A stretch of 64,000 bases of DNA from Verrucomicrobiia bacterium (GTDB lineage: Bacteria > Verrucomicrobiota > Verrucomicrobiia > Palsa-1439), in assembly GCA_052146795.1 (NCBI GenBank), contig JBKQMH010000106.1, positions 390 to 64,389 on the forward strand. Direction: 5' to 3'. Every line of letters begins with the position of its first letter. The stretch's first letter is position 1. Made by a program: the position numbers and the translations under genes. Of the stretch, positions 1-64,000 are shown in pieces. The notes beneath the pieces are model-generated. The model was not told the DNA's origin. It saw only the letters and a list, made by a program, of their open reading frames with translations, and made no database searches.

Positions 1-749
1 GTGCCGCTCTCGACGCTCGTGCCAAGAAAACAGAGGTTCGTGCGCTCGATCGGAGACACCTTGTCACGCGCGTCGCGCGCGTCGCTCTTCTCCACGGGCA
101 GCGACTCGCCGGTGAGCGTCGCCTGAATGAGAAACAGATCCTTGGCCGAAACAAGGCGGACATCCCCGGGGATCATGTCGCCGGCGGACAGCTTGACCAC
201 GTCACCCGGCACGATCTCCCGCAACGGAATTTCCTTCGGCTGGCCGTCGCGGATGACGGTGGCGGTGACTTTGATCATCGCCTTGAGTTTGGCGGCGGCG
301 TTGTCGGCCCTGGTTTCCTGGATGAACCGTAGCGACAGGCCGAGCAACACCATCACCACCATCACGACTCCGCCGATAATATCGCTGCGGTCTTCCGCTG
401 TCGCGAAGGTCAGAATGGCGAGGATGGTGAGCAGGATGACGAGCGGGTTGATCGCGGCGGTACGCAACCGGTCCAACCACCCGTGCCGCTTCTCCTGCGC
501 GACTTCGTTGGGACCGTATTGCTCCAACCGGGCCGCAGCCTCTTCCCCGGTCAGGCCGGTGGGCGAAGTGCCGAGCTGTTGCAAGACTTCTGCGGCGTCC
601 TTCGTCGCCGCGTCGCGGACGGCATCCGAAACCCGATCGGAGACGCCGTTTTTCGCCCCGCGCGAAAACAGCTTCGCGCCTGCTGGCTTGACAAGGTCCT
701 CCGTCTCGACCGCGCCCGGCAGTTTGAAATTGGGTCGGAACAAGCTCAT
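1..749 (-). CDS. mgtA: Mg2+-transporting P-type ATPase, N-terminal part (runs off the window edge)
   Basis: Hand translation of the minus strand from ATG 749: PTGLTGEEAAARLEQYGPNEVAQE...LSAGDMIPGDVRLVSAKDLFLIQATLTGESLPVEK...NLCFLGTSVESG (TGES actuator motif). Confidence 0.85.
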   Translation of the reverse strand, partial: MSLFRPNFKLPGAVETEDLVKPAGAKLFSRGAKNGVSDRVSDAVRDAATKDAAEVLQQLGTSPTGLTGEEAAARLEQYGPNEVAQEKRHGWLDRLRTAAINPLVILLTILAILTFATAEDRSDIIGGVVMVVMVLLGLSLRFIQETRADNAAAKLKAMIKVTATVIRDGQPKEIPLREIVPGDVVKLSAGDMIPGDVRLVSAKDLFLIQATLTGESLPVEKSDARDARDKVSPIERTNLCFLGTSVESG

Positions 750-834
750 AATGCAAACGCCCCGTTTACATACACACGTCGGCAAAATTTTGCACGGAGA
801 ATTTTCGGGATTCGGCGGTGCGGGCGACGTCGCC

Positions 835-1770
835 CTACCCTTGCTGCTGATACCACGCGACGGCTTTCTCGATGCCTTCGCGAAATCCAACGCGAGGTTT
901 CCAGCCGAGGAGTTTCTCGGCCTTCGAGATGTCGGCCTGGCTGTGGAGGATATCGCCGGGGCGCGGCGGGTCAAACTTCGGCTGAACACGTTTGCCGAGA
1001 ATCTTGTTTACCGTGTCCACCAGATCCAATAGCGACACCCGGCCGCCGCAGGCGATGTTGAAGGCCTGCCCGAGCGCCTCCTTGGGGGCCTGACAGGCGA
1101 GCACGTTGGCGTCAATGATGTTTTCGACATGAGAGAAGTCGCGTGTCTGTTTTCCGTCGCCATAGATCGTCGGCGACTGGTCCTTCAGGATGGCGGTGAT
1201 GAACCGCGGGATGACGGCCGCGTATTGCGATTGCGGGTCCTGCCGCGGTCCAAACACATTGAAATACCGTAGCGAGACCGTCTCCAGCCCGTACAACTGA
1301 TGGAAGATGGTGCCGTAGTATTCTCCGGTGATCTTGTGGACGGCATACGGTGACAACGGCGATGGCGGCATATCTTCGCGCTTGGGCAACGTGGGCGTGT
1401 CGCCGTACACGCTCGATGAGGAACTGAACACCACGCGCCGGACACCCGCGTCCCGGGCGGCAATGAGCAGGTTCACCGTGCCCATGATGTTGGCTTCGCT
1501 CGTTGTCCGCGGGTCTTCCACCGAGCGGATCACGCTCGGTATCGCGCCCAGGTGCAGCACGAAGCGCACGCCGGTGACCGCGTGGGCCACCGCTTGGGGA
1601 TCGCGCAAATCACCTTCCACGATCTCCAATTTGTCGGCGAACATGCGGAGGTTCGTGCGCTTGCCGCTGGAGAAATTGTCGAGGATGCGCACGGGATGCC
1701 CCAACCCCACCAGGTGCTCGGCAATGTTCGAGCCGATGAACCCAGCTCCTCCTGTGACCAAGTAATCCAT
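835..1770 (-). CDS. NAD-dependent epimerase/dehydratase (SDR, WbpP-like UDP-hexose 4-epimerase)
   Basis: YLVTGGAGFIG Rossmann motif, SPYAVHK (YxxxK), LRYFNVFGPRQDP, YAAVIP. Confidence 0.9.
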   Translation of the reverse strand: MDYLVTGGAGFIGSNIAEHLVGLGHPVRILDNFSSGKRTNLRMFADKLEIVEGDLRDPQAVAHAVTGVRFVLHLGAIPSVIRSVEDPRTTSEANIMGTVNLLIAARDAGVRRVVFSSSSSVYGDTPTLPKREDMPPSPLSPYAVHKITGEYYGTIFHQLYGLETVSLRYFNVFGPRQDPQSQYAAVIPRFITAILKDQSPTIYGDGKQTRDFSHVENIIDANVLACQAPKEALGQAFNIACGGRVSLLDLVDTVNKILGKRVQPKFDPPRPGDILHSQADISKAEKLLGWKPRVGFREGIEKAVAWYQQQG

Positions 1771-1772
1771 GC

Positions 1773-3230
1773 TTATTCTCCCCTGCCTGCGGCGTTGTCG
1801 CGAATTGTATGCCCGGTTTCCGCGTCGTTGGACAGCGAAAAGAGATGCCACGCCGTATCGTCCGCCGCGACCTCGCCGAGGTTGGCCCGTGTCGCCGTGA
1901 ACAGATAGTCGGGTGTCTTGTTCCCCAACAGGCTCAATGGCAACCGCACGATCAAGTGATTGCCAAGACCGTTAACGATAGCATCATCCTCTTTCAACCG
2001 CCGGCTGCCGTCAAACACGTGCACGGTGCCGATCGGCGTAACGTTGATGTGGATCTTCGGCATCGCCGCAAAATCTTCCCCGCGCCGGTAACCGTAGAGG
2101 TGCAAATACACGTTGGCGCGTTTGCCCAGCCGGTTGCGGAGTGTGACCTGCGCAATCAGGTCGGTTCCCTGGCGCAGGTACGCGGTTTCCTCCAACTCCA
2201 TCGCAGCGAATTCCTCGTTGAAGAGCCGTTCCATATCGGGATGGTAAACCGAATCGGTGGCGCCAAAACCGATGACCTTGGTGCGCACCGCCTTTTTCCA
2301 GTCGATCACTGTGTCTGCGGGCACGACCGGCACGGGCAAGGGGTCGATCGCCGCAAAAATCTCGTTGGCGCGCGCGAACGAGACCAGATAATACTCGCGG
2401 GTGGTCAATTCCGTGCGATTCTTGATGATCGCGTTGTATTTGCGTTCCGTCTGCTCCGGTGTGAGCGGAATGGAAAACCATTCCCCGTCGTCCAACAACT
2501 GCCGGGGTGGCTTCAATTCCAATTCGGGATGGTAATGGTAGGGTGACGGCCAGCGGCCGAAGTGGATAATGTAATAGTAAATGCGCGGCGGGGGCTGTTC
2601 GGCGCTGACTTCCAGCGCGGCCAAGCGGACGAAATTCGCAGCCCCACGATGGTCAGAGTTGGTATCGGCCGGATGGGTGACAAAGACTCGGGTCGGCCGC
2701 AAGCGGCGAAACAACTCGACGAAATCCGCGACGGCGTTTTCGGGCGTATAGGGTTGCCCGAAGACGTAGGCTTGCTCGTACGGCACGGCGTTACTGAGGG
2801 TCGCGTCGCTGCGGTACGGCACCGGCTCGCGCCAATAATCCCGCCAGATGGACATCGTCCCGTAGTCCGGAAACCCGAGGAAGGTCAGTTGTTCCCGTGA
2901 CAGGCCGAGGATCGCCGTGGCCGCGACGGCTTCGCGCTGCCGCAAGTTGCCAAAAAAAAGATACTGCACCGGGTTGAGATGCAGGCTCAACTTGTAGAGC
3001 TTGAAAGCCAATTGGTTGTGGTCGCCGTTGGTGAGATAAATCACGTGTACTTCCGCCCCCACCGCACAGGCTTGCTGAATGATTCCGCCCGCCCCGAGCA
3101 CTTCGTCGTCGGGATGCGGCGCGACCACTACAATGCGATCCCGGGACGTGATGGGTGGAAAAGCCGGTTGCCCGAGCACAGGTACAACAGCCACAGCCAG
3201 CAGCAGCAGGATGGCTGCACCGCGGTGCAT
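1773..3230 (-). CDS. PIG-L/LmbE-family deacetylase with signal peptide and C-terminal extension
   Basis: APHPDDEVLGAGG, YLTNGD, THPADTNSDH motifs; hydrophobic N-terminus. Confidence 0.8.
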   Translation of the reverse strand: MHRGAAILLLLAVAVVPVLGQPAFPPITSRDRIVVVAPHPDDEVLGAGGIIQQACAVGAEVHVIYLTNGDHNQLAFKLYKLSLHLNPVQYLFFGNLRQREAVAATAILGLSREQLTFLGFPDYGTMSIWRDYWREPVPYRSDATLSNAVPYEQAYVFGQPYTPENAVADFVELFRRLRPTRVFVTHPADTNSDHRGAANFVRLAALEVSAEQPPPRIYYYIIHFGRWPSPYHYHPELELKPPRQLLDDGEWFSIPLTPEQTERKYNAIIKNRTELTTREYYLVSFARANEIFAAIDPLPVPVVPADTVIDWKKAVRTKVIGFGATDSVYHPDMERLFNEEFAAMELEETAYLRQGTDLIAQVTLRNRLGKRANVYLHLYGYRRGEDFAAMPKIHINVTPIGTVHVFDGSRRLKEDDAIVNGLGNHLIVRLPLSLLGNKTPDYLFTATRANLGEVAADDTAWHLFSLSNDAETGHTIRDNAAGRGE

Positions 3231-3231
3231 A

Positions 3232-4524
3232 TCACCTGCCGATGCTCTTGTAGACAAACCCCAACTCGGCCATCTTCTGCGGTTCGTACAGGTTGCGACC
3301 GTCGAATACAATGGGCTGGCTCATGACCGCGCGCAGTTTCTCCAGGTCGAGCTGACGGAATTCATCCCATTCGGTGCAGATGATCAGTCCGTCGGCTCCC
3401 GCCGCGGCGGCGTACGGACTCTCGCAAAACTCCACGCCCGGCAATACCTCGCGGGCCTTGTCCATCGCCTTGGGATCGTACGCGCGAATTTTTGCGCCTT
3501 CCTTCTGCAAGGTCCGGATGACCTCCAGCGACGGCGCGAGCCGCATATCATCCGTGTTCGGCTTGAACGCCAGCCCGAGGACGCCCAAGGTCTTGTCCTT
3601 CACAATCCACAATGTGTCGTGGACTTTCTTCAGGAAGTGCTGGATCTGGTCCGCATTGATTCGCTGCACTTCCTTGAGCAGGCGGAAATCGTAGCCCAGC
3701 GCTTCCGCGATGTGAACAAAGGCGCTCAGGTCCTTCGGGAAACACGAACCGCCATAGCCGAGACCCGCGTTGAGAAACGCCCGCCCGATGCGTTTGTCCA
3801 GGCCCATGCCGTTGACGACGTCGGAAATATTGGCGCCGCTGGCTTCGCAAATCACCGACAACGCATTGGCGTACGAAATTTTCAGGGCGAGAAATGAATT
3901 GCAGGCGTGCTTGATCAACTCCGCGCTGTTGATGTCCGTGACAATGATCGGCGCGTGGAACGGCGAATAAATCTCCTTCATTTTGGCGACGGGCCTCGGG
4001 CCGCCGACACCGATCACGATGCGATCCGGCTGCATGAGGTCCTGCACGGCGCAACCCTCCCGCAGGAACTCGGGATTGCTGACGACATCGAAGTCGACCT
4101 TGTGCTTGTTGTAGCGCTTGATGGTTTCCGCGACTTTCTCGCCCGTTTTGACCGGCACGGTGGATTTGTCCACAACAATCTTGTAGTCCGTCATGGTTCC
4201 GGCGATCTCCCGCGCCACCCGCTCAACAAAACTCATGTCCACCGAGCCGTCGGGATTTGGCGGCGTGGGCACGGCGATGAAGACCACCTCGGAATTCTTT
4301 ACCCCGTCGGCAATCTCGCCCGTAAAACGCAATCGTCCGGCAAGGACATTGCGTTTCACGATTTCCTCAAGGCCCGGCTCGTAAATGGGAATGCCGCCCG
4401 CCCGCAACACCTCCACCTTTTTCAAATCGTTATCCACGCAGATCACCTGATGGCCGACTTCGGCGAAACAAGCGCCGGTCACCAAACCCACATATCCCGT
4501 CCCCACAATGCTGATCTTCGGCAT
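3232..4524 (-). CDS. ugd: UDP-glucose 6-dehydrogenase
   Basis: GTGYVG, SNPEFLREG, GYGGSCFPKD, GLAFKPNTDDMR. Confidence 0.95.
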   Translation of the reverse strand: MPKISIVGTGYVGLVTGACFAEVGHQVICVDNDLKKVEVLRAGGIPIYEPGLEEIVKRNVLAGRLRFTGEIADGVKNSEVVFIAVPTPPNPDGSVDMSFVERVAREIAGTMTDYKIVVDKSTVPVKTGEKVAETIKRYNKHKVDFDVVSNPEFLREGCAVQDLMQPDRIVIGVGGPRPVAKMKEIYSPFHAPIIVTDINSAELIKHACNSFLALKISYANALSVICEASGANISDVVNGMGLDKRIGRAFLNAGLGYGGSCFPKDLSAFVHIAEALGYDFRLLKEVQRINADQIQHFLKKVHDTLWIVKDKTLGVLGLAFKPNTDDMRLAPSLEVIRTLQKEGAKIRAYDPKAMDKAREVLPGVEFCESPYAAAAGADGLIICTEWDEFRQLDLEKLRAVMSQPIVFDGRNLYEPQKMAELGFVYKSIGR

Positions 4525-4546
4525 ACTGTCGTTGTTTCCTCTCGAC

Positions 4547-7089
4547 TTAGTTCACCGCGATAACCGCTTCTGGATAGGCCTTCAACGTCACGCTGAAAAA
4601 CGCCGTCATCTCGCTGGGCGAGCTTCCCGCGATGTTCCGCTGACCAAGATACCGGAACCCGTAGGTAATGTACCAGTCGTGTGTTTCCTGACGCAAGGTG
4701 TACTCCTGCTCCTCCCATGTGCCATCCTGAAGGTCCACCCGCTCGTACAGGTGCGCCGTCCAGTGACGCGACAGTTTGTAGGCCCAGTCCACACTCACGA
4801 GGTTGCTGTCCCCCCGCAGGTATCTCGTGCCCACCCCCAGGGTCCAGCGGTCGGCATCGATCAGGCGCAACGCGGTGTTGAACTCGCGCATGATCCCGCC
4901 ATTGAGCTGATACCGCCCAAACGTGTCCAGCGAGAACCACCGGTACGGACGAAACTCCATGGTTCCAAAGAAATCGGAAAAATCAGTCTCGCCGGTCGTT
5001 TTCCCCACTTCATAATCCGTCCAGCCCGTTAGATCGACGAGATTCCACGCCTGATCGTCGCGCCGGGTTTGCAGCGTCTGGCGGAGCCCAAATCGCACCG
5101 TTTCCTCACCGGTAATCGAGTCGATCGTATTGTACGCCGGGAATTCCAGCGGCGAATAGCGTGTGACCGAGAGGCTGTCGCCCCCCAGCAGGGTCACATC
5201 GCGAACAGAATCGAATTGAAACAGGTCGTTGGTTGCGCGGTCGACATGCGGGATCCACTGGTAGTCCGCGAACGGTTGCAGGATATGCCGCAACCCGTCG
5301 ATGTGCAACCAGTCGCTGTGGACGTCGTCCCACTCACGCGAGATCTTGAAGGAAGTCTCCTCGCCCAGATCGTACACGACCCGTGTGACATTCCGCGTCT
5401 CCGGGGCATCGGATGGCGCCCGCGAATAGTAATCCCCGCGGATTCCCGCACGCGGAACCAGCGACAGCCAACCGCCCACCATTGACGGCACCACAATCTG
5501 ATGAAACGTGTCCGCCCGCACCGCGTTCCCGCGAAATCCGGGCTTTCCCCCGTGCCCACAATGTTGGTGGGGCCGGCCACGTCGTGGTATTGCCCGACGC
5601 TGCTTTCGCCTTCGTAGAAGAACGGGGTGTTGCCCAGGCGCGTTCGATCCACCGCCAGTTTCGCTTCCGGCAAACGTTCCACCTCGGTAAAAAACTTGTC
5701 GAACTGCGGCCGGACAAGAAACGACAGGGTATAGTCCGGCCCGGCCTTCGTGACGTCAGCGACCGAATAAGGTTAAATGTTGTGGTCGCACTCAGGGCGG
5801 AAATAATCGTGCATCATCTCGGCGTCACTCATTTTGTTGAGATCGACCGTGACCGTCACGTTATTGGTTAAATACTGCTTGTGCTGCCACTCAGCGCGAT
5901 AGCGGGCGGCGGAGTTGGTGACGAAGCCGGTGGCGGGAGCGTTGGTCACGCCGTGCGTCACGGTGGTCGCGCCGGGCTCGGACTTGTCCGGCTGCGAGTC
6001 GTCAATGAAGTAGCCGGTCAACAACCCCTGAGCTGCCGAACCGAACCGATATTTCAGGTCCGCGCCGGTGCCGAAGCCGCGTTCCGTCCGCTCATCGGCG
6101 TGAACCGTCAGGTCCATGTACTTGTTCGCTTTCCAGGTGAAACTGGACAGGATGAACGCTCCCCACAGCGAGTTGTCACCCACGCTCACCAGCATCGGCG
6201 GCATGTCTCCCTTCAGCGACCAGATCACGAGGGGCGACCAAAACACCGGTATGGTCCCCTGATGCACCGTGGCGTCGTGTAGTACGAGGCGATCTCCGGT
6301 CCACGTTTCGCCATGGTTCGCTTGCAGATAATAGCCAGGGTGCTCCAGATCGCTCGTGGTGACCGTACTACGCGCGAACACATAGTGGTTCGTGCCCACC
6401 TGCTCGAGGTTCTGGACATGCAGGTAGACGGGGTCAAAAAAACCGCTCGCATCGTCCGCTTTCAACCGCCGGGTGCCAAAGTTGTAGTACGCCGACGGCG
6501 CGATCCATTCCTGAACGCCCTGATTGATCCGGACATGGCCCTCGGCCCACGCTTCATTGGTCTGTTTGTTGAGCCGGACACGATCTGCCTGCAAGGTAAC
6601 GTCCTTGTCCTGCAGCACGACGTTCCCCTCCAAAATGGTCATCTTCGTGGTGTTGTCGAACGTCATCTTGTCGAAATGCATGATCGTTGGGCTCGCAGTC
6701 GAGACGGCTTCGTTCGTCGCAGGTTCCATAACCGCATTCGTCGCCGGCGCGACTGACGGGCTCGCGGTAGGCTCCGCAATCGAGTTGGTGGGTGGCTCAA
6801 CGACCATGTTCGTCGCGGCCTCGGCCGCCGAATTCGCCGCTGGTGCGATGGCAGCGCTGTTGGTTGACTCCGTGACGACATTGGTCGCCCGTCCGACAGT
6901 CGCATTCGTGGTTGTCTCGGTCGTGACATCCATCGGAGGACGGAACGACGGATTGGGGAGCGTCTCGGCTGCTGGATTGGTAGAAGGCTCAGGGGTCGCG
7001 TTGGTGGCGGCTGGCTCGTCGGCGCATACACTCATCGCCCAAGCCATCAACGCCGCTGCCAACCATAGGAATCGCCCCACTCTCCTCAT
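4547..7089 (-). pseudogene. lptD: LPS-assembly protein LptD, interrupted by an in-frame TAA (5773-5775) and a 1-base frameshift near 5528-5530 (possible assembly error)
   Basis: OstA-like N-domain (ILEGNVVLQDKDVTLQADRVRLN), beta-barrel strands with alternating hydrophobic residues; three ORF pieces join into about 847 aa. Confidence 0.75.
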
Positions 7090-7341
7090 AAAAGCGGGCG
7101 AACGCTAACACACCCCGCGTCGTGCCAGCAAGGCGAAAGCCCCAGCACTCCAAAGTACAAAAAAATCACCCCCATCCCATTCCTGCGAGGCGGATTCGCA
7201 AAACTGCGGGCGCAAGGGCTCCGTGACACCGGGCTACCCGTAAAAATACCCACAGTCCCGTAGTTTTCGAAATCCTTTATGATCGCGCACGAAGGTTGCT
7301 TCCCACCTACCCGCGTGAGCCAACAAATGGGAAACAACCAC

Positions 7342-7497
7342 ATGAAGAGATCAAGAATTCCTCCGGTGAAACTAACCGAGTGGGTTGAGTTCTGCTGGCT
7401 TTACGTCATCAACGCCGGTTTCCGGGCTGCGCCGAACAAGCGCAAAGCGTACTTCGAGCACCGCCTCGGCAAGATCTACAATCTGCCCTGCTTCTGA
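7342..7497 (+). CDS. Small hypothetical protein (51 aa, basic and aromatic)
   Basis: MKRSRIPPVKLTEWVEFCWLYVINAGFRAAPNKRKAYFEHRLGKIYNLPCF fills the gap between lptD and ridA. Confidence 0.4.
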   Translation: MKRSRIPPVKLTEWVEFCWLYVINAGFRAAPNKRKAYFEHRLGKIYNLPCF

Positions 7498-7557
7498 GTC
7501 CCGCCCCACGTCGCGCGTGAACTTCAGAATCTGGTTCTCTCGCTAAAGCCAGCCCGA

Positions 7558-7938
7558 TCACCGGGCGGCGACCACCTCGATCTCGACCAACGCGTCTTTT
7601 GGCAAGCGGGCGACCTGCACCGTGGAACGCGCTGGCGGCTCCTTGGTGAAATACTTCGCGTATACCTCATTCATCGCCGCGAAATTGGTCATGTCACTCA
7701 GAAAGACCGTGGACTTCACCACGTTGGCGAAATCCAGGCCCTGCGACTTTAACAGGCCCCGGATGTTTTCCAGAACGCGCGTCGCCTGCTCGGTGATCCC
7801 GCCCGCGACCATGTTTCCCGTGCCCGGATCAAGCGGGATTTGCCCCGCGCAAAACAAATAATCTCCGGCCCAGACCGCTTGGGAATAGGGTCCGACCGCC
7901 TTCGGAGCGGCATCGGTCGCCACAATTTGTCGTTTCAT
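7558..7938 (-). CDS. ridA: RidA/YjgF reactive intermediate deaminase
   Basis: APKAVGPYSQAV, GQIPLDP, PARSTVQVARLPKDALVEIE. Confidence 0.93.
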   Translation of the reverse strand: MKRQIVATDAAPKAVGPYSQAVWAGDYLFCAGQIPLDPGTGNMVAGGITEQATRVLENIRGLLKSQGLDFANVVKSTVFLSDMTNFAAMNEVYAKYFTKEPPARSTVQVARLPKDALVEIEVVAAR

Positions 7939-8417
7939 TCGCTTGTCTCCGTTGTTGGCACCGTCGAATCCTCCCGACACCACGCCAGCCACGCGGCGAT
8001 TGCCAGCAACACACCGTCTTCAGCCAGCGCCGTCACGCCTACCCTTCGCGCGTCGACGGTGCCGAAGCAGCCACAGCGGATGTCATAGCCGTGGGCCAGC
8101 GCCCAAGTGATGGCCGCCAGAAACATGACCATCATCGCGGTGATCACCACCGCGCTCGCGCGTTTCCAGATGCCAGCGACCAACAATCCGCCCGCCAGCA
8201 GTTCAATCCACGGCAGCGTGATCGCCACGAGGTTGTTCAACGCCCGTGGTGGTACGTGATAGTTGCCAACGGCCTGGGCGAATTGTGCCAAATCGGGAAC
8301 GTGTGAGAACTGTATTCCATGCGCGTGGCTTACCTGCACATTTCCAATCTTGGCGATGGCGGAAAAGACAAATATCCCGCCGATGATGAGCCGCAGAATC
8401 AGGTTCACGATCTTCAC
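7935..8417 (-). CDS. DoxX/MauE-family membrane protein
   Basis: LILRLIIGGIFVFSAIAK, LPWIELLAG, IRCGCFG; GTG start overlaps the upstream gene. Confidence 0.8.
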   Translation of the reverse strand: MKIVNLILRLIIGGIFVFSAIAKIGNVQVSHAHGIQFSHVPDLAQFAQAVGNYHVPPRALNNLVAITLPWIELLAGGLLVAGIWKRASAVVITAMMVMFLAAITWALAHGYDIRCGCFGTVDARRVGVTALAEDGVLLAIAAWLAWCREDSTVPTTETSE

Positions 8418-8935
8418 GGCTGATCCCCGGTGTGCGTCAGCAGTCCCGCCGTGTGCCACGTGGTCCAGCCGTTGACGAGCAGTCGCACGTCGTGATAGCC
8501 CAGTTCGTGGAGACGGTCCATCAGCCGATGACTCAGATCACAATCCATCCCATCGCAGTAGGCGACAATCGCCGACTCGGGCGTCAACATCGGTTGGATT
8601 TGCGGATAGTGGTCGTCGAATTCCTCAATCGGCAGGCTCAGCGCACCGGCGATGTGCCCGGCCCGATAGTCCGCCGTCGCGCGCGCATCGAGAAAAAACG
8701 CCGTCCCATTCCCCCAGAGTGCCTTCGCCTCTTCCAATGCCACCGTGGCACTGGCCTGTGGCGAAGCTTTCGGTGGCGTGATGATCGGGATTCGCCGCGG
8801 CGATATCGCGTTGGCCGCCAAACCCAGGGCGGCACCGGCCATCACGATCAGCAGCGATCGCCGGAGCGTGCACTCCATCCGTCCATCGGCCACGGTCGCC
8901 GGACGATGATCACCGGTATCGTAATCTTCCTTCAA
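8414..8935 (-). CDS. Rhodanese-like domain protein with N-terminal TM segment
   Basis: FLDARATADYRAGHIAGA, VAYCDGMDCDLS, LLVNGWTTW; start may be 8878. Confidence 0.8.
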   Translation of the reverse strand: MKEDYDTGDHRPATVADGRMECTLRRSLLIVMAGAALGLAANAISPRRIPIITPPKASPQASATVALEEAKALWGNGTAFFLDARATADYRAGHIAGALSLPIEEFDDHYPQIQPMLTPESAIVAYCDGMDCDLSHRLMDRLHELGYHDVRLLVNGWTTWHTAGLLTHTGDQP

Positions 8936-8938
8936 GTG

Positions 8939-10054
8939 CTACGGGTGGGGCCGCGTCGAACTGGTTCCCAGCACGATGATCGTCACCGGTACGACAATAT
9001 TCGTTTGTATCGCCATGTTCGTATTAAAACTGATCGAGCCGCGCTCCGATTGTTTCGGCGATTCCGTGAACTTGGCAACCACGGTATATACTTTCCCTGT
9101 CTCGACGGTCACCAGCTCGACCGTCAGGTTCGTCAAGCTGGTGCTTAAATTCGTGATCCGGAGGGGCTGATTAGTCTCCACCGCGGACACCTTGATCTGG
9201 CGGACCGGCAGCGCATCCTGTGCTGATGGCGATGACGATTCCGTGACCGGCCAGTACAGTTGATCGTGATCCAGCACGACGTCGCCAAGCAGGTGCGCAC
9301 TGACAGAGACGGTCGCTGCAGGCTGGCTGATGCCATCGAGAAAAACTTTCACATTTTCATTGATCGCCCGAGGGGCGCCGTCGGCATGGGCATCGATCAC
9401 GAGTTTGACGGACTGACCGTTCGAACCGTCAATGGGTTCCACATGCGCGGTCAGGAGTTTGCTACTGGGCTGGGTGCTCGCAATCACGAGCTTCTGGCCG
9501 TCAGTCCGACGCAATACCGCACTCAGGTTGGTGCTGGTCCCTTGGTGGATGGCTCCCAAGCTAAACTGTTGGGGCGTGGCTTCAATGATTTGCTTCATGT
9601 CGACTTTGACCGACAGGCTTATGCTCGGGCTCTGCGGGTCGTTGGAGGGGACGGTAATGTGCTTCTCCAACTGGCCGCGCTGGCCGCCGACACGGACGGT
9701 GAAAACCAGTTCCCCTTTTTCGCCCGGCTTCAGGACATCGGGCTTCACGCTGGCGACCGTACAGCCACAGGATGGCTGGGGCTTGCTAAGCTTCAGGTCG
9801 GCGGCACCAATATTCTGATACGTGAACGTGCCGGTCACGGAGTCCACCAGCGACGTTGTGCCGAAATTGTACACGGTCTTGTTGAACTGGATTTTGGGGG
9901 CGGCCGCTGGTGGTGTCGCCACTGCCGCCGCAGTGTTGGTTCCGGCCGCCCGGATTTTGGGGGCCGCTGCCGCCGGGGTGTTGGTTCCGTCCGCGCGGGC
10001 GACGCCAATTGTCGCCATCGCCATTACGATCGCTGCCAGCAATTGTCGCTTCAT
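8939..10054 (-). CDS. Secreted DUF1573-like Ig-fold repeat protein
   Basis: Signal peptide; FTYQNIGAADLKLSKPQPSCGCTVA...VLKPGEKGEL typical of DUF1573; further Ig-like repeats. Confidence 0.75.
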   Translation of the reverse strand: MKRQLLAAIVMAMATIGVARADGTNTPAAAAPKIRAAGTNTAAAVATPPAAAPKIQFNKTVYNFGTTSLVDSVTGTFTYQNIGAADLKLSKPQPSCGCTVASVKPDVLKPGEKGELVFTVRVGGQRGQLEKHITVPSNDPQSPSISLSVKVDMKQIIEATPQQFSLGAIHQGTSTNLSAVLRRTDGQKLVIASTQPSSKLLTAHVEPIDGSNGQSVKLVIDAHADGAPRAINENVKVFLDGISQPAATVSVSAHLLGDVVLDHDQLYWPVTESSSPSAQDALPVRQIKVSAVETNQPLRITNLSTSLTNLTVELVTVETGKVYTVVAKFTESPKQSERGSISFNTNMAIQTNIVVPVTIIVLGTSSTRPHP

Positions 10055-10164
10055 GGTGGTTCCTGTAGTCTCCGTTTTCGTTGAACTTGGTATCGTTCAT
10101 ATCCTACTAGGCCCTCGACCGTCTGACAAGTGCAACTATTTGCCCATTTCACGCGGAAAATGAG

Positions 10165-11160
10165 TTGCATTTGACCAAGGTCCTGTTGAAGATTTCCCGG
10201 TGGTTTTTGACAGCGATCATGCATTTCCCACTCAATCTTTTTATGCAATTTCTCGCTGTAGCGGCGACAACCGCGGGCATGGACAATCTTTCGGAACCCG
10301 AACTCATTGCCCGCTACCCGGCCATGGCCGCCACGACCATCCTCCTGCTTTCGGCCGGGTTGATTTGCGATCTCTACCTGCTCTTCCGATTTGCGCGGCC
10401 AGCGCTGTCCAGCAATCCGCCCACCGGCAGCGTCCCGGCGCTGAAGATCGATCCAAAACCATGGAACATGCGCGATTTGCTGGCGGCCGCCAGCACACTC
10501 ATTCTCGTGCTCGTGGCCGGCGAGCTGGTGGTCACACTCACCTTCTACCTGGTCCATCGAAATCAAGATGACGCCCTGCCCTGGCTTATGGCCACCGACA
10601 TGACATTGCGGGTCGCCATTCTCTTCGCCTTCGTGGCCTGCTTCCAGCAGCGCGGCATCGACTGGCGTCGGGCGATCGGCCTTCGCGGCATCTCGCCGGC
10701 GAAATCCATCGGCTTAGGCGCGATGTGCTTTCTCGCCATCCTTCCTCCGCTGGCGATAGCGTTCGCCGCGTATTCGCAGTTTTGCCGGCTCGTCGGGATC
10801 AAGGAGCAGGCGCAGCCCATCGCCGACCTCCTGGCCAGTTCTGACTCCATGGTCGTCGTGGTCCTGATTGCGGCCTTTGCCATCACCGTCGCGCCCGTTT
10901 TCGAAGAGTTCGTCTTTCGAGGCTTTGCGTATCCCGTGCTCAAGCAGCGGTGGGGCACGTGGCGGGCGTTGTTGGTTGTGTCGGCAGTGTTCGCCGCGAT
11001 CCATTTTCACCTGCCGTCCCTGGGGCCGCTGTTCGCCCTCGCGCTGGGGCTCGGGCTCGTGTACGAATTAAGCGGCTCATTGCTGGCCCCCATCACGATG
11101 CACGTGTTGTTCAACGCCGCCAACGTCGCCATGGTCCTGTACGTGCGCGCTCACCCATGA
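10165..11160 (+). CDS. CPBP (CAAX/Abi) intramembrane metalloprotease; start uncertain
   Basis: APVFEEFVFRGF, FAAIHF, HVLFN motifs; multiple TM segments. Confidence 0.85.
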   Translation: MHLTKVLLKISRWFLTAIMHFPLNLFMQFLAVAATTAGMDNLSEPELIARYPAMAATTILLLSAGLICDLYLLFRFARPALSSNPPTGSVPALKIDPKPWNMRDLLAAASTLILVLVAGELVVTLTFYLVHRNQDDALPWLMATDMTLRVAILFAFVACFQQRGIDWRRAIGLRGISPAKSIGLGAMCFLAILPPLAIAFAAYSQFCRLVGIKEQAQPIADLLASSDSMVVVVLIAAFAITVAPVFEEFVFRGFAYPVLKQRWGTWRALLVVSAVFAAIHFHLPSLGPLFALALGLGLVYELSGSLLAPITMHVLFNAANVAMVLYVRAHP

Positions 11161-12116
11161 AACGCCTGCGCAAAAAGCACCGTACGGTCCGCGACCTCGG
11201 CGAGTTCGGCCTGATCCGCGAACTGCGCGGCATTGTCGGTTCCGCCGGGAATTCGGTCGTTTTGGGGATCGGCGATGACTGCGCGGTCTTGCGCGGCGAT
11301 AATCCCCGCAACTACCTGCTCTACACCTGCGATCCTGTCGTCGAGGGCATCCATTATCGACCGACCGACCCGCCGCGCAAGGTTGGCTGGAAAACCATGG
11401 CCCGTAACCTGAGCGATATCGCTGCCATGGGCGGTGTGCCGCGTTGGGCGGTCGTCAGCATCGGGCTGCGACACGGTACCGACGCGCGTTGGGTGAAACA
11501 ACTCTATGCCGGCCTCCAAGCCGCCGCGACGGCGTTCGGCTGTCAGATCGTCGGCGGCGACACGACCCACGTCCGACACGAACAGTTCGTCGTGGTCGCG
11601 TTGGTCGGTGAGGTCGAGAGAACGCGCCTCACGTTGCGCAGCGGCGCGAAGGTTGGGGATTCGATCCTGGTGACGGGCACGCTCGGCGGCTCCTTGCGTG
11701 GCAAACATCTCTCCTTCACCCCGCGGATTCACGAAGCGCGGTGGCTGGTCGCGCATTTTCCCGTCCATGCGATGATCGACCTCAGCGATGGTCTGTCCAG
11801 CGATCTGCATCGCCTGGCGGAGGCCAGCCCGCGCGGCATCGCCTTCGAGATTCACGCCGCCGAAATCCCCATCGCGCGCGCGGCTCGCGGCCGTCTGTCT
11901 GCCGCGCTCCACGACGGCGAGGATTTCGAGCTGCTGTTCACGCTCGATCCGCGGCATGTGACCGCCCTCCGCCAGAAATGGGCGCGCCGATTTCGCACGG
12001 AACTGACCGAGATCGGTCGCGTCGTGAAATCCAAACACAAAGTGGCGCTCATCCAGCGGGACGGCTCCCGACAACCTCTCACCGCCGCGGGTTATGATCA
12101 CTTCACAGCGCGTTGA
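11157..12116 (+). CDS. thiL: Thiamine-phosphate kinase
   Basis: LGEFGLI, GIGDDCAVL, NLSDIAAMGG, GGDTT, IDLSDGLSSDL, GEDFELLFT. Confidence 0.95.
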   Translation: MKRLRKKHRTVRDLGEFGLIRELRGIVGSAGNSVVLGIGDDCAVLRGDNPRNYLLYTCDPVVEGIHYRPTDPPRKVGWKTMARNLSDIAAMGGVPRWAVVSIGLRHGTDARWVKQLYAGLQAAATAFGCQIVGGDTTHVRHEQFVVVALVGEVERTRLTLRSGAKVGDSILVTGTLGGSLRGKHLSFTPRIHEARWLVAHFPVHAMIDLSDGLSSDLHRLAEASPRGIAFEIHAAEIPIARAARGRLSAALHDGEDFELLFTLDPRHVTALRQKWARRFRTELTEIGRVVKSKHKVALIQRDGSRQPLTAAGYDHFTAR

Positions 12117-12516
12117 CACCAATAGCCTCGAGGAAACGCTGCGGTTCGGGGAACAACTGGGCCGCGAACTCCAACGCGGCGATGTGGTCGCGCTGTTTGG
12201 CGAACTCGGGGCGGGAAAAACCGCTCTCGTCAAAGGCATCGCACGCGGGCTGGGCATCACGCAGGAGGTGACGAGCCCCACGTTTACTCTTGTGCACGAA
12301 TACACCGGCGGGCGTCTTCCGTTGTTCCATATCGATCTGTATCGCCTCGACAACCTGGAGCAGACGTTGGCCATCGGCATCGAAGAGTATTTGAATGGTC
12401 CCGGCGTGACCGCCATTGAATGGTCCGAAAAGATCGACTCTCTGCTGCCGGCGACGGCCACACGCATCCGCATCACCGCGTCGGACAACGACGTGCGCCG
12501 CATCGAGGTCGCATGA
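12094..12516 (+). CDS. tsaE: tRNA t6A biosynthesis ATPase TsaE
   Basis: GELGAGKT, VTSPTFTLVHEY, HIDLYRL, IEW. Confidence 0.95.
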   Translation: MITSQRVDTNSLEETLRFGEQLGRELQRGDVVALFGELGAGKTALVKGIARGLGITQEVTSPTFTLVHEYTGGRLPLFHIDLYRLDNLEQTLAIGIEEYLNGPGVTAIEWSEKIDSLLPATATRIRITASDNDVRRIEVA

Positions 12517-13190
12517 TCACGCTGGCCATCGACACCTCGACACCGTGCGGCGCCGTGGCGCTGTTGCGAGAGGACAAACCGCTGGCCGAGGAAGCCTTCG
12601 ACCGCTCCCAAGCCGGTCAGAATCTTTTCGACACGGCCGCCAAGCTGCTCTCGGAAAACCATCTCACAGTGTCAGACATCGGTTTGCTCGCCGTGGGATT
12701 GGGACCGGGGTCGTTCACCGGGATTCGAGCGGGCATTGCGGCAGCCAAGGGACTCGCCCTGCCGCGCAAGCTGCCGATCAAGGGCGCGGGCAGCTATGAT
12801 GCGCTGGCCTTGACCGCCCTGCCGAAGATGCCACGCGATTGCCCGCAGATGTGTGTGCTGGGCGACGCCCGCCGGGACGAAATTTATTTCGCGCTGTACG
12901 ATCGTGCGGGCCGCCGCGTGAAAGATTGCCGGATCGCCACGCTCGAATCCGTCGCCGACGAGATTCATCAACCGATTTGGTTTGTCAGTTCCGAAATCGA
13001 ACGCTACAAAAGTGACCTGGCGTCGCTCTTTGGCGGTTTCGCATCGATCGCCGAAACACCGGTGTTTCCCAGCGCCGCGGCGGTGGGCTGGCTGGCTTTT
13101 TGCCGCTTTCGAGACGATGGTAATCATGGTGACGAAAATGCCGAGCCGATTTATTTGCGCGCTCCGCAATACAGGAAAATTGGAACATGA
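12513..13190 (+). CDS. tsaB: tRNA t6A biosynthesis protein TsaB
   Basis: LAIDTST, GLGPGSFTGIRAG, DARRDEIY, EPIYLR. Confidence 0.93.
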   Translation: MITLAIDTSTPCGAVALLREDKPLAEEAFDRSQAGQNLFDTAAKLLSENHLTVSDIGLLAVGLGPGSFTGIRAGIAAAKGLALPRKLPIKGAGSYDALALTALPKMPRDCPQMCVLGDARRDEIYFALYDRAGRRVKDCRIATLESVADEIHQPIWFVSSEIERYKSDLASLFGGFASIAETPVFPSAAAVGWLAFCRFRDDGNHGDENAEPIYLRAPQYRKIGT

Positions 13191-14644
13191 CAGAACCCGG
13201 CGAAAAACCAGTTCCGCAGTGGTCGGCAGACCCCGACGACACGGAGCACATTACCGACACGGGCCAGAAGGCGTTTCAGATCAATATCGACGCCAAGAAA
13301 TACGGCACGTTTGCGGAAATCGGTGCAGGCCAGGAGGTCGCGCGGTGGTTCTTCCGGGTCGGCGGCGCGGCGGGCACGGTCGCCAAAACCATCTCTGCCT
13401 ACGACAAGACCGTCAGCGACGCCATTTACGGTGCCATCGACCGCTACGTGAGCCGCAAACGGCTCCAACAGATGCTCGATTACGAGTACAACCTGCTGAT
13501 CGAGCGGCTCGACGCCTCGCGCGGCGCGCAAACGTGTTTCTTCGCCTTCGCCAACACCGTTACCGCCCGCAGCTTCACCCGGCGCGATGATTCCAACGGC
13601 TGGCTCGGCATCAAGTTCCAGTCCGCGCCCCGCGCCGAACCGTCCCAGGTCTTGATCCATGTGCGCCTGTTGGACGAGGAAAACCTGCGCGAGCAGGAAG
13701 CCCTTGGCACCATCGGCGTCAACCTCGTCTACGGCGCGCTGGTCCACTTCGAACGGCCCCAATACCTCATCACCTCGCTGCTCGACCACTTGAGCAAGAG
13801 TCGCGTCGATGTGGACATGATCAAGTTCTCGGGCCAGGCTTTCGCCAAGGTGGACAACCGCCTGATGAGCCTGCAGTTGGTCGAGCAAGGGCTGACCGAG
13901 GCCGTGATGTTCACCACCGATGGCGAAGTCGTACAGCCTTCCGAAGTCCTCTACAAGAAGCCCGTGCTCGTCGAGCGCGGCACGTTTCGACCGGTCAACA
14001 ACCTCCACGTCGATATGCTCGAGTGTGCGCGACGCCAATTCCTGGCGGCGGTGCCGGATAACAAGGACGCGGTCGTGCTCATGGAAATCACCATGCACAA
14101 CCTGCTCCAGAGCGTCAGTATTCAGCCCGCCGATTTTCTGGCCCGCGTGGATACGATCGGCACCATTGGCAAGACCGTGCTGGTCACGAGGCACGGCGAA
14201 TTCTTTCGGGTCGTGGAGTACCTGCGCCGCTCGACGCAGAATGCCATCGGCATGGCCGTCGGCATGCCCACCGTGCAGGAACTGCTCGATCCCCGCTATT
14301 ATGCCGCGCTGCCGGGCGGCCTTCTCGAAGCGTTGGGACGACTCTTCGCCGGGCCGGTCCGGCTCTATGTCTACCCGCGCAAGGAAGCGAACGACCAACT
14401 CATTACCACCGAGAACATTCCTGTGCCCGACGACATGCGGCATCTTCTCGCCCACCTCTGGGCCAACCATCTCATCGAGGATTTGCAGGGCGTCAATTAC
14501 GGCAATCTCGATATCAGGTACGTCGACTTGCTGAAGAAGATTCGCACCGGCGATTCGACGTGGGAAACCATGGTCCCGGCCGCCGTCCGCGATATCATCA
14601 AATCCCGCCACTACTTCGGCTTCGGCGGCGGGAATGAGGAGTGA
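13187..14644 (+). CDS. Conserved protein with a C-terminal NadD-like nucleotidyltransferase domain and a possible CinA/PncC-like N-domain
   Basis: GTFRPVNNLH resembles the NadD GTFDPxHxGH motif; C-terminal KIRTGDSTWETMVPAAVRDIIKSRHYFG resembles the NadD tail. Confidence 0.55.
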   Translation: MTEPGEKPVPQWSADPDDTEHITDTGQKAFQINIDAKKYGTFAEIGAGQEVARWFFRVGGAAGTVAKTISAYDKTVSDAIYGAIDRYVSRKRLQQMLDYEYNLLIERLDASRGAQTCFFAFANTVTARSFTRRDDSNGWLGIKFQSAPRAEPSQVLIHVRLLDEENLREQEALGTIGVNLVYGALVHFERPQYLITSLLDHLSKSRVDVDMIKFSGQAFAKVDNRLMSLQLVEQGLTEAVMFTTDGEVVQPSEVLYKKPVLVERGTFRPVNNLHVDMLECARRQFLAAVPDNKDAVVLMEITMHNLLQSVSIQPADFLARVDTIGTIGKTVLVTRHGEFFRVVEYLRRSTQNAIGMAVGMPTVQELLDPRYYAALPGGLLEALGRLFAGPVRLYVYPRKEANDQLITTENIPVPDDMRHLLAHLWANHLIEDLQGVNYGNLDIRYVDLLKKIRTGDSTWETMVPAAVRDIIKSRHYFGFGGGNEE

Positions 14645-14678
14645 GGTCCGTCGAACGGATTTCCTGTGACTACTCCGC

Positions 14679-15086
14679 TCAGAGCACGACCTGAAAACCA
14701 ATCTGCTTGAAATGGCGGTCGGTGGTCAATGCTTGTTTCAGTTTGAGTTGCTGCATGACCACGAAGCTGGTGCAGTCCGTATAGGAAAAGTCCTTGTCCG
14801 CGTACCGAAAGAACAAGGCGCGCGCATTCCCCGCGCGTTCGGGCGTGATCGGTTCCCATTGCAATCGCGCGCTGCCCTCGATCTGCTTCCACCACGCTTC
14901 CGCCGCCGGTAATCCGAGCCGGAACCGAATCAGGGTCAGCGTCTCGTCGATGACGTAGTCAGTCGTCACCAACACGCCCTTCCCCTCCAGCCAACGGTCG
15001 CGCGCGGTTGTCGCTCGGGTGTGCGCCGGGTCCGCTGCATCGGCGCAGGCCATCCAGCCCGCCGTATCGACGAACAGGCCTTTCAT
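14679..15086 (-). CDS. vapC: PIN-domain (VapC) toxin
   Basis: FVDTAGW, TTDYVIDET, FSYTDCTSF, ALTTDRHF acidic PIN motifs. Confidence 0.9.
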   Translation of the reverse strand: MKGLFVDTAGWMACADAADPAHTRATTARDRWLEGKGVLVTTDYVIDETLTLIRFRLGLPAAEAWWKQIEGSARLQWEPITPERAGNARALFFRYADKDFSYTDCTSFVVMQQLKLKQALTTDRHFKQIGFQVVL

Positions 15087-15337
15087 TTGCCGTAGAGCAC
15101 GGCATCGTGCTCGCGAGAACTCAACCCATCCCGCGATTTGCCCAGGGCCGGCGCGCGGTAGAGGGAATCGTTCTCCAGCTTGTCCTGCGGAACCGACGCC
15201 GCATCCACAGGAACGATCTCAAACGCCGGCCGGCTCCGATACAACACGGTGAACCGGGCTCCCTTTTTCACGCGTCCCACCACCTCCGGCAACCGCCGCC
15301 GCAACTCTTTCGTATTGATCAATGTGCTCATCGTCAA
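15083..15337 (-). CDS. Phd/YefM-family antitoxin
   Basis: INTKELRRRLPEVVGRVKKGARFTVLYRSRPAFEIVP; 4-nt overlap with the PIN gene. Confidence 0.8.
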   Translation of the reverse strand: MTMSTLINTKELRRRLPEVVGRVKKGARFTVLYRSRPAFEIVPVDAASVPQDKLENDSLYRAPALGKSRDGLSSREHDAVLYGK

Positions 15338-15399
15338 TCTATCAGGTTCATCTTAAGATGAACCAGACTGCCTCGCTTGTCAAGTGTATAGGGGAAGGA

Positions 15400-17112
15400 C
15401 TACCCCTTCATGCCGGTGAGGGTGACGCCCTGGATGAAGTATTTCTGGGCGAAGAAGAAGATGATGATGACGGGGGTGGTCATGAGCAGCGAGCCGGCCA
15501 TCATCATGCCCATCGAACCGCGGGCGGAAACCTGGAACGCGTAGAGGCCGAGCGCGAGCGGATAGAGGCGCTGGTCCTGGAGGTAGATCAGCGGGCCCAT
15601 GAATTCGTTCCAAGTGCCCGTGAACGTGAAGATGGCGATGGCGGCCAGCGTGGGCTTGATCAACGGCAGCATGATGTGCCAGTACACCCGCCAGAAACCG
15701 CAGCCGTCGATTTTCGCGGCGTCCTCGAGATCGCGCGGGATGCCCTTGAGGAACTGGCGCAGCAGAAACACGTTGAATGCGCTCGCGAAAAAGCTGCCGA
15801 CCCACAGCGGGTAGAGCGTGTTGTACCAGCCCAGCGAACGCATGATGAGGAAGTACGGGATCATCGTCACCTGCCCCGGCACCATCATCGTCGCCAGCAT
15901 CAGCGCAAAACAGAAGTTGCGGCCCGGCCATTGCAGCCGCGCGAAGCTGTAGGCCACGAGCGAGCAACTCAGCAGCGTGCCGACCAAATTGAGCGTGACG
16001 AGGAACAGACTGGTGGCCACGTACCGCCAGAACGGCATGTTGTCGAACGACATGCGATAGTTGCGGCGCGCTTTCGCCCACCAAGCACCGAGCGCCGACC
16101 GGCGCGTCAACTCCAGCTCGACCTTGATCTTGTGCGGGTCGCTCTCGTACTGCGGCCCGCGCCCGACTTCGTCCAGCAGGATCCATGTCCGGACTTTGTT
16201 CGTCCTGTCGTCGGGTCCCCTTTCCTGCCACGTCCCGATGCCCCAGAGGAAATCGGCCAGGTCGTACGTATACATGGCCTTGTACCGCACGCCGAGTTTC
16301 TCGATGTACATCGTCAGACCGTGCCAGGAATCGTCATTGCGCAAATACAGCTGCAGTCGATAGAGATCTTCAATGGGAAAACTCGTCGTGAATGTCTGGC
16401 TCAACGTTAGCGTGTCGCCCGTCGAGAAATCGTAGTCCACATCCGCGTACGGCTCGCCCTCATCGCCGGTATTGACCTCCACGAGCTTCGTGGTCGCGGT
16501 CCCGCCGACCTGCCACGCAGCGGCGGCGTTCGTGCCGGAGACGAGTTGGTCCTCAACAATCGGCCCGAGTCGGCCGTAGGACCGCGCCCGGAGCTGGCCG
16601 AGCGACAAGTGACGGCGTATCTGCTGCCCGAGGATCTCGCGCACCATGACGGCGTCCACGCGTTTCGTCGCCTCGGCTTTCAAGGCTTCGACCGGGCCAT
16701 CCCAAACCGACGACGGCATCGTGTCGAGGAGCTTGTGGTAACAACCGCGCGCGGTTTGCTTGATCGCGACGTTTCGGTCAACGTCATCCGGCCAGATGCT
16801 CGGATCCAAGTTTTGCAAATCCGCTTCGATCGTGGCCAATAGCTCGTCCATGTGTTTGCCCGTCACGTCGTCGTAAAACCGCTGGTCGATGTACGGCGAT
16901 TTGACCTGCGGGATCGGGCGATGCGGCCAGAGATGGATTTTTTCGCCGAACATTTCGCGGTCGATCTTGATCGACGTGGTCGCCATCCACAGGAACGGCC
17001 ACGAGAAAATGATCGCGCCGACGATCAGCAGCGCGTAGATCCACGAGGCGCGGCTGAACTCCACGAGCCTGTAATACGCGTCACTGCGTTGGGTGGGAGG
17101 TGGTTCGCTCAT
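15400..17112 (-). CDS. Carbohydrate ABC transporter permease (MalG-like) with a large extracytoplasmic insertion
   Basis: PFLWMATTSIK, EAA loop DLEDAAKIDGCGFWR, FFFAQKYFIQGVTLTGMKG; about 300 aa inserted after TM1. Confidence 0.88.
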   Translation of the reverse strand: MSEPPPTQRSDAYYRLVEFSRASWIYALLIVGAIIFSWPFLWMATTSIKIDREMFGEKIHLWPHRPIPQVKSPYIDQRFYDDVTGKHMDELLATIEADLQNLDPSIWPDDVDRNVAIKQTARGCYHKLLDTMPSSVWDGPVEALKAEATKRVDAVMVREILGQQIRRHLSLGQLRARSYGRLGPIVEDQLVSGTNAAAAWQVGGTATTKLVEVNTGDEGEPYADVDYDFSTGDTLTLSQTFTTSFPIEDLYRLQLYLRNDDSWHGLTMYIEKLGVRYKAMYTYDLADFLWGIGTWQERGPDDRTNKVRTWILLDEVGRGPQYESDPHKIKVELELTRRSALGAWWAKARRNYRMSFDNMPFWRYVATSLFLVTLNLVGTLLSCSLVAYSFARLQWPGRNFCFALMLATMMVPGQVTMIPYFLIMRSLGWYNTLYPLWVGSFFASAFNVFLLRQFLKGIPRDLEDAAKIDGCGFWRVYWHIMLPLIKPTLAAIAIFTFTGTWNEFMGPLIYLQDQRLYPLALGLYAFQVSARGSMGMMMAGSLLMTTPVIIIFFFAQKYFIQGVTLTGMKG

Positions 17113-19649
17113 CCTTCCTCGTAAAACACCCAGCGCTTCTGCAGGTTCAATTGCACCACGGTCAGTCCGAACACGATGATAAACAGCACCCACGCCATCG
17201 CGGCGGCGTACCCCATCTGCAAGTAGCGAAACGCGCTATTGAACAGTTGATACGCGTAAAACAGGGTCGAGTTGACCGGGCCGCCCTGGGTCATAATGTA
17301 CGCGGGCGTGAAAATCTGAAAGACGCCGATGAATCCAATAATCAGGTTGAAGAAGATGTACGGCGACAACAGCGGGATCGTGATGTGGCGAAACTGTTGC
17401 CAGGTGCCCGCGCCGTCCAGGGATGCGGCTTCGTAGTAGGACTCGCTGATGCCTTTCAGTCCCGCGAGCCAGATAATCATGCCGCCGCCCGCGCCCCACA
17501 ACCCCATGAGAATCAGCGAGAGTTTGCTCGTGTGCTCGTCCTGCAACCAGTTCGGGCCGTGGATGCCGACGGACGCGAGTGCGTCGTTGAGCAGGCCGCT
17601 GCTCGGGTTGAAAATCCAGATCCACAGGATGCTGGAGGCCACGGCGGGCACGATGGACGGAAGATAAAAGAACGTCCGCCACACGGCAATGCCGCGGACT
17701 TTGAGGTTGAGCAGGAGCGCGATCCCGAGGCTCAAGGCCAGGCCCACCGGAATCCCGAGAACCATGTAGATGGTGTTCCACATCGATTTCCAGAACAGTT
17801 GGTCTTTGGTGAACGCCCAGAGATAGTTCTCCGCGCCCGTGAACCGCGCGGGGTTCAGGATGTCGTAGTGGCAAAAACTGATGATGATGGAAAACAGGAT
17901 GGGGCCGCCGGTGAACACGACGAACCCGATGATCCACGGGAGCGCGCATAGCCAGCCGCCTTTCCACTGCGAGCGGAAATAGCTGCTCTGCAAGCCTTCG
18001 AGGTCGCCCCCGCGGTTGGCCAGCGCTTTGCCGCCGACGACGCCCAGCGCGTTGCCCAGCCGCTGGCGCAGGTTCGCGTTTGTGTCCCAGTGATAAATTC
18101 CCACAGCGGCCGCGACAATCAGCACGGCGTACAGGACGAAAAACCAGTTCCAATTCACCACCGCGCCGGCAGGCGGGCTGAGGATACGGTCCAGATCGCG
18201 TTGCACGATCATCGTGGCCTCATCGAGCGCCTGCTGCGGCGACATCTTGTGGAAAATGGCTTTGTCGGTGGCAGTGAGCTGTTGGTTCCACATCAACTGT
18301 CCGACGGGCGTCACGGGCCGATACGGCTGGCCTTCGAGCAGGTCATTGAACACCTTCACAGCCGCGCCGATTCTCGGGTCCATCTGCGGGTCGTTAATGA
18401 CATACTTCTCGAAGAGGACTTGGTTAATCTTCTTGTTGGCGTTTTGCGTTGGAACAAAGATGCGGCCTTGCGAGGCGAGGTTGAGGCGGGTGGTGTCGGC
18501 GATGATTTCATTGGCGCGCTGGCTGGACAAGTACCGCAACAACTCCCACGCCGCCTCCTTGTGCCTGGCCGTGGACGGGATCGCATAACACCAGCCGCTG
18601 ACCCACGTGCACGTGTGGCTGCCGCTTTCGATCTGCCACTGCGGAATCGGCGGGCGGGCGATGCCCCAGTTTACGCTGCGGCCAAATTGCGCGATGGTAT
18701 CGGTGATCTGCCAGAAACCATCAATCTTCATCGCGAGCTTCCCGGTGATGAATGGATCAAGGTCGCCGGACTGTACCGTGGACTCGAACGCTTTGACGGC
18801 GGTCGCGCCGCCCATCGAATCGTACACCTTCGTCAGCCAGTCGAGGGCATCGACGATGCGCGGGTCGTTGAGCGTGCAGCGTTTGCCGTCGGCGCTCATG
18901 AAATGGCCGCCGTTCATCCACCCGTAGAGGTACAGCCAGGCGTTGCCCTGCGAGCCGTTCGACGCGCCCGGGGCGAACCCGAGGCGTTTGATGGCGCCGG
19001 AGGAATCGCGTTCGGTCAGCTTGACGGCCATGTCCTCCAGTTCGTCCCATGTCTTCGGCGGACGCGCCTCGCCTTTTTCGTCGACGAATCCGGCGCGTTT
19101 GAGGAGGTCTTTGTTGTAGAACAGGACGCGGTTATCCACTTTTTCAGGAACGCCGTACACGCCCTTCTTGCCGGTGACGGGATTGCGAAAGACGACCTCG
19201 TCCCAGCACGAGTCGAAATAATTCTCCGGCACGATCGCGTCGGGTCGACCGCTGGCGCGGTCCTTCTCAATGAGCGGCGTGATGTCCGCAAAAGCGCCAC
19301 GGGCGGCCCACTCCGTCACGGCGTAACGGTCGAATCGAATCACGTCGGGCGGCATTCCGCCGGCCACGCCCACGAGGAACCGTGTCGGGTCCGATATCGC
19401 GTCGCGGGATGCTTCCTGGCCGCTGATGACGTGGTAGATCGGCTTGGAGGGATCTTGTTCGTGGGCTTGACGGCTTTGGTCTTCGAAGTCGCGGATGGCG
19501 TCGCCTTGGGGGCCGGATACCGGGCCAAGGCCCATGATGCTGACTTCTACCACGCCCGCTTTGGGCGCTTGCTCCGAGCGCGACGGCGAAAGAAACCAAA
19601 GCGCGGTCAGTATCAACGCGGATAAGAGAGCCACTTTCCAGGTGCTCAT
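17109..19649 (-). CDS. Fusion of sugar solute-binding protein and MalF-like ABC permease
   Basis: SBP motifs (PPDVI, YGVP, LFYNKDLLKRAG, PKTWDEL, FITGKLAM) followed by TM domain with YYEAASLDGAGTWQQFRHITIPLLSP. Confidence 0.9.
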   Translation of the reverse strand: MSTWKVALLSALILTALWFLSPSRSEQAPKAGVVEVSIMGLGPVSGPQGDAIRDFEDQSRQAHEQDPSKPIYHVISGQEASRDAISDPTRFLVGVAGGMPPDVIRFDRYAVTEWAARGAFADITPLIEKDRASGRPDAIVPENYFDSCWDEVVFRNPVTGKKGVYGVPEKVDNRVLFYNKDLLKRAGFVDEKGEARPPKTWDELEDMAVKLTERDSSGAIKRLGFAPGASNGSQGNAWLYLYGWMNGGHFMSADGKRCTLNDPRIVDALDWLTKVYDSMGGATAVKAFESTVQSGDLDPFITGKLAMKIDGFWQITDTIAQFGRSVNWGIARPPIPQWQIESGSHTCTWVSGWCYAIPSTARHKEAAWELLRYLSSQRANEIIADTTRLNLASQGRIFVPTQNANKKINQVLFEKYVINDPQMDPRIGAAVKVFNDLLEGQPYRPVTPVGQLMWNQQLTATDKAIFHKMSPQQALDEATMIVQRDLDRILSPPAGAVVNWNWFFVLYAVLIVAAAVGIYHWDTNANLRQRLGNALGVVGGKALANRGGDLEGLQSSYFRSQWKGGWLCALPWIIGFVVFTGGPILFSIIISFCHYDILNPARFTGAENYLWAFTKDQLFWKSMWNTIYMVLGIPVGLALSLGIALLLNLKVRGIAVWRTFFYLPSIVPAVASSILWIWIFNPSSGLLNDALASVGIHGPNWLQDEHTSKLSLILMGLWGAGGGMIIWLAGLKGISESYYEAASLDGAGTWQQFRHITIPLLSPYIFFNLIIGFIGVFQIFTPAYIMTQGGPVNSTLFYAYQLFNSAFRYLQMGYAAAMAWVLFIIVFGLTVVQLNLQKRWVFYEEG

Positions 19650-19761
19650 AGTCGGAATCGCGGGCGGATTCTCATCGAAACGTTTTCACAAGTCAAGCGG
19701 CGCAGCCAATCCTTGGACGAAAACTGGACACTTTCGGTGTTCTCCAGTAACTTCACACCAG

Positions 19762-20304
19762 ATGATGACGGCAGCACGACAGCACGTCGGTATTTTGGCC
19801 TCGGTGATTCTAGCTCCCGCCGTTGTCTGGGGGCAAGTCGGAACCGCGGCAAATTCGCCTTCCGCGCCGACGGCGATTCCGGATGGTTCAGTAACCACGA
19901 ATACATCCGTTGCGGCCCCGGTGCCGGCTCCTCAGCCAGCCGTGGCCGTGCAACCAGCGGAACCGCAACTTGCCGTGCCCCGTCCTGCCGAGGTGGTAAT
20001 TCCATCGGCAACGGCGCCACCGCCCCCTTCGTCGGAACCGATTCCCCCGACACGGGCGATGCCATTGAAGATACCGACGACCCAGGAGTTGCTCACGAAA
20101 TCGATCGCGTCGGCCCCCGGAGGATCGCAGCAGAAACTCAATGCCATTACCTCTTCCGCGCTCACCCTTTACCCCACCAACGAGGCCGCGCCGGCCGTTC
20201 GGGCGATAAGCCCGTCGCAGACCATGACAAACTCACCCTTCAACCAACCCAACATCTGGCAGAAGAACAATCCGCTGCTCAATGGGGTGGATTATCATTG
20301 GTAG
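19762..20304 (+). CDS. Pro/Ala/Thr-rich secreted hypothetical protein
   Basis: Signal-like N-terminus (ILASVILAPAVVWGQ), low complexity, ends NNPLLNGVDYHW. Confidence 0.55.
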   Translation: MMTAARQHVGILASVILAPAVVWGQVGTAANSPSAPTAIPDGSVTTNTSVAAPVPAPQPAVAVQPAEPQLAVPRPAEVVIPSATAPPPPSSEPIPPTRAMPLKIPTTQELLTKSIASAPGGSQQKLNAITSSALTLYPTNEAAPAVRAISPSQTMTNSPFNQPNIWQKNNPLLNGVDYHW

Positions 20305-20490
20305 TGCAGTCTGCCACCCTCGGCGCCCGGGTAACGACGCGGCAGTGGAACGATTGACTGAGAAAATCATTTGTTACGCGTTCGTTTCTTGACAAACCGG
20401 CACAAGGGGGTCAGCTTATGTTCGTTGGGTTGGCGCAGGGGGATAAGATCCGGGTTCTGGGCTGCGCTGCACAAGGAGGCCGAGACGCCT

Positions 20491-20961
20491 ATGGCAGAGA
20501 CCATACTGGTCATTGACGACGATCCGGCGATGCTTGATTTTCTCAGGCAACGCCTGGGCCCCGAGGGGTTCACTGTATCTACCGTTACGTCCAGTCAGGA
20601 CGGCATCGATCAAGCCAACATCCTCCTGCCCGATTTGATCCTGCTCGATCTGCGCATGCCGGCTCGGGACGGCGTGACCGTGTGCAAGCTGCTGCGTACC
20701 AACCCAAAGACGCAGCACATCCCGATCATCGTGGTTACGGGAGCTCTCTCGCCGTCACATCTTCGGGAGGCGATGGCCTCCGGTGCTGATGACTTTGTGT
20801 CCAAGCCCGTCGACCCGACCGACCTGCTGATCCGGATCCGGGCGATGCTCGAGTGCCGGACGATTGAGGACCGCGCGGACCGTTTCGCGCGGTACACGGA
20901 GATCACCCGTGAGGCCGCCCGCACGTACTCTCATCGCCATCCGCCTGCCGGCAAAGAATGA
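20491..20961 (+). CDS. Single-domain response regulator with a short helical tail
   Basis: ILVIDDD, PDLILLDLRMP, GADDFVSKP; AAGGAGG RBS upstream. Confidence 0.9.
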   Translation: MAETILVIDDDPAMLDFLRQRLGPEGFTVSTVTSSQDGIDQANILLPDLILLDLRMPARDGVTVCKLLRTNPKTQHIPIIVVTGALSPSHLREAMASGADDFVSKPVDPTDLLIRIRAMLECRTIEDRADRFARYTEITREAARTYSHRHPPAGKE

Positions 20962-20988
20962 CGGGTGGGTGCTCTCCTCGCGCCTCGG

Positions 20989-21387
20989 TTACCGGGGGAT
21001 CCGCGTGATCTGATGGCCGCTGATGTAGTCGGTGTAGTCAATCCCGATGGCCCATTGCAACAGGGCCAGGCCGAGGAGCAGAATCGCCAGCGGCAACAGG
21101 GCGTAGGCGGCGAGGATTTCCAGCCGGCGACGCGACACGGAACGGACCGTCGGCACGCCGGCCGGCTCGCCCGACACGTGGTACTCCTTCCAGTATCGAT
21201 AATACTTCAGGCGCCAGTCATAGGCTGCGGCGAGCACGCCGATATCGCGTCCGGCCTTTTCGCTTTCCAGCCATTTGTGCCGAAGGATTTCTTCTTTCGG
21301 CGGCGCGGGTGTTCCAAACAGATCCGTCAATAACTCGTCCAGGTCATTAATGGCACTGGCCGTTTCAGTTTCCGGTAATAGATGCAT
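20989..21387 (-). CDS. DUF4032-like small protein with C-terminal TM helix
   Basis: EEILRHKWLESEKAGRDIG...AAYDW motif; family assignment from memory. Confidence 0.55.
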   Translation of the reverse strand: MHLLPETETASAINDLDELLTDLFGTPAPPKEEILRHKWLESEKAGRDIGVLAAAYDWRLKYYRYWKEYHVSGEPAGVPTVRSVSRRRLEILAAYALLPLAILLLGLALLQWAIGIDYTDYISGHQITRIPR

Positions 21388-21560
21388 GTGAATTTCCCCC
21401 ACAGATGAATGTTGACACGTCGTTCTCGTTGCACGGCTTTCCTCCTTATGGCAGGCATGAACACGTTTCATGCCGGGGCGGATTTTGTGAGGGAAAGCGG
21501 CGCGGCGACTGGCGAAATGTTACCACGCTGGTTCGCCTGAGACAGACAAGCCGGGGAGGT

Positions 21561-22109
21561 TCAGTGTTGGGATTGGGGCGCGGTTTCTGGGACTGAATCC
21601 TTGCGGGTCAGTGCATTCTTGACGGAGTCGGGGAGTTTGTCCGCGTTGGCCAAGAGCAGACTGACCTGCCAGAGTTGATCGTCTTTGAGGGTGCTGTGGA
21701 AACCGGGCATGCCGGTCAGCCGAATCCCGTTCGCCACCTTCCAATAGGTCTCGCCCGGCTCGTCGTCGGTCACGCCCTTGCCGTGGAACAGTTGGGGAGG
21801 ACGCGGGTACATTCCTGCGGCGATGGCGGTCCTGGATGCGCCGGGCAGTCCGTGACACACCGCGCACTGCTCCTTGTACACCGCCGCGCCCGCCAGCAGG
21901 TTCGTCTCCGATGGTTCGATGGGGACGGTCTTCGGCATTTCTTTCTCGATGCGGGCGTCGAGGGCTTTATGCGCCAGCATCTTCTCGAACGGCATCGGCG
22001 GGGCCGACGTCGCCACGGGAGCGTAGCCGCCGGCGAAATAGAGGTAAACGCCAACGGGAATGAGCGAGAAGCCGATGATCACTCCGATCACAAATATAAA
22101 TTTCTTCAA
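21561..22109 (-). CDS. Membrane-anchored c-type cytochrome (mono-heme)
   Basis: CAVCHG heme motif, MYPRPPQL, GIRLTGMPGF; TTG start inferred. Confidence 0.85.
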   Translation of the reverse strand: MKKFIFVIGVIIGFSLIPVGVYLYFAGGYAPVATSAPPMPFEKMLAHKALDARIEKEMPKTVPIEPSETNLLAGAAVYKEQCAVCHGLPGASRTAIAAGMYPRPPQLFHGKGVTDDEPGETYWKVANGIRLTGMPGFHSTLKDDQLWQVSLLLANADKLPDSVKNALTRKDSVPETAPQSQH

Positions 22110-22272
22110 GAGGTTCCGCCTTTCTTGGTCTGACGATTTGACTCGTCCATGCTCCCACAGAGAAATGGGCAGTGCCAGAACAAATCCGGCGGCAAGGGCA
22201 GACCCCTTGGATTGCAAGGCGTTGACCTTTGCGAGCGTCTGAGGTAAGCTGTGGGTCAACTCGGAGGCAGTT

Positions 22273-22452
22273 ATGGCAAAAAGCATCAAGTGTCTGGACG
22301 TCGGCGTGGATTGCGACTTTGAAGCGCGCGCCGAGAATGAGGCGGAGTTGATGAAGAAGGTGGCGGAGCACGCGCGGACGGCGCATGGGATTACGCAAAT
22401 CCCTGCGGAGTTGGTGGCGAAGGTGAAGTCAGCCATCCGCGACGTGAAGTAG
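22273..22452 (+). CDS. DUF1059 small metal-binding protein (59 aa; below the ORF track cutoff)
   Basis: MAKSIKCLDVGVDCDFEARAENEAELMKKVAEHARTAHGITQIPAELVAKVKSAIRDVK; GGAGG RBS. Confidence 0.85.
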   Translation: MAKSIKCLDVGVDCDFEARAENEAELMKKVAEHARTAHGITQIPAELVAKVKSAIRDVK

Positions 22453-22618
22453 TTTTTTCCCCTGCGAGGGGCGACACCTCCTGGAGACTGTGAGCGTCAG
22501 CTACGCGCTCGGCCTGTGCGGTGTCACCTGGCGGGGGTGTCAGACTTGAAATTGCGAAAGTGGATTGGACTGAATGAAGCGAGTGGTCGCGGGGCGTACG
22601 TCATGGGAGAAATATCGG

Positions 22619-24088
22619 ATGAAGACCAGAATTTTTGTACTTAACCCTCTTGTTTGTGGCCTGGCCGCCGCGTTCGTGCTCGGCGCCGTATCCGCTAGTG
22701 CCGCAACGGATCCGTTTGTCCCCTTCCCCAACAATTCCACGCATACCGCCGCCGTCGTGGCGGCGGCCATTGCCAACGTGCCCACGAACGTGGGTGTTGT
22801 TTTCGATGCCAATGGCCAGACCAATGACATCCAGATCTGGAACTTCGGCAGCGGGATCTACACGGGAGTGGTCGACGTTTCCTCGACGCTGCAACGGATC
22901 CGCAACGGCCAATCCGTGGCGAATACCGAATCCGATGACGGCGGCTTCTTCAATTTCAATTCCCCCGAGTTTCCCAATATCCCGCGGATGGGAAACAATT
23001 ATTACATGGAGTTCATGGTCTGGCCGTTTCTGAACCTCGCCGCCGGCACCTACAACACCTCGAATGCGTATGGTTCGATGACGTATCCCGGGGCGATGCG
23101 GCTGCTGATCGGTCTCGGGGGCGAGGTGTATTTCACGGGCGACCACTACGGCGAGGACGGCCCGCAGCAGAACGCCTACTATTTGAACCCATTACCCGGC
23201 CAGGCCTTCGGGAATAGCTGGACCAACGCCGTCAGTGGCAAATGGGAAAATGCGACGAATTGGAACTTCAGCGTGGGCGCGCCATCGGCGGCGCCGTCGA
23301 ACTGCGACCCGGCGGACCTGATTACCAACGCCGGCAACAAGACGGTCACGCTCGATGCGGTCACAGCGTTCCGTAAGACAAACCTGCCGGTAGTCGTCAT
23401 CAACAACCTGGTTCTATCGGCGCCGAGCGGCTCGGTCAACACGGTTGTATTGACCGCCGGCTTCACGAACACGCTGCAGATCGCGTCCAGCTTCTCCCTT
23501 CTCAGCGGGGGTTCGCTCACCGTGGCCGGTGGCTCCATCACGGTGAACAACGGGCTCACAATCGATGGCGGAGCCCTCTTGAGCGGGGGCACCGTAACCG
23601 TGTACAGCAACCTCGTCGTCGGCGATTGTGGGGCGGGCGTGACGGGCACGGTGTCCGTCGCCGGCGGCAGCCTGTACGTCACCAACAGCACGCAGACCGG
23701 CGTGTTGAACGTGCAAAATGGCACGTTCACGATCAGCAGCGGAGTACTCCAGGCCGACAACTTGGTGATCACCAACCCTTGCGCGCAGTTCTTTCACACC
23801 GGCGGAACGCTGATTGTCAGCAACGTGGTTTTGAACCCGAACCTGTTCCAGGTTCTGTCCGTCGCCCCGCAAACCAATGGCATGCTGGTTACGTGGCTGA
23901 TGGGGCCCGGGGCGATCAACGCGCTGCAGGTCACCAGCGGGGATGCCAACGGCAATTACAACACAAACGGTTTCACCGACATTTTCGCGGTGACGAATAA
24001 TCCGAGTCTCGGAACAATCACTAGCTACCTTGATCTCGGCGCGACGAATGGCCCGACGCGGTATTACCGTGCGCGCCTGGGTCTGTAG
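22619..24088 (+). CDS. Secreted protein: RNase Sa/barnase-like domain, beta-rich passenger repeats and putative C-terminal sorting domain
   Basis: Signal peptide; STLQRIRNG...DGGFFN...YYMEF...MRLLIGLGGEVYFTGDHY; Gly/Thr/Asn-rich repeats; ends YLDLGATNGPTRYYRARL. Confidence 0.7.
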   Translation: MKTRIFVLNPLVCGLAAAFVLGAVSASAATDPFVPFPNNSTHTAAVVAAAIANVPTNVGVVFDANGQTNDIQIWNFGSGIYTGVVDVSSTLQRIRNGQSVANTESDDGGFFNFNSPEFPNIPRMGNNYYMEFMVWPFLNLAAGTYNTSNAYGSMTYPGAMRLLIGLGGEVYFTGDHYGEDGPQQNAYYLNPLPGQAFGNSWTNAVSGKWENATNWNFSVGAPSAAPSNCDPADLITNAGNKTVTLDAVTAFRKTNLPVVVINNLVLSAPSGSVNTVVLTAGFTNTLQIASSFSLLSGGSLTVAGGSITVNNGLTIDGGALLSGGTVTVYSNLVVGDCGAGVTGTVSVAGGSLYVTNSTQTGVLNVQNGTFTISSGVLQADNLVITNPCAQFFHTGGTLIVSNVVLNPNLFQVLSVAPQTNGMLVTWLMGPGAINALQVTSGDANGNYNTNGFTDIFAVTNNPSLGTITSYLDLGATNGPTRYYRARLGL

Positions 24089-24134
24089 TCTCTCTCAACG
24101 CGCGCCGGCTGGTTGCTCGGACACGGCGACGAAT

Positions 24135-24602
24135 TCAGGCTTGTTTACTTCGTTGCTGAAGCGCCTTGAGGTACTCCAGTGCCGAGCGTTTACGGGGATT
24201 GGGATCGGCCGCGGCTTCCTTGGCGGAAATCAACGTCGGCAGATCGAGAATAGCCACGTGCTCGCCACCAACGTTCATCAATTGGCGATGTGACGTTGCC
24301 TGTTCGTAAGTCCCGACCCCCATGACCTCGCTGAGGATATCGAGATCGCCATACTTCGTGTTCAGGGCGAAGACCGGCTGCCGCTGGAGCACAGAATCTG
24401 ACAGTGGCTCGTCCCAGCGCGCCCCGATTTCGTGAAGGGCGGCCAGTAATCGCTGACGATTCGCGGGTGTGTCCGCGTAAAGGATGTCGAGGTCGTACGT
24501 CTGCTCCGGGCAACCATACAGCGTGGCGGCGAATCCGCCAATCGTGATGTACTCGACCTTGTGGTGGTTCAGCGCCTCGATGATTTTTCGCGGATCGAAC
24601 AC
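24135..24602 (-). CDS. Nucleotidyltransferase-superfamily protein (minimal NTase type)
   Basis: YITIGGFAATLYG...TYDLDIL, GDLDIL, LISAKEAA. Confidence 0.75.
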   Translation of the reverse strand: MFDPRKIIEALNHHKVEYITIGGFAATLYGCPEQTYDLDILYADTPANRQRLLAALHEIGARWDEPLSDSVLQRQPVFALNTKYGDLDILSEVMGVGTYEQATSHRQLMNVGGEHVAILDLPTLISAKEAAADPNPRKRSALEYLKALQQRSKQA

Positions 24603-24751
24603 AGCAGGCGCTGCTCCTTGGCTTTGCGATCAATCTGGGGCCATTGGCCGCGGGCCTCGACTTCGCGGAGCGCGGCCATCAGGGTTTCGACGCGCTCGTC
24701 GGGCGTCTTGCGGAGGTTCCGCCGAATGGTTTCATCGAGGTGCAGGTCCAT
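24569..24751 (-). CDS. Small partner protein upstream of the NTase (antitoxin-like)
   Basis: MDLHLDETIRRNLRKTPDERVETLMAALREVEARG; overlaps the NTase start. Confidence 0.5.
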   Translation of the reverse strand: MDLHLDETIRRNLRKTPDERVETLMAALREVEARGQWPQIDRKAKEQRLLCSIREKSSRR

Positions 24752-24851
24752 ACTACAAAGTGTACCAGTTTGTGGGCGGAGACACAAGAACCCTGCTGCG
24801 TGACCACCGGGTGTAAGAGTATTGGGCAATGCCTGTTTGACTCCAACAGAA

Positions 24852-25380
24852 CGCAGGCTGAAGCCTGCGGCTACATGGGATGGAACCGGACGGACACGGC
24901 GGCAAGCGGGCTGGCTGCCAGACAAAACGGATGGCTACGGGGTCCGCTGCCCTACAAGGACAGCGGTCGAGCAACCCCGGACCGCGGTCGGCGCCCGCGG
25001 CTACAACGGCAACAGCGCAGACGGCGCTTGGCAAGCACGGCCACAACGGCGCGGCGCGATACCCGCCTGAGGTGGGCAAGCCTGAACGCTCTTCGATGCT
25101 CTAGGGTAAACCCTTCGACGCTGCTCAGGGCAGGCAGGCATCGCGCCCCACAATTCGGAGGGGATCGTTCCTCGCGCAGGAGGTGGTATCGTGTTTTGGA
25201 GTTGACAATCCATCCTAGTATGATATACGGTTGTGCATGAGTTGGTGTTTATCGGTATTGGGGTTGGTCTGAAACACGAAATGCTTGGGTAAGGCAGGAA
25301 ACGACAGAGATGCTTCGATGGATTCGACCCATTCGACGGGTTCGGCAGGCTCACCGCAGGCCCTTCGACAAGCTCGGGGC
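24852..25380. repeat. Mosaic of REP-like palindromes
   Basis: CGCAGGCTGAAGCCTGCG palindrome (24852-24869); CCCTTCGACGCTGCTCAGGGCAGG (25111) and CCCTTCGACAAGCTCGGGGC (25361). Confidence 0.65.
25202..25229 (+). promoter_or_regulatory. Sigma70-like promoter facing the repeat cluster
   Basis: TTGACA-16 nt-TATACG. Confidence 0.45.
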
Positions 25381-25419
25381 GGGCGGGGCATACAGGGGGA
25401 AGAGCCCGAAAGGGAGGAA

Positions 25420-25680
25420 ATTACGAAACGAACCCAATTTTATGCACGGCGGGTTGGCTTTTTGTAATTGGCTTTGGGAAAACGAAGCCAATTGCCGCAT
25501 ACGGCAGGGGCGTCGACGGCTTCGGGAGACCATGGGCTGCGCGAAAACACGCTTTCTGCCAAACGAAGCCAATTATAATGGACAAATATTTGGCTATTGT
25601 GTCGTTGTGGGACAATGAGTTATGGCGATAAGAGGGTTAAATTTGGGTTGGCTTCGTTTTGTCAAAATTGGCTTCGTTCG
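25420..25680. repeat. Cluster of AAACGAACCCAA/AAACGAAGCCAATT repeats in both orientations
   Basis: Direct copies at 25426, 25480, 25561; inverted copies at about 25645-25660 and 25666-25678; perfect 9-bp inverted repeat 25466-25493. Confidence 0.8.
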
Positions 25681-25890
25681 CCCCCGCTCACGAAGGCCTA
25701 CGGCCCGCACGACGTGCGTCCGGTTGCCGCAGACGACAGCGTCGTCTCGAGGACTCGGCTCCGCGGCTGCCCTCGCCGCTCTGCTCGGCTTCGTTTGGGG
25801 GGTGGACGGCCCGATTGTGGGGTCGGACCGCTGGCACATCGGTCAAATGGGCGTAAGTTATACGAGTAGGATCGACGGGTTACGAAGGAC

Positions 25891-27177
25891 ATGACACGAA
25901 CTAGGCAATGGATGGTGGTGGGGCTGTGCGCTTTGATGGCGCTGGGTTGTGGGACGGTCGCCAAGACCCTGGTGATGAACAATCCCAAGGTCGAGAAGAT
26001 ACTGACGCCGCCCAAGCCGGACCACACCATCGAGCACGTGGGTCGGGTGGAGTACGTGGGCGACGCCGATGATCGGATCACCGTGCTGTACGTGACCGGC
26101 ACGCCGTACGAGATGGGGTACGAGCAGGGCCGATTGCTGGCCGATCAGGTGCGCGCCACCATTCGGGACGTGCAGGCGGGGGCCGACAAATTTTTGCCAA
26201 AGGAGTTGCGCAACTCGAAGCTGATCTCGCAGCGTGCCAAGGATGAGATCATCGGGGAACTGCTGCAGCGCGCGTGGGACATGATGGGGCGGTACGCGCC
26301 GAAGGAAGACCTCGAAGAGATGGCGGGTCTGGCGGCGGGCAGCGGTGTGCCGTTGGATCTGATTCACCAGATGCACGCGATTCCCGATGTCGGCGAGTCG
26401 AGTTGCAGCGGGATGGTGGCCAAGGGCAGCGCGACACGGGACGGGCATGTGTACCAGTTGCGCATTCTCGACTATGGCGCGAATTTCAATTTGCAGCGGC
26501 GTCCCCTGATCACGGTGTATCGTCCGACGACGGACAACGCGAACCAGTATGTGACCATCGGCTGGGTCGGGTTCGTCGGCGCGGTCTCGGGCGTCAACGA
26601 GAAAGGCGTGGCGCTGAGCGAGATGGGGTTTGGCAAACCGCCGGGTGGCAAGACGCTCGCGGGCACGCCGATGCCGTTCCTGTTGAAGAACGTGTTGCGC
26701 TACGCCAACTCCGCCGACGAAGCCGCGGCGATCATTCGCGCGGTGCGGCGGACGAATTCGTACGTTTATTTTCTGGGGGACAAGCGCGACGATCCGATTG
26801 GCATGGTCACGTCCGCGCAACGATGTCTGACCTATCACGCCAACGAAAGCGATACGCTGGTCGTGGATGGGGAGACGCTGCCGCAGTTTCACGATGTTGT
26901 GTACGGCGGTCACTACGAGGACAAGCAGGCGCGACTCGTCAAGGAGATGGAGGGCAAGATCGACGTGGGCGCGATCCAGGAGTTGGCGCGGCAAATTGCC
27001 ATGAAGTCGAATTTGCAAACGGTGATTTACGATCTGACGGGCGACAAGATTTGGGTGGCCAACCGCAAAGACAACGTGCGCGCGGCGGACCGGCCGTACG
27101 TGGAATTTTCACTGGCGGACGCGTGGAACAAGTCGGCGCAGGCTGCGGGCGCGGCGCAACTCCGGGCGGCCAATTGA
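25891..27177 (+). CDS. C45-family (Ntn-hydrolase) acyltransferase/peptidase, probable lipoprotein
   Basis: GTPYEMGYEQG, SSCSG nucleophile, QLRILDY, SGVNEKGV; lipobox-like LMALGC. Confidence 0.8.
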   Translation: MTRTRQWMVVGLCALMALGCGTVAKTLVMNNPKVEKILTPPKPDHTIEHVGRVEYVGDADDRITVLYVTGTPYEMGYEQGRLLADQVRATIRDVQAGADKFLPKELRNSKLISQRAKDEIIGELLQRAWDMMGRYAPKEDLEEMAGLAAGSGVPLDLIHQMHAIPDVGESSCSGMVAKGSATRDGHVYQLRILDYGANFNLQRRPLITVYRPTTDNANQYVTIGWVGFVGAVSGVNEKGVALSEMGFGKPPGGKTLAGTPMPFLLKNVLRYANSADEAAAIIRAVRRTNSYVYFLGDKRDDPIGMVTSAQRCLTYHANESDTLVVDGETLPQFHDVVYGGHYEDKQARLVKEMEGKIDVGAIQELARQIAMKSNLQTVIYDLTGDKIWVANRKDNVRAADRPYVEFSLADAWNKSAQAAGAAQLRAAN

Positions 27178-27211
27178 CACGGCGTGACGATTTGATAGGG
27201 TTCACAACGAA

Positions 27212-27715
27212 ATGAAAACATTCCGGGCCAAGGTTTTGATGGTGGTGCTGATGGGGGCGGGTGTTGCGTCCATCGGCTATTCGCAAACGGCGCCGAAGGA
27301 CGTCCTTCCGCAGAACAACGTTCCGCATCCGCCGGTGTCGCCCACGTTGAACGTCCTGACCCCGGACAATGTTCCGATGCCATCGCCCGTGCCGACGGCG
27401 ATTACGCCGCAGGCATCGACACCGGCGGCGCCAATGGTTCCGCAATTGCCAACGCCCGGTGTGGTGGAAACCAACAAACTGCAAGCGCCCGCGAACGGCG
27501 AGCCCGTTGGTTCTGGTCCGAAACAATCGTCGCTCTGGACGCAAACGAACGCGGCGCCATCGTCGGCTTGGGGAAAGACCGCCGTGGCCGGCAGCACATC
27601 GCCATCCGCCGCCAAGCCCGTACCCGATCCGTGGTCGACACCGCCGCCGAACACGCGTTTGTGGGATTCCACCATGCCGCTGGGTTCTTCGGGGACGAAG
27701 ACCGACTGGAAGTAG
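27212..27715 (+). CDS. Pro-rich secreted hypothetical protein
   Basis: Signal peptide MKTFRAKVLMVVLMGAGVASIGYSQ; low complexity. Confidence 0.55.
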   Translation: MKTFRAKVLMVVLMGAGVASIGYSQTAPKDVLPQNNVPHPPVSPTLNVLTPDNVPMPSPVPTAITPQASTPAAPMVPQLPTPGVVETNKLQAPANGEPVGSGPKQSSLWTQTNAAPSSAWGKTAVAGSTSPSAAKPVPDPWSTPPPNTRLWDSTMPLGSSGTKTDWK

Positions 27716-27767
27716 AAGCACGGTCGCCACCGCTGCCGGAGTTTTGGTACACTGCCACGGATTTTAT

Positions 27768-28907
27768 ATGGTTCCGCAATCGTATTACCGCTGCTGGGTG
27801 GAGGTCGATCTCGACGCGCTACGCCACAACGTCTCCGCCATCCGCCGCCGCATCCGGCCGAGCGTGAAACTGATGGCGGTGGTGAAAGCCGATGCCTATG
27901 GTCACGGCCTGGCGCAGGTCGCGAGCACCTTGATGCAATGCGGCGTCGACGCGTTCGCCGTCGCCAATTTATCCGAAGCGTTGCTGCTGCGGCAAATTGG
28001 CGGGACCGGCTGGCCGATTCTGTTGTTCGGTTCGGCGCTGCCATTTGAAGTGGCGAAGATGATCGAACAAAACGTCACGCCCACGATCTCGACGGTCGAG
28101 GAGGCGCAGTTGTTCGAAGAAGAGGCGCGTCAACGTGGCAAGGTTGTGGACCTGCACATCGAGATCGATACCGGCATGGGGCGCGTCGGGTTTTGGCATG
28201 AAGAAGCCATCAAAACCATTTTGCCGATGACGGCGCTGCGGCACGTGCACATCGCGGGATTGTACACGCATTTCCCGTCGGCGGATGAAAATCTCGCCGA
28301 GACGCGGCACGAGTTGGCTTTTTTCCAGAAGGCGGCCCAGAAACTGGCGAGCGAAGGGGTCAAGATTCCCCTGCTCCACACGGCCAACAGCGCGGCGGTA
28401 CTGCGGTTGCCCGAATCTCATCTCACCATGATCAGGCCGGGGCTGCTGCTCTACGGGATTTGCCCGACGAAGGCGCTCGCCGGTGAGTTTCGCCCCGTTC
28501 TTTCGTTCAAGGCGCGGGTGGCGTACGTCAAAGGCGTCGCCGCCGGCCGCACCGTGAGTTATGGCCAGACGTTCAAGGCCAGGAAACCAATGCGGATCGC
28601 CACCGTCACCGCTGGTTATGCTGACGGATTCAGCCGTCATTTGTCCAACAAAGCGGAAGTGCTCGTTGGCGGAAAGCGCTGTCCCGTGGTCGGTCGGGTG
28701 ACGATGGACCAGATCATGGTGGACGTGACGCGGGTGCCCCATGTGCAGTGTGGCGATGAGGTGGTGTTCATCGGTCAACAAGGCGACGCACGCATCACGG
28801 CCAGCGACATGGCGCGTTGGGAGGACACGATCCCGTGGGAAGTGCTTTGTGGCATCACCAAGACCGCGCGTGTCCCCCGCATCTATCGCGGGGTTGCTGC
28901 CGCGTAG
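27768..28907 (+). CDS. alr: Alanine racemase
   Basis: AVVKADAYGHG (PLP lysine), IDTGMGRVG, HTANSAA, VSYG, GRVTMDQ. Confidence 0.96.
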   Translation: MVPQSYYRCWVEVDLDALRHNVSAIRRRIRPSVKLMAVVKADAYGHGLAQVASTLMQCGVDAFAVANLSEALLLRQIGGTGWPILLFGSALPFEVAKMIEQNVTPTISTVEEAQLFEEEARQRGKVVDLHIEIDTGMGRVGFWHEEAIKTILPMTALRHVHIAGLYTHFPSADENLAETRHELAFFQKAAQKLASEGVKIPLLHTANSAAVLRLPESHLTMIRPGLLLYGICPTKALAGEFRPVLSFKARVAYVKGVAAGRTVSYGQTFKARKPMRIATVTAGYADGFSRHLSNKAEVLVGGKRCPVVGRVTMDQIMVDVTRVPHVQCGDEVVFIGQQGDARITASDMARWEDTIPWEVLCGITKTARVPRIYRGVAAA

Positions 28908-28979
28908 GTTTTCTTTGTTGGGGGTAATTTGCCAACGCGCTGCTCCGGGTTTATGTTGGGCAACGAGCAAAGGAGGCAT

Positions 28980-29177
28980 ATGAAACGAACCTCGAATGCC
29001 AAATCAGCGGTCAAGCGATCACCTCGAACCAAGTGCGCGTGCGCGAGCTGCCAGTGCACGGTACCGTTGAGCGGTGGTGTGCGGCGGGATAATCTGGTCT
29101 TCTGCAGCGAAGCCTGCGCTTCGCGGGCTTGTACCGTCGAATCGTGCGCCTGCGAGCACGACCATTGTGCCGCGTGA
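28980..29177 (+). CDS. Prokaryotic metallothionein (SmtA/BmtA-like)
   Basis: KCACASCQCTV...FCSEACA...CTVESCACEHDHC matches the SmtA pattern KCACxxCxC...YCSEAC; AGGAGG RBS. Confidence 0.8.
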   Translation: MKRTSNAKSAVKRSPRTKCACASCQCTVPLSGGVRRDNLVFCSEACASRACTVESCACEHDHCAA

Positions 29178-29215
29178 CGGCCGGCGCGTTCGGCACCGCA
29201 TCCGTCAAATCGCGA

Positions 29216-30022
29216 TCATCGTTTGTGACGAGCGCGTGATCGCTCTTTGTGCTTGGCCGACTCCCAAAGGGCGTCGAGTTCTTCGAGGGTACAATCTTCC
29301 AGGCGGCGGCCGCTGGCGTGGACGGCTTTCTCGATCTGCTGGAACCGCTTGACAAATTTCGTGATGCTGCGGTTCAGGAGTTCCTCCGCTTGCAGTTCCT
29401 CGAACCGCGCCAGATTCACGACCGCAAACAGCAGGTCGCCGACTTCTTCTTCGAATTGCTTGCGGCTCTTCGACGCGAGCGCGCCTTTGAGTTCGCGGAC
29501 TTCTTCCTCGACCTTGGCAATCACGTCATTGACGTGTTTCCAGTCGAATCCGACCCGCGCGACTTTGCGCTGCACCTTGTCAGCTTTCAACAGCGCGGGT
29601 AGGTGTTTCGGCAAATCTTCCAGGTGGACGATGCTGGTGGCGCCTTTCTCGGATTTCTTGATTGCCTCCCATTGCTGGAGCACTTCGGCGCTGTTGCGGG
29701 CCTGCGCCTTGCCGAAGACATGCGGATGGCGATGCACCAGCTTGTCGCTGATGGATCTGGCCACGGCATCGAAATCAAATGTCCCCTCCTCACTGGCCAT
29801 TTGCGCGTGGAAGACAACCTGCAGCAATAGATCACCGAGTTCGTCGCGGAATGCGTCCATCTTTTTTTCATCGAGGGCGTCGATCGCCTCGTAACATTCC
29901 TCGATCAGGTTGTGGCGGATGGACTGGTGGGTTTGCTCGCGGTCCCATGGGCAACCGCCCGGACCGCGCAGTCGCGCCATGATTTTCAGAAGACGGGCGA
30001 TGTTTTTGGTCTGAGTTGGCAT
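29216..30022 (-). CDS. mazG: Nucleoside triphosphate pyrophosphohydrolase MazG
   Basis: GGCPWDREQTH, EECYE, DELGDLLLQVVFHAQMA, EEEVGDLLFAVVNLAR. Confidence 0.95.
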   Translation of the reverse strand: MPTQTKNIARLLKIMARLRGPGGCPWDREQTHQSIRHNLIEECYEAIDALDEKKMDAFRDELGDLLLQVVFHAQMASEEGTFDFDAVARSISDKLVHRHPHVFGKAQARNSAEVLQQWEAIKKSEKGATSIVHLEDLPKHLPALLKADKVQRKVARVGFDWKHVNDVIAKVEEEVRELKGALASKSRKQFEEEVGDLLFAVVNLARFEELQAEELLNRSITKFVKRFQQIEKAVHASGRRLEDCTLEELDALWESAKHKERSRARHKR

Positions 30023-30167
30023 GCCGAGCCCGCTAGAATACGTGCGCCAGGTAGTGATGGCAAAGAAAATTGGGATCGCAATATCAGGTTGAGAAAACCA
30101 ACAGGGCGTTGGCCGGCGGTAGGCGTGCGGTGATACTCCTGGCTTCCGGCTTCATGTACAAAAGAAA

Positions 30168-30199
30168 AGTGAGCAGGGTGGTTAAATACCCTGCTCACT
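30168..30199 (-). terminator. Rho-independent terminator of the 30226-30561 gene
   Basis: Perfect 12-bp inverted repeat AGTGAGCAGGGT/ACCCTGCTCACT followed by a U-rich tract on the minus strand. Confidence 0.8.
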
Positions 30200-30225
30200 G
30201 AATTTGTCGTAGTACCGCTGCGTGA

Positions 30226-30561
30226 TTAAGCGCGTGACCGGCTTCCGCTGGGGAATGCCAATACTTTCTCCTCTTCGTCTGTCAGAGCTGTTCCTCGAAG
30301 TGGCGCGGCTTGTTCCTTTCGGCGTAACTCCCAGAGCCGCTCCAGTTCCGTCTCCAAGGACGCTATCCGATGCGTGCCGACTGTCGGTAGATCGTCCCCA
30401 GCATTGGCCAGTCGACTGCGCAGAAGCTGCAATTCATCAGTCACTTGTGCAATTTTCTCCAGCAAAGTGGGTTCCTTCACGGGACGCACCACCCGCGCTA
30501 GACGTCGCAACGGTGACGACCGACGGGTCTTTTTCATAGTTTTCTGTCGAGCTTTCATCAT
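30226..30561 (-). CDS. Small coiled-coil protein, DUF2630-like
   Basis: LEKIAQVTDELQLLRSR...LETELERLWELRRKEQA; own terminator. Confidence 0.55.
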   Translation of the reverse strand: MMKARQKTMKKTRRSSPLRRLARVVRPVKEPTLLEKIAQVTDELQLLRSRLANAGDDLPTVGTHRIASLETELERLWELRRKEQAAPLRGTALTDEEEKVLAFPSGSRSRA

Positions 30562-30740
30562 TTTGTATTCAATCAGACCCTTGTTTATATCAGTTGTTCA
30601 ATCGAAAACAAGCTATTTTCGGCCATTTTTCGATGAAGTATTATGTAACCATTTGATGACGCTGGTGTTACACGTTACTTCGAATGTGTAAAATAGTGGT
30701 AACCCAGTGCGTAAGAGGGGTTACCACCCACAGAAATGCG

Positions 30741-31238
30741 CTAGGAATTGAGTATGTGGCTCAGCAGTTTTTCGCCATCGAATACGAAATAGCCGCGAAA
30801 CGTCTTCCGCTTCAGCAACAACGGTAACCAGTAGCCGTCGTCCTCCCACATGTCATGGTACGGGATCTTGTCAATATCCGTCCAAATCGGAGTTGCCTCG
30901 TCCGTTTCGCACAGTTCTCCAATACAACCCCCTGCGGCAAAGACCGCAACGTGCAGCTTGTATCCGTCGAGGAATTGAAAAAAGAGTTCGCCAACGTGCT
31001 CCAAATCCGTCGGCGTGACCCCAATTTCTTCCTGAGTCTCGCGAATCGCCGACTCCAGTGCCGTCTCGCCCTTCTCAAGCCTCCCGCCGGGACCGTTGAT
31101 CTTGCCCGCGCCGAGCCCGCGCTTCTTGCGAATCAACAAGATCTGCCCACCCCGTATCACAAAGCAAAGGTTTGCATACTCGGTCGGCTTCCAGGTCGAC
31201 CAGTCGATCTGATTCACATCGACGTCAGCGGCGCTCAT
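30741..31238 (-). CDS. NUDIX hydrolase (MTH1/8-oxo-dGTPase-like)
   Basis: LIRKKRGLGAGKINGPGGRLEKGETALESAIRETQEEIG Nudix box; MWEDD. Confidence 0.9.
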   Translation of the reverse strand: MSAADVDVNQIDWSTWKPTEYANLCFVIRGGQILLIRKKRGLGAGKINGPGGRLEKGETALESAIRETQEEIGVTPTDLEHVGELFFQFLDGYKLHVAVFAAGGCIGELCETDEATPIWTDIDKIPYHDMWEDDGYWLPLLLKRKTFRGYFVFDGEKLLSHILNS

Positions 31239-31692
31239 GGTTCCTGATGTTGTGGAAGCTTCCCTCTTCACATGAGCGCACAAAGCTCTCGGTCACCGAT
31301 TTCAAGTCCTCCCACCGTGACCGGATACTTTCGGCCTCGTGCTTGCTGATATTGTTGTCCACGGCTCCGTTCGCGATCACCGAAAGCATTTCCGCAAACT
31401 CCTATACGACCCGATGCGTTGCCGGCACCAGCGAGTACGTCCGGTGCCGCGTGACCTTCGGATTCTCAATGAAAAACCCGTTCGCATGCGCGCAAATCCA
31501 CTCCACGATCCGCGCATCGTCGGCCGCGTCCACCAACGCCGCCACCCGGTCCAGCGGGTTCGTCGCCCCGCTCCCCTGCTCGGGCGGCTCGGCCCATTTG
31601 TAGACCATGGAAACCGACAGACCCATCTGGTCGGCGATGTGTTTCGGGTTATGCGTCTGGAAAACCTCGCGCAACAATTCGTGCGATTTCAT
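31225..31692 (-). pseudogene. Phage CII-like regulatory family protein with an internal TAG (31402-31404)
   Basis: HTH-like LSVSMVYKWAEP, NPLDRV; the frame continues past TAG as EFAEMLSVIA...WEDLKSVTESFVRSCEEG to a TGA overlapping the NUDIX start. Confidence 0.6.
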
Positions 31693-31840
31693 GCCGCCGC
31701 CGATGATTACAAACAAACCGCGCATTTGTAAATGACGCATCGCCCGTCTTCTGGTTCATTACCCTCAATGAGTAACAAGTCAGCAACGTCGCCGACGATT
31801 CGGGAAGAGCTTGACGCATCCACCCCGTGCACGCCATCGT

Positions 31841-32281
31841 ATGGCCGAGGTCTTGCATGACATGAGACGCGTCTGTCCAAAATGTGATGTGCCCCTGTTC
31901 ATCCTGCATTTTCGGGACCTCGAAGTCCATTTCTGCCATCAATGCCGCGGTCTCTGGCTCGATGCCGGCGAACTGGAAGCCATCATGAAACGCACGGGCG
32001 CGCAGACCACCGATCCACTGTTGAAATTTCAGGAACAGCCGGGCGTGGAACCGAAAGGCCGTCCGCACCTTTGCCCGCGTTGCGACACTGCCCTTCACGA
32101 AATTCAGGTCGAACACCGGGGCTCCCCTACCCTGACCCTCGCCAAATGTTCCCGCGGCCACGGTTTGTGGTTCGACGACCACGAATTGCAGCAGTTGCTC
32201 GCGATGTTCCCGCCCGACAGCGGTGCGGGAAAAACCATCGAGCTGTTGAACGAACTTTTTGGTGTGCAATCAAAACCTTAA
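31841..32281 (+). CDS. Double zf-TFIIB-like zinc-ribbon protein
   Basis: CPKC...FCHQCRGLWLDAGEL and CPRC...CSRGHGLWFDDHEL. Confidence 0.8.
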   Translation: MAEVLHDMRRVCPKCDVPLFILHFRDLEVHFCHQCRGLWLDAGELEAIMKRTGAQTTDPLLKFQEQPGVEPKGRPHLCPRCDTALHEIQVEHRGSPTLTLAKCSRGHGLWFDDHELQQLLAMFPPDSGAGKTIELLNELFGVQSKP

Positions 32282-32300
32282 ACGAATGAGGAGATAAATC

Positions 32301-32870
32301 ATGCCTATTGTAATCATCCTGCTACTGGTTCTGGTCGGGTTGGCATTCGTGGTGGTCTTGTGGATCGCCGGCGCCTACAACGGCCTCGTCCGCCTGCGCA
32401 ACCAACTCGAAAACGCCTGGGCGCAAATCGATGTCCAGCTCAAACGCCGCCACGACCTGATCCCGAATCTGGTCGAAACCGTCAAGGGCTATGCCGCCCA
32501 CGAGCGCGGGACCCTCGAAGCCGTCATCCAGGCGCGCAACATGGCCGTCAGCGCCAAGTCTGTCGGCGAACGCGCCGAGGCCGAGAACGTCCTGACCGGC
32601 GCGTTGAAATCCCTGTTTGCCGTCGCCGAGGCGTATCCCGACCTGAAAGCCAATCAGAACTTCCTGGCCCTCCAGGAAGAACTGACGTCCACGGAGAACA
32701 AAATCTCCTTCTCGCGCCAGTTCTACAATGACACTGTCATGACGTTCAACACGCGCATCGAAGTGTTCCCGACCAACGTCATCGCCAACATGTTCCATTT
32801 CACACGCCACGACTTCTTCGAAGTCAAGGCCGAGGAGGAACGCGAAGCACCCAAGGTGAGTTTTTCCTAA
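32301..32870 (+). CDS. lemA: LemA family protein
   Basis: YNGLVRLRN, QLKRRHDLIPNLVETVKGYAAHE, AYPDLKANQNF, RQFYND. Confidence 0.95.
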   Translation: MPIVIILLLVLVGLAFVVVLWIAGAYNGLVRLRNQLENAWAQIDVQLKRRHDLIPNLVETVKGYAAHERGTLEAVIQARNMAVSAKSVGERAEAENVLTGALKSLFAVAEAYPDLKANQNFLALQEELTSTENKISFSRQFYNDTVMTFNTRIEVFPTNVIANMFHFTRHDFFEVKAEEEREAPKVSFS

Positions 32871-32952
32871 CCAATTGTAGGGCGGGCAGCCCGGCGGATT
32901 GCCTGCCGCTGAGAAACTCCAGCGCTCCAATAACCTAATCTTCTCTTCCACC

Positions 32953-34365
32953 ATGTGGGAAACCATCGTAGCCAATCGCCGCCGTTCGGCGCTCTTGATC
33001 ACCGTCATGGCAGTGATCCTCGTGCTGATCGGCTACAGCGCTGGTATGTTGATCGGTGGCCCCGACGCCGGCGGTTTCGGCGTGCTGGTGGCGCTGGGCA
33101 TCATGACGGTAATGCTGCTCGTCTATTTCACCAGCGCCGAGTCCGTCCTCATGTATGGCACGTGTGCCCGCGAATTGAAACGTGAGGATGGCCCGCAGTT
33201 GTTCGATGTCGTTGACGAAATGTGCCTCGCCTCCGGCTTGGGGTTCACGCCCCGCATCTATCTGATCGACGATCCCGCCCCCAATGCTTTCGCCGTCGGC
33301 CGTAACCCCGAGACCAGCGCCATCTGCGTCACCACCGGCTTGATCTATCGCCTGAATCGCGACGAGCTCCAAGGTGTCATCGGCCACGAGATCGGCCACC
33401 TGAAAAACCGCGATGTGCAATTCATGACGCTCGCCGCGGTCATGCTTGGCACCATCGTCATTCTCTCCGTGATCGTGCGCCAATACTTCTGGTATGGCGG
33501 ACGCGGTCGCAGCCGGTCCAGTTCTCGTGACGGCGAGGGCCAACTGCAAATCGTCATCCTCGTCGTCGGCCTGTTATTCGCCATCCTCGGCCCGGTCATG
33601 GCGCAACTCCTCTACTTCGCCTGCTCCCGCAAACGCGAGTATCTCGCCGATGCCTCCAGCGCGCAGTTCACCCGCTATCCGGAAGGACTCGCCGCCGCTC
33701 TCGAAAAGATTTCCCAGGCGCACGTGCCGCTCACCTTTGCCAGTCAGGCCACTGCCCCGATGTTTATCGTCAATCCCCTGACCGCCGCCACGGGCGAAGA
33801 CGACAGTGTCTTCTCCTCGCATCCGCCAACCAAGGACCGCATCCGTGTCCTGCGCTCGATGACCGGCGCGTCGTTTGCCGACTACGAAGCCGCCTACCGC
33901 CGCGCCAAGGGCGGCTCGCTCATCGGCTCTCAAACAATGAAATCCGCCACGCAACAAACCATTCGCGCGCCATCAGGCGAAGGCCCGATTCAAACCCGCC
34001 GCGACACGCACGACGTGGTCCGTCGCTACCACGGCTACATGCGCCTCCATTGCAACTGCGGCCTCGATATCTCCGTTCCCGAAGGCTACGAACAGGACAC
34101 CATCCGTTGCTTCCGCTGCGGCAGCGTCCTGACCATCCCCGCCGCGGCACCCGCGCCGCCAAATGCCGCCGCCATTCCTCCAGTCATCCCGGGCATCGCA
34201 CCGCCCGTAATCTCCAGCGCTGGTCCGCTTCAATTCCACCGCACAAATCGCAACAGTTGGGAATCCTTCCGCTGCGCCTGTGGTCGAACCATTCAACTCA
34301 GCCCCGCTTTCGATGCCCCCCAAATCCGCTGCACTAATTGCGGACGGACGGTCGCGATCAACTGA
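32953..34365 (+). CDS. htpX: HtpX-like M48 zinc protease with C-terminal tandem Cys motifs
   Basis: PNAFAVG, GVIGHEIGH, SRKREYLADA, FSSHPPTKDRI; tail CNCG...CFRCG, CACG...CTNCG. Confidence 0.88.
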   Translation: MWETIVANRRRSALLITVMAVILVLIGYSAGMLIGGPDAGGFGVLVALGIMTVMLLVYFTSAESVLMYGTCARELKREDGPQLFDVVDEMCLASGLGFTPRIYLIDDPAPNAFAVGRNPETSAICVTTGLIYRLNRDELQGVIGHEIGHLKNRDVQFMTLAAVMLGTIVILSVIVRQYFWYGGRGRSRSSSRDGEGQLQIVILVVGLLFAILGPVMAQLLYFACSRKREYLADASSAQFTRYPEGLAAALEKISQAHVPLTFASQATAPMFIVNPLTAATGEDDSVFSSHPPTKDRIRVLRSMTGASFADYEAAYRRAKGGSLIGSQTMKSATQQTIRAPSGEGPIQTRRDTHDVVRRYHGYMRLHCNCGLDISVPEGYEQDTIRCFRCGSVLTIPAAAPAPPNAAAIPPVIPGIAPPVISSAGPLQFHRTNRNSWESFRCACGRTIQLSPAFDAPQIRCTNCGRTVAIN

Positions 34366-34413
34366 CACTCATCCTCGGTTGACCCTCCGTCGCGAGTCGG
34401 TTAAGACTTTGGT

Positions 34414-36294
34414 GTGATTCGCATCGCGTCACCTCCGTCCAAGCCCGTCGTGGTTTTCGACGGCGACTGTAATTTTTGCCGTCGGTGGGTTTCGCGCTGG
34501 CGCGAGGCCACCGGCAACCGCGTGGAATGCGTCCCTTTCCAAGACCCGACCGTAACGCAACGATTTCCCGAGTTACCGCGCCAGCAGTGCGAACAGTCAG
34601 TCCAACTGATCGATACGGACGGGTCAGTTTACTCAGCCGCGGAGGCTGTGTTCCGCGCACTGGCATTCTCTCCGTGCCATCGTTGGGCGCTATGGCTCTA
34701 TCAACACATCCCCGGTGTCGCGCCCGCCACGGAATCCTGTTACCGATCCGTCGCCAAACATCGCACCGGATTCTCGCTGTTCACACGCTTCTTGTGGGGA
34801 CAGCATGTCGAGCAACCCACGTATTATTTCAGCCGCTGGTTTTTCCTCCGGTTTCTCGGCCTGATTTACTTGTTTGCGTTCGTGTCGCTCTGGACGCAGG
34901 TCGATGGCCTCATTGGTAACCACGGCATCACGCCGGCCGCCCAATTCATGGAAATGGTGCGCCACTGGGCGGGCGAACACAATTATTGGGACGCTCACCT
35001 GATCGCGCCGACCCTCTGTTGGTTCAGCGCCAGCGACGCCTTCCTGCACTTCCTGTGCGCGGGCGGTACCGTCCTCTCGGTCCTCTTGATCTTCGGCGTC
35101 GCGCCCGCGCCCGCGTTGGTTTTGCTCTGGCTTTTCTACCTGTCGCTCTCGGTCGTCAGCGACGTTTTTCTCGGCTATCAGTGGGACGCGCTGTTGTTGG
35201 AAACCGGACTCCTTGCCATCTTCTTCGCGCCGCTGCAATTACGGCCGGGCCTCACCCGAGAAGCGCCGCCATCCCGCACGATGCTCTGGCTGCTGCGTTG
35301 GCTCCTCTTTCGACTGATGTTCGCCTCGGGCGTTGTCAAGCTCGCCGCGCACGACCTGACCTGGCGCGGCCTCACCGCCCTGACGTACCACTACGAAACC
35401 CAGCCGTTACCGACGTGGATCGGCTGGTACACGCACCAGTGTCCCGTGTGGTTCCAGAAATTCTCCTGCGGCATCATGTTCGCCATCGAGCTGGGCGCTC
35501 CCTTCCTGATCTTCGCGCCACGCCGTCCACGCTTCGTTGCCGCAGCCGCGATCACAACCCTGATGATCTTGATCGCCGCCACGGGGAATTACTGCTTCTT
35601 CAATCTCCTCACTGTCGCCCTCTGCATTCTGCTCCTCGACGATGCCGCGCTTCGGCGATTCGTCCCCACAGGGTGGCGGGAAGCGCACCCGAACGCCGAC
35701 CGTCTGCGCTGGTCGAACTGGATCATCGGGCCGCTGGCCACCGTCGTGATCATCGTGACCACGATGAACCTGCTCGGTGCGTTCCGCGAAGAAATCTCGT
35801 GGCCTGACCCGCTGGTGAGGCTGCATTCCCTGTTGTCCGCCACGCGAAGCTTCAATGGCTATGGCTTGTTCGCGTCGATGACCACAGCCCGTCCGGAGAT
35901 CATCATGGAAGGAAGTAACGACGGCCAGACGTGGTTACCCTACGAATTCAAATACAAACCCGGCGATCCCCTGAGACGACCCGCATTCGTGGAGCCATTC
36001 CAGCCCCGGCTCGATTGGCAAATGTGGTTCGAAGCCCTGCGCGTCGCGCGTCCGCGGACCGAGCCGAGTCCATGGTTCCTCAGCTTCTGCGAGAAGCTTC
36101 TTCGCGGTCAACCCGAGGTCCTGGCGCTCCTCAAGACAAACCCGTTTTCTGGTGCGCCTCCGCGCTATCTCCGCGCGACGGTCTACAGCTATCACTTCAC
36201 CGACCTCGCCACTCGACGCGCCACGGGCGCATGGTGGCGTCGGGAATTGTTGGGACCATACTGCCCGGTGCTGTCACTGCGGACAAATCAGTAG
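34414..36294 (+). CDS. DCC1-like thiol-disulfide oxidoreductase (DUF393) fused to lipase maturation factor family domain
   Basis: VFDGDCNFC; GYQWDALLLETG, HYETQPLPT, YQPRLDWQMWF-like PRLDWQMWF. Confidence 0.88.
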   Translation: MIRIASPPSKPVVVFDGDCNFCRRWVSRWREATGNRVECVPFQDPTVTQRFPELPRQQCEQSVQLIDTDGSVYSAAEAVFRALAFSPCHRWALWLYQHIPGVAPATESCYRSVAKHRTGFSLFTRFLWGQHVEQPTYYFSRWFFLRFLGLIYLFAFVSLWTQVDGLIGNHGITPAAQFMEMVRHWAGEHNYWDAHLIAPTLCWFSASDAFLHFLCAGGTVLSVLLIFGVAPAPALVLLWLFYLSLSVVSDVFLGYQWDALLLETGLLAIFFAPLQLRPGLTREAPPSRTMLWLLRWLLFRLMFASGVVKLAAHDLTWRGLTALTYHYETQPLPTWIGWYTHQCPVWFQKFSCGIMFAIELGAPFLIFAPRRPRFVAAAAITTLMILIAATGNYCFFNLLTVALCILLLDDAALRRFVPTGWREAHPNADRLRWSNWIIGPLATVVIIVTTMNLLGAFREEISWPDPLVRLHSLLSATRSFNGYGLFASMTTARPEIIMEGSNDGQTWLPYEFKYKPGDPLRRPAFVEPFQPRLDWQMWFEALRVARPRTEPSPWFLSFCEKLLRGQPEVLALLKTNPFSGAPPRYLRATVYSYHFTDLATRRATGAWWRRELLGPYCPVLSLRTNQ

Positions 36295-36299
36295 CGGAG

Positions 36300-36539
36300 T
36301 CAATGTCCGCACGACGGCGTTTCGGTTTCGGGTTGGCCCGAATTGAGATAATCCAGCCCTTTCTGATAACTCCGCCGTTCCAGGTAGTGCCGCAACATCG
36401 GCGCAGCATCCGGACCTAGTCGCTGTTGCAATTCCGTCACGCGGGCCAGCGCCATCGCAACGGACTCCCGGTCCTTCTCCGCCGCCGCTCGCATGAATCT
36501 CGTCAGCGCGTCACGTAATTCTTGTTCGACGCCGGCCAT
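36300..36539 (-). CDS. Small conserved hypothetical protein
   Basis: MLRHYLERRSYQKGLDYL; helical 79 aa; immediately downstream of the 36541-37398 gene. Confidence 0.6.
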   Translation of the reverse strand: MAGVEQELRDALTRFMRAAAEKDRESVAMALARVTELQQRLGPDAAPMLRHYLERRSYQKGLDYLNSGQPETETPSCGH

Positions 36540-36540
36540 G

Positions 36541-37398
36541 CTAACGTCGTACCCCCTTGAGATGCTTGCCGCGTTTCCTGCCCAGTTTGAAATCCCAGAG
36601 CAGCCAATCATCGTCGGGTACGAACTTGCGCAGTTTGCGGTCCCATTTCCTGGGCAACTCGCGGCTCAGCCTCTCCAAAAACGGCAACAGCGGCCGACGC
36701 GGCTTGTATCGGCGCTCGTGTTCATCTATGGCAATCTCGTCTTTCCACCCCAGCTTCTTTCGGTACGCGGCGAATCCAAACCCATCGAAGAAATTCTCAC
36801 CGCCCACCAACGGGACGTACCACAGGCTCGGAATGCCACGCGGATTCTCGCGAATCGGGATCTCGTTCTCTAACCGTCCCAGCAATTCCGCGCCCCGGGG
36901 ATCGTTCTTCAGGTGATCGCGCAGCTCATGCAGTGTTGGGAAATCGATCGGTGGGCTGACGAACAATACCGGCTTGTGTTGCAATGTCGCCAGGATGATT
37001 TCGTGCGGCGTGCCGACGCTGTAGATGTTCGTCGGACAATACGAAATCATGAAATCGCTCGTGTCGACCATCCGCAGATCGATGTGCAGCATCTCCCAAA
37101 ACTGACTCGCGCACCACGACCGTGCTTCTGCGCCCTTCGCCCCACCGTCGTATGTCCAGCGTCGGCGGATCCGCTCGCCGCTTTTGACGTCCTCGCGTCC
37201 GTACTCATACAGGCCGCGCACGTCGGGCTTGAACCACGGGTCGAACACCGTCACGCCCAGTGTTTCGAGGAATTCGCCGACCCGGTTGCGCCAGCCGAAT
37301 TTCTTTTCCGCGGCCCGTGAGGCCACGAAATCCATCGGCCCGGACAAGTACACGCGAGCCCCTTGCATCAAACCGGGCTGGTTGTTGGTGCGGTTCAT
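36541..37398 (-). CDS. Nucleoside 2-deoxyribosyltransferase-like (NDT-fold) protein
   Basis: RVYLSGPMDF, VFDPW, IDLRMVDTSDFMI, SVGTPHEI (NDT xGTxxE motif). Confidence 0.65.
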   Translation of the reverse strand: MNRTNNQPGLMQGARVYLSGPMDFVASRAAEKKFGWRNRVGEFLETLGVTVFDPWFKPDVRGLYEYGREDVKSGERIRRRWTYDGGAKGAEARSWCASQFWEMLHIDLRMVDTSDFMISYCPTNIYSVGTPHEIILATLQHKPVLFVSPPIDFPTLHELRDHLKNDPRGAELLGRLENEIPIRENPRGIPSLWYVPLVGGENFFDGFGFAAYRKKLGWKDEIAIDEHERRYKPRRPLLPFLERLSRELPRKWDRKLRKFVPDDDWLLWDFKLGRKRGKHLKGVRR

Positions 37399-37518
37399 GA
37401 AGGAAAGAGACTACGCGGAGCCGTCGGTCACCTCAAGCGACAAAACTCCTCGCGGACATTCCCCTCGCCCATGCCATCCACGGCATGAACTCCACGTTTG
37501 TTCCCGCTCCCGTAGCAA

Positions 37519-38229
37519 TCAGTTCTGCGGAACAGCCTGTTGCATCGCTTGGTCAAACGTCGCCGCGCCATTGGGAATCGCGCTGGCGATGAACCCGTTA
37601 CGAAACGCGTCCTGTTGGGCCGGTGATGCATCGACAATATACGACTGCAGGTACGTAACCAGTTGGCTCATGGTCAGCTTGTATTGTTTCATTCCAGCGC
37701 CCCACTGGTCGCCAACCTGATAATACCCCTGTACGTCCTGTGCCGTGTAGGTGGCCGTCTGCGAACTGTCGGCGTCCGATATGACAACCGGCGCATCGTA
37801 CGGGTAAGCCGGCGGGACAGCGTATGTGTCATCCGGCTGGATTTCGTAGTCCCCATACGCCGGACCGCCGTAATACGGGTAGGCTCCATATGGGTAGCAA
37901 TACGGGAACCCGTAGGCATAGACCAGTCCGCCATATCCATACCCGTATCCGTGCCTGTAATAATGGCCGCGTCCATAGCCCCTCCCGTAAACGCCGTGAT
38001 TACCGCCATGGAAACCGCCACCATGCGTGAACCCCCCTCGTCCGCCAAAACTCGAACGAAACGCCGTTCCCCCGTGCCCGGAATACCCGCGGGACACGGA
38101 CGCGCCATGCCCACCGCCGCCTCCTCCTTCACCGCCCCGCCCCTCGCCGCCACCTCTCGTCCCCTGCCCATACACCGAGATTGCAGGCAGGACCAACGCT
38201 AGCAGTACGCCAAGATGCCCTCGTTTCAT
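37519..38229 (-). CDS. Secreted Gly/His/Tyr-rich protein
   Basis: Signal peptide, GGHG/GYGY repeats, YPY-rich stretch, small helical C-domain. Confidence 0.6.
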   Translation of the reverse strand: MKRGHLGVLLALVLPAISVYGQGTRGGGEGRGGEGGGGGGHGASVSRGYSGHGGTAFRSSFGGRGGFTHGGGFHGGNHGVYGRGYGRGHYYRHGYGYGYGGLVYAYGFPYCYPYGAYPYYGGPAYGDYEIQPDDTYAVPPAYPYDAPVVISDADSSQTATYTAQDVQGYYQVGDQWGAGMKQYKLTMSQLVTYLQSYIVDASPAQQDAFRNGFIASAIPNGAATFDQAMQQAVPQN

Positions 38230-38534
38230 ATGTCTCCACCTTCTTTCTCTACCAATTAAGACGCGGCAACCCGCCAGAATGTTTCATAATTCTGCACCGA
38301 GCGAAACGACGTATCGATGGCCCGCCCGCGACACGGCAACGGCCAGAACCTCCTCTTCCCCGCCGGCCACGTCCAATGGCACGCCGGGCGTGTCGCCAGC
38401 GACATGTCCTTCCGTCACAACACCATAAGCGCATGGTGATCCAACCTCGCCGGCGCGCTATCTCGTTGACTTCCCGACGCCCGTGCCGCAACTTCCCTGT
38501 TGTCACGTTCGCACATCATTCGGGGGGCGATTCG

Positions 38535-39434
38535 ATGAGACCGTCGCTGCTGGCGATTGCTGTGTCCGTTACGTTTGTCAGTGCGCAATCCACGTTGCGC
38601 GCCGAGGACTACTTCACGCCAAATCTTCAGGTCGCCCTCGCGAGTGACAGCGCCACCAACACTTCCGTCGAACACCGCGACTTTCTCCTCCCCTATCACG
38701 AAGAACAGTGGCCCAACAAATACCTCGAGTGGCTCTGGAAGGACCCCGCCAATCTCTTCACCCGTCCCGCCTTCTGGGGCGGCTCCCAATGGGCTACCTT
38801 CGGTATCGAAGCGGGTATCACGGGCGCCCTGATGCCGGTCGATCGCTCCTACCGCGATTTCTCCGACGACATCCACAGTAAACCCCTCACCCACGTTCTC
38901 AAGCCCATCGACTTCGTTCTCGGCAATTACCCCGTCGCCCTCATCAGCGGTGGAATGTTCGCGGGCGGTCTCGGGCTCCACAACGAGAAACTCGCCGACT
39001 CGGGCTTCTTGTCCCTCGAATCCGTCGGCTACGCCACCCTCATTGATGTGGGAATCAAGGGCCTCACGGAACGCGAGCGCCCCCGTGATACCCACGATCC
39101 CTACCAATTTCTCGGACCCGGCGGCTCCGCCCATGGCAGTTCGTCGTTCGTCTCGGGCGATGCCATCGCCGCGTTCGCCTTCGCCTCCAGCGTCAGCGAG
39201 GTCTGGCAAACCCCGTGGATCACCTGGCCGTTGTATGCCCTCGCCACTGCCGTGGCCTTCCAACGCACCGAGGCCGATGCCCACTGGCTCAGCGACGTCG
39301 TTGGCGCCGCCTTCCTCGGCCACGCCATCGGCAAGACCATCGTCCACATGCATTATCGCCACGATATCGAAGGCCGGCTCATGCCCTACGTCGCCGACCA
39401 CGTCGTCGGCCTCCAACTTGCCTTCGAGTTCTGA
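38535..39434 (+). CDS. PAP2-family phosphatase, exported
   Basis: KGLTERERP, SSFVSGD, RTEADAHWLSDV; ends AFEF. Confidence 0.85.
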   Translation: MRPSLLAIAVSVTFVSAQSTLRAEDYFTPNLQVALASDSATNTSVEHRDFLLPYHEEQWPNKYLEWLWKDPANLFTRPAFWGGSQWATFGIEAGITGALMPVDRSYRDFSDDIHSKPLTHVLKPIDFVLGNYPVALISGGMFAGGLGLHNEKLADSGFLSLESVGYATLIDVGIKGLTERERPRDTHDPYQFLGPGGSAHGSSSFVSGDAIAAFAFASSVSEVWQTPWITWPLYALATAVAFQRTEADAHWLSDVVGAAFLGHAIGKTIVHMHYRHDIEGRLMPYVADHVVGLQLAFEF

Positions 39435-39487
39435 CCAATCAGTCGGACTCCGGTCTTCGGTCTTCTGTCTTCCCCTCTTGTGGCCTG

Positions 39488-39608
39488 AACTTGGCTTCGT
39501 TTTCATTCGACGCGTGTAAAGAATTCCGACACCCGACTTCTGTAAGTGGTTTATCACACGTCAATTGTAAAAATTCATCCCCCTCCGAAATTTGGGTTCG
39601 TTTGTAAT
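39488..39608 (-). repeat. Second copy of the AAACGAACCCAA...AAACGAAGCCAA repeat pair
   Basis: Minus strand reads ATTACAAACGAACCCAAATTT (39588-39608), then GAAAACGAAGCCAAGTT (39488-39504). Confidence 0.7.
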
Positions 39609-39736
39609 ATTTACTTTTTTTCTAGACCTTCTCTACCCACTACCGGTTGGGGTGATCCTGCCCCGGCGGTGCGCGGCCCTTCTCCCTCCCGTCTTCGGTC
39701 GACCTTTTCAAAGAACATCCCATCTACTACCGAAAC

Positions 39737-39766
39737 ATTGTATATCCTTTTACGATACCACGTCAA
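39737..39766 (-). promoter_or_regulatory. Orphan sigma70-like promoter facing the repeat pair
   Basis: TTGACG-18 nt-TACAAT on the minus strand; no convincing ORF downstream. Confidence 0.55.
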
Positions 39767-39817
39767 GCCCGATTCATTCTCCTGCCGTTCCCCATCGCCC
39801 CCCTCCGCCGCCCCCTC

Positions 39818-40360
39818 TCACTCGCTGCCGCGAAATTGATCCGCCTTGTTCTTGAACAGCACGTTGAACGTCGTCAGCGATCCGTACGACCGCGTGATAT
39901 ATTGCTGCATCTCCACTTTCTCGGCGTCGCTCAACTTTTCGTGGCTGTTGATCTTCTGCTCGAGCACGCGCAGGTTGTTCCGCAACATCACCACCTTGTG
40001 GAAAAACACGTCCAGCGGAATCTCCTTCGCCTGCAAACTCGCATCCGCCGGATGAAGCATCAATCGCCCGCCGTGCCACCGCGCACCGAGTTGTTCCACC
40101 ACTTCTCCCGGTGTTCCCACGCCCAATTCCGTTAACACCGCCCGCGTGGTCTTCTCAATGAATTGCGCCAGCGGCATGTCCTGGCCCCCCACCGAGACGC
40201 GTGCCTCCTCCGCCACCAGGTCGCTTGTCTCCGGCGCGACGGTCCGCATCCCATCGTCAAATCGAATGTCCGCCGTATTCTCGGTGATGGATTTGACCAC
40301 GCCCATCCCGTGCTGCGGATGTCTCACCTTCATCCCGACGTGCAATTCCGAGATTTTCAT
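39818..40360 (-). CDS. Conserved hypothetical protein with N-terminal SH3/Tudor-like domain
   Basis: [17 protein letters not shown]; [36 protein letters not shown]; ATGA-coupled to pgi. Confidence 0.75.
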
Positions 40361-42018
40361 GACTGGCCCGGCCAATCGTGCCCCTTGGTCTTGGAATGGC
40401 GGTACCGACGGATTAATGCGTTGGTCGAACTGTCGTGCTTGAGTGGCGGGTCGCCAATGCTCTGTAGCTCCGGCGTGATCTTCTTCGCCAATACCTTCCC
40501 CAACTCCACCCCCCATTGGTCAAACGAATCGATGTTCCAAATCGCGCCCTGCGTGAACACCACGTGCTCGTACAGCGCCACCAGTTTGCCGAGCGTTTCC
40601 GGGGTCAGTTGCGCCGCCAATATCGTGTTCGACGGCCGATTGCCCTCAAACACGCGGTGCGGCGCCAGCCAATCCGCCGTGCCTTCCGCCTTCACTTCCT
40701 CCGCCGTCTTGCCAAACGCCAGCGCCTCACTCTGTGCGAACAGGTTCGACATCAGCAATTCGTGGTGTTCGCCCGCCGGGTTCAGCGGATAGCAGAACCC
40801 GATGAAGTCGCACGGAATCAGTTTCGTCCCCTGATGGATGAACTGGTAGAACGAATGCTGGCCGTTGGTGCCGGGCTCGCCCCAGAAAATCGGCCCCGTC
40901 TGGTAATCCACCCGCGTTCCGCCCAGCGTGATGTACTTGCCGTTGCTCTCCATCGTCAATTGTTGCAGGTACGCCGGGAACCGCTTCAGATACTGGTCGT
41001 ATGGCAGCACGGCCGCCGTCTGCGCCCCAAAAAAATTGTTGTACCAGACGCCGAGCAGCCCCATCAGCACGGGTAGGTTCTTGTCGAACGGCGTCGTGCG
41101 AAAGTGTTCGTCCATCGCGTGGAACCCGGCCAGCATCGACCGAAAATTCTGCGGTCCGATGGCGATCATCGTCGCCAATCCGATCGCCGAATCCATCGAG
41201 TACCGTCCGCCCACCCAGTCCCAAAAGCCGAACATGTTCGCCGGATCGATCCCGAACTTCGCCGCTTCGTGCACGTTGGTCGAAACGGCCACGAAATGGT
41301 CGGCCACCGCCCGCCGGTTGCGCAATTGGTCCACCACCCATTGTTTGGCGCTCTGCGCATTGGTCATCGTCTCCTGCGTCGTGAACGTCTTGGACGACAC
41401 AATAAACAGCGTCTCCTCGGGGTTGAGGTCGCGCGTCGCCTCGGCAAAGTCGGTTCCGTCCACGTTCGACACGAAACGAAACGTCAACTCGCGCATGCTG
41501 TAATGGCGCAACGCCTCGTATGCCATCACCGGACCGAGGTCCGAGCCGCCGATGCCGATATTGATGACATTGCGGATTCGTTTGCCCGTATACCCCTTCC
41601 ACGCCCCGTTGCGCACGTGGTCGGCAAACTCGGCCATCTTATCCAGAACGGTATGCACTTTCGGAACGACGTTCTCGCCGTCCAGGATGATCGACTGGCC
41701 GCGCGGCGCCCGCAGGGCCACATGCAGGACCGCCCGGTCTTCGGTGATGTTGATCTTTTCGCCCTGGAACATCGCGTCGATCCGCCCGCGCAGGTTGCAC
41801 TCCTCGGTGAGCTTCAACAACAGCTGGATGGTCTCGTCGGTGACGCGGTTCTTCGAGTAATCCAGGTACAGCCCCACGCCCTCGGCGGTCAGTCGCTCGC
41901 CGCGCTTGGGGTCATCCGCGAACAGTTTCCGCAGATGCATGTCTTTGACGCTTTGGTAGTGCGCTTCGAGCGCCTTCCATGCGGGACGCTGTGTCAGGGA
42001 CGTTTTGTTCATGGTCAT
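40357..42018 (-). CDS. pgi: Glucose-6-phosphate isomerase
   Basis: [45 protein letters not shown]. Confidence 0.97.
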
Positions 42019-42245
42019 ATCGACTGCGGCCGGCTCTCAGGCTGTTCCATCCGCAGATTCAGTATAGCACTCCCTCCCCGTTTTTCTCAACTCCCCTTTC
42101 GGCAGTGGGCTGGTTTGAAGATTTTGGGGTTAAATGGCGGGGCCAGCAGGTATCGAGCTTTTGTCGATGAAGCTGGCCATCCAAAGGCCAGAGGGTGCCA
42201 TGCGTGTTCGTTCAAGGATGGCCCAGAAACGCGTTACGTCACGGT

Positions 42246-42603
42246 CTTGGAGCTTCCACCTGTCGGCCAAGCCATCGATTACGCATTGAAGCGCTGGGAG
42301 GCGTTGACGCGGTTCGTGGACGACGGGGCTTTGGAGATCGGCAACAACTTGATCGAAAATGCGATTCGGCCCAGTGCCCTTGGAAAAAAGAACCGGTTGT
42401 TTGTTGGACAGCCGGAGGCGGGAGAACGCGGCGCGGTGATCTATACCCTGCTGGGCAGTTGTCGGCGGCATGGGATCAATCCATTCGATTATTTGAAGGA
42501 TTTGTTCTCGCGCCTGCCAGCGGCCAAGATCACGGAGATCAAGCGGTTCACGCCCTCGCAGTGGGCCAAGTCATGTCAGGCTCAATCGGCGCAAGCCGCG
42601 TAA
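42246..42603 (+). mobile_element. IS66-family transposase (TnpC) C-terminal relic
   Basis: AIDYALKRWEALTRF..DG.LEIGNNLIENAIRP.ALGKKN.LF.G...GERGAVIYTLLGSCRRHGINP..YL; degenerate GNN and NRLF; no start. Confidence 0.85.
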
Positions 42604-42784
42604 CGTGTTTGATTCAGAACAGCCGGACTTCAGATCGAGCACCCACTGGCTGCTTATCAACCGGCTATCGACTGAGAGCCTGCGAAAACAGGGCCGCAGT
42701 CGGGGATGGTTCACCAAGTCGTAAACGTGGCTTCCGTTGTTCGGTTGCCGTTTCATCCCTGCGACTATGAACCCGAATTTGTGG

Positions 42785-45571
42785 TCACTGCCTGAGGTCG
42801 ATGCGATAGAAGCGTGACGGTGCGTTTGTGGCGGCACCAGAGTCCGTATAGTTTGTGACTCCGAAACCGGACATGACGATCGTTGCGAGGTCGAAGAAGT
42901 TGCTGGAATAGCTGCCATCAAGTGCTTGAACGATGTTGGTTCCGGGGTTTCCGTTCCATGCAAGGATCACGTTCTTGCCAGTAAGTGTGATCGAGGTGAT
43001 TGCGAACGGCTGGAGCGAGACGCCAATGCGGTAGAATTTGTTCAGCTGCGTCGCATTCAGATCGGTAATAGTGGCTTGGGCGCCGTTGATCAGCGGGCCG
43101 GCGCAATCCGTAAGCGGCAGCCAGACGCCACTCACCAAATCTGTACAGAACTGCGGGGTGTAGACGCGGCCGGCAAGGACCGGGGTGAACTGGAAGCTGA
43201 ACTGTCCCGGTAGATTCTGGACGCTGGCGGGTTGGATGACAAATATGGACGTGGGATTGGTTGGGTTCAGCCCGGCGGTGTATTTGAAAAGGTTGTTTTG
43301 GCCGGTGCCGTCGGCATCGACGTTCATGAGCGACTGCACGCAATTAGTGCAGTTGAAATACTGCGAGAGCCACGCCTGAAACTGTGACGCCTCGGTGGGG
43401 CTCAAGATGGTGATGTAGCTGGCCCACGTGGCGGTGCTGGATCCACCGAGGCCGCTGACGATCTCCATCACAGTGTAATTGCCCGCAGCGGCGTAGGTGT
43501 GTTGCATACCGGGTGTCGTGGCGTTGGTGGTGGCGCCGTCGCCGAAACTCCAGAACCAGTTGGTGATGTTGCCGGTCGATGCGTCAACAAAAGTCACGGT
43601 CAGCGGAGCCACGCCGCGGACCGGGGCAGCGGAGAACCTGGCCAACGGCGGCGGCAGCAGCACGGTGATGTAGTTGGCCCTCGTGGCGGCGCTGGTGCTG
43701 ACCCCGCCGTAACCACTGACAACCAGCGTTACCGTGTAGGTGCCGGCGGCGTAGGTGTGGGTCACGCCGGTGGCGGTGACGTTGGTCGCGCTGCCGTCCC
43801 CAAAGATCCAGTGCCGATTGGTGATGCCGCCGGTCGAGGTGTCGGTGAAGGTCACGGTCAGCGGGACCACGCCGTTCGTCGGTGAAGCCGTGAAACTGGC
43901 CGTGGGAGGCGGCGGCGGCAAAGTCGAAGTCTCGATGATCCGTGCACCCGCCCAGTCTGCATGATCATTGGTATTCCCCGGCACGCCATTCGATATAATC
44001 AAGTCCAACTGGGACGCGCCACTGATGTCCAAGTCTATCGTCTTGGTTGGCATGCCGCTGGTCATTGTCCCGATGTCGTAAATGCATATCCCGTCAACTG
44101 CGACCTGGAAAACGACAACGCCGCCGTTTGCCTCGTCGTCCAAACCGATGTCGGACTGAAACATCGCGGATACACCCCCGATGTTGTATCTTATGTCGGA
44201 GTAGGCATGACATCCCAGACCCTTGGTGTAAGTTACTCCGTTTATCGTAATCGTAGTCCCATCGCCACCGTCGCATTCGCCGTTGCTCATGTCTCTTTGT
44301 GCATTGCCGAAACCGTTCGTTTGGTAGATCCAGTAGAGGTCGCTTACGTAATTCGTGCCGATGCGCAGTGGCCATAGCGGCGGTGATGGGCGGGACATTG
44401 GCGTGCCGATGATCTTCAGCAGGGCGACTCCGTGCGAGGGAACATTGGTTGAAAAACTGTCGGTAAATGTTCCGACATTGGTGTGTGCCCACAAGTCGCG
44501 CACCGTGGCGTTGCCGGGTTGGAGCGAAATGTCGCTCCAGTTCGCCGTCATGTTGGTACTGACTGCGCTCCTGTTGAAAAGGGCTACCGCCTTGGTTGTC
44601 CCATCCGTACCGACGGGCTTACACCATACTTCCACAGTTCCACCCGTACTGAGAATTGAAGAGACGCGGACGCCCTGCACTCCGTTCGAGTCCTGATCTA
44701 TCGCAATCGCTTCCGCATTGGTCAATATGTTCAGCGTCGTTTGCGATATGCTCCGCAGGTCAGTGCTGACAATCAGCGGCGCCGCCACGATACACCACAT
44801 TGCAAACTGGGACTGGTCCTCCGTGGCCGACATGCTGTCGTTGACATTACCGGCGCTCAACATATCCGGGTCGTTCCAATTGCCGGGGCCGGCGGCGGCG
44901 TACCAAGGGTTGTTCGCATCGAGGTTGCCGATCAGCGTCGACCATGTATTTTGGGAATCGGTGGTTGTACGCCACTGGTTAGCATAGGTCGGCAGCCATG
45001 GGTAGAATACGCAGGTACAAGCATTAAGCACTATTGGTCGTCCACAACCCAACAATGCGTTGCCCATCGCGACGTAATACGGTTCCGTGACACTCGAACC
45101 GTCTATGCAGTACCCGGCAGAATCATCCTTCAGGTAGTCAACTCCCCAAGACGCGAACGTGTTGGCATCGGTGACTTCGTTGCTAAGTGAGCATAATGAG
45201 AATTCATTTGTGTACGAGCCGATACATCTGTAGATACCGAACTTTAATCCATCAGCATGAACATAGTTCGCCAATGATTGTATGCCATCGGGAAAGTTGT
45301 TTGTGTTCACAACGAGAACGCCGTTTGACCGGTAGCCCCAACAGTCGTCCAGGTTGATATACTGATAGCCAGCGGCCTTCATGCCGTTGGTCGCCATCGC
45401 GTCCGCGTTCTGCTTGACGATGGTTTCGTTAACGCCACAATAAAACGCAAGCCAGCCGTTCCAACCCATCGGCGGGGTGAGCGCCAAACCGTTCGTCAAT
45501 GCGGAGGCAGTGAAGTTTGGAACGAGTGCCCACAAAAGAAACACACAGCCCTGAAAAGTACGATGCCCCAT
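42785..45571 (-). CDS. Secreted GH27 alpha-galactosidase with NPCBM, two PKD domains and tandem C-terminal domains
   Basis: LALTPPMGWN, LDDCW, YLKDD, WRTTTD, NDPDML; NPCBM YTKGLGCHA; PKD GVVPLTVTFTDTS...WIFGDG. Confidence 0.9.
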   Translation of the reverse strand: MGHRTFQGCVFLLWALVPNFTASALTNGLALTPPMGWNGWLAFYCGVNETIVKQNADAMATNGMKAAGYQYINLDDCWGYRSNGVLVVNTNNFPDGIQSLANYVHADGLKFGIYRCIGSYTNEFSLCSLSNEVTDANTFASWGVDYLKDDSAGYCIDGSSVTEPYYVAMGNALLGCGRPIVLNACTCVFYPWLPTYANQWRTTTDSQNTWSTLIGNLDANNPWYAAAGPGNWNDPDMLSAGNVNDSMSATEDQSQFAMWCIVAAPLIVSTDLRSISQTTLNILTNAEAIAIDQDSNGVQGVRVSSILSTGGTVEVWCKPVGTDGTTKAVALFNRSAVSTNMTANWSDISLQPGNATVRDLWAHTNVGTFTDSFSTNVPSHGVALLKIIGTPMSRPSPPLWPLRIGTNYVSDLYWIYQTNGFGNAQRDMSNGECDGGDGTTITINGVTYTKGLGCHAYSDIRYNIGGVSAMFQSDIGLDDEANGGVVVFQVAVDGICIYDIGTMTSGMPTKTIDLDISGASQLDLIISNGVPGNTNDHADWAGARIIETSTLPPPPPTASFTASPTNGVVPLTVTFTDTSTGGITNRHWIFGDGSATNVTATGVTHTYAAGTYTVTLVVSGYGGVSTSAATRANYITVLLPPPLARFSAAPVRGVAPLTVTFVDASTGNITNWFWSFGDGATTNATTPGMQHTYAAAGNYTVMEIVSGLGGSSTATWASYITILSPTEASQFQAWLSQYFNCTNCVQSLMNVDADGTGQNNLFKYTAGLNPTNPTSIFVIQPASVQNLPGQFSFQFTPVLAGRVYTPQFCTDLVSGVWLPLTDCAGPLINGAQATITDLNATQLNKFYRIGVSLQPFAITSITLTGKNVILAWNGNPGTNIVQALDGSYSSNFFDLATIVMSGFGVTNYTDSGAATNAPSRFYRIDLRQ

Positions 45572-45930
45572 AGCGGAAACAGTTGTTGACCGACATTTCC
45601 CATATGACATACGCCCCGCAACCATCGCGGGCCGTTCAGATCGGATTCCGTGCTTGCCGCGTCCGGCTGGAAACCCACTAAACTCGCACTGCAATTAAAG
45701 CACAAAGGCTCGCGGTTGTCTATCGTGGAAACCACTAAATTCCGTTGTCTTGTAAAATCCTACCCGCAGGTGGGGGTCAGACTGGGCTGCCTAACCTTAA
45801 GCCGTACGCTCAGGAACTGATCTCAACATACGTGCCGCGTCAGCCGGATACGTCCGGCCGGATATGCCTTGTCGCATTCCTCGTGGTTTTAAGCGCGGTA
45901 TGGTGCCGTGATCTGCCACGTTAAGGATTT

Positions 45931-46385
45931 TCAAATTAAGGCACTACCGGTAAGGGAAGTAAGGAATTGCCGAGCTTTATGAAAGAATCTCAATCCGAAT
46001 CCAATAGTACTGTTGAGTCAGTGATGCCGCGCCAACGTCAGTATAGCTCCACGTTGCGGTTCCCCCGGTGCCGAGGATTGGATTGCCTGCATTAAACCAA
46101 CCGTTTGAGGATGGCAGCGACGGCGAGTCGCTGTAGAGGAGTTGCCCCTGATATCCCCAGCCTGGCACAGTAAGAAAGCTAGTGCTGAGAACGACATTTG
46201 TACCCACCACTTGGATCGAAGGTGTCGTCGGATTGGTAAACACTTCTTGGGCCAACACGATGCCAACCCCGATAAGCACCAGCAAGACGAACACCACTAT
46301 CCGTGTGGGTTTCATACACAACTACCCCTGCACAGCGAAGTATAGAAGGCGAATCAGAATCGGCAAGTCAAATTAAGGCACTACC
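45931..46385. repeat. Perfect 18-bp direct repeat TCAAATTAAGGCACTACC (45931-45948 and 46368-46385)
   Basis: Exact match read directly; flanking bases differ on both sides. Confidence 0.9.
45977..46315 (-). CDS. Small secreted protein: signal peptide plus stand-alone putative sorting domain
   Basis: MKPTRIVVFVLLVLIGVGIVLA; ends WSYTDVGAASLTQQYYWIRIEILS; upstream TTGCCG-16-TATACT. Confidence 0.7.
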   Translation of the reverse strand: MKPTRIVVFVLLVLIGVGIVLAQEVFTNPTTPSIQVVGTNVVLSTSFLTVPGWGYQGQLLYSDSPSLPSSNGWFNAGNPILGTGGTATWSYTDVGAASLTQQYYWIRIEILS

Positions 46386-46451
46386 CCCCGTTCTCACGCC
46401 TTGCACACGGCCCGTAATCACGTTATTCTGACGCCGGTCGCCCGAATCGCC

Positions 46452-47153
46452 ATGAAATCGTCCCGCACCCGCAACGCCCCGTCGAACAAGGTTGTGTTCC
46501 TATTCGATGTCGACAATACGCTCCTCGACAACGACCGCGTGATCGCCGATCTCCGCAAACACCTGCATCGCGAGGTCGGACCTCAACGCGCCCGGCAGTA
46601 CTGGTGTATTTTTGAGGCGTTGCGCTCGACGCTCGGGTACGCCGACTACCTTGGCGCCCTGCAGCGCTACCGCGCCGAATACCCGCGCGATCTGCGCCTC
46701 CTGATCGTGTCGCGTTTCTTGATCGACTACCCGTTCGCCAACCGGCTGTTCCCGAACTCGCTCGATGTCGTTGATCGCGTCAAGAAATGGGGGCTGCCGG
46801 TCATCCTCTCCGATGGCGATGTGGTGTTCCAGCCGCTCAAGGTCGATCGCTCGGGACTGTTCGACGCCGTCGATGGCAACGTCCTCATTTACGTGCACAA
46901 GGAGAACGAACTCGACGACGTCAAAAAGCGGTTCCCCGCCCGCCATTACGTCCTCATCGACGACAAACTTCGCATCCTGACCGCCGTGAAGAAACGCTGG
47001 CGCGACCGCGTCACGACCGTCTTCATCCGCCAGGGCCACTACGCCTTCGACCCCAAAGTCCTCGCCACCTACCCTCCCGCCGATGTCCAAATCGACCACA
47101 TCGGCGACCTCTTGCGCGCCGACGTTTCGAAATGGTATCATGGGTGTCCATGA
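46452..47153 (+). CDS. HAD-superfamily hydrolase
   Basis: FLFDVDNTL, ILSDGD, LIDDK motifs. Confidence 0.85.
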   Translation: MKSSRTRNAPSNKVVFLFDVDNTLLDNDRVIADLRKHLHREVGPQRARQYWCIFEALRSTLGYADYLGALQRYRAEYPRDLRLLIVSRFLIDYPFANRLFPNSLDVVDRVKKWGLPVILSDGDVVFQPLKVDRSGLFDAVDGNVLIYVHKENELDDVKKRFPARHYVLIDDKLRILTAVKKRWRDRVTTVFIRQGHYAFDPKVLATYPPADVQIDHIGDLLRADVSKWYHGCP

Positions 47154-47614
47154 GTTCTCAACCGACACTACCGGTAAGCATTGCGCACCCAGGCCAGGGC
47201 CGCGTCGTCCACGCGTTTGGCGAAGAAGCCATCTTCCACCTGACCGGCGAGCAAACCGGCGGAAAACTCACGGTGTGGACAAACATCACTCCGCCCGGTG
47301 GTGGTCCGCCGCCGCACTACCACCTCAACGAAGACGAGTGGTTGCTGGTACAGGAAGGTCGCGTCAGTTTCTTCGATGGCAAAGATTGGCACGAAGTTGC
47401 AACCGGTGGCGGCGTGTTCGCGCCAAAATCGACCGTCCACACCTTCAAGAACGTCGGCGACACGCCCTGCCGCATGCTCGTCATGACTTGGCCGTCAGGC
47501 TTCGAGAAGTTCTTCGCCCGCTGTGCCGAAGAATTCGCCAAGGCCGGCGGCCCGGACATGGAGCGCATCGGCCAAATCGCCGGCGAGCACGGCATTCACT
47601 TTGTCCAGCCGTGA
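47150..47614 (+). CDS. Cupin domain protein
   Basis: GGPPPHYHLNEDEWLLVQEG, PKSTVHTFKN. Confidence 0.88.
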   Translation: MSSQPTLPVSIAHPGQGRVVHAFGEEAIFHLTGEQTGGKLTVWTNITPPGGGPPPHYHLNEDEWLLVQEGRVSFFDGKDWHEVATGGGVFAPKSTVHTFKNVGDTPCRMLVMTWPSGFEKFFARCAEEFAKAGGPDMERIGQIAGEHGIHFVQP

Positions 47615-47681
47615 TGCGTTCCCGCTGCATGTGTTTTCGCTCGGCAACGCTGCAGTCGTCGGGCATCCTTCGCGCCAGCCC

Positions 47682-48269
47682 ATGAAATCCAGCCGACTTG
47701 AAGCGTTCAGCGATGGCGTGATCGCGATCATCATCACGATCATGGTGCTGGAGTTGAAAGTGCCGCACGCCACCGCGCTCGCCGACCTGAAACCGTTGCT
47801 GCCGGTGTTCCTGAGTTACGTGTTGAGCTTCATCTATGTCGGCATCTACTGGAACAACCATCACCACATGCTCCATTCCACCAAGCACGTCACCGGCGGC
47901 ATCCTCTGGGCCAACCTCCACCTGCTGTTCTGGCTCTCGCTCTTTCCGTTCACCACCGCCTGGATGGGCGAGAACCATCTCGCGCCGATGCCCGCCGCCG
48001 TCTACGGCTTCGTGCTCCTGATGGCCGCCATCGCCTATTACATTTTGCAACGCGCCATCATCAAACTGCAAGGAACCGACTCCCTGCTCGCCGCCGCCAT
48101 CGGGAAAGACTGGAAAGGCAAGCTCTCACCCCTGCTCTATTTCGTCGCCATCCCGCTCGCCTTCGTCAGCCCGTGGATTTCCACCGGCCTCTACGTCTTC
48201 GTCGCCCTCCTCTGGCTCATCCCCGACCGCCGCATCGAACGCGTGCTGGCGACGCGAGAACGGGAGTGA
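47682..48269 (+). CDS. TMEM175-family K+ channel (DUF1211)
   Basis: RLEAFSDGVIAIIITIMVLEL, YWNNHH. Confidence 0.92.
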   Translation: MKSSRLEAFSDGVIAIIITIMVLELKVPHATALADLKPLLPVFLSYVLSFIYVGIYWNNHHHMLHSTKHVTGGILWANLHLLFWLSLFPFTTAWMGENHLAPMPAAVYGFVLLMAAIAYYILQRAIIKLQGTDSLLAAAIGKDWKGKLSPLLYFVAIPLAFVSPWISTGLYVFVALLWLIPDRRIERVLATRERE

Positions 48270-48408
48270 ACGCGACAATGATTTCAGTGTTCTTGACGTT
48301 TCTTATCTTGACGGTTTCCCCTTTTGCCCCACACGTGGGCCTTCAAAGAGTTGGACAACCGCTAGATGCTCCCTGACGGCCAAGTCGCCCTCGTTGTCCC
48401 CATTTGGT

Positions 48409-49323
48409 TCATCCGCACCGAGCCACCCCGATCGTGCTGCCGGTCGTCATGTTCTCAGTTTCGGAGAATTCTAAGGCGTATTCTTGCGATTGCAGCTTCG
48501 CGAACAACAAGTGGACGTGCGAAAACTCCGGATCGTGATCTATGGTCTTGCGAACTTCATCCCGGAACTCGCGAGAAGAGTTTGCCCCAAAGATGACTGT
48601 TCGGAGGCACTCCGGCGGAAAATTCTGAACGTGCATCATGGGTGACACTTCCTTGCAGTCCTGTATTGGCGACATCATTCGCCATTCCGCCTCGTACTCC
48701 CATGCCAAGCTCTTTGTCAGAAATAACTCCGCGAATTCCGTACACAGTAGATTCACTTTTGGACGCCGCCGAGAATACACGACTTGCCGAAGATGGTAGA
48801 ACTCATCATCGGGCCCACGGCGTCGGTTGAAGAATGCGTGTGACGCATCAAACTCCAGAACCATGCCCCGATGGAAGTCCCCATAATGAGACCACATCAA
48901 CAGGTCATTTGGTCGCTCCGTGAGGCTGAGTATGCCCAACATCGCATCAGCATTCTTGTAGAAATCGGCAGTCATGATGGGCAGCGATTGCGCCGTCACG
49001 TGTTTCATAATTTCCAGCACAACCGGCTCCTGGGCATGCATCTGTTGCAAAAGAGCATCCCGCGACAATATCTGCCGCACTTGCGCAGGCAGACTGCTCA
49101 GCGTCTCATCCAACACCACCGGGATTTTAGCCTTCACTATCGGCAACCAATCGGCTTCGCCCCCCATCGTTTCCAAAAACGGCCTCGCTTCGAATGGGTC
49201 ATTCAATAAGGAGGGTCGAGTAAACCTCAGCGTCTTAGTTTGAAGGATCTTTACCCCCCTTTGGCCCACGTATTTAAAGAGACGCGGGGGAGGTTGACAA
49301 ACGTTTGGATGATCCGGACACAT
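48409..49323 (-). CDS. DUF2971-like protein
   Basis: LFKY, LRFTRPSLLNDPFE, SLTERPNDLLMWSHYGDFHRGMVLEFD, KSLAWEYEAEWR. Confidence 0.8.
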   Translation of the reverse strand: MCPDHPNVCQPPPRLFKYVGQRGVKILQTKTLRFTRPSLLNDPFEARPFLETMGGEADWLPIVKAKIPVVLDETLSSLPAQVRQILSRDALLQQMHAQEPVVLEIMKHVTAQSLPIMTADFYKNADAMLGILSLTERPNDLLMWSHYGDFHRGMVLEFDASHAFFNRRRGPDDEFYHLRQVVYSRRRPKVNLLCTEFAELFLTKSLAWEYEAEWRMMSPIQDCKEVSPMMHVQNFPPECLRTVIFGANSSREFRDEVRKTIDHDPEFSHVHLLFAKLQSQEYALEFSETENMTTGSTIGVARCG

Positions 49324-49339
49324 GGCGGCACTCCGAGTT

Positions 49340-49518
49340 TCAAGTTTTCGCGTAAACCTGCGCGCCTTTCTCGACAAACTCCGTGGACCTTTCTTCCATT
49401 CCCTTCTTCAGAGCTTCGGATTCGGCGATCCCCTGCTCTTTGGCATATTTCCGCACATCTTCCGTGATTTTGATACTACAAAATGCGGGACGCTCCTGCT
49501 ACGGAAGTGGGCGGGCTT
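49340..49518 (-). pseudogene. Degenerate duplicate of the thiC 3' end
   Basis: Translates [58 protein letters not shown], against the ThiC tail at 50712-50891. Confidence 0.9.
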
Positions 49519-50620
49519 GTGCGGAAAGATCAATCCGTTTTCCGGTCGTGGCGGACTCGCGGGCGGCGTCGAGGATTTCCATCACGGTCATGTTCACGTC
49601 CAACGACGAAAGATCGCCGGTGGGTTGTATCTCCCCGCGCACGACCGCGGCCAAATAGGACAGTGAATTCGCCTCCGGGCCGGTCAACGGTGCGACGGTG
49701 GTCTCTGTTTCAGGCTGGTCGCCCGTCAACACTCGCAACAAATTCCTCCGCGGCACCAGCACGTAACCGGTCTGACCGTAAATCTCCATGTCCTTCCGGT
49801 TGTACGGCCAGTTCCACGACGCCTGGATGATTCCCTGGGCCTTGGGATACGTCACCACAATCGTCGCTTCATCGTCCACCTTCGGATAGACATCGGGCTT
49901 GATGTGTTGGGTCACCGCGAAAACCGACGTCGGCCGCTGACCGTGCATCAGCCAGGTGATCAGGTCGGCCCCGTAACAACCAAAATCCGTCAACGCCCCG
50001 CCACCGCTCAGCACCGGGTCGGTGAGCCATTGCAAAAATTCCGGCGGACAGCCGATTTCTTTCGGCCCGCGATGGCCGTCATGAACCACAAACTTGCGCA
50101 AGTCCCCGATCGCATGCTGTTCCCCGACCAATTTGTACGCCGCCTGATTGGCGGGATACCAGGTCGTCTCGTAATTGACGAGCAGATGAATGCCGCCCTT
50201 TTTGGCGGCGGCGGCCATCGCGCGGGCGTGCTCCATGTTCACGGCCAACGGCTTCTCCATCATCACATGTATGCCGCGAGGCGCGCACGCTTCCACGACC
50301 CGCCGATGATCGAACGTGGTGGTGAATGTGGCCACCGCTTGCACATTGGTTTTGGCCAGCAACTCTTCCAAGCTGGCATAAAACAAATTCGTGTTCAGTT
50401 GCCAACGCCGGGCGGCTTGCGCCACCAGCGCCTGATCCGGTTCCACGATGCCGACCACCTGCACGTCTGCGTTGGTGAGCGCCAGCGGAAGGAAATCCCG
50501 CACATGGGTGTGAACGAGGCCGATGATGGCGAGACGCACCGGGGGTTTGCCCTCCTCAGAAAACGCCGGCAGCGCGCTCCAGCCGAGCAGCAGATAAACG
50601 GCAAATAGAATGCTCTTCAT
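49499..50620 (-). CDS. Gfo/Idh/MocA oxidoreductase with signal peptide
   Basis: RLAIIGLVHTH, HVMMEKPLA, GGALTDFGCYG, IQASWNWP. Confidence 0.9.
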   Translation of the reverse strand: MKSILFAVYLLLGWSALPAFSEEGKPPVRLAIIGLVHTHVRDFLPLALTNADVQVVGIVEPDQALVAQAARRWQLNTNLFYASLEELLAKTNVQAVATFTTTFDHRRVVEACAPRGIHVMMEKPLAVNMEHARAMAAAAKKGGIHLLVNYETTWYPANQAAYKLVGEQHAIGDLRKFVVHDGHRGPKEIGCPPEFLQWLTDPVLSGGGALTDFGCYGADLITWLMHGQRPTSVFAVTQHIKPDVYPKVDDEATIVVTYPKAQGIIQASWNWPYNRKDMEIYGQTGYVLVPRRNLLRVLTGDQPETETTVAPLTGPEANSLSYLAAVVRGEIQPTGDLSSLDVNMTVMEILDAARESATTGKRIDLSAQARPLP

Positions 50621-50711
50621 CGCTTGCCTTGGTTGCGGGTGATATTTCGCACATTCGCGAGACCTGGAACGAAATCTGAAGCGGGCGCGTCATGGAAGCA
50701 GGCTTGGCCAT

Positions 50712-52493
<1,782 letters not shown>

Positions 52494-52537
52494 CTAAAAC
52501 AAAAAACCGACCCTGAAATCCAGGAGTCGGCTTCGCT

Positions 52538-52630
52538 ACGTGTTTCCCTACGCCAGCATTACCTGGATCAGGTTCCGTGGGTCTCCCGCCTCGTGCGGAA
52601 TCTCAGCCTCGAAAGGCTCCCCAAACGAAT
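52538..52630 (-). promoter_or_regulatory. TPP riboswitch
   Basis: Minus strand GGGGAGCC...GGCTGAGA...GACCC..GAACCTGATCCAGGTAATGCTGGCGTAGGGAA upstream of thiC. Confidence 0.93.
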
Positions 52631-52641
52631 CTGCCTACTAG

Positions 52642-52667
52642 TCCGCCGTAGCTTTAGCGAAGGCGGA
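52642..52667. repeat. REP-like palindrome
   Basis: TCCGCCGTAGCTTTAGCGAAGGCGGA imperfect hairpin. Confidence 0.55.
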
Positions 52668-52678
52668 TGAAAGAACAG

Positions 52679-52996
52679 TCAATTGAACGAACGTCCGCAC
52701 CCGCAGCTTGAATGCGCGTTGGGATTCTTGATCCGGAACCCCGACCCCTGCAGGCTGTCCTGATAATCGATCTCGCTGCCCTTCAGGAAATTCATGCTCA
52801 TCGGATCAATGACGACTTCCACGCCATCCTGCGCGATCACTTCGTCATCGGGCTTTTTGTCATCGAACGCCATACCGTATTCCATGCCCGAACAACCGCC
52901 CGTCTCGATGTACACGCGCAATGGCTTCCCCTGCGTGCCCGGATCAGCGAGCAATGTCTTGATATGCTTCGTGGCATTTTCCGTAAGTGTAATCAT
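52679..52996 (-). CDS. iscA: A-type Fe-S carrier (IscA/ErpA/HesB)
   Basis: GGCSGMEY, IKNPNAHSSCGCGRSF. Confidence 0.9.
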   Translation of the reverse strand: MITLTENATKHIKTLLADPGTQGKPLRVYIETGGCSGMEYGMAFDDKKPDDEVIAQDGVEVVIDPMSMNFLKGSEIDYQDSLQGSGFRIKNPNAHSSCGCGRSFN

Positions 52997-53062
52997 TTTC
53001 GTCACCACCAAACTGCACACTAACTGTACCAAGCTCCCGCCACGCTGTCAAACCTGCCCCGG

Positions 53063-53905
53063 CTACTCGATGACCACCCCGCCATAACCCACCACACGCG
53101 TGAAATCGCCGCTTACGTCGCCGCTGGTGCGGTATTCGAGAAGTTCGGCATGCTTGGCGCCAAGGCCATTGGCCGCCCACAGCACGATATACGTGGCCGC
53201 CACGCCGCACATGGAAACACCGACGTCGATGACCCGGTCCATCAGTGCGTCGGGATCCAGCTTCACGATGACGTCCAAAACAAGTTTGTCTTTTATGTGG
53301 GACGCTTCCTGATCCTCGTAGTGATTGAGGTCGGTCGAGGCGACAAGCAGCACAGGTCTGCCGTACTCCTTTACAGATTGTGCCACAGCACGGCCGATTT
53401 CTTTGAGTTCGCGACGCCCGCCGCTCTCGGGCCAGCCTCCACCAATCAGAAGCGGGACGATGTGGACATTCGCGTTCGCCCGCAACAGCATCGGTAATTG
53501 CACTTCCAGTGAATGCTCCTGGGCGTGAGCCTTGGTGTCTTCGGCAAGTAATTCACAATTGTCGAGAAGCTCCAACGCCAGCGGCTCGGCCACCGGCACA
53601 TCTCCAACGGGCGTATGCCATGCGCCTGAGCTATACACAGCATAGTGGCTGCCGGCATTATGATGATTGGGGCCGACGAGTATCACACGGTCGGGGATTT
53701 CCACGCTGGAATAAACAAGCCCCGCCGTGTGGCCGGAATACATCCAGCCCGCGTGTGGACAAACAACGGCGATGGCTTTCCGCTTTGGGACGGCCAAAGG
53801 AATCAGTGCGTCGAGCGCCGCGCCAATCTCCGACGCATCTGCCGGGTAGAACTGCCCGGCCACCGCTGGTTGACGAATCACGGCCTTCCCTTTCCGGCCA
53901 CCCAC
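53063..53905 (-). CDS. MEMO1-family protein (AmmeMemoRadiSam B)
   Basis: RQPAVAGQFYP, PHAGWMYSG, GPNHH, EHSLEVQLP, STDLNHY, SMCG, VVGYG. Confidence 0.92.
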   Translation of the reverse strand: MGGRKGKAVIRQPAVAGQFYPADASEIGAALDALIPLAVPKRKAIAVVCPHAGWMYSGHTAGLVYSSVEIPDRVILVGPNHHNAGSHYAVYSSGAWHTPVGDVPVAEPLALELLDNCELLAEDTKAHAQEHSLEVQLPMLLRANANVHIVPLLIGGGWPESGGRRELKEIGRAVAQSVKEYGRPVLLVASTDLNHYEDQEASHIKDKLVLDVIVKLDPDALMDRVIDVGVSMCGVAATYIVLWAANGLGAKHAELLEYRTSGDVSGDFTRVVGYGGVVIE

Positions 53906-53917
53906 TACCTAAGTGTA

Positions 53918-55237
53918 TTATGGCACGGACTGGATTGATTCCGCAAGCACTCTTAACACACGATCCATCTGCTCCTGACTAATGCAGTACGGCGGCATCA
54001 GGACGATGGTGTTGCCAATGGGCCGGGTGAGCACGCCCCGCTGCCGCATCTCCGCGCACACCTTGATGCCCATCCTGTCGGTCAGCGGGAACGGTTTCTT
54101 CGCGGCAACATCTTGAAACAATTCGATGGCGCCGATCATCCCGATGTGCCGCACATCTCCGACGTGCGGCAGTTGTCTCATCGCTTCCAAACCGGCGCGC
54201 AGTCGTTCACACTTTGGTTGGAGCGCTTTCAACGTTTGCTCTTCTTCGAACACCTTCAAATTCGCCAGCGCCGCCGCGCAGCCGAGTTGGTTGCCGGTGT
54301 AACTGTGTCCGTGAAAGAACGTCTTGAACTCGCCGTAGTCACCAAGAAATGCGTCGAAAATTTCCTCGGTCGTCAGCGTCGCCGCCAGCGGCAGATAACC
54401 ACCGGTGAGGCCCTTCGCCACCGCCATCAGGTCGGGCGTCACGCCTTCCTGCTCGCAGGCAAACATCGTTCCCGTGCGTCCGAAGCCGGTCATCACTTCG
54501 TCGGCGATCAACAGCGTGCCGTGCTCGGTGCATAGACGCCGCAATTCACCCAGCAACCCGCGCTTCCAAAGTCTCATTCCTGCCGCGCCTTGCACAAGCG
54601 GCTCGATCACAATCGCCGCAATCGAGTCCTTATGCCCGTGGAACATCCTCTCCAAACTCGATACATCGCCCACCCGAAGCACGTCAAACAATAGCGGCTT
54701 GAACGCCGCGTGAAACAATTCAATCCCACCCACGCTGACCGCGCCGAGCGTGTCGCCGTGATACGCATCGGCAAACGCCACAAACTTCGTGCGCTGCGGC
54801 TGTTTCCGGTGCTGCCAATATTGCAGGGCCATCTTGATGGCCACCTCCATCGCGGTCGAGCCATCGTCGGAATAGAACACGCGCGTCAGCCCGGGCGGCG
54901 CAATCGCCACCAGTTTCTCCGCCAGTTCAATGGCGGGCCCATTCGACAAGCCCAGGAATGAAGAATGGGCGATCCTGCCGAGCTGATCCTTGATGGCCTG
55001 CGTAATCCTCGGGTGCTGGTGGCCATGGAGATTCGTCCAGATCGAGGAATTCGCGTCGATGTACTCGCGCCCGTTCACGTCCCGTAGAATTGCTCCCTGC
55101 CCCGACTCGATGATGACCGGTTCTTCCGCCATCCAGTCCTTCATCTGCGTGAACGGATGCCAGAGGTAGCGATGGTCCTTGTCAGCGAGTGAGTCCACCG
55201 AACTCCGCCAGGAATTGTTCGACATCGGATTGTTCAT
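53918..55237 (-). CDS. bioA: 7,8-diaminopelargonate aminotransferase BioA (start uncertain)
   Basis: LWHPFTQM, YSDDGSTAMEVAIKMA, ADEVMTGFGRTG, AKGLTGGYLPL, HGHSYTGN. Confidence 0.93.
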   Translation of the reverse strand: MNNPMSNNSWRSSVDSLADKDHRYLWHPFTQMKDWMAEEPVIIESGQGAILRDVNGREYIDANSSIWTNLHGHQHPRITQAIKDQLGRIAHSSFLGLSNGPAIELAEKLVAIAPPGLTRVFYSDDGSTAMEVAIKMALQYWQHRKQPQRTKFVAFADAYHGDTLGAVSVGGIELFHAAFKPLLFDVLRVGDVSSLERMFHGHKDSIAAIVIEPLVQGAAGMRLWKRGLLGELRRLCTEHGTLLIADEVMTGFGRTGTMFACEQEGVTPDLMAVAKGLTGGYLPLAATLTTEEIFDAFLGDYGEFKTFFHGHSYTGNQLGCAAALANLKVFEEEQTLKALQPKCERLRAGLEAMRQLPHVGDVRHIGMIGAIELFQDVAAKKPFPLTDRMGIKVCAEMRQRGVLTRPIGNTIVLMPPYCISQEQMDRVLRVLAESIQSVP

Positions 55238-56348
55238 GCGCCGCGGTCACCGTGACCCGCAGGCGGGCTTTGCCCTTCGGAACAGTTGGAAAACGAATCG
55301 CCGGCACGAAGATGCCGCGCTCGTACAGCCTCCGTGAAGCTTCCACAGTGGCCGCCTCGTTACCGATAATGACCGGGATGATGGGACTGCGCGAGTCGTT
55401 TTGGATACCCAGCGCTGACAATTCATTCTTCATGAGGCTCACGTTGCGCCACAGCCGGTCGCGACGTTCCTGTCCGCGCTCACTCATCACAAAATCCACC
55501 GCCGCCGCAGCCGCCGCGCACACCGCTGGCGGTAACGCCGTCGAATAAATCAGGCTACGCGCCCGGTTTCGCAGGAAGTCGATCAATACCTGCGATCCGA
55601 CAACAAATCCGCCCAGGGACCCGAGCGCCTTGCTGAGCGTCCCGAGAGTAATATCGATCTTGTCCTCCACGCCGGTGGCCTCGGCGAGGCCACGGCGATT
55701 CCTCGCATACAATCCGGTCGCGTGCGCCTCATCAATCATCAGCCACGCCCCGTATCTCTCTTTCAGCTCGACGATCTCCGCCAGCGGTGCCAGATCGCCG
55801 TCCATGGAAAATACTGTCTCGGTCACAATCAGCGTCCGTCGAAACGAGCCGCTCTGTTGGAGAATCGCTTCGAGCTTTTTCAGGTTCTTGTGTGGATAGA
55901 CGCGAATCGTCGCCCCACTCTGACGCGCGCCATCAATAATGCTGGCATGATCCAGCTTGTCGAGGATGACCGCATCCTTCTCACCGACCAGCGCGGTAAT
56001 GGCGCCCACATTGGCCGCATAACCGCTGCTAAAAACAAGTGCGGCCTCTTTTGCCTTGAACGCCGCGAGTCTGCGCTCCAGGTCCTCGTAGGGTTGCAGG
56101 TTCCCGGACACGAGGCGCGACGCGCCGGCCCCGACCCCGTACTTCTCCACCGCATCCACCCCCGCCTGTTTCAATACCGGGTCATTGGCCAGGGCGAGGT
56201 AATCGTTGCTGGAAAAGTTCAGGAACTCGCGGCCATCGACTTGGATGTTCGGGCCTTGCGCGGATGTCACGTTCCGCAGGGTGCGGTACAATCCTTCCGC
56301 GCGTGTCTTGTCCAGCTCGGCGCCGAGTTGATCACGGAGTCTTGACAT
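55182..56348 (-). CDS. bioF: 8-amino-7-oxononanoate synthase BioF
   Basis: NFSSNDYLAL, GAGASRLVSG, HASIIDG, FSMDGD, DEAHATG, GTLSKALG. Confidence 0.95.
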   Translation of the reverse strand: MSRLRDQLGAELDKTRAEGLYRTLRNVTSAQGPNIQVDGREFLNFSSNDYLALANDPVLKQAGVDAVEKYGVGAGASRLVSGNLQPYEDLERRLAAFKAKEAALVFSSGYAANVGAITALVGEKDAVILDKLDHASIIDGARQSGATIRVYPHKNLKKLEAILQQSGSFRRTLIVTETVFSMDGDLAPLAEIVELKERYGAWLMIDEAHATGLYARNRRGLAEATGVEDKIDITLGTLSKALGSLGGFVVGSQVLIDFLRNRARSLIYSTALPPAVCAAAAAAVDFVMSERGQERRDRLWRNVSLMKNELSALGIQNDSRSPIIPVIIGNEAATVEASRRLYERGIFVPAIRFPTVPKGKARLRVTVTAAHEQSDVEQFLAEFGGLTR

Positions 56349-56934
56349 TCGATGGGGAAGATCCCGTCGGCGCGGCGGGCGGCGGTTGATAAATCACCAC
56401 GGCACGCGGATCGACGCGATAGCGCAGCCCGGCACTCTCCGTCACATACTTCAGCACGTCCGCCAGTGGGACACGGCGAAGATCCAACGTCACCTTGGTG
56501 GTCTTGAAACTCTCTGCTGATGCCTGCCAGACGAAGTTGATCGGGTAATCTGCGCCTGAGATCTTTTGGCTCTCCGTTCGCAGGAACTCAATAACGTCGG
56601 CCACCCCCACCTCGCGGAAATTTACTTCGGGGATGATGATTTCATCCAAAGTCTCTCTCAGCGCCGTCGAGGGATGGGGCTTGTGCTTCGCATCTTCGAC
56701 CTCCGCAAGCAACCGCTTGGCATTCACATCATTCGGATTCTGCTGTAACATCTGTATGCTACGCGCCTCGGCTTCGTCATACCGGCCCGTCCGCTCCAGA
56801 AAGATCACCGCCTGTTCGTCGGCGCGCAGGGACGCGTTGGTCTCCGTACCCGCGACCGCGACCCGCGTGAAAACCAACAAACTGGTCAGCGCCAAGAGAC
56901 CGATGTATCTGGTCGCTGAGTTAGCGTGTATCAT
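56332..56934 (-). CDS. Secreted protein with a TPR-like helix pair and an STN/secretin-N-like domain
   Basis: LDEIIIPEVNFREVGVADVIEFLR...VTLDLRRVPLADVLKYVTESAGLRYRVDPRAVVI. Confidence 0.6.
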   Translation of the reverse strand: MIHANSATRYIGLLALTSLLVFTRVAVAGTETNASLRADEQAVIFLERTGRYDEAEARSIQMLQQNPNDVNAKRLLAEVEDAKHKPHPSTALRETLDEIIIPEVNFREVGVADVIEFLRTESQKISGADYPINFVWQASAESFKTTKVTLDLRRVPLADVLKYVTESAGLRYRVDPRAVVIYQPPPAAPTGSSPSNVKTP

Positions 56935-58144
56935 CGAAAACCACCTCGCCCCCCACCATGGAGAAACTCACTTGCTTGTCGGCGTAAACGATTGCCTCGT
57001 ACGGGTCTCCGCCGGCTCCATCCATCGGGGCCGCGATCAGGTCGGCCCAGGCGCCGACGCCAACTCGTCCCAGCTTGTCACGGAGGTTCAACGCCTTGGC
57101 CCCGTTGACCGTGGCCAGAGTCAACAATTCCTGGGCTGATATCCGCGGTAACATATGCCCGAGCGTTTGCATTTCGACCAGCATGCTCAACGTGTCGTTG
57201 CTGGCCATGCTGTCAGTACCGAGGCAGGCATTGATCCGATGCTCTTTCCATGTCCCCAGCGGGGGGCTGCCACGGCCGAAGAAGCGATGCGTCTTCGGGC
57301 AGTGCACCACATGTGTGCCCGTCTGCTTGAGCAGTGTGACGTCCAGCGGTGTGAGGTAATTCGCGTGGGCGGCGAGGCAGTTGGGGCCCAGCACGCCGCA
57401 CTCGGACAGCAATTGGGTCGGACTTGCGCGTTTGCAGTCGGACATGTCGCGCCCCGCGCGCAAAAAATAGTCATACATATGCCCCGTGCCGCGCCGAATC
57501 ATGTCGTCTTCTTCCTCCGACTCGGCCAGATGCGTCGTCAATGGAATGTTGCGCCCGCGCGAGTATTGAGCGCAGAGTCGGTATAACTCCGCGGTCGCCG
57601 TGTAGGGCGCATGCGGCGAAAACCCAAAACCTCCGCGCGGGTTGGAATGGGCCGCGATGAACTCCAATGCCTGCGCCGCCACTTCGCGGGCGCCTTCGGG
57701 ATGATTGAAATCAATCATTTCCAGGCACCACCACACACGCAGTTGTGGCGGTGGAATCTGGTCGATGAACCTCGGGAATGACTCGATGTTCACCACCGTG
57801 GTCGTCCCGGACCGCGCCAGCATATCCAGGCCCATTTGGATTCCGCCGAGATACTCCTTTTCGGGGTGGAGTTGCTTGGCGGCGACCAACTGTAGCAGCC
57901 ACTCGGTAAAACTGCCGCGCCACTGGACCTCATCGTGGAGCCGGGTGTAGTCGAGATGACAATGCGCGTTGATCAACCCCGGCGCCAACACCCGTTCGCC
58001 GAGGTCGCGAACGTCGCCCGTATGCGCCGCCCGCACGTCCGCGGTCTTGCCCACGGCCACAATCGTGTCGCCGTCGATGGCCACCGCACCGTCTTCGATC
58101 GGCGGCTGGTCCATCGGCAATACGTATCGCGCTCGCAAGATCAT
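56921..58144 (-). CDS. Amidohydrolase-family deaminase
   Basis: PGLINAHCHL, SPHAPYT, THLAES, LAAHANY, HCP, LGTDS. Confidence 0.88.
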   Translation of the reverse strand: MILRARYVLPMDQPPIEDGAVAIDGDTIVAVGKTADVRAAHTGDVRDLGERVLAPGLINAHCHLDYTRLHDEVQWRGSFTEWLLQLVAAKQLHPEKEYLGGIQMGLDMLARSGTTTVVNIESFPRFIDQIPPPQLRVWWCLEMIDFNHPEGAREVAAQALEFIAAHSNPRGGFGFSPHAPYTATAELYRLCAQYSRGRNIPLTTHLAESEEEDDMIRRGTGHMYDYFLRAGRDMSDCKRASPTQLLSECGVLGPNCLAAHANYLTPLDVTLLKQTGTHVVHCPKTHRFFGRGSPPLGTWKEHRINACLGTDSMASNDTLSMLVEMQTLGHMLPRISAQELLTLATVNGAKALNLRDKLGRVGVGAWADLIAAPMDGAGGDPYEAIVYADKQVSFSMVGGEVVFDDTR

Positions 58145-58148
58145 CGCG

Positions 58149-58940
58149 TTATTCTCTCTCGTCACAGGGGATTCGAATTCGTTCGATGGAGCGGGCGCGA
58201 CCGGTCGTCTCGTCCACATCGATAATCGCACCACACAGTGCCACGTCACCCTCCGCCACCTCCATCTTCTGTGGCATCTGGGTAAGGAACCGCTGCAGCA
58301 CCGCGCCAACGTCCCGTCCGAGCACCGAATCATGCGGCCCGCACATTCCGGCGTCCGACAGGTACGCCGTGCCCTTGGGCAGGACGTGTTCGTCGGCCGT
58401 CGCCACGTGTGTGTGCGTTCCAATCACCGCGCTTACCTTTCCATCCAGGAACCGACCCATGGCAATTTTCTCGCTCGTGGCTTCGGCATGCAAGTCCACA
58501 ATGATGATTTTCGTCTGCGTGAGCAACCGCGCGACCTCGGCTTCGGCGGCGCGAAACGGACAATCCGTGTTCGGCATAAATACCCGGCCGATCAGGTTGA
58601 GCACCCCCACGGGCGGCAATCCATCCAATCGTACCACGGTCGATCCCTTCCCCGGCGCGGAGGGCGGGAAGTTCAACGGACGCAGCAACCGCGGTTCGCG
58701 CTCAATGACTTCGTAGACCTCTTTTTGGTCCCACACGTGGTCGCCCGAGGTGATCACGTCCACCCCGCTTGTGAGGAGCGCATCCACGGTTGATGCCGTC
58801 AGGCCGGCTCCGTGCGCGCTGTTTTCGCCGTTGGCGATGACGAAGTCGATGTCCCGTTCCTCTCGCAGGCGCGGTACCAAGGTGGCGACCGCCCGTCGCC
58901 CGGGTTTGCCCACCACGTCGCCAATGAACAGGATCTTCAT
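58149..58940 (-). CDS. ymdB: YmdB-like metallophosphoesterase (TIGR00282 type)
   Basis: GDVVGKPG, NGENSAHG, TSGDHVW, DLHAEATSEK, GTHTHV. Confidence 0.93.
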   Translation of the reverse strand: MKILFIGDVVGKPGRRAVATLVPRLREERDIDFVIANGENSAHGAGLTASTVDALLTSGVDVITSGDHVWDQKEVYEVIEREPRLLRPLNFPPSAPGKGSTVVRLDGLPPVGVLNLIGRVFMPNTDCPFRAAEAEVARLLTQTKIIIVDLHAEATSEKIAMGRFLDGKVSAVIGTHTHVATADEHVLPKGTAYLSDAGMCGPHDSVLGRDVGAVLQRFLTQMPQKMEVAEGDVALCGAIIDVDETTGRARSIERIRIPCDERE

Positions 58941-58943
58941 GCG

Positions 58944-59559
58944 TAATGACTAAAACCTAATTCCTAATGACTAGGGAAGCACGAATTCTCGAAATCTATC
59001 CAACTTCGACCAATAGCTTCTTGCCGCGCCTCCTGCTCCGTCAGCGTCGATCGATAAAAAGAGCGCGAGCAAGGCACCTTGCCCGGCCACCGCATCATGT
59101 CAATGCGACGTAATTGTGCGATGGCCGCATCGACGTAGCATTTGACCAGTGGGCTTGGCATGGTGAGACTGCTAATCCTTTTTTCCGCGACAGATGGCTG
59201 CAAAGATGAGGTGCAACTCCTTCGCTTCTTGCCATAATGCACGCGCGGGTTCCTTCATTTCAGGCGAGGCAGTGGCGATCATTCGCAACCAGTGCTTTGT
59301 TTCCCGCGCCTCTTTGCGACAATAGCCGATCTTTTGCAGAAACTCCTTTTTCGACTGAGCATCGTCCGCTTCCGCGTAATTCGCCCCGACGCTCGTTGCC
59401 GACCGCACGACCTGACCGATCAGTGGATACATGACAGCGCCATTCGGCAGTTGTTTGGCGAACACAATCACTGCTTCACCAAATTTCGCTGTCCGCTCCT
59501 CCAAATCAAACTTCCTGCCATCGTCCGTCATTCGCCCATTCCTTAGGCATTAGTCATTA
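58944..59559. repeat. 17-bp imperfect inverted repeat flanking the four-helix-bundle gene
   Basis: TAATGACTAAAACCTAA (58944-58960) against TTAGGCATTAGTCATTA (59543-59559), 15/17 complementary. Confidence 0.7.
59172..59531 (-). CDS. Four-helix-bundle (23S rRNA IVS/S23-like) protein
   Basis: DLEERTAKF, QVVRSATSVGANYAEA, EARETKHWL. Confidence 0.9.
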   Translation of the reverse strand: MTDDGRKFDLEERTAKFGEAVIVFAKQLPNGAVMYPLIGQVVRSATSVGANYAEADDAQSKKEFLQKIGYCRKEARETKHWLRMIATASPEMKEPARALWQEAKELHLIFAAICRGKKD

Positions 59560-59578
59560 GATCTTCGTCATTTCTGGC

Positions 59579-61120
59579 TCATTTCGCGTACTCCACGGCC
59601 CGTGTTTCACGAACCACGGTGACCTTGATCTGGCCGGGGTACTGCAATTCCTGCTCGATCTTTTTGCTGATGTTGCGCGCCATTTGAACCGCCTCATCGT
59701 CGGTGACACTATTCGGCTGCACAAATACGCGAATCTCCCGTCCCGCCTGAAGCGCGTAGCTCTTATCGACACCGGGGAAAGCGTTGGCGACGGTTTCGAG
59801 CTTCTCGAGGCGGTGGAGGTACAGATCCACGCTTTCGCTCCGTGCCCCGGGTCGCGACGCGCTAATGGCGTCCGCCGCACTCGCCAGCACGCCGTACGTG
59901 GTGATCGGCTCAACTTCGTGGTGGTGACAAGCCACCCCCTGCCACACCTCCTCCGGCTCGCCGTACTTCCTGAGAAGTTCGGCACCGATCTTGGCATGCG
60001 AACCTTCGACTTCGTGGTCCACCGCCTTGCCGATGTCGTGGAACAGGCCCACACGTTTGGCGATCTGCTGGTTGAGACCGAGTTCCGCCGCCATCATGCC
60101 CTCAATCTCGGCGACTTCCACCGAGTGGTCCAGCACGTTCTGGGCAAAACTGTGGCGGAATCGAAGTCGTCCAAGCAACCGGGTCACTTCGGGATGCACC
60201 TTTTGCAACCCGACCCGAATTACGGCTTCCTCACCCGCCTTGTGGATCAGCCCGTCCAGTTCTTCACGGACCTTCGCGACCTCCTCCTCAATGCGGGCCG
60301 GGTTGATCCGGCCATCGGCGATGAGGCGTTCCAACGTCTGCCGGGCCAACTCGCGACGGACGGGGTCGAACCCACTGAGCACCACCGCCTGCGGCGTGTC
60401 ATCAATGAGCACGTTGATCCCCGTGGCAGCTTCAAAGGCGCGAATGTTCCGGCCCTCGCGGCCAATGATCCGCCCTTTCATCTCTTCGCTTGGGAGCGCA
60501 ATCGTACAGTTTGTCGCCGTCTGGACGTAGCTCGACGCGCACCGCTCAATGGCAATGGTGATGGTCCGCTTGGCTTCGCGGTCGGCCTGCTCTTTGGCCT
60601 CATCGATGATCCGTCGGGTCATCGCGGCGGCTTCACCACGTACGTCCTCCTGAAGCTGCATCAGCAATCGCTTCTTGGCTTCCTCGGCGGTGAGACCCGC
60701 CACCCGTTCCAGCTCCCGCTGGGTCAGCTTTTTCAAGTCGTCAATCTCGGTCTGAATCTTGTGGAGTTCCTTTTCGCGTTCCACAACCGTCACTTCCTTC
60801 TTGGAAACCTCCTCCGTCTTTCGGTCGAGCAAATCAGCCTTGCGATCCAAATTGGACTCGCGCTGCATGACCCGCCTTTCCGTTTCCTGGAGTTCCTGCC
60901 GTCGATCTTTACTTTCCTTGTCAAACTGCTCTCGTGATTTGAATGTTTCTTCCTGCGCTTTTACCCGCGCATCCCGAAGCGTTTCTTCCGCTTCCTTCCG
61001 CGCGGTCTCAATGATCCCACCAGCCGTTTTGGTGTCCGCTCTCGCCTTGGCCCGGCAAAGGAACCAGCCAACCGCGACGCCGACGACCAGGGTGATGAGA
61101 CCGATCATGATATAGGTCAT
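59579..61120 (-). CDS. rny: Ribonuclease Y
   Basis: N-terminal TM, coiled coil, KH (MKGRIIGREGRNIR), HD (LFHDIGKA), ISASRPGAR. Confidence 0.96.
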   Translation of the reverse strand: MTYIMIGLITLVVGVAVGWFLCRAKARADTKTAGGIIETARKEAEETLRDARVKAQEETFKSREQFDKESKDRRQELQETERRVMQRESNLDRKADLLDRKTEEVSKKEVTVVEREKELHKIQTEIDDLKKLTQRELERVAGLTAEEAKKRLLMQLQEDVRGEAAAMTRRIIDEAKEQADREAKRTITIAIERCASSYVQTATNCTIALPSEEMKGRIIGREGRNIRAFEAATGINVLIDDTPQAVVLSGFDPVRRELARQTLERLIADGRINPARIEEEVAKVREELDGLIHKAGEEAVIRVGLQKVHPEVTRLLGRLRFRHSFAQNVLDHSVEVAEIEGMMAAELGLNQQIAKRVGLFHDIGKAVDHEVEGSHAKIGAELLRKYGEPEEVWQGVACHHHEVEPITTYGVLASAADAISASRPGARSESVDLYLHRLEKLETVANAFPGVDKSYALQAGREIRVFVQPNSVTDDEAVQMARNISKKIEQELQYPGQIKVTVVRETRAVEYAK

Positions 61121-61710
61121 TGTCGGTTACCCCTGGGGTTGACCACTCGTGTTTCCGTCACAATGAAGTCCATGCGGGCGTCGTGCGCTTCCGCCGGGAC
61201 CTCGTCCAATACCTGGAAATCGAAGACCAGCGCAATCTTGACACCGCTGGTTTGTCCCAGCAGGCGGTCGAAATGACCCAATCCGCGGCCCAATCGGTTT
61301 CCCGTTTCGTCGAACGCCAACCCGGGCACCAGCACGGCGTCAATTTGATCGAGCGCCGCCGGTCGTATCGCCCCGGGTTTCGGTTCTAAAATTCCAAACT
61401 TGCCCGTCGTCAACTCGGCATCAAAATCATGCAACTCGGATGCAACGTAGTGTTGCGTCGCCGTTTCAAATCGCGGCACGCATACCTGTCGGCCCATCGC
61501 GAGCAACTGGCGGATCAGTCCCTGCGTGTCCACTTCGTTTCCCGTGGATACGTACACCAGCAGCCGCGGGGCGATTGCGAATTCTTTCAGGACCGAGAGC
61601 CGCTCCCAGATGGCCGCGCTTTTCGCGCGGACATCGGCCGCGCCCTGCCCGGCCAGGCGCGCGCGCATCTGTTCCCGCAACGCTACTTTTTCTTGAGCAG
61701 TTGCTTCCAT
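61117..61710 (-). CDS. ygfA: 5-formyltetrahydrofolate cyclo-ligase
   Basis: VLVPGLAFDETGNRLGRGLGHFDR, HDARMDFIVTE. Confidence 0.92.
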   Translation of the reverse strand: MEATAQEKVALREQMRARLAGQGAADVRAKSAAIWERLSVLKEFAIAPRLLVYVSTGNEVDTQGLIRQLLAMGRQVCVPRFETATQHYVASELHDFDAELTTGKFGILEPKPGAIRPAALDQIDAVLVPGLAFDETGNRLGRGLGHFDRLLGQTSGVKIALVFDFQVLDEVPAEAHDARMDFIVTETRVVNPRGNRQ

Positions 61711-63017
61711 TTGTCCATTCGTTCGCGGACCTTGATCTCGAAGCCTTGGTCGCCCGGCTCGTAATACTTGCGATGCTCGGGCAGGTGGTCTTGTTCGACA
61801 ATGTGTCCTTCGAAATCGTGGGCGTATTTGTACCCTTCGCCGTGGCCAAGCCGCGCCGCGCCCTTGTAATGTGTGTCTTTGAGGTGCGCGGGGATTTCCA
61901 GCGTTCGCCCCTGCTCCACGTCAGCTTTCGCGCTCCAGATCCCTTTCGCGCTGGCATTCGATTTCGGCGCCGTCGCGCAATAGACCGTCGCTTCCGCCAA
62001 CGGCAACTCGCCTTCGGGCCAGCCAATGAATTCCACGGCGTGATGCGCCGCCACCGATAGCACGAGCGCCTGCGGGTCCGCCAGGCCGATGTCTTCCGCG
62101 GCCAGGATCACGATCCGTCGCGCGATGAACCGGGGGTCTTCCCCAGCAACCACCATTTTCGCGAGCCAGTACAACGCGGCGTCGGGATCGCTCCCGCGCA
62201 TCGACTTGATGAAGGCCGAAATCGTGTCGTAATGCTCGTCCTCGTCCGCGTCGTAGACCACGGCCTTCTTCTGGATCGATTCCTCGGCAATCTGTTTGGT
62301 GATATGTCCCGACGGGGTGGTCAGGACGCCGATTTCCAGCGAGTTCAGCGCCTTGCGTCCGTCGCCATCGCACGCCGTGGCGAGAAAATCCAGTGCGCCG
62401 GCGTCCACTTTGATTTTCTTGGCGCCGAGGCCGCGCTCCTTGTCCGCCAGCGCTCGCCGCATCAATTCCTTGATGTCGGCCGGTGTCAGCGGTTTGAGTT
62501 GGAAAATCTGCGAGCGCGACACGAGCGGCGAGTTGATATAGAAAGACGGGTTATGTGTTGTCGCACCGATCAGGCGGATCGTCCCGTTCTCCACGTCGGG
62601 CAGCAACACGTCCTGTTGCGCTTTGTTGAACCGGTGAATCTCGTCAATGAACAGGATCGTGCGTTGACCCGTGTTGGCGAGACGATTGGCGGCGGTGGCG
62701 ATGACGCGACGGATGTCCGCGACATTCGATTCCACGCCGCTCAGGCTCTCGAACTTGCTTTTGGTGGCGTTGGCGATGACCCGGGCAAGCGATGTCTTGC
62801 CCGTCCCCGGTGGACCATAAAGGATGATGGAACTGATGCGGTCGGCTTTGATCGCACGCCAGAGGAGCTTGCCTTCTCCGAGTATGTGGCCTTGCCCGAC
62901 GAACTCCTCCAGCGTGCGCGGGCGCATTCGCGTGGCCAATGGAGCGGTGGCGAGGTCGCCAGCCTCCGCCGTGGCGGCGGGTCTCAGGGATTGGTTGGAA
63001 AATAGGTTCTCGGTCAT
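61683..63017 (-). CDS. rarA: Replication-associated recombination protein A
   Basis: PLATRMRP, GPPGTGKT, FIDEIHRFNKAQQD, SAFIKSMRGSDPDAA, YKYAHD. Confidence 0.95.
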   Translation of the reverse strand: MTENLFSNQSLRPAATAEAGDLATAPLATRMRPRTLEEFVGQGHILGEGKLLWRAIKADRISSIILYGPPGTGKTSLARVIANATKSKFESLSGVESNVADIRRVIATAANRLANTGQRTILFIDEIHRFNKAQQDVLLPDVENGTIRLIGATTHNPSFYINSPLVSRSQIFQLKPLTPADIKELMRRALADKERGLGAKKIKVDAGALDFLATACDGDGRKALNSLEIGVLTTPSGHITKQIAEESIQKKAVVYDADEDEHYDTISAFIKSMRGSDPDAALYWLAKMVVAGEDPRFIARRIVILAAEDIGLADPQALVLSVAAHHAVEFIGWPEGELPLAEATVYCATAPKSNASAKGIWSAKADVEQGRTLEIPAHLKDTHYKGAARLGHGEGYKYAHDFEGHIVEQDHLPEHRKYYEPGDQGFEIKVRERMDKWKQLLKKK

Positions 63018-63109
63018 GACCACCAATCTGGCCCCGGATTCTGAGCCGCGTGTGATCCGTGGCGTTGACCGACAGGAGCCCGAACGCCTCGCGAGGCTGG
63101 GCACCAAAA

Positions 63110-63291
63110 CGAAATACCCCGCCGTAATGCCGTCTAAACGATATCTTTGAACCCCTTACTAATAGGGGGCTCTGCCGGCTGTTTCATGCTTCCAGTGAAG
63201 GCATGCAATCCACAACCGAACACCGAGCTCCGTCAATGACGGTGTTGGCTCAAAGAAGTGTCGTTTGTTACGAACATGGCAGGGTATTTCG
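63110..63291 (-). ncRNA. ssrS: 6S RNA
   Basis: 182 nt; ends pair (CGAAATACCCTGCCAT with ACGGCGGGGTATTTCG); internal TCTTTGAGCC pairs with GGTTCAAAGA; position upstream of ygfA-rny is canonical. Confidence 0.8.
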
Positions 63292-63426
63292 AAAATCTTG
63301 CCTTGGCAAAGAACATCGGCGACCACCGTCGCCCGCTTGCTTCCCTTGTAACATTTGTCCCGATCGAATTCAAGAATATTCCAGTCACTTTTAATGGTCG
63401 TCGCTTAATTACCCTGCTCATGTACA

Positions 63427-64000
63427 TCAGCTCTCGCGAATCTCACACTTCAACGTCTGCACCAACGAACGTTTCAACTGTTCATGCGCCCCGTTAACCT
63501 CCACATCCGTCAGCGTTCTGTCCGCCGCGCGGAACGTCAACGAGTACGCCATTGATTTCTTTCCTGTCGGTATCGAACCCCCCATATATATATCAAAAAG
63601 TTCGACCCGTTCCAAGACTTTATTTCGACCCTTATCGATGGCCGCCACGATCTCGGCATGTGACACCGTGTCATCCACCACCAGGGCCATATCGCGCACC
63701 ACGGCGGGAAACTTGGGCAATTCACGAAACGTCTTTTCATGCGTTTGCGCCGCCAGCAAGGACCCCAACTCCAGTTCCGCGACATACACCGCATCACGCA
63801 GGTCAAGCTTTTTTGCCTGAATGGGCGAAATCTGTCGAATCTCGGCGGTGAGCGCCACACCCAATGCGTCCCCCACCTCATCCAGCGCGCCCTTCACATC
63901 ATAATAATCCAGCTTGGCTTCCCGTGCGCCTGTCTCCCAGGAATCCGGTTGGCGCCGCCCGGTGACCGCCAGCGCCACGTGCAACGATTCTTTCCCATCC
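63427..64000 (-). CDS. pheT: Phenylalanine-tRNA ligase beta subunit, C-terminal part
   Basis: KFPAVVRDMALVV, LFDIYMG, KKSMAYSLTFRAADRTLTD (FDX-ACB domain). Confidence 0.93.
   Translation of the reverse strand, partial: DGKESLHVALAVTGRRQPDSWETGAREAKLDYYDVKGALDEVGDALGVALTAEIRQISPIQAKKLDLRDAVYVAELELGSLLAAQTHEKTFRELPKFPAVVRDMALVVDDTVSHAEIVAAIDKGRNKVLERVELFDIYMGGSIPTGKKSMAYSLTFRAADRTLTDVEVNGAHEQLKRSLVQTLKCEIRES

Follow-up and report, generated by a model that had tools for sequence, protein, structure and literature searches.

A gene in the 64-kb stretch of DNA analysed here (the whole stretch is called the window) encodes an exported 489-residue protein of a peat-soil Verrucomicrobium, whose N-terminal domain, although very divergent, is truly homologous to the barnase/RNase Sa family and has the same fold (Table 1). 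In the textbook case, a barnase-type RNase is a small secreted enzyme that acts as a free protein, prefers guanyl sites, and has a partner inhibitor inside the cell. The reading that we favor, and hold to be rather probable, is that the exported modular protein carries a catalytically intact, divergent RNase of the N1/T1/barnase superfamily that would act independently of barstar, with an altered specificity and probably in RNA scavenging.

Gene, export signal, and homology of the N-terminal domain

The open reading frame opens at 22574 and ends at 24088 (+). The ATG at 22619, the start chosen in the first-pass annotation, is the likely one, because a Shine-Dalgarno-like GGGAG motif is located approximately 9 nt upstream, the homologues (orthologues of 489-493 aa) begin with MKTKIF..., and a typical Sec signal peptide runs from this codon. 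As read from the sequence, the putative signal peptide MKTRIFVLNPLVCGLAAAFVLGAVSASA, followed by ATDP, consists of a basic n-region, a hydrophobic core, and an A-x-A cleavage motif with no twin-arginine, in agreement with the earlier description of the protein as secreted. A lipoprotein signal was considered and rejected, as the Cys in the signal peptide is not conserved among the orthologues and the residues preceding it are unlike a lipobox. After the predicted signal peptide come a 167-residue domain and a linker with the motif WTNAVSGKWENATNW, then a beta region rich in Gly, Thr, and Asn, and finally a C-terminal domain of 84 residues. The comparison with four orthologous loci gave a dN/dS of approximately 0.25, and none of the RNA sequencing runs searched contained the gene sequence.

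Table 1. Positions in the window of the RNase-like gene and its features, with the basis of each assignment
Feature	Coordinates	Strand	Basis
Whole RNase-like gene (489 codons plus stop)	22619..24088	+	ORF, GGGAG motif, orthologue lengths and starts, dN/dS
Putative Sec-type signal peptide	22619..22702	+	Predicted cleavage after ASA; read from sequence
N-terminal RNase-like domain, residues 29-195	22703..23203	+	AlphaFold2, Foldseek, hhalign, iterated profile, PF00545 intermediates
Arg93 on helix 1 (TLQ-R-IR)	22895..22897	+	Invariant column R65 of alignment A5
Rebuilt base-recognition loop FNFNSPE	22949..22969	+	Alignments; RNase Sa has F37-Q-N-R-E41
Glu131, corresponding to the general base Glu54 (RNase Sa)/Glu73 (barnase)	23009..23011	+	Invariant in alignments A1, A2, and A5; hmmsearch and hhalign
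Segment WPFLNLAAGTYNTSNAYGSMTY (22 residues) linking the Glu and Arg strands	23021..23086	+	Gap in canonical RNases
Pro157 at the position of Arg65 (RNase Sa)/Arg83 (barnase)	23087..23089	+	BLASTP, profile alignments
Arg161, corresponding to Arg69 (RNase Sa)/Arg87 (barnase)/presumably Arg77 (RNase T1)	23099..23101	+	Invariant in all alignments
His176-Tyr177 in TGDHY, corresponding to the general acid His85 and Tyr86 (RNase Sa)	23144..23149	+	Invariant in all alignments; motif identical in RNase Sa
WTNAVSGKWENATNW motif within the low-confidence linker (residues 196-256)	23219..23263	+	Sequence; pLDDT <50 for residues 191-234
Gly/Thr/Asn/Val-rich all-beta region, residues 257-405	23387..23833	+	pLDDT 75-90, all strands
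84-residue C-terminal domain ending RYYRARLGL	23834..24085	+	Recurrence on other proteins; weak Fn3 match

A parallel with RNase Sa had been drawn from the segments STLQRIRNG, DGGFFN, YYMEF, YPGAMRLLIG, and GEVYFTGDHY, which are indeed encoded at approximately 22883-23149, and the parallel proved to be genuine. The hhalign comparison of the clade profile with RNase Sa, barnase, binase, and PF00545-positive RNases gave a probability of 99.5% with an E-value of 8.5e-23. The iterated profile A5 detected RNases Sa2, Sa3, and Sa in the PDB at E-values of 7e-24 to 1e-21 (6.9e-24 for Sa2), and barnase and binase at approximately 3e-4; the homologous core corresponds to approximately 22754-23155. The AlphaFold2 model of the domain (pLDDT 92.2, pTM 0.89) has a predicted alpha+beta fold with the N-terminal helix packed on an antiparallel sheet. 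The Foldseek search of the PDB with this model returned RNase Sa, Sa2, Sa3, barnase, and binase as all of the best 34 matches (probability up to 0.96), and the better-superposed Sa/Sa2 entries showed target-normalised TM-scores of 0.55-0.62 with an rmsd of approximately 3.2 A. The Foldseek E-values were marginal (0.04-0.3), and the query-normalised TM-scores were 0.25-0.37, the low values being due to two additions to the domain, the insert and an N-terminal extension of 40 residues.

Direct sequence comparison gave much weaker signals. PF00545 (gathering threshold 24 bits) did not match the window protein even at E-values up to 10, nor 41 of the 43 clade members searched, the other two reaching 0.08 or weaker; the proposed assignment to this Pfam family agreed with Foldseek and the profile-profile comparison, whereas the direct Pfam match was absent. 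The BLASTP alignment with RNase Sa covered only GAMRLLIGLG-GEVYFTGDHYG (single-pair E-value 5e-4), phmmer against the PDB gave RNase Sa2 at 0.7, and the clade profile after one round, its alignment still holding tail columns, gave Sa2 at 5.5. A significant profile match in the PDB needed the trimming of the tail columns and one iteration through intermediates. The searches of Pfam, NCBIfam, and PDB sequences with the whole protein and the N-terminal domain gave nothing significant, and matches to Herpes_gp350, a hemophore, the ATP synthase beta subunit, and a TonB receptor (E-value 0.011) were treated as noise.

The missing Pfam match and the poor phmmer and single-round values are what a chance match of short motifs would give, a reading to which we attach practically no weight. 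A single pairwise comparison cannot show the resemblance to RNase Sa, but the profile methods exclude chance, and the fold prediction retrieved this family alone. The clade profile retrieved 493 proteins from 1.84 billion representatives, and all ten intermediates sampled from the domain-profile matches hit PF00545, nine of them above the gathering score. The alignments also show a graded series of intermediates. The results of Foldseek, the iterated profile, and hhalign have already refuted the chance match. Because the scores fall below the Pfam threshold, most of the relatives, like the window protein itself, are labelled hypothetical proteins.

Active site and base-recognition loop

The domain has the same fold as RNases Sa, Sa2, and Sa3 of Streptomyces aureofaciens (PF00545; 1RGG, 1PYL, and 1MGR), and shares with RNase Sa, in collinear order, helix 1 with TLxxI, DG, YYxE[FY], G-x-x-R-hydrophobic-G, and YYTGDHY, together with secretion by a signal peptide. 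It is larger than RNase Sa (167 versus 96 residues), with an N-terminal extension of approximately 40 residues, a longer C-terminal end, and the 22-residue segment between Glu and Arg, and it is fused to approximately 290 more residues. Barnase, binase, and balifase from Bacillus belong to the same superfamily and share the catalytic Glu, Arg, and His and the extracellular location, which is predicted for the window domain. Barnase is a free protein of approximately 110 residues, and its Lys27 and Arg83 are absent from the window domain.

According to the first-pass annotation, the domain retains the catalytic Glu and His and one Arg, with Pro at the site of the other Arg. The alignments bear this out: Glu54, Arg69, and His85 of RNase Sa correspond to Glu131, Arg161, and His176, with Tyr86 also conserved, and Arg65 corresponds to Pro157. 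Only 11 columns are invariant over the 46 sequences of alignment A5, which share 24-67% identity with the window domain, and these include Glu131, Arg161, Asp175, His176, and Tyr177. The residues beside the catalytic Glu and Arg are both Met (YYMEF and GAMR).

The replaced residue, Arg65 of RNase Sa, is what we take to be the second active-site, phosphate-binding Arg. Pro157 is invariant across the clade, although it is not peculiar to the window protein: Pro usually occupies this position in a large PF00545-positive subfamily of small, uncharacterised bacterial proteins, named GPGPQR here (e.g., P0141, P0159, P0199, and P0220). The GPGPQR proteins also share with the window clade a helix-1 Arg that does not vary (TLxRI) and the hairpin V-x-N-F-G-x-x-V-Y-x-G, and the closest members (P0137-P0142) already possess the N-terminal helix together with a shorter form of the insert. 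Unlike the window protein, they are single-domain proteins of 130-250 residues that retain the canonical F-x-N-R-E loop and pass the Pfam threshold. RNase T1, the sequence of which was verified, has P73-G-A-D-R77, the same P-G-x-x-R pattern as Y-P-G-A-M-R161 in the window domain. If Arg77 of RNase T1 is equivalent to Arg69 of RNase Sa, as we assume from published structural alignments, Pro four positions ahead of the catalytic Arg is compatible with activity in this superfamily. Pro157 should therefore be tolerable, in view of both the PF00545-positive GPGPQR proteins and RNase T1. RNase T1 showed no significant sequence match to the window domain, and its active-site His40 and Tyr38 have no counterpart there, being aligned with Gly and Asp in our own alignment. 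Arg93, invariant in the window clade and the Pro-containing subfamily and replaced by Leu in RNase Sa, may be a substitute for the missing second Arg. A literature search on the mutation of Arg65 in RNase Sa found nothing usable, and the PDB contained no member of either the window clade or the Pro-containing subfamily.

A weightier deviation than Pro, unmentioned in the first-pass annotation, lies in the base-recognition loop. FNFNSPE takes the place of FQNRE of RNase Sa, and the motif F/Y-x-N-R/x-E is absent. Asn39, which never varies in the canonical set A7, aligns with Phe, and Asn39, Arg40, and Glu41 are not retained in register; the invariant Glu of the window clade, E117, lies two residues further along than the loop Glu of RNase Sa, the register being ambiguous. 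As the guanine-recognition loop was rebuilt, the RNase Sa-like specificity implied by the earlier comparison cannot be assumed. The region of WPFLNLAAGTYNTSNAYGSMTY is approximately 15 residues longer than that of RNase Sa, with shorter versions in the intermediates P0137-P0142.

Stalk, C-terminal domain, and genomic context

The WTNAVSGKWENATNW motif also opens the beta region of homologues without the RNase domain (P0120). Residues 257-405 are probably a beta-helix-like stalk, judging from the structural model. The full-length AlphaFold2 model had a pLDDT of 67.6 and was used solely for residues 257-489, which were predicted as all-beta; Foldseek with this model gave no match at an E-value <0.05, and for the stalk region only weak matches to beta-helix proteins (such as tailspikes, HpmA, and SepA; E-values of at least 0.06). 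Pfam and NCBIfam gave no match for the beta region or the whole protein.

The C-terminal domain looks like an Fn3-like beta-sandwich, its profile giving a weak Fn3 match in the PDB (3mpc, E-value 0.14). The earlier observation that it is shared with another protein holds. The tail recurs at the C-terminus of a 969-residue GH27 alpha-galactosidase with NPCBM and PKD domains (42785-45694, minus strand; tblastn E-value 0.002) and in approximately 100 homologues, and is common to many exported proteins of the lineage. Another, weak match in the window ends at approximately 45986 on the minus strand (tblastn E-value 0.12). The Fn3-like tail was considered as a known sorting signal and rejected, as it had no Pfam or NCBIfam match and the weak Fn3 match alone in the PDB. 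Among the clade members, 75 of 98 carry this tail, and PEP-CTERM takes its place in 10 (e.g., P0104, P0110, P0113, and P0118), which combine the RNase-like head with PEP-CTERM and sometimes a dockerin. The window protein, unlike these, ends in the Fn3-like domain (...GPTRYYRARLGL), with no PEP motif, hydrophobic segment, or PF07589 match. The 22 tails examined had no NCBIfam match to sorting families, and neither they nor the whole protein matched a type V autotransporter barrel or the T9SS Por_Secre_tail in Pfam or NCBIfam. The proposed surface sorting is thus not supported, the protein being without PEP-CTERM, a conserved lipobox, a C-terminal transmembrane segment, or a match to a curated sorting family; its anchoring would be only an analogy with the 10 PEP-CTERM members. 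Our literature search found no paper pairing barnase with PEP-CTERM.

The clade consists of at least 98 members from Verrucomicrobiia of peat, bog, and soil and a few Planctomycetota and Acidobacteriota bins, and its habitat is limited to peat, bog, and soil metagenomes. The RNase domain is its best-conserved region, with a mean identity of 84% versus 71-73% for the stalk and the tail.

The absence of an adjacent barstar-like gene, noted earlier, was confirmed on a wider scale. Searches with a single barstar sequence and a three-sequence profile detected no PF01337-like inhibitor gene when run on the window, translated in all six frames, and on 24 clade loci. As positive controls, the same searches did pick up ORFs directly downstream of the RNase genes of the distant relatives L028 and L031. 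In contrast, the Bacillus RNases have a genome-encoded barstar, located in the same operon in the case of balifase. Compared with the GPGPQR relatives, neither the loop motif nor barstar survives in the window clade, which has gained tails; the barstar-bearing L028 and L031 come from a genome scan and their proteins are not assigned to the GPGPQR subfamily. The neighbours of the window gene are housekeeping genes, one divergent and one convergent and of unrelated function, with no defence island, phage context, phosphatase, nucleotidase, or Pho-type gene nearby. The only neighbours recurring across the 24 loci were shadow ORFs of the RNase-like gene itself and those reflecting synteny among four near-identical loci. 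One relative, L001, lies approximately 4.6 kb from a ShlB/POTRA-type transporter gene.

Probable role of the RNase-like protein

A real, if minor, possibility is that the protein kept the barnase/Sa fold and is no ordinary RNase, with either a nucleotide- or RNA-binding head (lectin-like or adhesin) or an enzyme for other phosphodiesters placed on the stalk. The rebuilt loop with the loss of the otherwise invariant Asn39, the Pro at the second Arg, the two Met residues beside the catalytic Glu and Arg, and the large added elements would all fit this, and the order of head, beta-helix stalk, and Fn3-like tail weakly recalls adhesins. However, Glu131, Arg161, His176, and Tyr177 are invariant in the clade and in distant relatives, which would be unexpected had catalysis been abandoned, and the Pro is common to a large PF00545-positive subfamily with the canonical loop.

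The first-pass annotation had also suggested antagonism and defence against RNA phages. The barnase fold is widely used by RNase toxins, and proteins of two-partner secretion and contact-dependent inhibition have beta-helix stalks, so that the weak HpmA and SepA matches and the transporter gene near L001 would suit an RNase secreted or delivered by contact against competing bacteria or eukaryotes, as in the tips of polymorphic toxins. We consider such a toxin improbable, since the RNase domain is located at the N-terminus in 97 of the 98 members instead of forming a variable C-terminal tip, is the most conserved rather than a polymorphic part (80-89% identity among orthologues), and is accompanied by neither an immunity gene nor any conserved downstream gene in the 24 loci; the genes flanking it in the window are of unrelated function. 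Defence at the cell surface against RNA phages, or against other RNA threats from outside the cell, is far less credible still. The exported location and the RNase homology are compatible with it and specific to nothing, the gene lies among housekeeping neighbours, and the surface location is merely putative. The position and conservation of the domain and the lack of a conserved neighbour or immunity gene leave both suggestions unsupported.

The favored reading, an intact and barstar-independent RNase, would work as follows. The N-terminal domain would cleave RNA by metal-independent transphosphorylation, in which Glu131 would serve as the base on the 2'-OH and His176 as the acid on the 5' leaving group, while Arg161 with Tyr177 would hold the phosphate, yielding 2',3'-cyclic and then 3'-phosphate ends. 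As the guanine-binding loop is rebuilt, the specificity would probably differ from the classical strict preference for G. The RNase domain would be carried by the flexible linker, the beta-helix-like stalk, and the Fn3-like tail outside the cytoplasm, whether within the periplasm, at the outer membrane, or farther out. The predicted signal peptide and the lack of an inhibitor gene suggest that the host would protect itself by exporting the unfolded chain instead of using barstar. Most likely, the protein would degrade RNA from its surroundings as a source of phosphorus, nitrogen, or carbon in acidic peat and soil, where it may act alongside other exported hydrolases with the same tail. Such a role has a precedent in the N1/T1 RNases secreted by Bacillus: phosphate starvation induces two of them, binase and balifase, which were proposed to scavenge phosphate (PMC5021464).

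A bolder picture, which as a whole we regard as speculative and unlikely, would make the clade a barstar-independent branch of the barnase/RNase Sa fold in peat-soil Verrucomicrobiia, in which the rebuilt loop confers a new cleavage specificity or phosphodiester substrate, the Arg on helix 1 replaces the lost Arg, a beta-helix stalk presents the domain at its tip, and the Fn3-like tail with its '...YYRxRL' ending is an undescribed export or anchoring signal interchangeable with PEP-CTERM.

These findings demonstrated that the catalytic core of barnase-type RNases heads modular exported proteins in a clade of at least 98 members, extending a well-known RNase family without overturning the existing knowledge of it. 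The recurrent C-terminal domain may be a sorting tag specific to this lineage. If active, the proteins would represent an unrecognised class of extracellular RNA-degrading enzymes in nutrient-poor peat, with a bearing on the turnover of organic phosphorus and nitrogen there, and would provide a natural experiment in the re-engineering of specificity and host self-protection on the barnase scaffold.

Gene and exported product

The RNase-like gene likely starts at ATG 22619, the start chosen in the first-pass annotation, with which a GGGAG Shine-Dalgarno-like motif approximately 9 nt 5' of the codon, the signal peptide, and the N-terminus (MKTKIF...) of orthologues of 489-493 residues all agreed. 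The ORF extends 45 nt further upstream (22574-22618), and the collection's protein P0001 (504 aa) begins at an upstream ATG, which fits these three features less well. Translated from ATG 22619, the protein opens with a Sec signal peptide of the classical type, MKTRIFVLNPLVCGLAAAFVLGAVSASA, and continues with ATDP. As the lone Cys of this peptide was not preceded by a lipobox and was not found in the orthologues, a lipoprotein signal was ruled out and the peptide was read as a putative signal peptidase I substrate. The mature protein consists of four parts (see the table), and the sequence strings quoted in the first-pass annotation were all found where it had placed them.

The ORF is a genuine coding gene. 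The N-terminal RNase-like domain (the head) is the most strongly constrained part of its product, with a dN/dS of 0.24-0.27 against four orthologous loci; across 17 full-length homologues, mean identity was 84% in the head, but 71% in the beta region and 73% in the C-terminal domain (the tail). The full-length structural model was of moderate confidence (pLDDT 67.6); residues 257-489 were all-beta at 75-90, for which Foldseek of the full-length model returned only weak beta-helix and Ig-like matches.

Features of the RNase-like gene and related genes in the window
Feature	Nucleotides	Residues	Strand	Remarks
Cytochrome c gene	21561-22436		-	upstream, divergent
ORF	22574-24088		+	contains the RNase-like protein gene
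N-terminal RNase-like domain	22703-23203	29-195	+	167 residues
Base-recognition loop	22949-22969		+	F-N-F-N-S-P-E, replaces Sa F37-Q-N-R-E41
Glu131	23009-23011	131	+	Sa Glu54
Inserted segment	23021-23086		+	22 residues, between Glu strand and Arg strand
Arg161	23099-23101	161	+	Sa Arg69
His176-Tyr177	23144-23149	176-177	+	Sa His85-Tyr86
Linker		196-256	+	unplaced by structure prediction, includes WTNAVSGKWENATNW
All-beta region		257-405	+	Gly/Thr/Asn/Val-rich
C-terminal domain (tail)			+	84 residues, last residues RYYRARLGL
Nucleotidyltransferase-like ORF	24135-24602		-	155 residues; downstream, convergent; weak PF10706 match (E 0.009); DLDILY motif
GH27 alpha-galactosidase	42785-45694		-	exported, 969 residues; Melibiase_2 + Melibiase_C, NPCBM, two PKD, two Fn3-like '...FYRI' copies

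Relationship to the barnase/RNase Sa family

No ribonuclease family of Pfam or NCBIfam matched the window protein even at E up to 10. Among PDB sequences, phmmer reached RNase Sa2 with an E of only 0.7, and BLASTP against RNase Sa (sequence identical to 1GMP chain A) aligned only 22 residues around GDHY. The same kind of search from RNase Sa to barnase gave E of only 0.05-0.1, indicating that weak pairwise scores are normal within the family.

A large protein collection contained 212 homologues of the window protein, the N-domains of which formed a tight clade (55-89% identity). When profile A2, made from the N-domain alone, was scored against 1.84 billion representative proteins, 493 matched at E up to 1e-3. 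Ten intermediates with library-wide E of 1e-31 to 5e-9 were sampled; each matched PF00545, and nine exceeded its gathering score. Between RNase Sa and the window protein there is a graded series, in which small PF00545 proteins (P0220, P0159) stand nearer to RNase Sa and the intermediates P0141 and P0137 nearer to the window protein. Searched against the PDB, the iterated profile A5, built by adding intermediates to the clade domain, matched the RNases Sa2, Sa3 and Sa strongly (E 7e-24 to 1e-21) and barnase and binase more weakly (about 3e-4 to 1e-3). Profile-profile comparison of the clade with RNase Sa, barnase, binase and PF00545-positive small RNases gave a probability of 99.5% (E 8.5e-23, 114 columns). 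For the AlphaFold2 model of the N-domain (pLDDT 92.2, pTM 0.89), each of the best 34 Foldseek matches in the PDB was an RNase of the Sa, Sa2 or Sa3 type, barnase or binase. Among the Sa/Sa2 entries, those that superposed better showed target-normalised TM-scores of 0.55-0.62, rmsd of about 3.2 A and 24-28% identity. The Foldseek E-values were marginal (0.04-0.3) because about 60 query residues have no counterpart in the 96-residue enzymes. These four independent lines, namely intermediates, iterated profile, profile-profile comparison and fold, therefore bear out the microbial RNase fold proposed in the first-pass annotation, and refute a chance resemblance to RNase Sa. The N-domain is almost certainly homologous to the barnase/RNase Sa family. 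It possesses the profile homology, fold and catalytic triad of the family, and lacks a score above the Pfam threshold, the second Arg (not universal in the family) and the guanine loop.

In 46 aligned sequences sharing 24-67% identity with the window domain, just 11 columns never varied, and Glu131, Arg161, His176 and Tyr177 were among them; the catalytic Glu, His and one Arg, earlier described as kept, were thus invariant in the whole alignment. Pro157 occupies the position of Sa Arg65, as had also been noticed. This residue is not peculiar to the window protein, as a very large GPGPQR...YYTxDHY subfamily also has Pro there; members of that subfamily score as PF00545 in Pfam and retain the F-x-N-R-E loop of the canonical enzymes. 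A P-G-x-x-R pattern is common to the window domain (Y-P-G-A-M-R161) and RNase T1 (S-P73-G-A-D-R77, checked against 1BU4), Arg77 of which we take, from published structural alignments, to be the counterpart of Sa Arg69. Arg93 in helix 1 (TLQRIR), Leu in RNase Sa, is invariant in the clade and the Pro-containing subfamily, which makes it a candidate to stand in for the lost Arg.

The rebuilt base-recognition loop, absent from the first-pass annotation, is a more telling deviation than Pro157. Sa Asn39, invariant in the canonical alignment, aligns with Phe in the clade, and the invariant Glu of the clade loop is two residues out of register with the Sa loop Glu. Strict guanine preference of the classical kind is therefore unlikely, as judged from the loop sequence. 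The domain also has an N-terminal extension of about 40 residues (one strand and one helix) and a longer C-terminal end than the canonical enzymes. Met now adjoins both the catalytic Glu and the catalytic Arg (YYMEF, GAMR), suggesting that the added elements may now cover the sheet on its back face.

Relatives, tails and genomic surroundings

The RNase-like domain was located N-terminally, directly after the signal peptide, in 97 of 98 clade members. Seventy-five of the 98 ended in the '...YYRxRL' domain and ten in PEP-CTERM, accompanied by dockerin in some, while the remainder were short or truncated. The commonest form (about 280 residues) was head plus tail; the window protein represents a form of about 490 residues with the beta region inserted between them, and the longest forms reached 1,529 residues. 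The last Fn3-like copy of the GH27 enzyme is the same tail, which thus looks like a lineage-specific tag marking this organism's exported enzymes. The tail matched no curated family in Pfam or NCBIfam, sorting domains included, and its profile gave only a weak Fn3 match (3MPC, E 0.14). Of the earlier description as secreted and probably surface-sorted, the first part, export across the inner membrane, has good support from the signal peptide; surface sorting did not gain such support, as the tail matched no known sorting domain and anchoring would be an analogy with the PEP-CTERM relatives. The protein may be periplasmic, Verrucomicrobium being diderm.

The window sequence and close relatives were found in soil, peat and bog metagenomes. 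Genome matches were Verrucomicrobiia MAGs (SPRUCE, Stordalen-type bog and palsa, and a Danish soil series), with single matches in Chthoniobacter, Tepidisphaeraceae, Candidatus Acidoferrum and Bryobacterales bins; no RNA-sequencing runs containing the gene were listed. Nearly all clade members were from Verrucomicrobiia, and those in two Acidobacteriota bins, L018 (Candidatus Acidoferrum) and L020 (Bryobacterales), 66-67% identical to the window domain, reflect either horizontal transfer among co-resident peat bacteria or mis-binning. Some single MAGs carried two or three paralogues with different tails; the head is shuffled onto different carriers within one genome. The SPRUCE 575 MAG had three (L006, L015 and L024; 651, 1,529 and 327 residues), and bog_1451 (L023, L026) and binchicken_co162_501 (L009, L019) had two each. 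An RNase-like domain bearing the motif SPGPMRILLATGGDCYFTGDHY also lies internally or at the N-terminus in a set of large proteins of 600-1,756 residues (P0155, P0158, P0160, P0163, P0165, P0169, P0172, P0175, P0177-P0182). A simple pattern for the catalytic-Glu motif YY-x-E was unmatched in them (P0167 has YYEF), and they may be a further modular branch or have lost the Glu.

The closest named relatives were labelled hypothetical proteins. A few relatives (P0029, P0053, P0079, P0110) bore the automated names 'ribonuclease', 'guanyl-specific ribonuclease Sa' or 'ribonuclease domain-containing protein', so the RNase link of the clade is not wholly new. No publication describing barnase-type RNases in tethered or modular form came up in the literature search.

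The flanking genes are divergent upstream and convergent downstream. Further neighbours encode a response regulator, C45-type peptidase, alanine racemase, MazG and an ABC sugar-transport protein, and the wider window is ordinary chromosome (PGI, ThiC, M48 peptidase). The gene therefore looks monocistronic and outside any island. A 118-residue ORF without family match (24569-24925, minus strand) overlaps the start of the nucleotidyltransferase-like ORF; the pair may form a small two-gene module, unless the 118-residue ORF is spurious. Elsewhere in the window, an 846-residue ORF (17109-19649, minus strand) carries SBP_bac_1 extracellular solute-binding and BPD_transp_1 ABC permease domains in one chain, which would make it a fusion of binding protein and permease. 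A 626-residue protein (34414-36294, plus strand) combines a DCC1-like thiol-disulfide oxidoreductase with LMF1 and LMF1_C (lipase maturation factor) domains, a family better known in eukaryotes.

Barstar, the barnase inhibitor, gave no tblastn match in the window. ORFs around each match in 27 loci fetched from species-representative genomes were searched with barstar, and a three-sequence barstar profile was run on six-frame translations of the window and all fetched loci. In agreement with the first-pass annotation, which had seen no adjacent barstar, neither search detected one in the window or any of the 24 window-clade loci. The sole matches were a weak one in a Streptomyces locus and those directly 3' of the RNase gene at L031 and L028, demonstrating that the search could detect an existing barstar. 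These two loci, L031 (1018-1613; Fimbriimonadaceae MAG) and L028 (4001-4827; Pirellulaceae MAG), encode distant relatives of the domain with a barstar-like ORF next to them, which scored E 5e-8 in L031 and 4e-5 in L028 against Bacillus amyloliquefaciens barstar. In L028 the ORF is longer, and only its C-terminal half resembles barstar. When neighbouring ORFs at the loci were compared all against all, no conserved partner gene emerged, nor did precomputed Pfam annotation of two further contexts.

Predicted activity and role

The catalytic Glu/Arg/His/Tyr set is intact and constrained, the protein is exported, and no inhibitor gene lies nearby. The chemistry of the N1/T1/barnase family is established, and phosphate starvation induces two of its members, binase and balifase (PMC5021464). 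By this family chemistry (PMC5021464), the head would be a metal-independent endoribonuclease whose products would carry first 2',3'-cyclic and later 3'-phosphate ends. Activation of the 2'-OH would fall to Glu131, protonation of the leaving group to His176 and phosphate binding to Arg161. The domain is thus predicted to work like its homologues barnase and RNase Sa, with export of the unfolded chain presumably serving for self-protection in place of barstar.

RNase activity of the head is probable on sequence grounds, and the whole combination of exported endoribonuclease, altered specificity and RNA scavenging is reasonably likely. It is rather unlikely that the head is non-catalytic or re-targeted. 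The antagonism suggested in the first-pass annotation is improbable, as the domain is N-terminal and highly conserved and has no immunity gene, all of which speaks against a toxin; defence against RNA phage, also suggested there, has nothing specific in its favour and is highly improbable. Scavenging of environmental RNA in nutrient-poor peat, beside other exported hydrolases bearing the same tail, is less certain than the activity itself and would be the most likely role, in keeping with the phosphate-starvation induction of binase and balifase. The clade represents a divergent, modular, barstar-less branch of a textbook family, unsurprising in kind and of moderate interest for enzymologists and soil microbiologists.

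Follow-up and report, generated by a model that had tools for sequence, protein, structure and literature searches.

A lineage-expanded, probably Fn3-derived module at the C-terminus of secreted proteins as a candidate post-Sec localisation module of peat and soil Verrucomicrobiia

Introduction

Peat and soil harbour abundant Verrucomicrobiia that degrade polymers, yet to our knowledge next to nothing is known of the route by which their exoenzymes cross the outer membrane or stay on it. A module found on thousands of secreted proteins would mark the exoproteome of uncultured Verrucomicrobiia in silico, and would give access to the machinery of export or anchoring through phylogenetic profiling or a pull-down.

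In Bacteroidota, the C-terminal domain (CTD) of T9SS proteins (PF18962/TIGR04183) is a small beta-sandwich of Ig-like type with which Sec-exported proteins end, is present dozens of times per genome on very diverse passengers, and is restricted to its lineage. The module described here shares these traits. It differs from the T9SS CTD in belonging to another phylum, in lacking any sequence or profile similarity to it, and in having six predicted strands where the T9SS CTD has seven. It is also not confined to a single, strictly terminal copy: tandem and internal copies occur, as does a stand-alone, domain-only form. We know of no T9SS in Verrucomicrobiia, and no component of one was noticed in the window and the 20-kb loci that were covered.

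The PEP-CTERM/exosortase system offers a second comparison. The module holds the functional position of a PEP-CTERM signal, being a terminal tag on diverse secreted passengers with many copies per genome, and it takes the same terminal place on passengers with RNase domains and with T5SS/PEP-CTERM-associated repeats. However, PEP-CTERM is a short motif with a transmembrane helix and a basic tail, whereas the module is a folded, soluble domain, and the two coexist in the same genomes. The combination of a PEP motif, a hydrophobic helix and a basic cluster is absent from the four module copies studied here and, in a regular-expression search, from the whole window (the 64-kb stretch of DNA that was analysed).

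Two other systems are relevant. In Pel3/PelI of Pectobacterium and Dickeya, an Fn3 domain carries key determinants of secretion by the T2SS, a secretin-based system (PMC7949064). As with the module, a secreted enzyme bears an Fn3-like sandwich, but in Pel3 the Fn3 domain is N-terminal, and the signal consists of composite loops on one protein rather than a repeated, family-wide tag. Dockerin-cohesin and SLH systems also place one C-terminal module on diverse exoenzymes, and a Ca-binding D-x-D-G-D-G loop precedes the module in ~25-45% of its carriers. Nevertheless, the beta-sandwich of the module differs in fold from both an EF-hand pair and SLH, and no cohesin-like partner was identified.

Results

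Four copies of the module in three secreted proteins

Three genes in the window encode carriers, which together hold four copies of a C-terminal domain of ~75-85 aa, all of them noticed in the preliminary description. The genes and features are as follows.

22619-24088, + strand: gene of the secreted RNase-like protein (translation and AF2 domain layout)
23840-24085, + strand: module copy 1, subtype A, aa 423-504 of the 504-aa ORF, ending in TRYYRARLGL before the stop
42785-45571, - strand: gene of the secreted GH27 alpha-galactosidase (Pfam)
43247-43393, - strand: GH27 linker before the internal copy, with W-x3-YF-x-C-x2-C and a degenerate TSP3-like loop (DADGTGQNNLFKYTAGLNPTNPTS), read from the translation
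43007-43246, - strand: GH27 internal module copy, subtype B, ...NKFYRIGVSLQP, also given as ...TITDLNATQLNKFYRIGVSLQP
42788-43006, - strand: GH27 terminal module copy, ending in SRFYRIDLRQ before the stop
45977-46315, - strand: gene of a small protein of 112 aa, a signal peptide and one divergent module only (translation)
45980-46228, - strand: module of the small protein, ending in ...QQYYWIRIEILS before the stop

The copies have the closing motif [FY]YR-x-x-[LV]-x-x-stop in common. The preliminary description had claimed that the C-termini of three unrelated secreted proteins align; the peptides lie where it had read them, and the tails of the RNase-like and GH27 proteins match at E=2e-6 in a single BLASTP comparison. 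An HMM made from non-window sequences alone (A5) matched the four copies in a six-frame translation of the window and nothing else, with iE values of 2.2e-26 for copy 1, 1.7e-8 and 1.2e-23 for the internal and terminal GH27 copies, and 3.3e-4 for the small protein. Chance similarity of the tails was rejected given the BLASTP result and these independent matches. At the N-terminus of each of the three proteins, a basic n-region is followed by a hydrophobic h-region and an A-x-A-like site (read from the translations), in agreement with the Sec-type signal peptides proposed earlier.

The RNase-like protein comprises a signal peptide, an RNase Sa-like domain, a disordered linker, a beta-helix and the C-terminal module (AF2 and translation), and has orthologues in Verrucomicrobiia MAGs at 73-89% identity. 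The GH27 protein, whose start is M42 of the ORF as in the gene call on an identical public contig, has the Pfam domains Melibiase_2, Melibiase_C, NPCBM and two PKD, followed by the linker and two modules. A Pfam search with its linker returned no match; among 71 carriers from relatives, the cassette before the module matched TSP3_bac in 17 and positions 92-158 of NF042425 (Amuc_1099_fam) in 31. The subtype B found inside the GH27 protein is the terminal domain of two homologues (P0033 and P0040), where its last residue is Pro. The domain-only small protein belongs to a conserved family (P0003, P0007, P0016, P0021, P0032 and P0038), and no GH27 gene adjoins its homologues in other genomes.

Fold and relationship to Fn3

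Ig-like strands had been noted ahead of the motif, and this is borne out by AlphaFold2 (AF2), which predicts a six-strand beta-sandwich for the domain alone (pLDDT 87.7) and the same six strands at residues 411-488 of the whole RNase-like protein. Neither model has the seven-strand A-B-C-C'-E-F-G sandwich. Judged by profile comparison, the module appears to be a remote Fn3 relative that ends after strand F. Its profile matched two Fn3-like structures in the PDB, 3MPC of C. thermocellum (E=4e-5) and the Fn3 of CtXyl5A, 5G56 (E=0.0017), and hhalign aligned it with the canonical Fn3 of the same genomes at E=7.3e-5, with a probability of only 62%. Both the PDB profile alignments and the hhalign alignment stop at strand F and leave 18-30 Fn3 residues unmatched; compared with Fn3 modules of bacterial exoenzymes, the module has neither an FG loop nor a strand G. 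Against Pfam fn3 the module stayed below threshold.

The remote homology to 3MPC and 5G56 extends to the Trp of strand B, the turn with T-x-Y-x-D-x-G and strand F with YYRV, a conserved core that is common to ordinary Fn3. Since most of the conserved residues belong to the Fn3 structural core, they give no pointer to a binding surface. A Foldseek search of the PDB with the domain model returned nothing significant, only generic Ig/Fn3 folds; the best match by TM-score was Pel3 (4u49, TMq 0.61), which at E=0.15 is not significant.

The preliminary description knew of no named family for the domain. Indeed, it lies outside every model of Pfam and NCBIfam, it matched none of their characterised families for sorting or carbohydrate binding, and nothing relevant was found in the literature on the motif or on a C-terminal sorting domain of Verrucomicrobia. 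The family is worth a Pfam or NCBIfam entry, which would be a useful yet ordinary annotation if the module were only a structural variant of Fn3.

Terminal position and a fixed terminus

The module profile matched 3,640 protein clusters out of 1.84 billion. Of the top 148 representatives, 145 have a copy whose end is no more than 7 aa from the C-terminus, and in related loci from Verrucomicrobiia MAGs (1.29 Mb) the module ends within 3 aa of the stop in 122 of 125 ORFs. These statistics rest mainly on subtype A; the loci were gathered with a narrower alignment (A3) that biases them towards that subtype, and divergent internal copies may be under-detected; homologues found with domain-only profiles are short fragments of at most 160 aa. 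In contrast, canonical Fn3 domains of the same loci lie within 3 aa of the stop in only 5 of 49 cases and are internal in 44. Terminal placement thus distinguishes the module (98%) from canonical Fn3 (10%), as does its fixed ...RL-x-P terminus. Exceptions are few: variants with a read-through or a frameshift, and one N-terminal copy. The broader family also includes tandem arrays with a period of ~75 aa (P0045, P0060, P0082 and P0098).

The usual end is ...R[YF]YR[VIA]RL-x-Pro-COOH, at the limit of strand F. Exactly 5 aa follow [FY][YF]R in 111 of 121 sequences (92%), and the last residue is Pro in 103 of the 121 in the loci-based set (85%) and in 131 of 145 representatives (90%). Terminus length and last residue are kept although the copies are only 25-60% identical. 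The window copies that end in GL, RQ and LS are without this Pro. A Sec-like N-terminus was detected by a crude heuristic in 86 of 112 carriers, as against 238 of 738 control ORFs. The earlier expectation of C-terminal rather than internal copies on proteins with signal peptides is consistent with these counts, which also give the sandwich the place that the T9SS CTD (70-100 aa) has, at the very end of proteins with a signal peptide.

Distribution, passengers and neighbours

The best 78 genome loci all belong to Verrucomicrobiia MAGs, with the exception of one contig that is probably mis-binned, in line with the lineage specificity suggested beforehand. At least 22 distinct carriers are encoded in the 234 kb sampled from the MAG palsa_1439. 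Passengers include GH2, GH16, GH27, GH28, pectate lyase, malectin and Ig domains, as well as phosphoesterase, sedolisin, papain-like peptidase, Endonuclease_NS, RNases and adhesin-like beta-helices. T5SS/PEP-CTERM-associated repeats (TIGR04393) are present in 25 of 71 carriers, and the choice-of-anchor repeats GloVer and CoaZ are also found.

On homologous passengers the module interchanges with PEP-CTERM. In a set of 90 homologues of the window protein's RNase domain, the terminal element is the module in 80 cases and PEP-CTERM in four (P0352, P0339, P0345 from Tepidisphaeraceae, and P0348). Ordinary PEP-CTERM proteins persist in the carrier genomes (19 in the loci), and the module is therefore no replacement for the PEP-CTERM system.

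When the neighbours of the 78 loci were clustered, no recurrent candidate for a machinery emerged except one type of cluster, PilM...TPR-STN-secretin, in four syntenic loci. Neighbouring families include histidine kinases, response regulators, S8 peptidases, TPR proteins and PilM.

Possible functions of the module

The module probably determines where its carriers end up, a localisation role that we infer. The preliminary description had proposed a terminal sorting domain, and this part of its proposal gains from the PEP-CTERM interchange on RNase passengers, from the T5SS/PEP-CTERM-associated repeats in 25 of 71 carriers and from the choice-of-anchor repeats. The most likely function of this lineage-expanded, Fn3-derived terminal module, with chances that seem to us about evenly balanced, is to serve many Sec-exported proteins of peat and soil Verrucomicrobiia as their common post-Sec localisation module. 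It would work after Sec export, passing the folded carrier to one shared partner for outer-membrane crossing or for retention on the cell surface or matrix, and would fill the place held elsewhere by PEP-CTERM, autotransporter barrels or T9SS CTDs. A secretin/T2SS-like route and non-covalent surface retention appear to be the two leading options for the partner. The tandem and internal arrays and the domain-only protein would not be expected of a cleavable export tag; an anchoring, assembly or structural role fits them at least equally well.

A more specific possibility is that the module is the tag of an undescribed pathway of outer-membrane export or surface display in soil and peat Verrucomicrobiia, evolved independently from a truncated Fn3 and comparable to T9SS/CTD or exosortase/PEP-CTERM, with a dedicated receptor that reads ...RLxP-COOH. 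We consider this unlikely. Such a receptor could lie within a secretin-based system, or could supply the G strand that the module lacks, through donor-strand completion. The signal for a T9SS-analogous outer-membrane translocon in the preliminary description was pure inference and gains nothing here: no machinery was found, and the domain appears to be a truncated relative of Fn3 rather than one of the T9SS CTD.

The carriers might instead share a generic structural module of Fn3-like type that serves outside the cell as spacer, stabiliser or adhesive and was distributed within the lineage by shuffling of domains at 3' ends; it would play no part in sorting, and its terminal position would be an accident of history or structure. 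Remote homology to the Fn3 of clostridial glycosidases and to the canonical Fn3 found in these genomes agrees with this, as do the conserved residues (core Fn3 residues), the tandem arrays and internal copies, and the domain-only protein. Yet canonical Fn3 is internal in 44 of 49 cases while the module is terminal in 98%, a fixed-length terminus and a conserved last residue persist across copies of 25-60% identity, the passengers extend far outside CAZymes, and homologous passengers carry PEP-CTERM in the module's place; we hold a purely structural role to be rather improbable. Quite unlikely, in our view, is a ligand-binding module, CBM-like or matrix-binding, that would hold enzymes on a substrate outside the cell, or on exopolysaccharide or LPS made by the cell itself. 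Many carriers degrade polysaccharides, C-terminal beta-sandwiches of enzymes are often CBMs, and a basic last strand preceded by a Ca-binding TSP3-like loop would suit an anionic polymer, but RNases, a DNA/RNA endonuclease, peptidases, phosphoesterases and beta-helix proteins have no shared substrate. No CBM family matched, and CBM membership was rejected, as no CBM model covers the module and the carriers are not limited to carbohydrate-active enzymes. Were the ligand the cell's own envelope, this explanation would merge with the anchoring form of the post-Sec localisation module.

The early end of the domain suggests another, entirely speculative scheme, in which an incomplete Ig-like fold receives its G strand in trans from a surface partner or another subunit, anchoring or polymerising the carriers; the small domain-only protein might then act as one of the subunits or as a cap. 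Compared with Fn3 the domain stops at strand F, six strands are predicted, the ~75-aa tandem period is too short for a seventh, and a domain-only protein is secreted. However, AF2 gives a confident closed sandwich with no partner (pLDDT 87.7), and neither a donor strand nor an usher-like gene was identified; we regard donor-strand complementation as very unlikely. Least credible of all is that the module is a genuine though diverged T9SS CTD which a T9SS exports, despite the like size, Ig-like sandwich, extreme C-terminal position, signal peptides and diverse passengers. PF18962 (Por_Secre_tail), TIGR04183 and TIGR04131 gave no match at E<=1 in the three window proteins and none among the 71 carriers, and no T9SS CTD structure appeared among the PDB profile matches (E<=10) or the top Foldseek matches, on which grounds membership was rejected. 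The hosts, moreover, are Verrucomicrobiia, and copies occur in tandem and internally.

The N-terminal domain of the RNase-like protein

The label 'RNase' for the N-terminal domain of the copy 1 passenger is weakly suggested by sequence comparison. This domain had no match in Pfam and no significant match in a single-sequence search of the PDB, and Foldseek with the whole protein against the PDB returned nothing significant, only generic Ig/Fn3 and beta-helix folds. In a profile search of the PDB, the top match was RNase Sa2 (1py3) at a marginal E=0.0085, and the catalytic motifs YYxEF and GxxRhhxGxxGExYFTGDHY are matched in collinear order. Some database homologues of the window protein also bear the name ribonuclease.

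A C-terminal module shared by three secreted proteins

Three proteins in the window end in a common module of ~75-85 aa, and one of them carries a second, internal copy:

22619..24088, + strand: RNase-like secreted protein, 489 aa from M16 of a 504-aa ORF
42785..45571, - strand: GH27 alpha-galactosidase (Pfam: Melibiase_2, Melibiase_C, NPCBM, PKD x2)
45977..46315, - strand: 112-aa protein made up of a signal peptide, one divergent module copy, and nothing more

Every peptide cited for these proteins in the preliminary description was found in the window, and the shared C-terminal domain it proposed is confirmed by sequence comparison as a real similarity. The RNase-like and GH27 tails align with E=2e-6 (single comparison), and an independent HMM, built from 28 sequences of which none came from the window, recovered the four copies in the six-frame translation of the window (2e-26, 1e-23, 2e-8, and 3e-4) and gave no further matches there. 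Direct reading also bore out the Sec-type signal peptides, as all three carriers have Sec-type N-termini. In the AlphaFold2 model of the RNase-like protein (68 homologues), residues ~30-190 form an N-terminal globular domain, 192-233 a disordered linker, 233-405 a beta-helix, and 411-488 a six-strand sandwich. In the GH27 protein, a W-x3-YF-x-C-x2-C / TSP3-like linker comes after the Pfam domains, then the internal module copy, and last the terminal copy.

Relationship to Fn3 domains

Modeled alone with AlphaFold2, the module is a confidently predicted six-strand sandwich (pLDDT 87.7) with the same six strands as in the whole-protein model. Foldseek returned no significant match in the PDB; the best TM-score was to the Fn3 domain of the pectate lyase Pel3 (TMq 0.61, E=0.15). 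Sequence profiles told more than this structural comparison. The module profile matches the Clostridium thermocellum Fn3-like structure 3MPC (E=4e-5) and also the Fn3 of CtXyl5A, and hhalign pairs it with the carriers' own canonical Fn3 domains (E=7e-5, probability 62%). Both alignments place the last strand, R-Y-Y-R-V-R-L, opposite Fn3 strand F (Y-Y-Y-R-V-R-A). The protein end is the end of strand F, and 18-30 Fn3 residues (FG loop and strand G) are unmatched. The module, apparently only a remote relative of Fn3, is best described from these alignments as a truncated, G-less derivative. Four homologues (P0045, P0060, P0082, and P0098) have it in tandem arrays that repeat every ~75 aa, a sign that the six strands make an autonomous unit.

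A large family with a fixed terminus

A 14-sequence profile searched against 1.84 billion cluster representatives yielded 3,640 matches at E<=1e-3, of which 979 reach E<=1e-10. A narrower alignment, used to scan genomes, gave 363 relatives; the best 78 of these loci belong to peat and soil Verrucomicrobiia MAGs (palsa, SPRUCE, Microflora Danica, SMAG), with the sole exception of a contig binned as Acidimicrobiales. Six-frame translations of these loci (1.29 Mb) contain 127 ORFs with the module, and the 234 kb sampled from one MAG, palsa_1439, include at least 22 different carriers.

An HMM census of terminality, the check suggested in the preliminary description, placed the module at the extreme C-terminus. 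For 145 of the 148 best non-query matches, no more than 7 aa separate the end of a copy's envelope from the protein end, and in 136 the two coincide. Of the 125 ORFs that have a stop codon, 122 have their last copy finishing no more than 3 aa before it. Of 49 canonical ~85-aa Fn3 domains counted as a control in these loci, just 5 come within 10 aa of the stop; in proteins bearing both, the Fn3 domain is internal. The exceptions to terminality are read-through or frameshifted versions and one genuine N-terminal copy. The latter protein (L058 2696-3808, - strand) carries the module directly after the signal peptide, followed by an unrelated domain, so the fold is not obligatorily C-terminal. In P0102, P0059, L032 10036-13545, and L060 9311-9460, loss of the stop after ...RLVP or a frameshift in the last strand adds short unrelated extensions; these rare cases are probably pseudogenes or assembly errors.

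Exactly five residues follow [FY][YF]R in 111 of 121 distinct tails. Proline is last in 103 of these 121, LVP being the commonest ending, and in 131/145 representatives; the three window proteins lack it, a minority trait. Homologues of the 112-aa protein (P0003, P0016, P0021, and P0038) have a longer tail, 7-8 aa beyond YY[RW]. Several domain-only relatives end in an aromatic residue (…SGF, …LFF, …FLF), where the main family has …LVP.

Passengers and linker

Sec-like starts were scored by a crude heuristic in 86 of 112 complete carriers versus 238 of 738 control ORFs, and carrier N-termini resemble SPase I signals (…AHAQ|YTANFQTN…). Among 71 carriers, Pfam identified GH2, GH16, GH28, pectate lyase, phosphoesterase, pro-kumamolisin, Endonuclease_NS, malectin, lectin-like, Ig, and TIG domains. 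NCBIfam added the TIGR04393 'T5SS/PEP-CTERM-associated repeat' (25/71) and the choice-of-anchor repeats GloVer and CoaZ. The module itself is covered by no model in Pfam-A (2025) or NCBIfam 20 (2026), tandem-array proteins included, and literature searches returned no description of it.

A linker with a W..YFGC..C motif and a D-x-D-G-D-G loop stands directly upstream of the module in some carriers, roughly one quarter to somewhat less than half, and matches TSP3_bac in 17/71. Its fuller form, W-x3-YFGC-x2-C plus D-x-D-G-D-G-x-x-N-x-x-E-[YF], is seen in relatives such as L038 aa 487-551 and P0026 aa 13-49, and the window's linker of this kind is at 43247-43393 (- strand); the two cysteines suggest a disulfide or metal site. 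In 31/71 carriers the linker, and not the module, matches positions 92-158 of NF042425 ('Amuc_1099 family pilus-like system protein'). This resemblance to a family from an Akkermansia secretin/pilus-like cluster is a lead, not an established link; the linker also matches MtsD.

Interchange with PEP-CTERM and possible role

A search with the full-length RNase-like protein brought up 90 proteins that share its N-terminal domain. In 80 of them the module is terminal, as RNase+module (~280 aa), RNase+beta-helix+module (~490 aa), or RNase+long helix+TSP3+module (811 aa). Four others, including Tepidisphaeraceae (Planctomycetota) proteins, end in a dockerin-like segment and PEP-CTERM. No other finding argues as strongly for placing the module in a sorting or anchoring slot as this 'choice of anchor' pattern. 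Since ordinary PEP-CTERM proteins persist in the same genomes (19 ORFs across the 1.29 Mb of loci, none in the window), the two are parallel systems and not alternatives. Small canonical PEP-CTERM ORFs often adjoin module genes (L003 4642-5427, L017 7365-7808, L025 1969-2211, and L058 727-2563).

The module shows the traits by which earlier C-terminal sorting, anchoring, or assembly modules were recognized: strict terminal position, fixed terminus, Sec signals, dozens of carriers per genome with unrelated passengers, lineage restriction, and PEP-CTERM interchange. Such a pattern favors a shared post-Sec localization role, to which we give an even chance; it would act through a secretin/T2SS-like export route or non-covalent surface retention, the leading options. 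There is precedent for an Fn3 domain carrying T2SS determinants (PMC7949064). The main rival, that the module is a generic structural Fn3-like unit, is less likely. Counting against a pure export tag are the internal and tandem copies, the conserved domain-only protein, which is not tied to GH27 in other genomes, and conservation chiefly in core Fn3 residues. The proposed likeness to the T9SS CTD holds for position and distribution, which also resemble those of PEP-CTERM; by the family tests applied, the module belongs to neither.

In four syntenic loci of different MAGs (L023 13891-20096, L002, L034, and L050), a cluster lies about 3.6 kb from a carrier and comprises a gene for a 900-aa TPR-STN-Secretin protein, a PilM-like gene, and two unknown genes, with an S8 peptidase bearing a C-terminal canonical Fn3 in between. 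The cluster may be a lead to the machinery, or mere synteny.

The RNase-like N-terminal domain

The N-terminal domain (window 22715-23161, + strand) has no Pfam match and represents a large secreted family of at least 90 homologues, many only ~280 aa long (domain plus module). The top PDB match to a profile of eight homologues is RNase Sa2 (E=0.0085), collinear over the catalytic YYxEF and GxxRhhxGxxGExYFTGDHY motifs, which read YYMEF and GAMRLLIGLGGEVYFTGDHY in this domain. Because this match is marginal and some database homologues are named 'ribonuclease', the RNase label is plausible but weak. The domain may act as a secreted nuclease, serving in nutrient scavenging or in competition.

Other features of the window

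The window is otherwise ordinary chromosome, encoding phosphoglucose isomerase, alanine racemase, MazG, a response regulator, and a fused SBP-permease; no secretion apparatus was found in it. The fusion (SBP_bac_1 + BPD_transp_1, 846 aa; 17109-19649, - strand) is conserved near the RNase-like gene in related MAGs, e.g., L004 1765-4647. Two small overlapping ORFs of 135 and 84 aa (14679-15337, - strand) look, from their sequence alone, like a toxin-antitoxin pair of PIN and Phd/YefM type.
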